From Paramicrosporidium saccamoebae KSL3 (Eukaryota; Fungi; Cryptomycota), in assembly GCA_002794465.1 (NCBI GenBank), contig MTSL01000008.1, forward strand, positions 11,119-43,118: a stretch of DNA of 32,000 nucleotides, given 5' to 3'. The position numbers were made by a program, and so were the translations under genes. Each line of letters begins with the position of its first letter. Within the stretch, counting starts at the first letter, position 1. The notes beneath the pieces are model-generated. The model searched no databases. It was given only the letters and a program-made list of their open reading frames with translations, and was not told the origin of the DNA. Below are positions 1 through 32,000 of the stretch, one piece after another.

Positions 1-1987
1 TCAGCGACCCGACATTCTTTGTATGGCACGCCAGTTCCTTGTAATTTCTAGTAATCACGAGCCTAGACAGTTCCTTTTGCTCTTCCGACAGCTCGATGCG
101 CAAAATTCTTTCTACCTTTCCTGGCAGTGAAGTTTCAACGTCCTTTTTCATTCTCCTTAACAAGTGTGGCTTGAGAATCTTGTGCAGCTTTTCCAACTTT
201 TTGTCGGCCTCGTCGCTGTGTCCAGCCTGCTCAGTGCCAGCTGGAGGACCATATTTTTCCAAAAATTCTTCATAATCTGGAAATTTGTTCGGCATTAAAA
301 AGTGTAATAGAGACCATAGTTCCAGAATTGAATTTTGCAAAGGAGTTCCTGTAACCAAGAGACGACTCGAGGGCGAGAGTTGATCTAGGACAGCATGAAG
401 CTGCGAATCTGCATTCTTAAGACGATGTCCTTCGTCGACAATCAGCATTCTCCAATCAACCTCTGATAAATATTCCTGATCCTTTAAAACCAGTTCATAG
501 GTAGTAAGTAGCACGTGAAAAAGAGGAAAAGTTGGCTTGGAATTAGGATTAGTCGAGTTGGAGTTGACCGAGTTGGAATCACTTCGTCTCGCACCTCTAG
601 TATCTACATCATTACGCGCGTCTTTTGTATCTTCGGCAAACCATTCGTAATACCGTTGCACTCCACGACTCTTTCCATCGCCGAGATAGAGTAAAGTGTT
701 TAAAGATGGCGCCCATTGATAAAACTCGCGTTGCCAGGCAGCAATGGTGCTTAGCGGAACAACGACCAGAACGGGGCCCGTAAACCCATATTCATGAACC
801 AAGGAGGAGATGTAGGAAATGGACTGCACCGTCTTTCCCAAACCCATTTCGTCGGCCAAAATGACATTTGTGCCATGACACCAAGAATACGCGAGCCAAT
901 TTACACTCTCCAATTGATAGTCGCGAAGCTGTCCACATTTTGCCAAATATTCTGGAAGACTCTCCAGTTTCCTAAATGTACAGCGCTTATGCAGTAGTTT
1001 GGGACTTGGCTGAATTCCGCCCGAGTACGCCCTACAAGTATACTCGTCCACCAACATTCGGTAATTCTCTATCCTCTCCAGTGGTTCCCAGGTGCACTCT
1101 GCGTAGGGAACCATCATCCATTTACATAGGTAATAATCTACTCCACTACCCTCATCTAGCCAATGATCCAGAACCCGCTCAACCACCTTGAACTCTTCAA
1201 TATCAATTTCTTCATTCATCCTAGAGGGATCTTTGAGAAAATTTTCCAACTTTCTACCACCACCAAATGTCCGTACCTGATCCACCGACTCCCAACTATC
1301 AAACAAGTGCGATCGATGCTTCCATTTGATCAAATATTGGAAACTTCCACTAGAATTCTGACGATGCCCAAGAATGCAATCAACATGTCGAACAATATCC
1401 TTTTCGGGCACAAAGGGAATGTCAAAAGTGACTTGGGCCTTGACCCGGGGACCGTCGGTCTCTGAGAAATCCGACTCTGATTCATCAGAAACTTCTATAG
1501 GCTCAGCTTTGGAGGGACGCGTCCGATTGACTGGTTTCCGTTTGTAAGTCTCCTCACTGTCAGAACTATTAACTATCCGATTGGTCTTTTTGGGCTTCTT
1601 TCTTGGCGTTTCTTGACGTGAATCCCAAACGTCAGAGTCAGACGACGAAGATGACATGCTGGATGTAAAATCATTGTCACTACCAGTGTCATTACTGTAA
1701 TCTTCATCCTCATCTTCTTTGTTAATCCAGTTGTCCATCGGTGTTGTGTAAGAGTCTATCGATTCTATCGATTCTATCGACTCTATAGGCTCTATAGGCT
1801 CTATCGGCTCTATCGACTCTATAGGCTCTATCGGCTCTATAGTCTCTATCGGATTTACCAAGCCCATCGAGCCCACTGAACCCACCATGCCCCTCGAGCC
1901 TACCGAACCCACCATACCTGCCGAACCCATTGAACCAACCGTAGCACTGGACGCCGGAATGGTCGAACCGTGAGAAAAGTCACTCAT
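1..1987 (-). CDS. CHD1: CHD1-type chromodomain SNF2 helicase/chromatin remodeller, 5' part (runs off the window edge, so absent from the ORF track)
   Basis: Hand translation is open from ATG 1987 to position 2. It shows two chromodomains (QYLIKWKHRSHLFDSWE; YYLCKWMMVPYAECTWE) followed by SNF2 motifs VILADEMGLGKTVQ, IVDEGHRLKN and LVTGTPLQNSILELWSLLHF. Confidence 0.93.
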   Translation of the reverse strand, partial: MSDFSHGSTIPASSATVGSMGSAGMVGSVGSRGMVGSVGSMGLVNPIETIEPIEPIESIEPIEPIEPIESIESIESIDSYTTPMDNWINKEDEDEDYSNDTGSDNDFTSSMSSSSSDSDVWDSRQETPRKKPKKTNRIVNSSDSEETYKRKPVNRTRPSKAEPIEVSDESESDFSETDGPRVKAQVTFDIPFVPEKDIVRHVDCILGHRQNSSGSFQYLIKWKHRSHLFDSWESVDQVRTFGGGRKLENFLKDPSRMNEEIDIEEFKVVERVLDHWLDEGSGVDYYLCKWMMVPYAECTWEPLERIENYRMLVDEYTCRAYSGGIQPSPKLLHKRCTFRKLESLPEYLAKCGQLRDYQLESVNWLAYSWCHGTNVILADEMGLGKTVQSISYISSLVHEYGFTGPVLVVVPLSTIAAWQREFYQWAPSLNTLLYLGDGKSRGVQRYYEWFAEDTKDARNDVDTRGARRSDSNSVNSNSTNPNSKPTFPLFHVLLTTYELVLKDQEYLSEVDWRMLIVDEGHRLKNADSQLHAVLDQLSPSSRLLVTGTPLQNSILELWSLLHFLMPNKFPDYEEFLEKYGPPAGTEQAGHSDEADKKLEKLHKILKPHLLRRMKKDVETSLPGKVERILRIELSEEQKELSRLVITRNYKELACHTKNVGSL
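1756..1854 (-). repeat. 9-bp tandem repeat x11 encoding (P/S/T)IE tripeptides in the CHD1 N-terminus
   Basis: Plus-strand units ctatcgatt/ctataggct/ctatcggct etc., 11 contiguous copies. GSM/GSV-type 9-bp units adjoin at about 1860-1945. Confidence 0.95.
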
Positions 1988-2026
1988 TAATAAGTATAAT
2001 AAATCATTTTTACTTAAACCCATACA

Positions 2027-3555
2027 CTAGATCTTGGATCCTACTGCTTTGGCAAGTTCTTTTTCGATACGGCTGGCCCACTGCTTGTCACTACGCTTAA
2101 AGTGTGCCATTTCACGACGCCGAATGTGGGGTTTTGCCCCAGATATGGCCGCAGCCAAATTCCCCACCATGCGCTCCTGGCCTTCTTTGGATTGGATCGC
2201 ATACAATTTTGCCGGCTGCTTAAAGTCCGCATCGGAGAGGGCGATTGGAAAACGGCCAACAGTTCCATTCAGCTCCATTGGAGTAAAAGTGATCCCCACG
2301 GCAGGACCAACCGCAGTTGGACCGCCAAAGCTGTTGGGCTCGTAGTTGGGAGCAGATCCAAAGTTGCCATTCACACACATCAATCCGTCGCGTTGGTAGG
2401 TATTCACGTGGGTGTTCTGTGGACGATTTACTGGAATTTGGGTGTAGTTCGGACCAAGACGATGACGATGAGTGTCAGGATACGAAAAGAGACGTCCTTG
2501 TAACATTCGGTCCACCGAGGCCTCAATGCCGGGAACTAGATGACTGGGGGAGAACGCGGCCTGCTCAATTTCCGCAAAGTAGTTGGAGGGATTGCGATTC
2601 AACACCATTCTGCCAACCGGAATCAGCGGATAATCTCCGTGGGGCCAAACTTTGGTAACGTCAAAAATATTCCAGCGATACTTTTGCGCATCAGCCTCAG
2701 GCATGACTTGGATGTGCAAGGTCCATGAAGGATAATCTTTTTTGGCAATTGCATTAAAGAGATCTCTGGTGGCGTGGTCGGGATCTTTGCCGGCGAGCTC
2801 AGAAGCCTGGGGACGAGTCAAGTTTTTAATGCCTTGGTCCGTTTTGAAATGAAACTTGCAATAATGAATCTCGTTCTTGGCATTCACCAGTTTGAACGTG
2901 TGGCTTCCATAGCCATTCATGCCGCGAAATCCATCTGGCGTTCCACGGTCAGAGAACAGGATGGACACTTGATGGAGAGACTCGGGGACGAGACTCAGAA
3001 AATCCCAGGTCATGTCAGGATCCTTTAGATTTGTTTGAGGGTTCTTTTTTTGCGTATGAATGAAATCTGGAAACTTGATTGGGTCTCGAAGGAAAAAGAC
3101 GGGAGTGTTGTTGCCAACCAAGTCCCAGTTCCCTACACAATTACAAAATCGACTAAATTTGGATCCCTTCTTCGGTATAGAGCTTGATTGCAAAGCCACG
3201 TGGATCACGTTCAGTATCGGCCGAGCCCTTTTCGCCTCCGACGGTGGAGAAACGAATCAATAAAGGAGTCCTCTTGCCAACCTTGTTGAACAGCTTTGCC
3301 TTGGTATACTTGCTAATGTCATGAGTGACCTCGAGGTATCCATGGGCGCCGGCCCCTTTGGCATGAACGACGCGCTCTGGGATTCTCTCGCGGTCAAAGT
3401 GGGCGAGCTTGTCAATCAGGTGAAAGTCTTGCAACAGCCTAAACAAAGGATGAGACCCGGCAACTCAATCTCTACACGGGACCATTGACACCTGCCGTCT
3501 GCGAGGTCTGGTTGTAGTCCACAGGATTTCCGTTAGAAGTGGTGAGCACGGGCAT
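2027..3555 (-). CDS. CAT: Monofunctional heme catalase, 3 exons (3476-3555, 3167-3438, 2027-3132; 485 aa), C-terminal SKI peroxisomal signal variant
   Basis: Motifs [30 protein letters not shown] and [12 protein letters not shown]. Intron 1 (3439-3475) is GT-AG, 37 nt. Intron 2 (3133-3166, 34 nt) is needed to restore [13 protein letters not shown] but has a GG donor. Confidence 0.93.
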
Positions 3556-3630
3556 ACTAACAATGCGCGAGTTTATTATTGTCAATTCATGCTATATAGA
3601 CTACAACGAAATGAATTTGTCTTTAGTCCA

Positions 3631-5469
3631 ATGTCGGAAATGGACGTTGTGATGGGCGAAAATAGTGACATAGAGGGCAATGATGAATTCATTCAGCCCG
3701 TGGCCCTCCTGATGGATGAGCTCAAGAGTGAGGAGACTGCAGTCCGGGTAGAGTCCATGAAGCGACTTGGAACCATTGCGCTTGCACTCGGCCCAGAACG
3801 GACTCGAAACGAACTGGTGCCATTTTTACAGAGCTCCCTAGACGAGGAGGACGAAGTTTTGACGGCGCTGGCCGAGGAAATTACCAGTCTTCTGGAGTAT
3901 GTGGGAGGTGCACCGCACGGATATATCCTATTACCACTTCTGGAAGGGCTGGTCAGTGCTGAGGAGACATATGTACGGAACACTGCATTAGATGCCTTTG
4001 AACTGATTATAAAAGACATGCCGGAGGCTCATCTAAAGGAACACTTGACACCGGCAATCCAGAGACTTGCCTCGGGAGACTGGTTCTCCAAAAAGAGCAG
4101 CGCATCAGTCTTAATAGTGGCGCTTTCCAGTCGAGTGAACGAAGCCTCCGAGATGGAGATGAGCGTCAAACAGGCCATAATGACTGAGGCGCTACGAATG
4201 TTTGCGGCGTTGGCGGTTGACGAGACTCCGCTGGTCCGCAAAGCAGTGGCCAATAATCTGGTAAAACTCATTCCTCTGGTCGATGTGTCTATACGGGATC
4301 AACAATTGAACACTCTCTGTTCACAGCTTGCTGCCGACCCGCAGGACTCGGTCCGCCTGCTTGCCGTGGAACCAGTGACAGTCCTGATGGAAAAGTGTTC
4401 CATGGTCGAATTTAATGCCTTGGTTCCGCTCTTTTTGGCATTGGCCAGTGACAATTCGTGGAGAATTCGGTTTATGGTAGCCAAATTGTATGGACGACTG
4501 GCGGCAGCTCTGGTGAATGGAAATAATGCCTCGGTCAATGTCCTTGACATTTACTGTGCTCTGATGAGGGACGCAGAGGCCGAGGTGCGCAGTGCTGCCT
4601 GTTCACAGATTACAAGCGTTTCCAGCGTCATTCCTGCATCTATAACAGAGGACAAGATTATTTCTTCTGCGAGAACACTTCTTTCGGATCCTTCAGCTCA
4701 CGTTCGTGCTGCTCTGGCTTTGCAACTAAATCAAGTGTCCAAGGTCCTTGGTTCAGACTCGTCAGTCAAATTGGTTCTACCAATGGTCCTCCAACTTTTA
4801 AGAGACGAGTCGTCTGATGTTCGCCTCAATGTCATCTCCAGGCTCGAAGTGATTGTCGAGGTCATTGGTATTGACCAACTTGCTGCCTCTCTCCTCCCTG
4901 CAATTGTGGCTTTGGCAGAGGACCGTCAATGGCGAGTCCGCCAGACGATCATTGAATACATTCCCGAACTATCCTCTCATCTCGGACGGGCATTTTTCGA
5001 GGAAAAGTTGGCCAAGTTGGCAATCTCATGGTTGAATGATGCCGTTTTCGCCGTGAGGGAGACGGCAGTGGATTCGGTAAAGAGGATCATTCAGCAGTTT
5101 GGATCCGAGTGGACTGTGAACAGTGGACTATTGCAACAACTCTTAGAGTACGCTCAGCATCGAAATTATCTGCGTCGGATGACCCTCCTTTCCGCACTAT
5201 CTCAAACGTGCTGTGTGGTGGAGACGCCAGTAATCACTGCGCAATTTGTTCCCATCTTGGAAAAGTTGGCTAGCGATCCTATTGCAAATGTCCGGTTCAA
5301 CGTGGCCAAGGCCCTCCAAGCCATAGTCCCGATTCTAATTGCTGCCAGCGAATGCAACGAGGTGCTTCGTGCTCCCATAGTTCCCATGTTACAGGAACTA
5401 CAGAGGGATGCGGATTCTGATGTCCGAGACCATGCTACTCTCGCTCTTAACATTATTCCAGTGTTCTAA
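3631..5469 (+). CDS. TPD3: Protein phosphatase 2A scaffold (A) subunit, HEAT repeats
   Basis: N-terminal PVALLMDELKSE..RLGTIALALGPERTRNELVPFL and repeated WRVR/VR HEAT motifs. The likely start is ATG 3631; the ORF track extends to 3589. Confidence 0.95.
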   Translation: MSEMDVVMGENSDIEGNDEFIQPVALLMDELKSEETAVRVESMKRLGTIALALGPERTRNELVPFLQSSLDEEDEVLTALAEEITSLLEYVGGAPHGYILLPLLEGLVSAEETYVRNTALDAFELIIKDMPEAHLKEHLTPAIQRLASGDWFSKKSSASVLIVALSSRVNEASEMEMSVKQAIMTEALRMFAALAVDETPLVRKAVANNLVKLIPLVDVSIRDQQLNTLCSQLAADPQDSVRLLAVEPVTVLMEKCSMVEFNALVPLFLALASDNSWRIRFMVAKLYGRLAAALVNGNNASVNVLDIYCALMRDAEAEVRSAACSQITSVSSVIPASITEDKIISSARTLLSDPSAHVRAALALQLNQVSKVLGSDSSVKLVLPMVLQLLRDESSDVRLNVISRLEVIVEVIGIDQLAASLLPAIVALAEDRQWRVRQTIIEYIPELSSHLGRAFFEEKLAKLAISWLNDAVFAVRETAVDSVKRIIQQFGSEWTVNSGLLQQLLEYAQHRNYLRRMTLLSALSQTCCVVETPVITAQFVPILEKLASDPIANVRFNVAKALQAIVPILIAASECNEVLRAPIVPMLQELQRDADSDVRDHATLALNIIPVF

Positions 5470-5500
5470 ATAAACCAATACTCCGATCTGTTCATGACAG

Positions 5501-5722
5501 GGGTCCAGATAGAGATGGCTTCCTCGGCATTGTGATAGCTTGGAAAGGAAGACTTTTGCGTTCTCGCTGGCCAGGAACTTGGATAAGATTGGATGTCTCG
5601 GAGCTAAGATATCTTGAAGAGGAATACTCCCACGTCCTCGCTGTCCGGGGGTCCAAATGAAGTTGGATGCCTCGGCATTAAGATATCTCGGAAAGGAAGA
5701 CTTTCGCGTCCTCAGTGCCCTG
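5501..5722 (+). repeat. Degenerate 74-bp triplication whose third copy is the RIO2 start region
   Basis: Units 5501-5574, 5575-5648 and 5649-5722 align without gaps (about 78% identity between unit 1 and unit 3 by eye). The ATG reads ATA in both upstream copies. Confidence 0.9.
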
Positions 5723-6955
5723 GAGATTGGCAGCAAAAATCACCAAGTGGTGCCGCTGTCGATGATAGCAAGTCTGTGTCGGATGCGTCCGGGTGGTGTC
5801 AACTCTCGTCTTGCCGAGCTTGCTAAGCACCGTCTCGTTTCCAAGGAGCACCACACCAGCTATGAGGGCTTCCGTCTCACCTATGGTGGATACGACTATT
5901 TGGCGTTGTATGCCATGTCCCAAAGGGGGACAGTGTTGGGGGTTGGCCGGCAAATAGGAGTGGGCAAAGAGTCGGATGTTTATCTCGTCGAGGGCAGATA
6001 TCCCTGCGAAACAGAGTGCGAAGAAGAGCTGCCAACCGAGTCTTTTGTTCTCAAGATTGAGCGTCTGGGCCGCACTTCGTTTAGGACTGTCAAGACCAAC
6101 CGGGACTATGTGGGTCGTCGCACCCACGTTTCCTGGATGTACATGTCTCGTCTGGCGGCTGAGAAGGAGTGGCTGTTCATGAAAGCGCTCCATCAGCATG
6201 GATTCCCTACCCCAAAACCTGTTGACTGGAACCGGCACTGCATTGTAATGGAGTGGATCGAAGGGCGCACGCTAGAGCAACTGCATCCCGAGGACTGGCC
6301 TGAAGGTACCGATATGCTTCAGATCGCCCAATACCTCTACAACCACCTAATGAAGTTGATTATCCGTCTCGCCGAACACGGTCTTGTTCATGGTGACTTT
6401 AACGAGTTCAATTTAATGATAAGAGACGGCTTTGTAGATGAGCCAATCTTTGATGACGAAAACCATCCGATAGTCATGATAGACTTTCCGCAAATGGTCT
6501 CCACCTCCCATATTAACGCAAAAGAATTGTTTGAGCGCGATGTCAACTGTCTGAGGACATTTTTTACGCGGCGCTATGGCTTCGAGCCCACTGAGTGGCC
6601 CTGTTTTGATCGTGATGTTTCTGTCGATATTCAGCTTGATAGTGAAGTTCGTGCTTCAGGCTTCCGAGGCATTAAGAATCTGATTGATGATAATGCAGGG
6701 AGTGACAATGATACAGACGACGTCGATGAAGACTGTGATACGAGTGACGCTGACAATAGTGATAACGTTGATGACAGCGATGATAATGAGGATGAAGACA
6801 GTGATGATAACGAGGATGAAGACAGTGGTGATGATGATGATGGAGATGATGATGACGATGGAGATGAAGACAGTGATGCTAATGGAGACGAAGACAGCGA
6901 TTATGACAACAATGCCGACAATACCACTGAAGACACTGATAGAACGGATAGATAG
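5657..6955 (+). CDS. RIO2: RIO2 atypical kinase/ATPase (40S maturation) with Asp-rich tail
   Basis: N-terminal winged helix (MKLDASALRYL..FRVL..E.GSKNH, GFRLTYGGYDYLAL), IGVGKESDVY, RLGRTSF, HGDFNEFN, IDFPQ. Confidence 0.96.
   Translation: MKLDASALRYLGKEDFRVLSALEIGSKNHQVVPLSMIASLCRMRPGGVNSRLAELAKHRLVSKEHHTSYEGFRLTYGGYDYLALYAMSQRGTVLGVGRQIGVGKESDVYLVEGRYPCETECEEELPTESFVLKIERLGRTSFRTVKTNRDYVGRRTHVSWMYMSRLAAEKEWLFMKALHQHGFPTPKPVDWNRHCIVMEWIEGRTLEQLHPEDWPEGTDMLQIAQYLYNHLMKLIIRLAEHGLVHGDFNEFNLMIRDGFVDEPIFDDENHPIVMIDFPQMVSTSHINAKELFERDVNCLRTFFTRRYGFEPTEWPCFDRDVSVDIQLDSEVRASGFRGIKNLIDDNAGSDNDTDDVDEDCDTSDADNSDNVDDSDDNEDEDSDDNEDEDSGDDDDGDDDDDGDEDSDANGDEDSDYDNNADNTTEDTDRTDR
6700..6950 (+). repeat. Low-complexity GAT/GAC-rich repeats encoding the acidic RIO2 tail
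   Basis: Repeated gatgataa(t/c)gaggatgaagacagt (24-bp) units, giving D/E/N/S-rich protein. Confidence 0.9.
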
Positions 6956-7055
6956 AATAGAGACTGATTTTTGAGGTTTGTAGTAAAGACTCTGTTAAAC
7001 ATCATCCACTTACTATTGATGAGTCCGATCCAGATAACGATACCACAGGTCATTC

Positions 7056-7265
7056 TGTCGCGTAGTGGGGATAATACCGCGGCCCGGTTTAGGCGAGAAG
7101 AGAACCTGTTTACTGCTAATCCTATAATAGTATAGATACACATCACATCCCACTGTCCTCAATACCCAGCAAAGCGATCCACTCTAGCACGCAAATACCC
7201 AACTATTCAACCCTCTGCCTCTACGTCACATAGCCAACTAATCAATCCTCTACCTCTACGTCACA
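7056..7265 (+). mobile_element. Copy I of a short TGT...ACA element (solo-LTR-like or Ginger-like MITE), 210 bp
   Basis: Starts TGTCGCGTAG and ends CTACGTCACA (imperfect 10-bp inverted repeat). 4-bp TSD ATTC at 7052-7055 and 7266-7269. The 3' terminal ~32 bp is internally duplicated (7199-7230 and 7234-7265). Confidence 0.85.
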
Positions 7266-7400
7266 ATTCCAATCGTGTTAAGAATGGCTGCTTATAAAGG
7301 AGCCGCATACTTTAACAAAATTCATTCGCTCATCAAAAGACTCTTCACTGGAATTCTAGAATCGTAAATGTATGAGCGACATAATCTATTATAAATTTGT

Positions 7401-8444
7401 CTATTTTATAAATACGTAAATATGTGGACTAGTTCTGATGGGCGCAGGGAGTAAATTTACAAAAGTATCAGAGTCATAGCCAGAGGCAATGCTGAACGCC
7501 AATAGCCCCTTCAGAGCGGCCGCTACTCTCGTATGGGCTTGTCTTTCGGATGATTTTGCACCCCTCTGTACGCTTCCAGTTATGGGAGAAGCTTCAAGCC
7601 AATCGTCCAACAGACTATTGCTGAGCCAGGCAATAATTTTGCTAAATTTCATCTCGCAGATTCCCTCGAGAATTTGATCTGATGTGGTCTTTCGAAGTCG
7701 AGCGCCGATCAAAGAGTTACTTTGTACAGACTGCCAGCAATAATGTAGCGGTGGGGCACTCTCAGGTGCCATCTTGGCCTTTGTGTAAGCAGCAACAAGT
7801 TGCATGGCGCATTCCTGTGCCTTATTTCCTTTCTGCCTCGACAGCGTCCCATCGGCAAGCGCAGCAAGCAAGTTTCCCGTATATGGTAATAGTACAGTCA
7901 TTGGTACTGCTTTCAGAGCAGCCTCAAGAAACTTGATAGAGTCCCTCCTAATGTCAGTGTGTAGATGTGTCATAGCCAGAAGGGCAAACTGCACCCACCC
8001 ACCAAAGAGCGCTCTCAGCTCGACCTTTTGCTCCCACAAATATACAGTCAGATGTAGAACAGCTGTCCGTACTACCGCCTCATTATCCACCATTCCGCGA
8101 CTTGCATGCTCCAGAAGAACGTTAATAACATCGCCAATATCCGGATGCTCTTTGCAGCGCTTTAGAAGTGTTGCAAAGGCTTCTTTTCGGACATTTGTAT
8201 TGTAGTGTCCAGTTTGGGAGAGTGTTGGTTTCAAGATGGCTGCCAAGGCTGACGAAGAGCCTTCTGATGTGGCTTCTATCTTTTGGGCTGTCGAAAGGTG
8301 CTGTTCGCGCAGTGCAAGGCGTTTTGTTTGAAAGGACGTGTTTGTAGCGTTCACTGCGCCCGCTTTGGCGCGACCCACCTTGACTTTGGACTTTTCAAAA
8401 TCTTTTGGACCCGTTTTCCTCGACTTTTTGTTCAAGTTGGCCAT
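7401..8444 (-). CDS. IPI1: IPI1/TEX10 N-terminal-domain protein (Rix1 complex, pre-60S/pre-rRNA processing)
   Basis: N-terminal KK..KDFEKSKVKVGR.K....NATNTSF.TK.L, then HYNTNVRKEA and AMTHLHTDIRRDSIKFL, typical of Ipi1_N. Likely start ATG 8444. Confidence 0.85.
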   Translation of the reverse strand: MANLNKKSRKTGPKDFEKSKVKVGRAKAGAVNATNTSFQTKRLALREQHLSTAQKIEATSEGSSSALAAILKPTLSQTGHYNTNVRKEAFATLLKRCKEHPDIGDVINVLLEHASRGMVDNEAVVRTAVLHLTVYLWEQKVELRALFGGWVQFALLAMTHLHTDIRRDSIKFLEAALKAVPMTVLLPYTGNLLAALADGTLSRQKGNKAQECAMQLVAAYTKAKMAPESAPPLHYCWQSVQSNSLIGARLRKTTSDQILEGICEMKFSKIIAWLSNSLLDDWLEASPITGSVQRGAKSSERQAHTRVAAALKGLLAFSIASGYDSDTFVNLLPAPIRTSPHIYVFIK

Positions 8445-8482
8445 ACCGGGGATGCACTTGCCAAATTGGTACATGTAAATAA

Positions 8483-9022
8483 ATGGTCCCCGGGTCCCAA
8501 CACAACATGATCTGTTTCTGTGTCCTCCTGCTGGCGCTGTTTCAGGTAGCAGATTTACTCTCAGCTACCAATGATCTCACAACACCCCTCTACCTGCGCG
8601 AAGTGTACACTCATGAGATTTTGGATGTAGAGTATAAAATTGGCAACTATTCGGCCTCTATTGCGAGCCCTTACAATGATGCCACCGCTTTTGTCCATCT
8701 CGGCTACAAAAAGCTAACTGCTGGAGTGGAAAATGGCTCCATAGTTTTAGTGCTGCGGGGCAGAGATTTTATCATGGGCGATGCTGCAAACTATGCCCTT
8801 AATTACTCGCCATCTTCCTTGCAAACAGCCACCATCAGACCCATGCGAGGTGACATTGTGATCCTTCTAGTTCCCATGGTACCGATGACGCAGTGCACAG
8901 TGGCCAAATTTAAGATTGAGCTGAGAGTCAGTGGTAGCACATCTCTTGCCGACAAGTTACGCGATGCCTTTTACTATTCCTGCTACTTTAACGTAGCCGG
9001 TTCGGCATTCCGAGTACAATGA
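8483..9022 (+). CDS. Hypothetical secreted protein (probable start ATG 8507, signal-peptide-like N-terminus)
   Basis: 179-aa ORF filling the gap divergent from IPI1, with hydrophobic MICFCVLLLALFQVA. No family recognised. Confidence 0.6.
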   Translation: MVPGSQHNMICFCVLLLALFQVADLLSATNDLTTPLYLREVYTHEILDVEYKIGNYSASIASPYNDATAFVHLGYKKLTAGVENGSIVLVLRGRDFIMGDAANYALNYSPSSLQTATIRPMRGDIVILLVPMVPMTQCTVAKFKIELRVSGSTSLADKLRDAFYYSCYFNVAGSAFRVQ

Positions 9023-9203
9023 TATTTGCACAGTAAACAATCCAAATAATGGTGATGGACGTGTGGTTTAGGGAGGGGTCCTAGGTAGGTAAATGGATGG
9101 ATGGTTGAATGGGAGTAGGCGGTTGAGCGAGTGTAGAAGAATTGATGAGCGCACCTATCAACCAGCTATCTATGAGTCAACTATAATAACTTTTGCTGCA
9201 AGC

Positions 9204-9428
9204 TGTCGCGTAGTGGGGATAATACCACGGATTTTGTCAGGCGGAAAGAGGAGATGGGACGAGAAGAGAATTTCTTCAGTCAATCCAACGACCCATTTAT
9301 AGTCTCACAAATAACATTATCCTCAAATGGTAAAGATCTCATTATTCTTGATCGATTGTTCTGGTTATCCCTTCTCCAAACTAGAGAACTATTTCCAAAA
9401 GACATACTAATCAGTCTTCTACGTCACA
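9204..9428 (+). mobile_element. Copy II of the TGT...ACA element, 225 bp
   Basis: Starts TGTCGCGTAGTGGGGATAATACC (identical to copy I over this stretch) and ends CTACGTCACA. TSD AAGC at 9200-9203 and 9429-9432. It interrupts a 37-bp tandem repeat (agctatctatga(g/a)tcaactat at 9164-9184 and 9430-9450). Confidence 0.88.
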
Positions 9429-9678
9429 AAGCTATCTATGAATCAACTATCAAAAACGTATTTCGCCAATATAAACAGTCTTTACCACAAACTAGCTACC
9501 GGCAACATATTTCACCACCATAAACAGTCTTTAATACAGACGACCCACGAATCAGCCATCAGCAATATAGTTCACCAACTATCAACAACCTTTACTGCAG
9601 ACTCAGAATGTGATTACATACGTTTTCAACAAATTAGCTACAATGATTCTTTATTGCAAATCTCGCAATTTAAACAGT

Positions 9679-10764
9679 TTAGGCCAAGAATGCCTTATCC
9701 TCTCCACATTCAGAGAGGGTAATTGTCTTTACAATTCTAGGACGATCTTGTCCCATCACTGGGGACCAGCCAGCATCAAACCGTTTGGCATCCTTCCGCT
9801 GTCCCCATCCTACTAGTTTTACTAATCGGCTCCACGCAGTGTGTATGATCTGGTGGATTATGCCAGTGCAAGTGTACACACCACCAATAATGCCCACCAA
9901 GTGGATTAAAAACGATACAAAATTGATAGATTCGTGCGTAATGACCAAGGCTAGCGGCTCATGACTGTAATTAAAGAATAGTCCTGGATCGTCAACCTCA
10001 CCAGCGCCCAGTTGGCTCTTGAAGCCATTCAGTGCGTATTGATTGGTTTGTATGTTTCGGCCAGCCGTCTTGTAAGAGGTCGAGATGATGGAGAGAAAGT
10101 ATGTGAAATGTTCGTGTGGGCGCATGGTCAGCTGATTGATTCCGTTCATAGGATTCTTCATTCCCGGATATGTCGTTCCAAATGACAAATGATGCACATA
10201 GTGACTAAAGTTGACCGACTCATCCAGTCTGCTGAGCAGTGCGCCGAGTTGGCCCATTGCAACAGTAATAGGGAGTATCATGAGTCGCCCCCCAGAATTA
10301 CTGACATCGATGCGTCCTCGTATCCGACATCCGTATATCTCTTCCTCCTCTAAACTCTTGTGCTTCATGACCTGGTCGGCCCAATCTCCCACTGCTGTGC
10401 GCACACTTCCAAAGTTTTCCGGATACGCCTCCAGCTCATCGTTGAGAATCCGTGTACCGCCTGCCTCGTCACTCTGCAGTACTACCATCTTTTCGCACTC
10501 GGTCGCAATGGAAATGTCAAGCTCCAGGGGAACGCGATAACCTATGGTCGGGTCGACGACATAGTATTGCTGCAGCGGCGGCAGGAGATAGTGGAACAGC
10601 TCCGCACACATCAAAGTTCCCAGCAGTCCTACCGTGAGAATGGTGAACAAGCCTCCACTGCTAGTCCTTTGGAGATATGCAGTATCCACCTTTGGGAAAG
10701 CGTCTAGATTCTTAACCAAGGATCCAACACGCGTATCCTCCATCTTTGACAGCATTTCATCCAT
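9679..10764 (-). CDS. ERV41: ERV41/ERV46/ERGIC family COPII-vesicle membrane protein
   Basis: LDAFPKV...RT.SGGLFT N-terminus with TM, GCRIRG, NFSHYVHHLSFG, and C-terminal PGLFFNYSHEPL..SFLIHLVGIIGGVYT. Confidence 0.85.
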   Translation of the reverse strand: MDEMLSKMEDTRVGSLVKNLDAFPKVDTAYLQRTSSGGLFTILTVGLLGTLMCAELFHYLLPPLQQYYVVDPTIGYRVPLELDISIATECEKMVVLQSDEAGGTRILNDELEAYPENFGSVRTAVGDWADQVMKHKSLEEEEIYGCRIRGRIDVSNSGGRLMILPITVAMGQLGALLSRLDESVNFSHYVHHLSFGTTYPGMKNPMNGINQLTMRPHEHFTYFLSIISTSYKTAGRNIQTNQYALNGFKSQLGAGEVDDPGLFFNYSHEPLALVITHESINFVSFLIHLVGIIGGVYTCTGIIHQIIHTAWSRLVKLVGWGQRKDAKRFDAGWSPVMGQDRPRIVKTITLSECGEDKAFLA

Positions 10765-10873
10765 AGTTGGCACTTCTTAAAGAGCAGCACCAATGGGCCG
10801 GGGTAGTCACGGCTAATTGGCCGAGTCCGTACCTATCAAAATGACCAAAACCGTCCCGGCACCAATCAAACAT

Positions 10874-12106
10874 TTAATACTTTGCGAAAATATGATCTAT
10901 GAGTTGAGAATAGCCTGCTCTAAGTTCATCTAATTCTTTCGTATCCACAACAGTGGCAGGTTGCTGTGCAGTTGTAGTAGTAATCTTTGCCATTGACAGC
11001 TCTGGTACTAGCACGGTCCAGGAGGATTGGACACTAGACATTGCCCGCTTAGGTTGTCCCGCAATGAGACGAGCTTTCTGATCAAGGGCCGCCTCAAAGC
11101 TTGCCTTGTGTACCACTCCAATCCATCTGACGTGTCCATCTGCTGCAAGTCGCCTCATTATTTGTCTTGTGGAAATGTTCCAAATCAGCACATTTCCCTC
11201 TGCATCGCCACTGATCAGACATTCCTCGTCCATTGACAATTCAATAGACACGACTGCAGACTTGTGACCAGCGAGACGAGTACGATCAGATCTCTGTGAA
11301 TACGAAACTGCACTTTGCTCGGCAATTTCCCCAGCATCTGCTGCCAAATCAATGATATAAATATTACCATCCTCACAGGCAGCAAAGATTAGCGTTTCAG
11401 CTGCCGTCATTTTGACTTTGAGTACGGCAGAGGGGAATTCAAAACATGCCAGTAGATGCGCATCGACCAGATCGTATAGACGCACCTGCCTGTCGCGGCA
11501 TGCAGTGGCCATCCTACAGTTCCGGTCCACACCAAATCCAAGATGAGTATCCGTCACCATATCCGTATGATCGTCCAAGTTCCACATTGAGCTCCCCTCT
11601 CCAGCCAGAAGGGCAGACCAGGACCACACTTTTACAGTCCCATCCGCACTCGAGGTCACCAAGTACTCTCCATCGCTAGTGAGTGTGGCCTTGGTAACAC
11701 GCTGCAAATGAGCACCCTCTAAGAATACAACCATTTCCCCCGAGACTATCTCCCACGCCATCACTTTGCCCTCTTCATTACCGGCGACCAGGTATGACGA
11801 GTCTGGTGATATACACAGCGAACATAACCGGTCCTGTCCAAAGTAGCGATGGACAGGTCGCTCCTTGCCGATCAAATGATAGTTGAGTGAAGAATTTTTA
11901 GTGTTCAGGCAAGACAGGGCCCAGCTGTGGAGCAAAGTGTTGGGCGGATACAACGCCACTGGGTTGGTAGAAGACTCTGCATAGAACTCCTTTAGAGGAG
12001 TTCCTAAGGATACACCAGTGCTGAGGTCCCAGCGTTGGATGTGGCCAGTGTCAGCAGACTTTGGATCGGCAACTGCGGCCAGGATGACCTGTCCAATCAT
12101 TCCCAT
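10874..12106 (-). CDS. IPI3: IPI3/WDR18 WD40-repeat protein (Rix1 complex)
   Basis: WD40 repeats (AH.QRVT...TSDGEYLVTSSADGTVKVWS; GHKSAV..LISGDAEGNVLIWN) with the IPI3-type pattern YLVAGNEEGKVMAWEIVSGE, and a C-terminal coiled segment. Confidence 0.75.
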   Translation of the reverse strand: MGMIGQVILAAVADPKSADTGHIQRWDLSTGVSLGTPLKEFYAESSTNPVALYPPNTLLHSWALSCLNTKNSSLNYHLIGKERPVHRYFGQDRLCSLCISPDSSYLVAGNEEGKVMAWEIVSGEMVVFLEGAHLQRVTKATLTSDGEYLVTSSADGTVKVWSWSALLAGEGSSMWNLDDHTDMVTDTHLGFGVDRNCRMATACRDRQVRLYDLVDAHLLACFEFPSAVLKVKMTAAETLIFAACEDGNIYIIDLAADAGEIAEQSAVSYSQRSDRTRLAGHKSAVVSIELSMDEECLISGDAEGNVLIWNISTRQIMRRLAADGHVRWIGVVHKASFEAALDQKARLIAGQPKRAMSSVQSSWTVLVPELSMAKITTTTAQQPATVVDTKELDELRAGYSQLIDHIFAKY

Positions 12107-12269
12107 CCCCGGTTGCGTGGTCGAGGCTCTTGTACAAATCTCCAAACTACAACCTTGACATTTTTAGATGCTCACTAATTATTCATGTACAGCTAATATT
12201 CATGCATATCATGGCAGCAAATACGAAGCACAACATGTTGTCATATTATTGTGTCTTTACGTTTCAGAT

Positions 12270-12341
12270 GACTCCTTGGCGCAACGGTAGCGCGTCTGAC
12301 TCCAGATCAGAAGGTTGAGTGTTCAAATCGCTCAGGGGTCA
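12270..12341 (+). tRNA. trnW: tRNA-Trp(CCA)
   Basis: Acceptor GACTCCT/AGGGGTC, anticodon stem TCTGA/TCAGA with loop CTCCAGA, T-loop TTCAAAT, downstream T-run. Confidence 0.97.
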
Positions 12342-12585
12342 ATCTTTTTGTTTTTGAGGAAATATGCCATTTGCTCAAGTCAGTGTGACTTTGAATATAC
12401 TAATAATAGTAGCAAGTCTCGGTTTGTCTCAAAGACACTTTAAGTTGGCCAAAACATTCACAGACTCTTATTAGACTTAATGCGTAAAACCTACAAATAA
12501 TGGAGGGACGTTTTGTTTCAACAATATTCCAAAGTGTCCAAGTTTGTAGACTCGCAGTCATCTTGATATGTAGAGCTTGCAACCC

Positions 12586-13979
12586 ATGATGAGTCCTTTT
12601 TTGGTTCGGGGATACTCCAAGTTGGCCAAGCGGGGTTTATAAACTCGTGCTCATCTCATCTTAGGACGACTAGTAATATTGGGAAGCGGATGGGGTGGAT
12701 TTGAAGTGCTCCGGAACATTGACCGCCGCGCGTACGAAGTGGTTGTTGTATCGCCAAGGTACATTCTCCGCTCTGCTGGACGCTTGTTAGAAATTACTTT
12801 GTCTTTACCCCGCTACTGGCAAGCACTTGTGTGGGGACCTTGGAGTTCCGCTGTGTCACCGAGCCCATCCGCAGAATAGCCCCAAACATCAAATATCATC
12901 AGGCTTTCTGCACTGATGTTGATTTTGAAAACGATCGCCTTACTGCCCACAGTGCTCTTGAACTGGAAGAGCATGCAGCACAGTTTACGCTCGAGTACGA
13001 CCGGTTGATTATCGCCAGTGGTGCCACCAGCAACACTTTTGGCATCCCGGGTGTTTCCGAGCATGCATTCTTCCTAAAAGACATTTCCGATGCCCGTAAC
13101 ATTCGCCACAGAGTGTTAGAATGCTTTGAACATGCCATGCAACCCGAGACACCCGACACGGAGAAACGTCGCTTGTTGCATTTTGCAATTGTTGGTGGTG
13201 GTCCCACTGGCGTTGAATTTGCTGCCGAGCTGCACGATTTTGTCAAAGACGACATGGGACGCATTTATCCCTCCCTTTGCGATTATGTGAGGATCACCGT
13301 CTATGATGTGGGACAGCGCATTCTGGGCAGTTTTGATGAGAAATTGGGAAAATATGCAGCAGACCGCTTTGCAAGGGAAGGAATACGAGTAGAAGTTGGG
13401 ACTGGTGTCTCCAAGGTGGACAAAAAATGGATTGTTCTAACCACGGGAAAGACTGTGCCAGTTGGGATGATTGTCTGGGCCACTGGGCTTGCCCCGACCA
13501 TGTTTAGCAAGAATCTTGCCTGTAAACACGATCAAAGCACAGGTAGACTGGTGACTGATGACAAATTGCGACTATTCAATCCGGCAGGACAAGTCTTGGA
13601 AAATGTATATGCTTTGGGGGATTGCGGCATGATCGATACGATGCAACTTCCTTGTACGGCCCAAGTAGCCAAGCAACAAGCCCAGTATCTATCCCGTGTC
13701 CTAAATGCACACGCCAAAAATCTGAAACCGACATCGGGGGCGGACCGCTTCGTCTTTAATCCACTAGGCACTATGGCATACATTGGGGGATGGAAAGCTG
13801 TTGCAGACATGAAGATTCCATCAAAAGGCCACCCTGAGCAAAAAGTATCTGGGAGACTCGCATGGTTAGTTTGGAGATCTGCCTATTTTTCCATGGCCGT
13901 GTCGGTGAAAAATAAGATTCTCATCCCAATGTATTGGTTTCTTACCTGGATATTTGGTCGCGACATTAGCAAGATTTAA
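12586..13979 (+). CDS. NDE1: Alternative (type II) mitochondrial NADH dehydrogenase, 3 exons (12586-12634, 12665-12758, 12791-13979; 443 aa)
   Basis: [14 protein letters not shown]|[53 protein letters not shown] introns of 30 and 32 nt restore the frame. Confidence 0.92.
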
Positions 13980-14383
13980 ACGGCGTGTAAAGCATGGCAA
14001 ACTTGTATAATTAGTGAGATGGCGAATACAATGAAATGGCTCGCTGATTGTTGTGTAATAGGGTAGCTACTACAAAATTGGCCACTGTCATTTGTTTGGG
14101 GCGGTAGAGATTACTTAATAATTAGTGAAGCCTTTATAGACCTTTCCACCTACACTTGAAGAACGAATCAGTTATATAGATTATGACGTATTGATGGACC
14201 AACTGTTCCATCTGATCATTCTCTAAACATGCCTTGTACACGAATCGGTTAATGTTTGCAATAATGGCCCTTTGCCTTGGACCCTTGATATGATATTATT
14301 GGGCCCTGGTCTTTCTCAAGTCTTGGATCTATACCGGCTATTCGCCTTACATCCATCACACTCCTCCCAAATATACATACAAG

Positions 14384-15373
14384 ATGGCTCCCATGCTTAT
14401 GAACAAGAAGCGCAAGGTAACAATTCACTGGTGGAGGACAGTCTCGTGGTTGCTGGCGGGCGTCTGGAGCGATATGCCCTTGGGAACGCTTAGGGTCCTT
14501 GGCACACTCTCCAGGTTGCTATCCATCCATCCTCGGACTGCATTTCCGCCTTGTATATGATGATTCCCATGATTCCTCTCGTTTGAATGTCTTATTGCAA
14601 CGGACGCACTGTGAATAACATGGTTGAGACTGATACAAATCCCTCTTCTTTTACTGGTGCTAACCTCGTAGTTTGTCAACGACGGTGTTTTCTACGCTGA
14701 ACTCAACGAACTCCTCACCCGCATGCTCTCTGAGGAGGGTTACTCTGGAGTCGAGGTCCGCGTCACCCCCCAACGCACAGAAGTTATTATCCGCGCTGCC
14801 CGCACCCAAAAGGTCCTCGGAGAGAACGGTCGTCGCATCCGCGAACTTACTGCTGTCGTCCAGAAGCGCTTCAAGTTCCCCGAAGGCTCCATTGAGCTCT
14901 TTGCTGAAAAGATGGAGAACCGCGGACTGAGTGCTATTGCTCAGTGCGAGTCGATGCGCTTCAAGCTGCTCTCCGGACTGCCCGTCCGTCGTGCCTGCTA
15001 CGGAGTGCTCCGTTATGTCATGGAGTCTGGAGCCAAGGGTGTAGAGGTCATCATCTCCGGCAAGCTCCGTGGTCAGCGTGCCAAATCTATGAAGTTTGTT
15101 GACGGTTTCATGATCCACGCTGGTCAGCCCGTCCGGGACTACATTGATTACGCTGTCCGCCACGTCCTCCTCCGTCAGGGTGTCCTGGGCATCAAGGTCA
15201 AGATTATGCGCGACTGGGATCCCAAGGGAATCAACGGACCCAAGATGCCCCTTCCTGATGTTGTCACTATTATGGATCCCAAGGAAGACACTGCCGTCGT
15301 TGCTGCCGGTGTTCCCTCCACTGAGGCATTCGGTCAGCGTGCCGCAGCTCCCCAGCCTGAGATTGCTCAGTAA
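14384..15373 (+). CDS. RPS3: 40S ribosomal protein S3 (uS3), exons 14384-14416 and 14672-15373
   Basis: [11 protein letters not shown]|[44 protein letters not shown]. 255-nt GT-AG intron with a GCTAAC branch point. Confidence 0.98.
14551..14638 (+). ncRNA. Box C/D snoRNA A, intronic in RPS3
   Basis: C box ATGATGA at 14557-14563, D box CTGA at 14630-14633, terminal stem TTGTA/TACAA, just upstream of the branch point. A near-identical paralogue lies at 15650-15736. Confidence 0.88.
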
Positions 15374-15649
15374 AGTCCCCAAATTCTATAATAAATACGA
15401 TGAAGGTTTATTAATTCTCTGATGAGAGAGAGAGGGATAGCGTCTAGTTAGTTGTCTGGACTGTTTCTAGATGGATACCAATCAATCTATAGACGGGCAA
15501 AGAGTCTATTGGCATTAACTACATTTACGAGAATCAGCTGGCTCGATAATAACATACTTTATTACCAAACATATACAAACTCTCACAACTATAATGGTTA
15601 GTACCAAGTTCAAATAATTGAGTGATTGGATGAGTGAAAGAGTTGGGTT

Positions 15650-15736
15650 GATGTCAGTTTTAACCTTGTTATTCACAGTGCGTCCGTTGCAATAAGACAT
15701 TCAAACGAGAGGAATCAAAGGGAATCATCATTCATC
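15650..15736 (-). ncRNA. Box C/D snoRNA B, in host-gene intron 2
   Basis: C box at 15725-15731, D box at 15654-15657, terminal stem GATG/CATC. It shares an identical 51-nt core with snoRNA A. Confidence 0.88.
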
Positions 15737-15833
15737 GTTACAACCTTACTCATCGTCTCACTCAACACCATACCTTCATGTGATTATATACAGGACAGAC
15801 AACGCCTAAGGATAAGAACAGTTCAATACGCAG

Positions 15834-15938
15834 GCAGTCGAGTCATCAGTTTAACCATAGTATTCGCAATGTATCGGGTAATGACACCTAGAACAAGAGG
15901 TGTCAGAAATCTTTGGGAATCATCATCTGGTCGACTGC
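15834..15938 (-). ncRNA. Box C/D snoRNA C, diverged paralogue, in host-gene intron 1
   Basis: C box at 15920-15926, D' CTGA at 15903-15906, D box at 15846-15849, 8-bp terminal stem GCAGTCGA/TCGACTGC. It shares ATGATGATTCCC and GAATA..ATGGTT..CTGA with A and B. Confidence 0.82.
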
Positions 15939-16091
15939 ATGCTGGGTACATTACCTTGGTTTCAATGGATGCACTAGGACCATCCGGGTCAATGTTCGCT
16001 GTGGTCGCTATTTCACCAGGGTCACCTATTTAATGGATTTTATAAACAGGCTATTGTGGGAGTGCAATTTCCACAGAGCCCCCGACTCGTA

Positions 16092-16157
16092 GTTACACTA
16101 TACTACGCATTATAATATACTAGATTACTTTACATTACATTACATTACATACCATAC
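16092..16157. repeat. 5-bp-period microsatellite (TACAT-like)
   Basis: tacattacattacattacatac core with degenerate 5-mer flanks. Confidence 0.7.
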
Positions 16158-16232
16158 TTTCATTTTTATCATGTCCTGATAGAATATGTTACGCTATGGC
16201 ATACTTGGTATACGTTGGAGATGGCTTACAAA

Positions 16233-16841
16233 TTAAACAACGCGTCTCACCTCAAAGAAGCGCTTCAGCGAATTGATCTGGAAGTAACAGACGGCGCCCA
16301 GCATGACAATCTGAATAAAGAACCACCACATGACACGGGAATTAGTGTTCAGAGCGACTACATAATGAGTGGATAACGGAAAATCACCTTCACGATGCTT
16401 CGTCTCACGTTCCATGAGGAAGGCGTGTTCGTCACGGACCATACGAAGACCGTCGTTGAGTTCGCGCAGTTCGTTCTGAACGGGATCAAGCTTTGTTGCC
16501 GATTCTGCAGAGCTGCCGAGGATGCTGAAGGATGGCTTTTTGGGCGGTGTTCCAACCGGGTCCATATTCCTAAACTTGAATGAATGCACTCCCGCAGTCT
16601 TGGCTGTGAGCGCATAAGAGCCATATGTCTCTGCTGGTCCTTCGAAAATGACACCCTCCGGACTACTAAGACGGAAGCCAATGGTGCCGTCGACATTTTG
16701 GAATTGAACGCCCCAGTTGGAGCCCTTGGCAAGGTCATCAAAGAATTCAATCTCCTTGCCGGGACGCAACTCGACAGTTTCGCACTGGACAAAGGCGACT
16801 AGTGCCGTTACCAAGACGATGAATGCGTCCAAGGCCAACAT
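16233..16841 (-). CDS. EMP24: p24/GOLD-domain cargo receptor (beta subfamily), with an in-frame 30-nt intron at 16358-16387
   Basis: Signal peptide, GOLD domain, coiled coil, HRE|VALNTNSRVMWW, TM and FFEVRRVV tail. Removing the GT-AG intron restores family spacing. Confidence 0.88.
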   Translation of the reverse strand: MLALDAFIVLVTALVAFVQCETVELRPGKEIEFFDDLAKGSNWGVQFQNVDGTIGFRLSSPEGVIFEGPAETYGSYALTAKTAGVHSFKFRNMDPVGTPPKKPSFSILGSSAESATKLDPVQNELRELNDGLRMVRDEHAFLMERETKHREGDFPLSTHYVVALNTNSRVMWWFFIQIVMLGAVCYFQINSLKRFFEVRRVV

Positions 16842-16969
16842 TTCCACGGTAAAGTTATAAAATTAGTTTCGTGTTATCATTTACGCATTCCGACCAAACA
16901 TTTTAGTTCAATATGTCCACCGTCCACTGTTGCGCTGTATGTTTCGGGAGCTTTCAGTATTCCTAACTT

Positions 16970-18094
16970 TTATTCGTCTATTGGAAAATTTAGGATTGCT
17001 GCTACGCCCGTCAGCTTGACAAGCTCTGCATCGGGTTCTGATCCAGCGGAAAAGATGGTCACTTGTCCCCCATTCTCCCGAACAGTTCCCACTATGTTAG
17101 CGTAGAGCCTCCTCTCCTTGGCATCAGTGGAACGAAACAGACTGTCTGAGAGCATCAAATGTTTGACTGCACACTGCTCAGCTGCAGACTTTACTTGTTT
17201 TGCTCCATATGTGGTGCGATCTGGATCGTTAGTGTGCATTTTGTGATAGGCATCCATGACTTTGGCCTCCTTGGCCGCCTTTGTATCGGCGAGTATAGAG
17301 GCAATACGAGGCTCTTTAAGGACTTCTGTGAGTGCGGTTGGCTGACCTGACGATACTGCAACTCGCATAAACTTGGATTTGTTGTCCAGAATGGCCTTGA
17401 CGGAATCCTTTTGGGCGCGGTCAATCAGTCTCTTGTAGACCTCATCTTTCAACAGATCACTACCCGCCACTACGACGGCCTTTAAGGCATCGAATCGGAC
17501 ATGCGCAATCATGGCCTCGACACACTGAACCAAAAACTTTTCCATGGCCTTTTCAGACTGAGAGGTTGGGCCAAACTTTTTCTTTGGCATTGAAACCTCT
17601 ACTCGCTGTAATACTCTTGTCCCATGTGGCGACACTGTACAGACATGAGCCAAGCCGTCCTGCATGACAATTGCACCAATCTCGGTTCTCCCCACCGAGG
17701 ACAGCGCCTGTTCAAGAATTTCCACCGACAGAGCGTCCCAGGAAGACTTTGTGAGCTTTAGCCATCGGTCTGGTTCAATGTCGAGGGTGTGGTAGCTCCC
17801 CAGTTTCACATGCTTATTCTCCTTTACATTTCTTCCATTCACCCGGAGGCTTGCCGCAGCCAAATCTACGTCCAGCTTCTCCACCTTGACGGCAAGAATC
17901 ATTTTCATTTTCTGGCTGTCAACGACATCACCAGAACTGGACTCTTGGAGCACCTTTCGCAGGGTTACACACTCCACCTCGTCGCCTGGAGAGATTAGGT
18001 TGTAGAGGGCCCAAATGTCGTCAGTGTCATCGGGTGTAATATTTACTGTTCCCTCTGCCAATGCGGCCTTCCAGTTCTTTCTTGTTATTTGCAT
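16970..18094 (-). CDS. DOM34: Pelota/Dom34 ribosome-rescue factor
   Basis: DDIWALYNLISPGDEV...TLRKV, KLGSYHTLDIE, TTYG, and C-terminal LVKLTGVAAILNFPI. Confidence 0.95.
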   Translation of the reverse strand: MQITRKNWKAALAEGTVNITPDDTDDIWALYNLISPGDEVECVTLRKVLQESSSGDVVDSQKMKMILAVKVEKLDVDLAAASLRVNGRNVKENKHVKLGSYHTLDIEPDRWLKLTKSSWDALSVEILEQALSSVGRTEIGAIVMQDGLAHVCTVSPHGTRVLQRVEVSMPKKKFGPTSQSEKAMEKFLVQCVEAMIAHVRFDALKAVVVAGSDLLKDEVYKRLIDRAQKDSVKAILDNKSKFMRVAVSSGQPTALTEVLKEPRIASILADTKAAKEAKVMDAYHKMHTNDPDRTTYGAKQVKSAAEQCAVKHLMLSDSLFRSTDAKERRLYANIVGTVRENGGQVTIFSAGSEPDAELVKLTGVAAILNFPIDE

Positions 18095-18187
18095 GTCGAT
18101 AAATGAGGGGATTTGTATTTACCGAACAAGGGTTTCCACTAAAAAGGAGCCCTCTAGCGGCTTGGTATGAATCGCTATATATCAGCC

Positions 18188-18295
18188 CTGCACCATGAGT
18201 CGCTATCGACTCTGCACCATGAGCCACTATCAATCCCCGCATAAAAATCACTATTAACGCCACACCACAAATCATAAGTCACTATCAATCCCCCC
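18188..18295. repeat. Degenerate ~24-bp tandem repeat upstream of DOM34
   Basis: ctgcaccatgag(t/c)c(g/a)ctatc at 18188 and 18212, followed by two more decayed units containing cactat. Confidence 0.7.
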
Positions 18296-18319
18296 CTAAT
18301 CTCACCTTGAACAATTTAT

Positions 18320-20593
18320 TCAATATTGGTTGGTAAACCAAGAATTGGATGGCAGACGCTCTCCTCCGTGTTCTTGATACCATTCTCTTGTAATCCAAGG
18401 CAGTTGGTTGTCTTCCCGACAGAGAAGAGCTGCACCGCGCCAAGTGTCGAGCATCGGATTGGCTCCCAGTGTGATGGAGAGTGGTGCACCTACTTGGAGT
18501 ACCGCTCGGAGGTCTCTCTCTAAACGAGCAGCCAGTCCCTCCGCTTGACATGCGCCGCCAGTCAGAAAGACATTTGCAGACAAAGAGTCCCGCTGGGAGG
18601 GATTCAAAATTTTGAGCAAGTCTTCAATGGCTTCTACGAGTCCGGCCTGATCGAGTCCAAGAATAGCACCGGGCTGGAACAGTCCTTCCACTGCTCGGTA
18701 TCGTTCCACGTTAACATGAAGCTGATTGGTTCTTGCACTTGGATCATCCCCATCATCTGCAATGCCATTCTTTAATCGATCGACAATTGTGACAGCCCTG
18801 CTCATCTCTGAAGCAACAATGTCGAAAAATGCATCAGGATCAAACTGTTCCAGCTGTTCTTCAATTTCGCTCAGCCGTTTCTGAATCTCTTCGTCACGCT
18901 CCCCCTCGGCTTCATCGTCTCGACTAATTTGCCGATATATAAGCCAATCGGCATCATTGTCACCAAAGCCATCATTTTCTGGGGCCTCTGGCTGTTTTGT
19001 CGTCTTTTTGCGTTTCGCCGCACTAGACTTGCCATTCGTTTTACCATTTGATTTGCCGCTTGGCTTTTCTTCTTCGTCCTCTTCGACCAGCGACACGACA
19101 TTTCTCAATCTCGCGCCAGCAGCTTGGCTTCTTCGGTCTGACAGGGCCTCTTTCTTCTTTTGTCGCAGTTTAATAATTTTCAATAATTCCTGCCTCTCAG
19201 TGTATAAATCACTCTTCCATCCACTAAAATCATTCAGCCGTCGCTGCTCTAGCGCCTTTTTCTGTTCCTCGACTCGTAAAGTCTCTACCTCCTTTTCTTT
19301 TCTCATCCTTTCGCGGGCTTCCGCAGAGTTTTTCAGCAAGCGTTGCTTCCTCTTTTCCTTAATCTCCTCGGGGGAAAGATTAGAATCAGGAATATCCACC
19401 AACGAGTAATCTGGCGTCTCTTTCGGCTCCTCGATCCCCAACATCCTGTTGAGCTCCTTTTGTTCCGCAACAATTGCAGCCTGCAGCTCTTCAATGTCCA
19501 CATAGCCAAATAACCGCAGCTGGTCCATTGACTCTTCCTCTTCTTCATCATTAAACTCTCCATCTGCTCGAATCGTTGCCGTCTTGGAAACTTGCTTTTC
19601 AAGCCTGTTCATCGACTCCAGCTGTTGTTTCTTGGCCTCCAATTTTTCTGCACGTTGTTTTTCTGCGCGTTCTCGTAGCTTTTGGGCTTGCTCCCTTCTC
19701 CTCGCAGTAAGTTGTTCACGAGCTTCTTCTTTTTGTTGCTTCTCTGCGAGCGTCTCGAAAGAGTACGGAAACTGGACCTTTATGTCATGCTCAGCGAGAG
19801 ACGTGTCAGATTGGACCATTCTTGTCAAGGTTTCATCATAATCAAGAGCGAATCGACATGCTCTATGCACTACCTCTTGAGACTGCGCAAGTGTCATTTT
19901 TGTGGGAAACGCGGGATATTTGCACTGCATCAGCTGGAGCATTGTTTCTGATGCAACATGGCCACCAAAATCGATTCTTTTGACGTGCTCGATGCGTCCG
20001 TCAAGGATCGCAGTAATAACAGTTGTATAATTTCCAATGGAAATGACCAGAGCATTGTTCGACTGTTTGTTGGCAAACCATGCCAGCGGGCCATCCGTCC
20101 CATAGCAAAGCTTCGGCGCGTTGTAAGCTTCAAATATCAACTCGCTAATCTCCTTTCTGCAACTTGGGGGATTTCCCACAACTTCTGTCATAAATATGGG
20201 ATGCACAATGGACTCGTCTTTGGAGTGGACGTGCAACTTTGAAAACACAGTATCAAGAATATGTTCTAGCGTGGAGGGCTGGTTAATGACATTTCCGTCT
20301 TCATACAATGGCTTGGAAGAGACACGTGCCATTCCCGCCGGTGCTGTTCTGCCGGTCTGAAACTGTGCAGGCTCGCCTGCCTTGTTCTGAAACCGATGTA
20401 GGATGGGATCAAATACTAGCGCAGGCAGGTCTTTGGACGCGTAGCCAGCTCGAAACTGCCACGAGCCCGCATCAACCACCACAGCATCATTCGTCCCTGT
20501 GGGTTTGTATTTTCCAAGCGCTGGAATACAGTCCGGCACCTCTTTCTGTCGCCAATTAACAGTGGTGAAATCAATAGCACGCGCTTTTGTCAT
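18320..20593 (-). CDS. ARP5: Actin-related protein 5 (INO80 complex)
   Basis: Actin fold (VVVDAGSWQFRAGY, ELIFEAYNAPKLCYGTD, NVFLTGG, LDTWRGA) with the long charged Arp5 insertion (FGDNDADWLIYR) and LHVNVERYRAVEGLFQP. Confidence 0.93.
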   Translation of the reverse strand: MTKARAIDFTTVNWRQKEVPDCIPALGKYKPTGTNDAVVVDAGSWQFRAGYASKDLPALVFDPILHRFQNKAGEPAQFQTGRTAPAGMARVSSKPLYEDGNVINQPSTLEHILDTVFSKLHVHSKDESIVHPIFMTEVVGNPPSCRKEISELIFEAYNAPKLCYGTDGPLAWFANKQSNNALVISIGNYTTVITAILDGRIEHVKRIDFGGHVASETMLQLMQCKYPAFPTKMTLAQSQEVVHRACRFALDYDETLTRMVQSDTSLAEHDIKVQFPYSFETLAEKQQKEEAREQLTARRREQAQKLRERAEKQRAEKLEAKKQQLESMNRLEKQVSKTATIRADGEFNDEEEEESMDQLRLFGYVDIEELQAAIVAEQKELNRMLGIEEPKETPDYSLVDIPDSNLSPEEIKEKRKQRLLKNSAEARERMRKEKEVETLRVEEQKKALEQRRLNDFSGWKSDLYTERQELLKIIKLRQKKKEALSDRRSQAAGARLRNVVSLVEEDEEEKPSGKSNGKTNGKSSAAKRKKTTKQPEAPENDGFGDNDADWLIYRQISRDDEAEGERDEEIQKRLSEIEEQLEQFDPDAFFDIVASEMSRAVTIVDRLKNGIADDGDDPSARTNQLHVNVERYRAVEGLFQPGAILGLDQAGLVEAIEDLLKILNPSQRDSLSANVFLTGGACQAEGLAARLERDLRAVLQVGAPLSITLGANPMLDTWRGAALLCREDNQLPWITREWYQEHGGERLPSNSWFTNQY

Positions 20594-20618
20594 CCAGAAA
20601 CTAAATATATTTAATTTT

Positions 20619-20966
20619 ATGTCTACTGATTGGGTACCAAAGCCAACTGTCGGAGCTGTTCCTCAGCGAGTGGAGCGGTATGGCTTTTCTCCCGTCAGTC
20701 TCCCGACCAAGCCGGACTATGCAAAAGACCCGCGTGTGATTGAACTGGGTGAGCGGCTGATGAAGGAAGTCTTAAAAGGGAACGGGCGAGACCTTCCAGA
20801 CCCTTGGGCGAGACGCTACGCGTGGAGGAACCATCCGTTTTACTCACCAGTCAACGTGTTGAGGAATGCATTCCCTGGACTGGGAATCGCTGTGGTTGCA
20901 TTTGGAATCTATCTTGGTCTGGAAGCTGCTGGCATTACATCTTCAGACAAGGCACAGCACCATTAA
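20619..20966 (+). CDS. NDUFB3: NADH:ubiquinone oxidoreductase (complex I) B12/NDUFB3 subunit
   Basis: DPWARRYAWR..P......NAFPGLGIAVVAFGIYLG signature. Start ATG 20619; 115 aa. Confidence 0.8.
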   Translation: MSTDWVPKPTVGAVPQRVERYGFSPVSLPTKPDYAKDPRVIELGERLMKEVLKGNGRDLPDPWARRYAWRNHPFYSPVNVLRNAFPGLGIAVVAFGIYLGLEAAGITSSDKAQHH

Positions 20967-21201
20967 ATAGTCTTTGTACATGCGAGAGCTATGTAAGATG
21001 TAAGTCTTGCTGAGAATGTGATGAATTAAATACAAAGTGGCCTTTACAAGGACCCTGTTAGATTGGGGATCCCCTAAAAGACTGTACAAAATAAATGATA
21101 CCGGAGAATTTGTCCACGGCGACCCTCATTATGTGTCAACGGATCAAAAGCCCAATAAAAAATACATTATATTCCTAGTTGATTCTATGCTATTTCTGCT
21201 T

Positions 21202-22731
21202 CTACTGTCTATTGCGTCTTTGTCGCTTTAAATTCTTTTTCTTCGATGGTCTCCTCGTTGACGATCTTCTGCACGCGCCACATCGGGCTTTCTTGCATTC
21301 ACACCAGCGTCCATAAGAATTCAGATGCTCACCAGTAGTGCCTTTTGTGCTCAGAATTTCATAGTCCCGGTTACTAAGCGCGGCACCGCGCTCGGGCTGT
21401 ATTCTAATCGATAAAGGTTGCTTTTCAGCGGGTAAAGACTCTTTCTCAGAGGATAAAGACTCTTCCTCAGCGGGTGGAGACTTTTCCTCGGCGGATAAAG
21501 GTGCCTTTTCAACGGATAGAGGCTGTGTCTCAATAGATGAAGATGTCTCATCCACGGATAAAAGCTGGCTCTCAGGGAGTAAAGGTTGCTCCTCAGCAGG
21601 TGCAGAGCGTTCCTGAACGAGTGGGGTCACTTTTCTTCTAAAACTCTTGATAGAGTTAGCTCTGTTTGAACTTGGCTGTACTCTAAGGGACTGAGATTGT
21701 TCCTCAATGGATGAGGATTTCTCCTCAGCAGATGAATACTTTTCTTCAATGGATGAAGACTGCTCTTCAGTGGATGAAGAGTGTTTCTCAACGAATGAAG
21801 CTGCTCTCATTACGAAACTCTTGCTAGAATTGGCTCTACTAAGATGCCGTTTACCCAAAGGACGAGGTAGAATCCTCATCCTGGCGAATGGACTCTTCTT
21901 ATTGTCAGTACTGCTATTAATCTTGGCCTTGCGTGGAGATGGGGATCTAATGGACTGAGGCTGTCCCTCGATGGGTGAAGGCTGCTCCTCAATGGATGGA
22001 GATTTCTCTTTAGCGGATGAAGGTTGCTCCTCAGCAGATGCAGAGTGTCTCTGAACGAATGAAGTTGCTCTCATTACAAAACTCTTGCTAGAATCGGCTC
22101 TGCTTAGACGCAGTTTACCCAAGGGGCGAGGCAAAACTCTCATCCTAGCGAATGGGTTTTTTCTCTTCTTCTCCTTAGTGTTGCTATTAAGCTTGGCATC
22201 GCGCGGAGGCTGTACCCTAAGAGACTGAGGCTGTCCCTCAGAGGTTGAAGATTTCTCAGAAATTGATGATCCCTCAGAAGCTGACGAGCCCTCAGAGGTT
22301 GAAGATTTCTCAGAAGCTGACGAGCTCTCAGAGGTTGAAGATCTCTCAGAAGTCGAGGACCCCTCAGAAGCTGACGAGCTCTCAAAGGTTGAAGATCTCT
22401 CAGAAATTGATGGTTCCTCAGAGGTTGATGATCTCTCAGAGGCTGACGAGCCCTCAGAGGTTAAGGATCTCTCAGAAGTCGAGGGCCCCTCAGAGATTGA
22501 AGACGGCCCCCCAGTAAATGAAAAGTATTCTTCAGCATGTTTGGGAGCGTAAACAAGTTCTTCCTTTTCCAATGGCACTAGGGGAGGGCTGACTACAGGA
22601 GGGTCAGACTCGTTGTTGGTTGCAGGGTGGCTTACTGGTGCAGCATTGTAAACTACATATGCTACAATGAATGCAACCGCTATCACCGCAGACGTCAGGA
22701 GCGATAGCTTCAGCAGAAAGTTGCTTTTCAT
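21202..22731 (-). CDS. Hypothetical membrane-anchored or secreted Ser/Glu-rich repeat protein
   Basis: 509-aa ORF with an N-terminal hydrophobic segment, 6-aa and 7-aa repeats, a duplicated ~88-aa basic module, and a Cys/basic C-terminus. Confidence 0.75.
   Translation of the reverse strand: MKSNFLLKLSLLTSAVIAVAFIVAYVVYNAAPVSHPATNNESDPPVVSPPLVPLEKEELVYAPKHAEEYFSFTGGPSSISEGPSTSERSLTSEGSSASERSSTSEEPSISERSSTFESSSASEGSSTSERSSTSESSSASEKSSTSEGSSASEGSSISEKSSTSEGQPQSLRVQPPRDAKLNSNTKEKKRKNPFARMRVLPRPLGKLRLSRADSSKSFVMRATSFVQRHSASAEEQPSSAKEKSPSIEEQPSPIEGQPQSIRSPSPRKAKINSSTDNKKSPFARMRILPRPLGKRHLSRANSSKSFVMRAASFVEKHSSSTEEQSSSIEEKYSSAEEKSSSIEEQSQSLRVQPSSNRANSIKSFRRKVTPLVQERSAPAEEQPLLPESQLLSVDETSSSIETQPLSVEKAPLSAEEKSPPAEEESLSSEKESLPAEKQPLSIRIQPERGAALSNRDYEILSTKGTTGEHLNSYGRWCECKKARCGACRRSSTRRPSKKKNLKRQRRNRQ
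22235..22504 (-). repeat. 18-bp tandem repeat x15 encoding SSTSEG-like hexapeptides
   Basis: Plus-strand units such as ccctcagaggttgaagat and ttctcagaagctgacgag; 15 x 18 = 270 bp. Confidence 0.95.
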
Positions 22732-23163
22732 GTTCGATGAGCAAACGAAACTATTCCCTCGGCAAGTGGACCCACGATGCCAGCCTAGGCTCCGCGGCTT
22801 TGTACCCTAGTCTTTTCATATCTCGAATATAAAATGGGAGTGCTTGGCGGAGAGTGATAGCAATATACAGGTACGTGTTGAGACGCAATCAATCACTCGA
22901 ATGCGTCCAGCTCCCCAAGTTTCGAAATTTAAGCAGAGATCAGACGGGACATCCAGACCTATCTACGGACCAGGAACTCTGCTCTCTCATGTACTGAGCA
23001 GGCAGCTGCAATTATTTTAAAAGAGATCCGCAGCTTATTTTAACCCATTTCATCGCACGTAGATTGTAGTGAATCCATGGGACACTTAGTGCCGAAAAGT
23101 TATCTACAATTTTTTGTTGAGTGTTAAAAGTATAAATATTTTCCCAAAACCTTATTCTACATA

Positions 23164-23235
23164 GGCTCTTTGGCTTAGCGGTAAAGCGTCGCTCTCGTAA
23201 AGCGAAGATCCAGGGTTCGATTCCCTGAAGGGCCT
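23164..23235 (+). tRNA. trnT: tRNA-Thr(CGT)
   Basis: Acceptor GGCTCTT/AAGGGCC, anticodon stem TCGCT/AGCGA with loop CTCGTAA, GTTCGATTC T-arm, discriminator T. Confidence 0.97.
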
Positions 23236-23547
23236 CTTACCCTTTTGTCAATTTTACATGGCTTTGTTTGGGTAAGAGGGTGCTGCGCTTGTAAAGGGTT
23301 ACGTGGTTCAGACGGGAAGAGAATTCATTTACTATTAATTCAACGGTCCATCTACTTTCTCATAATTCTTAATAAGAATCCTACCAATCAAATTCCACTA
23401 CATTGCAAAGCGTGGACAAATGGATAGTTTAGGGTGCGCTTAGATCCATTCATCCAACTGGTCGCCTTGGCTTTTTCTTTGCTAAATGGCCGCAATCACA
23501 ATACTATTCTACACTTTATAACCACATCACCAGGCTACACTCTGCAA

Positions 23548-24153
23548 TCATATTTCATTCCCTATGGTCGTCCATTTATTACGCAGATTATGCCGTCGTC
23601 CAAATATCTCTAGGTACGCTCCGTTGGGGACGAGCTGCTCAATCATGTCATACAACTCCTTAGGTTTCTTGCTTTGCTCCCTCCGCTCCGTATATATTAC
23701 ATCTGATGCAATGCCCATCCTCCACTCATCTCCCTTGCCCTTGATCCCCACTAGACAAGTCTCCTTGGCGTGCTGTAGATAGTATCCATGACATTTTGCC
23801 AGTCGCCTATTGACAGTTCGTTTGACCCAAATGACCTCTTGCGCGTAGGTGTAGCCCCATTTCCGTAACATTTGTAGTGCCATTGGTAACTTGATATTGA
23901 TAGTCCATAAGAATAATAGGCCGTTCTTTGACAGACCCTCAATTGGCAGTGCAAGTATTTCACGATCTGACATTTGCGAATACGACAGTGCAACGCCACG
24001 AGTCGGTTGCTGGCCAGCGAGCTGCCACGGCGGGTCCATTACCACCACGTCAAAGGAACCTAACCCTGCAAAGTCCAGTGTCCGGACGTCTGCGCTAATG
24101 GCCTTAGAGTCAGGAGGGGGTGGAGCAAGACATTCCTTGCAGGCGCATTGCAT
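23548..24153 (-). CDS. AMT1: MT-A70 family adenine methyltransferase of the AMT1/MTA1 (DNA 6mA) clade
   Basis: Catalytic DPPW within FDVVVMDPPWQL..QPTRGVA, then WVKRTVN.RLAK.HG.YLQHAKETCLVG, SDVI..ERR.QSKKP and YLEIFGRR.NL..W..IGNE. This matches my recollection of ciliate MTA1 much better than METTL3/IME4. Confidence 0.85.
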   Translation of the reverse strand: MQCACKECLAPPPPDSKAISADVRTLDFAGLGSFDVVVMDPPWQLAGQQPTRGVALSYSQMSDREILALPIEGLSKNGLLFLWTINIKLPMALQMLRKWGYTYAQEVIWVKRTVNRRLAKCHGYYLQHAKETCLVGIKGKGDEWRMGIASDVIYTERREQSKKPKELYDMIEQLVPNGAYLEIFGRRHNLRNKWTTIGNEI

Positions 24154-24185
24154 GACTACGGATAATTAATTTTCAACAAAGCAAT

Positions 24186-25745
24186 ATGGTGTCCAAGGAT
24201 ATCGGCAAATGCTGTCTCATTGTCATTGATGGATGGGGAGTCTCGCCAGCCAACGGAGCAGGAGACGCGATCAAAGCTGCAAAGACACCAAACATGACGC
24301 GTCTAGCCCAAGACTATCCGCATATCGAGCTGACAGCGCATGGCCGTGCGGTGGGTCTTCCCACTGGCCTTATGGGCAACTCAGAGGTCGGTCATCTGAA
24401 CATTGGCGCCGGACGACCAGTGTTCCAGGACATTGTTCGTATCGAATTGGCGCTGGAGGAGGGCAACATGGAGAAAAATGCAGTGTTGATTGAAATGTTC
24501 AACAGAGCCAAGGGCGGCAATGGACGACTGCATTTCGTTGGATTGGTATCCGATGGCGGGGTTCATGCTCACATGGATCATTTGAAGTGTCTTTTGGGAT
24601 ATGCAAAGAATGCACAGGTACCACAGGTATTTGTCCATGCCATCACAGATGGACGTGATACAGCTCCCACCAGCGCAGCTGGCTACATTGAAAATATTCT
24701 GAGCCTTATCAAAACATTGGATAACTGCAAGTTGGCGACAGTAGTTGGTCGGTATTACGCCATGGATCGTGACAAGAGATGGGAACGGACCAAGGTAGCA
24801 TTTGATGCGTTCGTATCGGGAGTTGGCACCGCCCTCGATGATCCCGTAAGCGAAATCAAGGCCCGATATGCCCGGTTTGAACCGGAACGCGATGAATTCC
24901 TAAAACCAATCATTACTGATACTGATGGTCGTATCAGGGACGGCGATGTGGTCATCTTTTTCAACTTCCGCTCTGACCGTATGCGTCAAATAGTCTCCTC
25001 CTTAGGTTTGGGACGGGACAAGCTCCAGTTTGAGGCCAAGGAATATCCAAAAGTCTCCATCGCCTGCATGACCAGCTACAATGCAGAGTTTCCCTTTCCG
25101 GTCCTCAGTCCGCCCCAGAAGCTGAGCAATGTTCTGGCCGAATGGCTGTCCAAGCAGAACGTTGCCCAATTCCATACTGCAGAGACTGAAAAGTATGCCC
25201 ACGTCACCTTTTTCTTCAATGGTGGTCGAGAGGTGACATTTGACGGCGAAGAGCGGAGGATGGTAGAATCGCCAAAGGTGGCCACCTACGACTTGCAACC
25301 CGAAATGAGCGTAGCCCAAGTAGCCGATAGCGTCATTGAAGCCCTTAACACTGCCAAATTTCCCCTTGTAATGTGCAACTTTGCTCCCCCCGACATGGTG
25401 GGACATACCGGCAAATATCTTCCAACAATCAAAGCCGTGGAGGCAACTGATGAGGCAATTGGACGGGTCTATGAGGCATGCAAAAGGACTGGCTACACAC
25501 TGCTCATTACCTCTGATCATGGGAATGCTGAAAAGATGATTTCCGAGGATGGGGGAGAGCACACGGCCCATACCTGCCAGCCTGTTCCCTTTATTGTCAC
25601 CGATCGCACAATCACTCTCCACCGTCCCGCTGATCGTGCTGCTGCTCTTTGCGATGTTGCCCCAACCATACTATCTCTATTGCATCTGCCAATTCCACCA
25701 GAAATGACAGGAGCCGACCTAACCCGGCAACCGATGGCATCGTAA
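24186..25745 (+). CDS. gpmI: 2,3-bisphosphoglycerate-independent phosphoglycerate mutase (iPGM)
   Basis: LIVIDGWG, GLMGNSEVGHLNIGAGR, SDGGVH, DGRD, GRYYAMDRDKRWER, AETEKYAHVTFFFNGG, NFAPPDMVGHTG, TSDHGNAE. Confidence 0.97.
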   Translation: MVSKDIGKCCLIVIDGWGVSPANGAGDAIKAAKTPNMTRLAQDYPHIELTAHGRAVGLPTGLMGNSEVGHLNIGAGRPVFQDIVRIELALEEGNMEKNAVLIEMFNRAKGGNGRLHFVGLVSDGGVHAHMDHLKCLLGYAKNAQVPQVFVHAITDGRDTAPTSAAGYIENILSLIKTLDNCKLATVVGRYYAMDRDKRWERTKVAFDAFVSGVGTALDDPVSEIKARYARFEPERDEFLKPIITDTDGRIRDGDVVIFFNFRSDRMRQIVSSLGLGRDKLQFEAKEYPKVSIACMTSYNAEFPFPVLSPPQKLSNVLAEWLSKQNVAQFHTAETEKYAHVTFFFNGGREVTFDGEERRMVESPKVATYDLQPEMSVAQVADSVIEALNTAKFPLVMCNFAPPDMVGHTGKYLPTIKAVEATDEAIGRVYEACKRTGYTLLITSDHGNAEKMISEDGGEHTAHTCQPVPFIVTDRTITLHRPADRAAALCDVAPTILSLLHLPIPPEMTGADLTRQPMAS

Positions 25746-25896
25746 GACTATTATTGCAGAGTATGAGCTGTTAACTACACATTGAGGGCAATAATATAAC
25801 TCTTTATATCGAATAAGTAACGCGGAATTCACCAATCATTAGATACTAAGCACTGATCTTTGATCTTTGCCTCGTGCTATATGTAAGGAGAATTGA

Positions 25897-27197
25897 TTAT
25901 TCATCAATCTCAATGCGATAACGCAACAAACCGCCAAAACCACCAAAACCTCTTACAAACTGCGCACCCTCCTGGCTCTTGTCAGTGACAAACTCGAGGA
26001 CAGCACCAAAGTTTTGATAATTGTTGGCAAGCCATTCTACCAGCGTCACCTTGTCAGTCATTTCCAGCTCAATCTCCTTGCCCGTTTCATCTTGATCAAC
26101 AAAGTTTTCCCGTCGTTTCTCCTGTTCCTTGTTGAGGACGACGGTGCGGACGGCACCGGTGGAGGGATGCGTAAAGGTATAGCGATTAGCCTCGAGATTC
26201 TCCCAGACAATCAAAGTTTCGACGGCACCCATTTCCATGCCTCGCAGTGTCTCGTCAATTCCAAAGATGAAACGACCCGTGTCCATAGAGATTTCGTCAA
26301 AGTATTTGCCAAGCAACTTTTTCTCCTCAATAAACTTGACACCCTGTAGGACCTCCTGGGACATTTCAATGGCCTGATTGAAGCCATTCTCTCCACCATA
26401 GGAAACGTCGACTGTCTTGATCACTTTGGCCACCAGACGCTGATCAAACATGTCAGACGTCTTCAGCTCCGTCTTAAAGTCGGCGGAACCGGCAAGAACA
26501 AGTCCCGCCACGTTGACCTTGTCATTGGTAATGAACACTTGAACAGCAATCTCGGCCACTTTGCGTACATAATTGTGACGCTTTTCCACCCTCAGACGGG
26601 AGAAACGCAATGCCGACTGTCCACCCCTGCCGTGTTTCTTGGGCAGATCCACGCTAATTTTGTGCAGCACCTCGCGCGTATTTCCACACAGCGTTCCAAA
26701 GAGCGCGCCATTACCATCCATCACAATAAAGCCAAATTTGAGATCACTCTCCAGCAGCTCCTGCAGCGCCTCGGTGTGGAACTTGTTATCACAGAGATAG
26801 AGAGAGGTATTAATGGGCTTGAAGGGCTCAATATCAATATTCACCTTTTTCTCCTTGCCATCCTCAGTGAGTACGGTGCCACAATAGACAACCAAACCGT
26901 TGGGCGGCACTTTGTTGTACAACTTTAGCTTTTGTTGCGTCGAGGTGATTGCGCTCAGTACAGACAGACGGTTGACGCGCGACTTGATGTTGGATGCCGT
27001 TCCGTACTCCTCGGCGAGTTTTTGTGCGATGCGTGGGATTTGGTCCTTGGGCGGGATAATCAAGGATATCATGGACGTTCCATTCCTACAATCAATAACG
27101 ATGCCTCTGCATACCCTCGCGCTGCCTCCAGGCCCTTTATGAGCTTTTTAATCTTGAACATTTCTACATTTTGCGACGATTCATTTGCTTGTTCCAT
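25897..27197 (-). CDS. SUP45: Eukaryotic release factor 1, exons 27115-27197 and 25897-27085 (423 aa)
   Basis: [12 protein letters not shown]|[28 protein letters not shown]. 29-nt GT-AG intron at 27086-27114. An upstream in-frame ATG lies at 27344. Confidence 0.96.
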
Positions 27198-27446
27198 TTC
27201 AACCGCCTCTACAAATTCGACAAAGCCAGCGAGACTGTCTGTCCGTTGGTCGTTGGTCTGCTTGTCAAAGCTTCTGCACAGACCGGGGCAGTTTTCCTGC
27301 GTATATTCCCATTGGCAGTCATGAAATTCAGTGACGCGATTCATAGATATTAATCGTTAGTTTGAGTAAGCTTTTTTAATGAACAGTATAGTGTAAAACT
27401 TGTGATATTCTGTGGGAAAGCTTTCTGGATTGGGGATATCAATCAT

Positions 27447-27735
27447 AAGCAATCTCTGATGAGTACTGATTGTTAAGAGCCAACTCTGATGAGTATTGAT
27501 AATTACAAGCAAGCTCTACTAATGAGTATTAATTATTAAAAGCAAACTCTGATGAGCATTGATTACTAAGAACAAACCCTTTAAAAACACTGATAACTGA
27601 GAACAGAGGCCCCCAAAACACTGATAACTGAGAACAGAGACCCCCCAAAACACTGATAATTTAAAACAGAAATCCCCCAGAATAGTGATTATCGAAAACA
27701 GAGGCCCCCGAATACTGTGAATTGAAATCAGAAAA
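27447..27735. repeat. ~30-bp minisatellite, about 9-10 degenerate units, between the CDIN1 stop and the eRF1 start
   Basis: Early units read aagcaa.ctctgatgagta.tgat; later units read gagaacagag.ccccaaaacactgataact. Confidence 0.9.
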
Positions 27736-27737
27736 TT

Positions 27738-28679
27738 TTATTCCTCAGTATCGCACTCTTTGGGTCTATGGGTGAGGGCAAGATCCATCATGGGCGATTC
27801 GATACGGGTGATGCGGGAATCTTCTGGAAAGTCGCCCAACACGGCCACGCCCTTTTGATGGTGTCCCTCCACGGCCTCATCTACGAATCCAAACCAGTAA
27901 ATCACCAGTCCCGGACCAAATCTATTGTAATACGGCCAATATTGGTCCCGCAGATAGGTTGCATGACTGGGAGGGTCGCCAAACCACGCTTTGCTCTCTA
28001 TCCATTTGACAACCAAACCATCAACAGCAATTGGCTCCAGGAGTACGGCGTCTGGAGTGCGGGCATAGCCCATCCTGCGCATTCCCGGTTCGTCGAGATA
28101 TGCAATTCCTAGACGGTCAAGATATGCATTCAGACGGTCTTCATACTCCTTCCCAATGCTGTTCCGAAAAGCGTCCATGGCGGGGCTGTAATGAGTGTCC
28201 ACCGAATGGCAATGCTGCACATTCAGCCGTAGTCCTTCATGCGTTATAAGTGTTGGGTCGCGGTACCATTTGGAATGGGATGGTCTTTTGACGGCGGGTT
28301 TACTCTCAGCCAACTCGAGATCGTCCAAGTCGCACGTAATGCTCTGTACTTTACAAGCTAGACTCTCCACAAAGGCCCGCACAATGACACGAGCCAAGTA
28401 GCATGGCGGCACCAAATGCAGTTCCTTGGTCATCTTTTCAATAACGTCTACGCTTCCCTCGTCATTCCACCGGACGAGGAATCGCTCAAGCAGTTCAGCG
28501 GGCGGTATTTTGAGTCCCTCAAATTTCCAGATACGACGACGTCCAATACTCTGAATCTGTCGCAAGTTGACTCCCTCAATTGTCTTTAAATTGGTGACAT
28601 TGCAATATTCTGTGGCCAGACTAGCAGGCTCTTCAGTGATCAGCCTATGACAAATTTCCTCATACAGTGACTGTTTCAT
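27738..28679 (-). CDS. CDIN1: CDIN1/C15orf41-like (TPD domain) restriction-endonuclease-fold protein
   Basis: GKEYE..L...L...GIAY.DE...R..GYARTPD.VL..PI..DG.VV.WIESKA.FGD and Y.NRFGPGLVIYWFGF. Likely start ATG 28679. Confidence 0.85.
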   Translation of the reverse strand: MKQSLYEEICHRLITEEPASLATEYCNVTNLKTIEGVNLRQIQSIGRRRIWKFEGLKIPPAELLERFLVRWNDEGSVDVIEKMTKELHLVPPCYLARVIVRAFVESLACKVQSITCDLDDLELAESKPAVKRPSHSKWYRDPTLITHEGLRLNVQHCHSVDTHYSPAMDAFRNSIGKEYEDRLNAYLDRLGIAYLDEPGMRRMGYARTPDAVLLEPIAVDGLVVKWIESKAWFGDPPSHATYLRDQYWPYYNRFGPGLVIYWFGFVDEAVEGHHQKGVAVLGDFPEDSRITRIESPMMDLALTHRPKECDTEE

Positions 28680-28702
28680 CGGTACAATGATGCAATGGTA
28701 CA

Positions 28703-28742
28703 GTAGTAATGTGGTAATGTAGTAACGTGGTAACGTGGTAAA
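28703..28742. repeat. 8-bp repeat GTRGTAA(T/C/A) x5 in the CDIN1/PEP7 divergent promoter
   Basis: gtagtaat gtggtaat gtagtaac gtggtaac gtggtaaa. Confidence 0.85.
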
Positions 28743-28828
28743 TAATTTTCCCTTTCTCATGAATGACATTAATGCGGGTGGAATCCCTACGTAAATATAT
28801 ACACCGATGCAATTTATGATTGGCTGCA

Positions 28829-30460
28829 ATGTCTAGTGACGAGGAATGTCGAGGCCGAACAAAAACTGGAGACAGTTCGGACGCGTGCACCTTTACCGAC
28901 GCTCTTTCTGAAACCCACAGCTGTTTAGATGAGGCTGCTAGTAATATTTCCCTCTCTTCCCTCCTCCCCACCACTGCTCAGGACGCCCGTCGTCGCCAGG
29001 CAGACACTCACACTCTCCTCAACCCCGAAGAACCCAAGCTGACCACCAAAATAGCCGGCTGGATGAAGAATGCCGCTACTTATTTTGACGTAAAACCCAC
29101 AACTGTGCTGCGTAAGAGCTCATCAGGAAACATTGTGCAGCGTGTACAGTCAAGTCCGCAGCCAAGAATTGTTGATGCTACCGACAGCATTTGTTCCTTT
29201 CCCAATTGCGTACAGCCGCTGAACATTGCAGTGAGTCGCTTTCACTGTCGGCGGTGCAATGGATGGTATTGTGCAATGCATACGGGTCATCCCTCATTGG
29301 GCATGAAATTGGTGGTGGGTACGGGCGAGCCAAGTCCAACCGGCGTATGGTCACGGGTCTGTCTGCGGTGTTTTGAGGAAAAATATCGCTTCGAGGGCGC
29401 AGTAGTAGTCCGAGGGAGAATGGATCTGCTACTGGAACGGAGAAAGGAGGCCTTGAAGTCCCTGGTGGAAGAGGCGCGGGTATTAAAGGATCGGTTGACC
29501 AAATTGGGAGAGTACAAAGCGTCGCGCAGAATTCCATTTAGAGTCTATGAGCAGCAGATTGTCACATGGCAAGAGGACAGCAGCGTGAATAATTGTCAGT
29601 ATTGTCATTTGCGATTTTCGACAGTAAATAGAAAACATCACTGTCGACTGTGTGGTCGGATTATGTGTGCAGAGTCGACATGTTCAGTGTTCTTCCCCCT
29701 AAACCTCACTGATGGCAAAGTCATTGATCTGCGTCTCTGCACCCAATGCGAAAATACAGCCTTACGACGGCCACTCATCAGGAAGGAGTTGACCAAGATT
29801 AGTCCTTTACAACCACTTCATAGAGAATTACGCCAAGTCAAGGACCAAATCGACGACATTCTGCCCCGATTCAATGATCAGCTCTATCGATTTGAATATG
29901 AAATGGAGCGGCCCGTTCCATCCGAGCAACTTGTTTTAGACGCGCGTCATGAGTCTATGACTGCCCGAGACACTTTGATGCTGCTCTTCAGGCATTACGA
30001 GGGAATCTCCAAAAAAATCAAAATGCTGCATGTCAAAAACGATACCCAAGAATCGCTACTTGGTGAGAATATTCATCGCGCAGCCATGATTTATCTACAA
30101 AGCAACATGTTCTCTCTCCAGATGCTGCCCCGATTAGATATGAAGAGACTGCAGCGTCCTGCTCCAATCTCCATTCCGTCAGTAGCTCCCAGCGAGCGGA
30201 GTAGCGCTGCCTCGTCATTCCTACCGCGCATCTTTCGCGGGACTGTCGAGGAAGATGGCCCAATCCCATTACCGGCCAACATTTCTGCATTGGAGCAAAA
30301 ACTGGAAGTGTTATTTGAGCAAAAGGAACAGCTGGAGGGATTTTTGGCTGCGGCTGTCAACGCCCAACGGTTCGATGAAGTGCGGACATTGAGATTGTCG
30401 TTGGAAGATGTATGTAGAGAGATTGCCACCATCCAGCGCATATTTCGTCGCTTAGAATAA
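28829..30460 (+). CDS. PEP7: Double-FYVE Rab effector (Pep7/Vac1/rabenosyn-5)
   Basis: FYVE-like RFHCRRCNGWYC..HT and canonical WQEDSSVNNCQYCHLRFSTVNRKHHCRLCGRIMC, coiled coils, and a C-terminal Rab-binding-like helix pair (QLEGFLAAAVNAQRFDEVRTL). Confidence 0.85.
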   Translation: MSSDEECRGRTKTGDSSDACTFTDALSETHSCLDEAASNISLSSLLPTTAQDARRRQADTHTLLNPEEPKLTTKIAGWMKNAATYFDVKPTTVLRKSSSGNIVQRVQSSPQPRIVDATDSICSFPNCVQPLNIAVSRFHCRRCNGWYCAMHTGHPSLGMKLVVGTGEPSPTGVWSRVCLRCFEEKYRFEGAVVVRGRMDLLLERRKEALKSLVEEARVLKDRLTKLGEYKASRRIPFRVYEQQIVTWQEDSSVNNCQYCHLRFSTVNRKHHCRLCGRIMCAESTCSVFFPLNLTDGKVIDLRLCTQCENTALRRPLIRKELTKISPLQPLHRELRQVKDQIDDILPRFNDQLYRFEYEMERPVPSEQLVLDARHESMTARDTLMLLFRHYEGISKKIKMLHVKNDTQESLLGENIHRAAMIYLQSNMFSLQMLPRLDMKRLQRPAPISIPSVAPSERSSAASSFLPRIFRGTVEEDGPIPLPANISALEQKLEVLFEQKEQLEGFLAAAVNAQRFDEVRTLRLSLEDVCREIATIQRIFRRLE

Positions 30461-30515
30461 AGTTGTAAATATCATACTGTTTATGCAACACTTATAAAGA
30501 GATGTAATATCTATT

Positions 30516-30697
30516 TGTCGCGTAGTAATGATGATACCGCAGACTTTTTCAGGCAGGGACCAGTTTACTGTTAATCCAACAACATAATTCAGGCGAGGAG
30601 AGGTGAAAGGAAATCTTGTTCACTACTAATCTCAAAATCGGAAGGATACAGATTTCACTATTCTCAAATACCCAACTAATCAATCCTCTACATTACA
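30516..30697 (+). mobile_element. Copy III of the TGT...ACA element, 182 bp
   Basis: Starts TGTCGCGTAGT and ends CTACATTACA. TSD TATT at 30512-30515 and 30698-30701. It shares gtttactg(c/t)taatcc and a 20-nt ccaactaatcaatcctctac with copy I. Confidence 0.85.
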
Positions 30698-30703
30698 TAT
30701 TCA

Positions 30704-30780
30704 TCTTCCCTAGTGTGTCGCTACGACATGGGCAATGTTGGTATTTCTTGCCAATATCGTAGCGACACACTAGGGAAAGA
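30704..30780. repeat. Long inverted repeat / hairpin with a 21-bp perfect stem
   Basis: ttccctagtgtgtcgctacga (30706-30726) pairs with tcgtagcgacacactagggaa (30757-30777). Inner ggcaa/ttgcc stem and a 12-nt loop. Confidence 0.92.
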
Positions 30781-31427
30781 CTACTCGGGATCCTTTGGCC
30801 GTTCCAGTAGTATACGAGGATACACCAAAAAGTCAATAACCCAACCTACCAGGAGTATCTTGGCTCCGTCTCCGATGAACCGAACTGCAATAAAGAATGT
30901 TGCAAAGAAAGGGATATATCCAAGACCGATTACTCTCAAGCCGAGTTGGATTTTGGGGGGAGCCGATGCCACATTCGATAGAATGTTAGCGAAGAGCCTC
31001 AGCAACAGCTCCTTCCAGGAGCTCAATGGGTAGTCGTCCGGATCTAACCCAGGATTGGCTTTCTTCACGTACCAAGTCAGCTTTTTGATCCAGGCGCTCC
31101 GCGAAATGAGTAGAAAATATCGCCAGAGCTAATACAACGATCGTTGATATTGCCGTCCACGCCTTCAACGTACCTTTCATGAAAGGTGCGCTTGCTGCAA
31201 GCAGTAGCCACACCCGCAACACGTGTACATGGGGATCACGGTTAGCCATTTGGATGACCGTACTCAAGCACGCCATTGTGCAAACACCGAGCATCGTAAG
31301 GATGTACCCACATTCTGACCCCATTCGTGTCAATTCGGCGACTATAAAACAGGTCAGTACAAAGATTGCGGGTACCTGCGATGGGTGTAAAATGCGAAAA
31401 CAGACAGGCTGTGTCAACACGTAGCAT
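30781..31427 (-). pseudogene. Multi-TM membrane protein, tandem copy 2; 34-nt GT-AG intron at 31342-31375; +1 frameshift at the A5 run 31082-31086 (pseudogene, slippage or sequence error)
   Basis: MLRVDTACLFSHFTPIA|VAELTRM..VCTMACLST..HVLRVWLLLAASAPFMKG, with a TACTGAC branch point. Similarity to copy 1 continues only in the +1 frame (KKANPGLDPDDYPLSSWKELLLR). Confidence 0.55.
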
Positions 31428-31429
31428 GA

Positions 31430-31941
31430 TTTGTTGGAGACTCGTTGCATGCCTCTCAGGGCAGACATCGCGCTTGCTAAAACATTTAACAAGCACCGGA
31501 GTCCCAGTTCACCCCCAAAAGCCTAATGGGCTGATTTCTGGGCGCAGTTTAGGGTCGGCGTTTTCATTAATCAAAGCCAACCTCTTGACAAAAGCCCGTC
31601 CGGGCAGGCGCTCCGCGCAAAATGTCAACAGCACGATCAGGAGCAAGAGAACAATTACGGCGACAGCAGCCCAAGCCTTCGTGTTGCCCCTCATGAAGGG
31701 TGCGCTTACCGCAAGCAGCAGCCATACCCACAGCACGTGAACACTGGGATCCCACTTGGCCATTTGTAGGGCAGTGCTCAGGCACGCCACTGTGCAGACG
31801 CTTAGAAGTGTGATGGCGTTTCCGTATTGGGGCCAAAGTTGGATTCCTCCAGTGACTACACAGCATATCAGTAAGCGAATGGCATGTATCCGCGATGTTA
31901 GCGAGGTGGGCAAAGATGAAGGCTGTGCCAATGCGTAGCAT
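31430..31941 (-). pseudogene. Multi-TM membrane protein, tandem copy 1 (514 bp offset); homologous 34-nt intron at 31856-31889 has an AT donor; +1 frameshift at the G5 run 31512-31516
   Basis: MLRIGTAFIFAHLANIA|VTGGIQLW..VCTVACLST..HVLWVWLLLAVSAPFMRG. After FWG the +1 frame ELGLRCLLNVLASAMSA aligns with copy 2 ELLLRLFANILSNVASA, with many synonymous differences. Confidence 0.5.
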
Positions 31942-32000
31942 GAGTGGCGGGAGACTCACTGCAGGGCATGTTAAATGCCAACACAATGATTGTCCCAAAA

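Follow-up and report, generated by a model that had tools for sequence, protein, structure and literature searches.

In the window, which comprises the final 32 kb of contig MTSL01000008.1 from Paramicrosporidium saccamoebae KSL3 (Rozellomycota), a parasite of amoebae, three intact copies of a short repeat family are insertions with TGTNR...YNACA ends, each bounded by a duplicated 4-bp target. Our preferred explanation, which we regard as reasonably probable, is that the copies are solo LTRs of Gypsy-type LTR retrotransposons that were inserted by an integrase. The stretch examined for copies extends to 38.4 kb of the 7.3-Mb genome. The initial annotation counted three copies, but there are at least five on the contig (Table 1): copy IV, located upstream of the window, and copy V, located inside it, were detected by an nhmmer profile search, in which each was scored against a profile built without itself. 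No mobile elements have been described for P. saccamoebae in the literature we searched; the genome paper makes no mention of transposable elements and reports a repeat content of 0.53%, mostly simple or low-complexity (PMC5701793).

Table 1. Copies of the family and their target-site duplications (window coordinates, except for copy IV)
Feature	Position	Strand	Remarks
Copy IV, old	L001 2752-2931 (38.4-kb stretch; 3.5 kb upstream of window)	+	nhmmer E=2.6e-8
Copy I, left target-site duplication ATTC	7052..7055	.	same as 7266-7269; chance 0.38% at copy I spacing
Copy I, 210 bp, TGTCGCGTAGT...CTACGTCACA	7056..7265	+	nhmmer E=1.8e-39
Copy I, 3' end block, 35-nt tandem duplication (2 units, 88% matches)	7195..7265	+	Tandem Repeats Finder
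Copy I, right target-site duplication ATTC	7266..7269	.	
Copy II, left target-site duplication AAGC	9200..9203	.	
Copy II, 225 bp, TGTCGCGTAGT...CTACGTCACA	9204..9428	+	nhmmer
Copy II, right target-site duplication AAGC	9429..9432	.	also begins second 37-38-nt unit of the split two-unit repeat
Copy V, old and degenerate, ~127 bp	23281..23407	+	probable span, outer limits by eye; core 23303-23350 significant
Copy III, left target-site duplication TATT	30512..30515	.	
Copy III, 182 bp, TGTCGCGTAGT...CTACATTACA	30516..30697	+	nhmmer
Copy III, right target-site duplication TATT	30698..30701	.	

The 5' ends of copies I-III read TGTCG and the complements of their 3' ends read TGTGA (copies I and II) or TGTAA (copy III); the Gypsy end pattern TGTNR (PMC2836005) is present at both ends of all three. 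The 11-mer TGTCGCGTAGT is found without mismatch at exactly three places of the window, compared to ~0.015 occurrences expected. At the termini there is only a short inverted repeat, with 8/10 nt matching and nothing beyond 13 nt. All three intact copies are flanked by perfect 4-bp duplications, different in each case (ATTC, AAGC and TATT). Identical 4-nt flanks at the spacings of the copies are found at 0.38-0.60% of window positions, and the joint chance of three perfect duplications is ~9e-8. The coordinates, lengths, termini and flanks given in the initial annotation are exact as described. The same annotation held that the removal of copy II together with one duplication restores a 37-bp tandem repeat. 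Indeed, without copy II and one AAGC, two units of 37-38 nt, 30/37 identical (20/21 at the start), become adjacent; with just two units, this repeat backs the boundaries of copy II modestly. Copy I owes its surplus length to its 3' end block, of which 35 nt are duplicated in tandem; this gives two CTCTACGTCACA ends 35 nt apart, of which only the outer one is adjoined by the target duplication.

Copies IV and V have degenerate ends and no flanking duplication was found for either of them. The core of copy V is matched by the profile built without it at E=2e-5; its 5' end has decayed, its 3' end reads CTACATTGCA, and it lies 45 nt downstream of a tRNA-Thr gene. All five copies are intergenic and lie on the + strand, and four of them follow a + strand gene or tRNA at a distance of 45-182 nt and in its orientation. 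Together they occupy ~2.4% of the 38.4-kb stretch (924/38,412 bases).

The interiors of the three intact copies were described initially as strongly diverged, and they are: the mean column identity is 62%. The ends are better preserved in some pairs, with 26/27 identical nucleotides at the start of copies II and I, and 93% identity (26/28) over the 3' 28 nt of copies III and I. According to the alignment of the copies, the conserved blocks are arranged asymmetrically, with tandem duplications of modules, and all five copies share one conserved internal block. In particular, the internal block GTTYACTNNTAATC of copy III occurs twice together with the purine-rich part upstream of it, and positions 1-67 and 36-128 of copy I match two adjoining places in copy III in BLAST. 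Neither a foldback nor a structured RNA was found (folding z-scores from -0.6 to +1.2), and the copies contain no subterminal inverted motifs and no A-rich tail. Copies I-III match no Rfam family at E<=1, including the hammerhead motif, and ARAGORN and Rfam identified only two true tRNA genes and no tRNA-like motif in the copies.

Relatives were located by means of 90% protein clusters and protein searches, which yielded two environmental relatives with syntenic contigs. The family is absent from ~22 kb of the close relative and from ~37 kb of the more distant one. At the site of copy III, the two convergent genes are separated by 96 nt in the close relative and by 320 nt in the window, and 186 of these 320 nt are copy III with one duplication. 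The intergenic sequence of the relatives has diverged so far that no base-exact junction can be placed at this site, and the weak match of the 96-nt spacer to copy III is no better than that of shuffled sequences. The site of copy V can be compared in the distant relative only, which lacks both copy V and the tRNA-Thr gene. The site of copy II is not comparable: in the relative contig L005 the Ipi1 gene is inverted with respect to the window and an extra gene lies between Ipi1 and ERV. An origin of this inversion by recombination between copies I and II is ruled out by their direct orientation, each with its own matched duplication. In JGI metagenome contigs the pattern TGTCGCGTAGTNNNGATNATACC had two matches, both in GC-rich sequence and with no similarity beyond the pattern, which we treated as chance. 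The interpretation of the family as mobile, proposed in the initial annotation, is supported on three counts: the duplications go far beyond chance, there are two additional copies in a decayed state, and the syntenic DNA of both relatives lacks the family.

As stated in that annotation, the window contains no autonomous partner. There is no gene for a reverse transcriptase, integrase or transposase, all intergenic gaps are shorter than 900 bp, and the annotated genes are all ordinary host genes. A protein search with the lineage-specific membrane protein PSACC_00098 matched only itself. What copies I and II flank are host genes, and each copy carries a separate duplication. An LTR retrotransposon is defined by a direct pair of LTRs around gag-pol with a primer-binding site (PBS) and a polypurine tract (PPT); neither paired LTRs around an element nor a PBS/PPT were seen in the 38.4 kb examined.

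We propose that a retroviral-type DDE integrase would have linked a DNA copy of the element, by its CA-3'OH ends, to target strands cut 4 bp apart, and that repair of the gaps would have duplicated the 4 bp. Later recombination between the two LTRs may have reduced the full-length element to a single LTR, with the duplication retained. With only 62% identity in the interiors, yet all 33 terminal and 24 duplication bases intact, the copies do not resemble one family that decays in place; therefore, they probably originate from diverged source lineages and were inserted fairly recently, their ends presumably constrained by recognition by the integrase. Copies IV and V may represent older insertions that have since decayed. 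The conserved interior could correspond to the architecture of a U3 promoter, with a purine-rich stretch and GTTYACTGYTAATYC, in some cases duplicated, ahead of a TATA-like A/T box. In this genome divergent promoters are only 25-33 bp long, and we attribute it to selection that 4/5 copies are found in spacers on the downstream side of genes.

Several features count against the solo LTRs, among them the lack of a full-length element, of paired LTRs, of a PBS/PPT and of reverse transcriptase and integrase genes in the 38.4 kb examined. In fungal LTR elements, 5-bp duplications are commoner than 4-bp ones, and the copies, with 127-225 bp, are short for LTRs. The terminal conservation seen in some pairs over the first ~27 and last ~28 nt exceeds what an integrase site usually needs and would also suit ends bound by a transposase. 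Besides, several 5-kb elements would hardly fit into a genome with 0.53% repeats (PMC5701793), except if they were collapsed in the assembly or binned out of it.

The last two points bear on the main competing explanation, in which each ~200-bp copy is itself the mobile unit, a non-autonomous, MITE-like cut-and-paste DNA transposon moved by an integrase-related DDE transposase of an IS481EU-like or atypical Ginger2 type. We regard this as possible, but clearly less probable than the solo LTRs. Small elements suit a repeat-poor genome better than 5-kb retrotransposons, and ~27 nt conserved at each end around a variable interior would fit such a transposon. The TGT..ACA ends, the 8/10 inverted repeat and the 4-bp duplications match the signature of IS481EU (PMC10045372), and Ginger elements have been recorded from Rozella allomycis and are placed in the core set of DNA transposons of fungi (PMC5751038). 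However, IS481EU has been described so far only in parabasalids (PMC10045372), and the inverted repeat of 10 nt and the targets ATTC, AAGC and TATT are unlike those of Ginger1 and Ginger2 (PMC2836005). The lack of subterminal inverted motifs and foldbacks, the asymmetric layout, the common orientation of 5/5 copies, and the absence of a transposase from the window also argue against a DNA transposon. The ~200-bp units might even be a still-active non-autonomous family moved by an integrase-type enzyme, either IS481EU-like or an "LTR-only" retroelement, in a compact rozellid genome without its own autonomous partner, although we find this unlikely. Such units could perhaps have been acquired horizontally in the amoeba nucleus, the habitat of the parasite, and, if IS481EU-like, they would be the first family of this type outside parabasalids.

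Another non-autonomous retroelement that borrows the integrase of an LTR element, for instance an LTR-only unit or a TRIM-like miniature element represented by single LTRs, and only loosely a tRNA-derived SINE or a retrozyme, appears quite unlikely. It would accommodate copies as small as 127-225 bp that form several diverged lineages and have no partner in 38.4 kb, and the 5' end TCGCGTAGTGG resembles the A box of polymerase III at 10/11 positions, as compared by eye with the consensus. On the other hand, no internal unit with PBS/PPT was seen and no tRNA-like or hammerhead motif was found by ARAGORN and Rfam, while the missing A-rich tail and the fixed 4-bp duplication with TG..CA ends are unlike SINEs mobilised by LINEs. 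In particular, the tRNA-derived SINE was rejected for want of a tRNA-like head and of a tail, with a duplication fixed at 4 bp, and the retrozyme for want of a hammerhead match in copies I-III. An introner was likewise rejected, as all copies are intergenic and no usable splice sites were seen at their ends on reading the sequences. Finally, the copies might not be mobile at all, but represent a conserved regulatory or non-coding RNA element of the host downstream of genes, with flanks identical by chance. The co-oriented position of 4/5 copies downstream of + strand genes or a tRNA and the internal block kept in 5/5 copies are in line with this possibility, which is nevertheless extremely improbable and close to refuted by the three perfect duplications, by the two syntenic relatives without a copy despite conserved flanking genes, and by the poorly conserved interior; a non-coding RNA was rejected on the lack of an Rfam match and of excess folding.

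Transposition of the integrase type took place after the split from the nearest sampled relatives, as the intact target duplications show. The timing of transposition bears on genome compaction and on the loss of transposons toward Microsporidia. A family that makes up ~2.4% of the 38.4-kb stretch, compared to 0.53% of repeats reported, suggests that the mobile-element content is probably under-annotated in P. saccamoebae, the reference genome for a key lineage between Rozella and Microsporidia. The insertions are usable as presence/absence markers for strain typing. The class of elements itself is ordinary in kind.

The initial annotation offered two classes, solo LTRs of Ty3/Gypsy elements and derivatives of Ginger-type transposons. 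The Ginger-type elements share with the copies the TGTNR ends, the 4-bp duplication and the integrase-type chemistry, but fail with respect to the length of the inverted repeat and the targets. Ginger1 has terminal inverted repeats of ~40-270 bp and 4-bp duplications of CCGG (75%) or CCGT/ACGG (24%) (PMC2836005), and was rejected, as the copies have an 8/10-nt inverted repeat and targets other than CCGG/CCGT. In Ginger2/TDD the duplication of 4-5 bp fits, but the inverted repeats are ~45-297 bp long (or ~45-300) and the preferred targets are RTATAY (Bao, Kapitonov and Jurka 2010, PMC2836005); this class was rejected as well, with a 10-nt inverted repeat and no TATA target among three. IS481EU of parabasalids has TNT..AYA/TGT..ACA ends, inverted repeats mostly <50 bp, duplications of ~4, 15 or 25 bp, and known non-autonomous families (Kojima 2023, PMC10045372). 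It resembles the copies in the TGT..ACA ends, the short inverted repeats, the 4-bp duplications and the existence of non-autonomous families. However, the autonomous partners of IS481EU encode an IS481-like DDD/E transposase, absent from the window, and duplications of ~15 and ~25 bp are not seen in copies I-III, three copies being too few to judge length classes.

The solo LTR, the other class of the initial annotation, fits the ends, the duplications and the asymmetric interior. Among fungi, solo LTRs are exemplified by the sigma elements of Saccharomyces and by the many families of Candida albicans that consist of solo LTRs only, and in Yarrowia the zeta LTR of Ylt1 is flanked by 4-bp duplications. 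Compared to Ty3/Gypsy solo LTRs, the copies differ in the lack of a full-length partner in the 38.4 kb, in their length of 127-225 bp, in the 4-bp duplication instead of the commoner 5-bp one, and in the very unlike interiors of the intact copies. The likeness to known LTR families concerns structural features. With this respect, the copies resemble the Ty3/Gypsy solo LTRs of compact fungal genomes in the TGTNR...YNACA ends with a short imperfect inverted repeat, in the short duplication of fixed length, which is 4-6 bp around solo LTRs, in the asymmetric interior with tandem duplications, and in their isolated intergenic sites with no internal region.

The three TGT...ACA copies recognized in the initial annotation, with their positions, ends and 4-bp flanks, are all present in the window sequence (table). 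Copies I, II and III share the 5' start TGTCGCGTAGT and terminate with CTACGTCACA (copies I and II) or CTACATTACA (copy III); the whole window contains exactly three occurrences of their 5' 11-mer. Identical 4-nt flanks at the spacings of copies I, II and III are found at 0.38%, 0.38% and 0.60% of window positions, respectively, and the joint chance of the three duplications (~9e-8 as a product) is still negligible if a few alternative registers are allowed. The 4-bp duplications thus give good support to the insertion of these copies through a 4-bp staggered cut, and it is likewise well supported that their TGT...ACA ends are of the kind that retroviral-type DDE integrases and related enzymes join. 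Deletion of copy II with one AAGC does restore the tandem repeat announced earlier, as two 37-38-nt units head to tail (30/37 identical, 20/21 at the start), which agrees with the boundaries of copy II but lends them only modest independent support.

Copies of the family and other repeats and non-coding features (window coordinates, except copy IV)
Feature	Coordinates	Length	Strand	Flanks
Copy I	7056-7265	210 bp	+	ATTC/ATTC
Copy II	9204-9428	225 bp	+	AAGC/AAGC
Copy III	30516-30697	182 bp	+	TATT/TATT
Copy IV	2752-2931 of L001 (same contig)		+	no duplication
Copy V	~23281 to 23407 (limits by eye); core 23303-23350		+	no duplication
tRNA-Thr(CGU)	23164-23236			
Hairpin	30706-30777	72 nt		
Inverted repeat, 73 nt	14553-14642; 15645-15736		+; -	
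Tandem 30- and 32-nt units	27426-27735			
Three 30-nt repeats	12423-12629			

Copy IV, detected with a profile of the three copies (E=2.6e-8) 3.5 kb upstream of the window, begins with TGTTGCGTAGTG and carries a decayed CCGCTACGGCA at its 3' end, while copy V, the core of which was detected with a four-copy profile (E=2e-5), is located 45 nt downstream of tRNA-Thr and ends with CTACATTGCA. Both are old. No sixth copy was found across the 38.4 kb read, in which the five copies sum to 924 bases; this share of 2.4% is far above the genome-wide repeat figure of 0.53% in the genome paper (PMC5701793).

Alignment and reading of the five copies revealed three common blocks: the 5' end (~27 nt, 26/27 identical between copies I and II), an internal block composed of a purine-rich stretch, GTTYACTGYTAATYCAAC and a short A/T-rich box, and the 3' end block CAAATACCCAACTAATCAATCCTCTACGTCACA (26/28 identical between copies I and III). 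The internal block is doubled in copy III and, as judged by eye, also in copy IV, and the 3' block of copy I is duplicated in tandem. The termini exhibit inverted complementarity at 8 of the first 10 positions (TGTnnCGTAG) and nothing beyond them. Folding of the copies shows no excess over shuffled sequence (z from -0.6 to +1.2), Rfam yields no match within or near the copies at a cutoff as loose as E<=1, and ARAGORN reports no tRNA-like match beyond the two true tRNA genes.

The interiors of copies I-III align poorly (mean column identity 62%), in keeping with the strong divergence and the lengths of 182-225 bp initially described. Neutral decay in place that left all 33 terminal and 24 duplication bases intact is very unlikely; a rough estimate of its probability, assuming ~20% change per lineage, is of the order of 1e-6. 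The intact ends and duplications, despite the diverged interiors, suggest that the divergence probably predates insertion and arose among active source elements, and insertions I-III are probably comparatively young.

According to the annotation and Pfam matches, the window contains ordinary, densely packed host genes, and since all intergenic gaps are shorter than 900 bp, it cannot hold an autonomous element; the initial annotation, too, had recorded none in the window. Convergent gene pairs enclose each of copies I, II and III, which lie 56-182 nt past the + strand gene's stop codon. Copy IV is located upstream of a PX-domain gene, and copy V has tRNA-Thr on one side and the 3' end of MT-A70 on the other. 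By our own count from gene coordinates, convergent spacers make up roughly half of the intergenic DNA outside the insertions, and divergent promoters span only 25-33 bp; the preference for convergent spacers is thus a weak bias (~p=0.05), for which selection is a sufficient explanation.

Environmental relatives were reached via 90%-identity protein clusters and two protein searches. In the close relative (JGI samples 3300042203 and 3300042204 and some Logan runs; coding DNA ~84-86% identical), ~22 kb of short contigs (L005-L012) contain no copy of the family. On contig L012, the FYVE gene (3' end) is followed by a convergent gene; similarity of the contig to the window ends 15 nt past the FYVE stop codon, and none of the copies is significantly similar to the 96-nt spacer between the two genes. 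In the window, the minus-strand gene has its homologous last exon ending at 30781, so the corresponding spacer measures 320 nt, comprising, in order, 55 nt, copy III (182), the second TATT (4), 8 nt, a 72-nt hairpin and 3 nt. The close relative thus lacks copy III, although its intergenic DNA is too diverged to define the empty site to the base. The more distant relative (65-82% nucleotide identity) is represented by L014 (from a 97.9-kb contig), L015 and L016; L014 shares synteny with window 12480-30460 and contains neither a copy nor tRNA-Thr, and its spacer following MT-A70 measures 178 nt (10733-10910) versus 816 nt in the window. It is from this spacer that the tRNA-Thr(CGU) gene adjoining copy V is missing. 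Metagenome-wide, only two matches to the 5' end pattern appeared, and both were judged to be due to chance.

Several other features of the region deserve mention. Separated by 8 nt from the right-hand TATT of copy III and by 3 nt from the minus-strand gene's stop codon, the hairpin has near-perfect 30-nt arms (93% complementary, folding z ~-10) and holds TGTCGCTACGACA, loosely similar to the element ends; its left arm alone seemed to align with L012, in a permissive alignment only, and it scored below threshold against several generic microRNA hairpin models. The deposited model of PSACC_00098 (window 30781-31941), which has 278 aa and ends at 30986, probably lacks the actual terminal exon; homology to the relative's gene lies in an ORF of another frame (30781-31068, E=7e-12). 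The protein carries an internal duplication, with 31509-31931 resembling 30986-31492, and is only 33% identical to its counterpart at the same place in a relative whose other compared proteins reach ~89% or more. The frame of the RIO2 kinase (window 5657-6955; 282 residues in the deposited model) continues to 6955 as a long acidic Asp/Glu-rich tail of 24-nt repeats (6736-6927).

Around window 7401-9022, Ipi1 and ERV are on the same strand in the window and on opposite strands in L005, where an unrelated multi-exon gene replaces the 171-aa gene, which was not seen in that contig. If the Ipi1-171-aa segment had simply been inverted, the breakpoints would lie in the spacers of copies I and II; these copies are ruled out as mediators of the rearrangement, because they are in direct orientation and keep matched duplications. 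Between the window (14384-15373) and L014 (18559-19522), the RPS3 gene keeps its place but is inverted with respect to the neighbouring genes; thus small single-gene inversions seem to be common in this lineage. One copy of the 73-nt inverted repeat (90% complementary) resides in the first intron of RPS3 and its paralogue downstream on the other strand; both are ~80-85% conserved in L014 (18205-18287, 18707-18756), far above the surrounding non-coding DNA. The repeat is likely a C/D-box snoRNA, as suggested by weak Rfam matches (SNORD60-like, E=0.9; snoR1-like at 15840-15932, E=0.0017). Rfam matched no family in the two tandem arrays, one between the eRF1-like and TPD genes (30-nt units with CTGATGAG, then 32-nt units), the other downstream of tRNA-Trp (spacing 88-89 nt).

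A 626-aa protein of the window was found on a single public contig, MTSL01000008.1 of GCA_002794465.1; the window agrees with this record at 15,469 of 15,469 overlapping bases and, by coordinates, makes up the final 32 kb of its 43,118 bp. P. saccamoebae KSL3 is an intranuclear parasite of amoebae from the Rozellomycota, and its genome paper makes no mention of transposons (PMC5701793). Neither the supplements of that paper nor the other papers searched describe transposable elements for P. saccamoebae. The copies constitute a real, previously unannotated mobile-element family, of a kind already known, in an under-studied fungal lineage.

The defining feature of LTRs is their occurrence as paired copies around gag-pol with PBS and PPT. 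We favor, with some reservation, the interpretation of the copies as solo LTRs, a provisional class assignment drawn from copies within 38.4 kb of one contig, because of their TGTNR ends, short inverted repeat, asymmetric blocks with tandem module duplications and lack of foldback. A short-ended non-autonomous DNA transposon, to which the TGT...ACA ends and 4-bp duplications could also belong, is a possible but clearly less probable alternative. Another integrase-dependent non-autonomous retroelement appears improbable, and a non-mobile element, against which the three exact duplications speak, is scarcely credible.

With respect to known systems, the initial annotation had proposed solo Gypsy LTRs or Ginger-type derivatives, and only the former fit the features tested. 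Ginger1 possesses inverted repeats of 40-270 bp and CCGG/CCGT targets, and Ginger2/TDD inverted repeats of ~45-297 bp and RTATAY targets (PMC2836005); the copies exhibit neither set of features. GingerRoot/IS3EU, with 6-bp duplications, does not fit either. The ends of the copies do fit IS481EU, which has TGT..ACA ends, inverted repeats mostly <50 bp and 4-bp duplications, and is so far known only from parabasalids (PMC10045372). Finally, the TGTNR end pattern of Gypsy LTRs (PMC2836005) is present at both ends of the copies.
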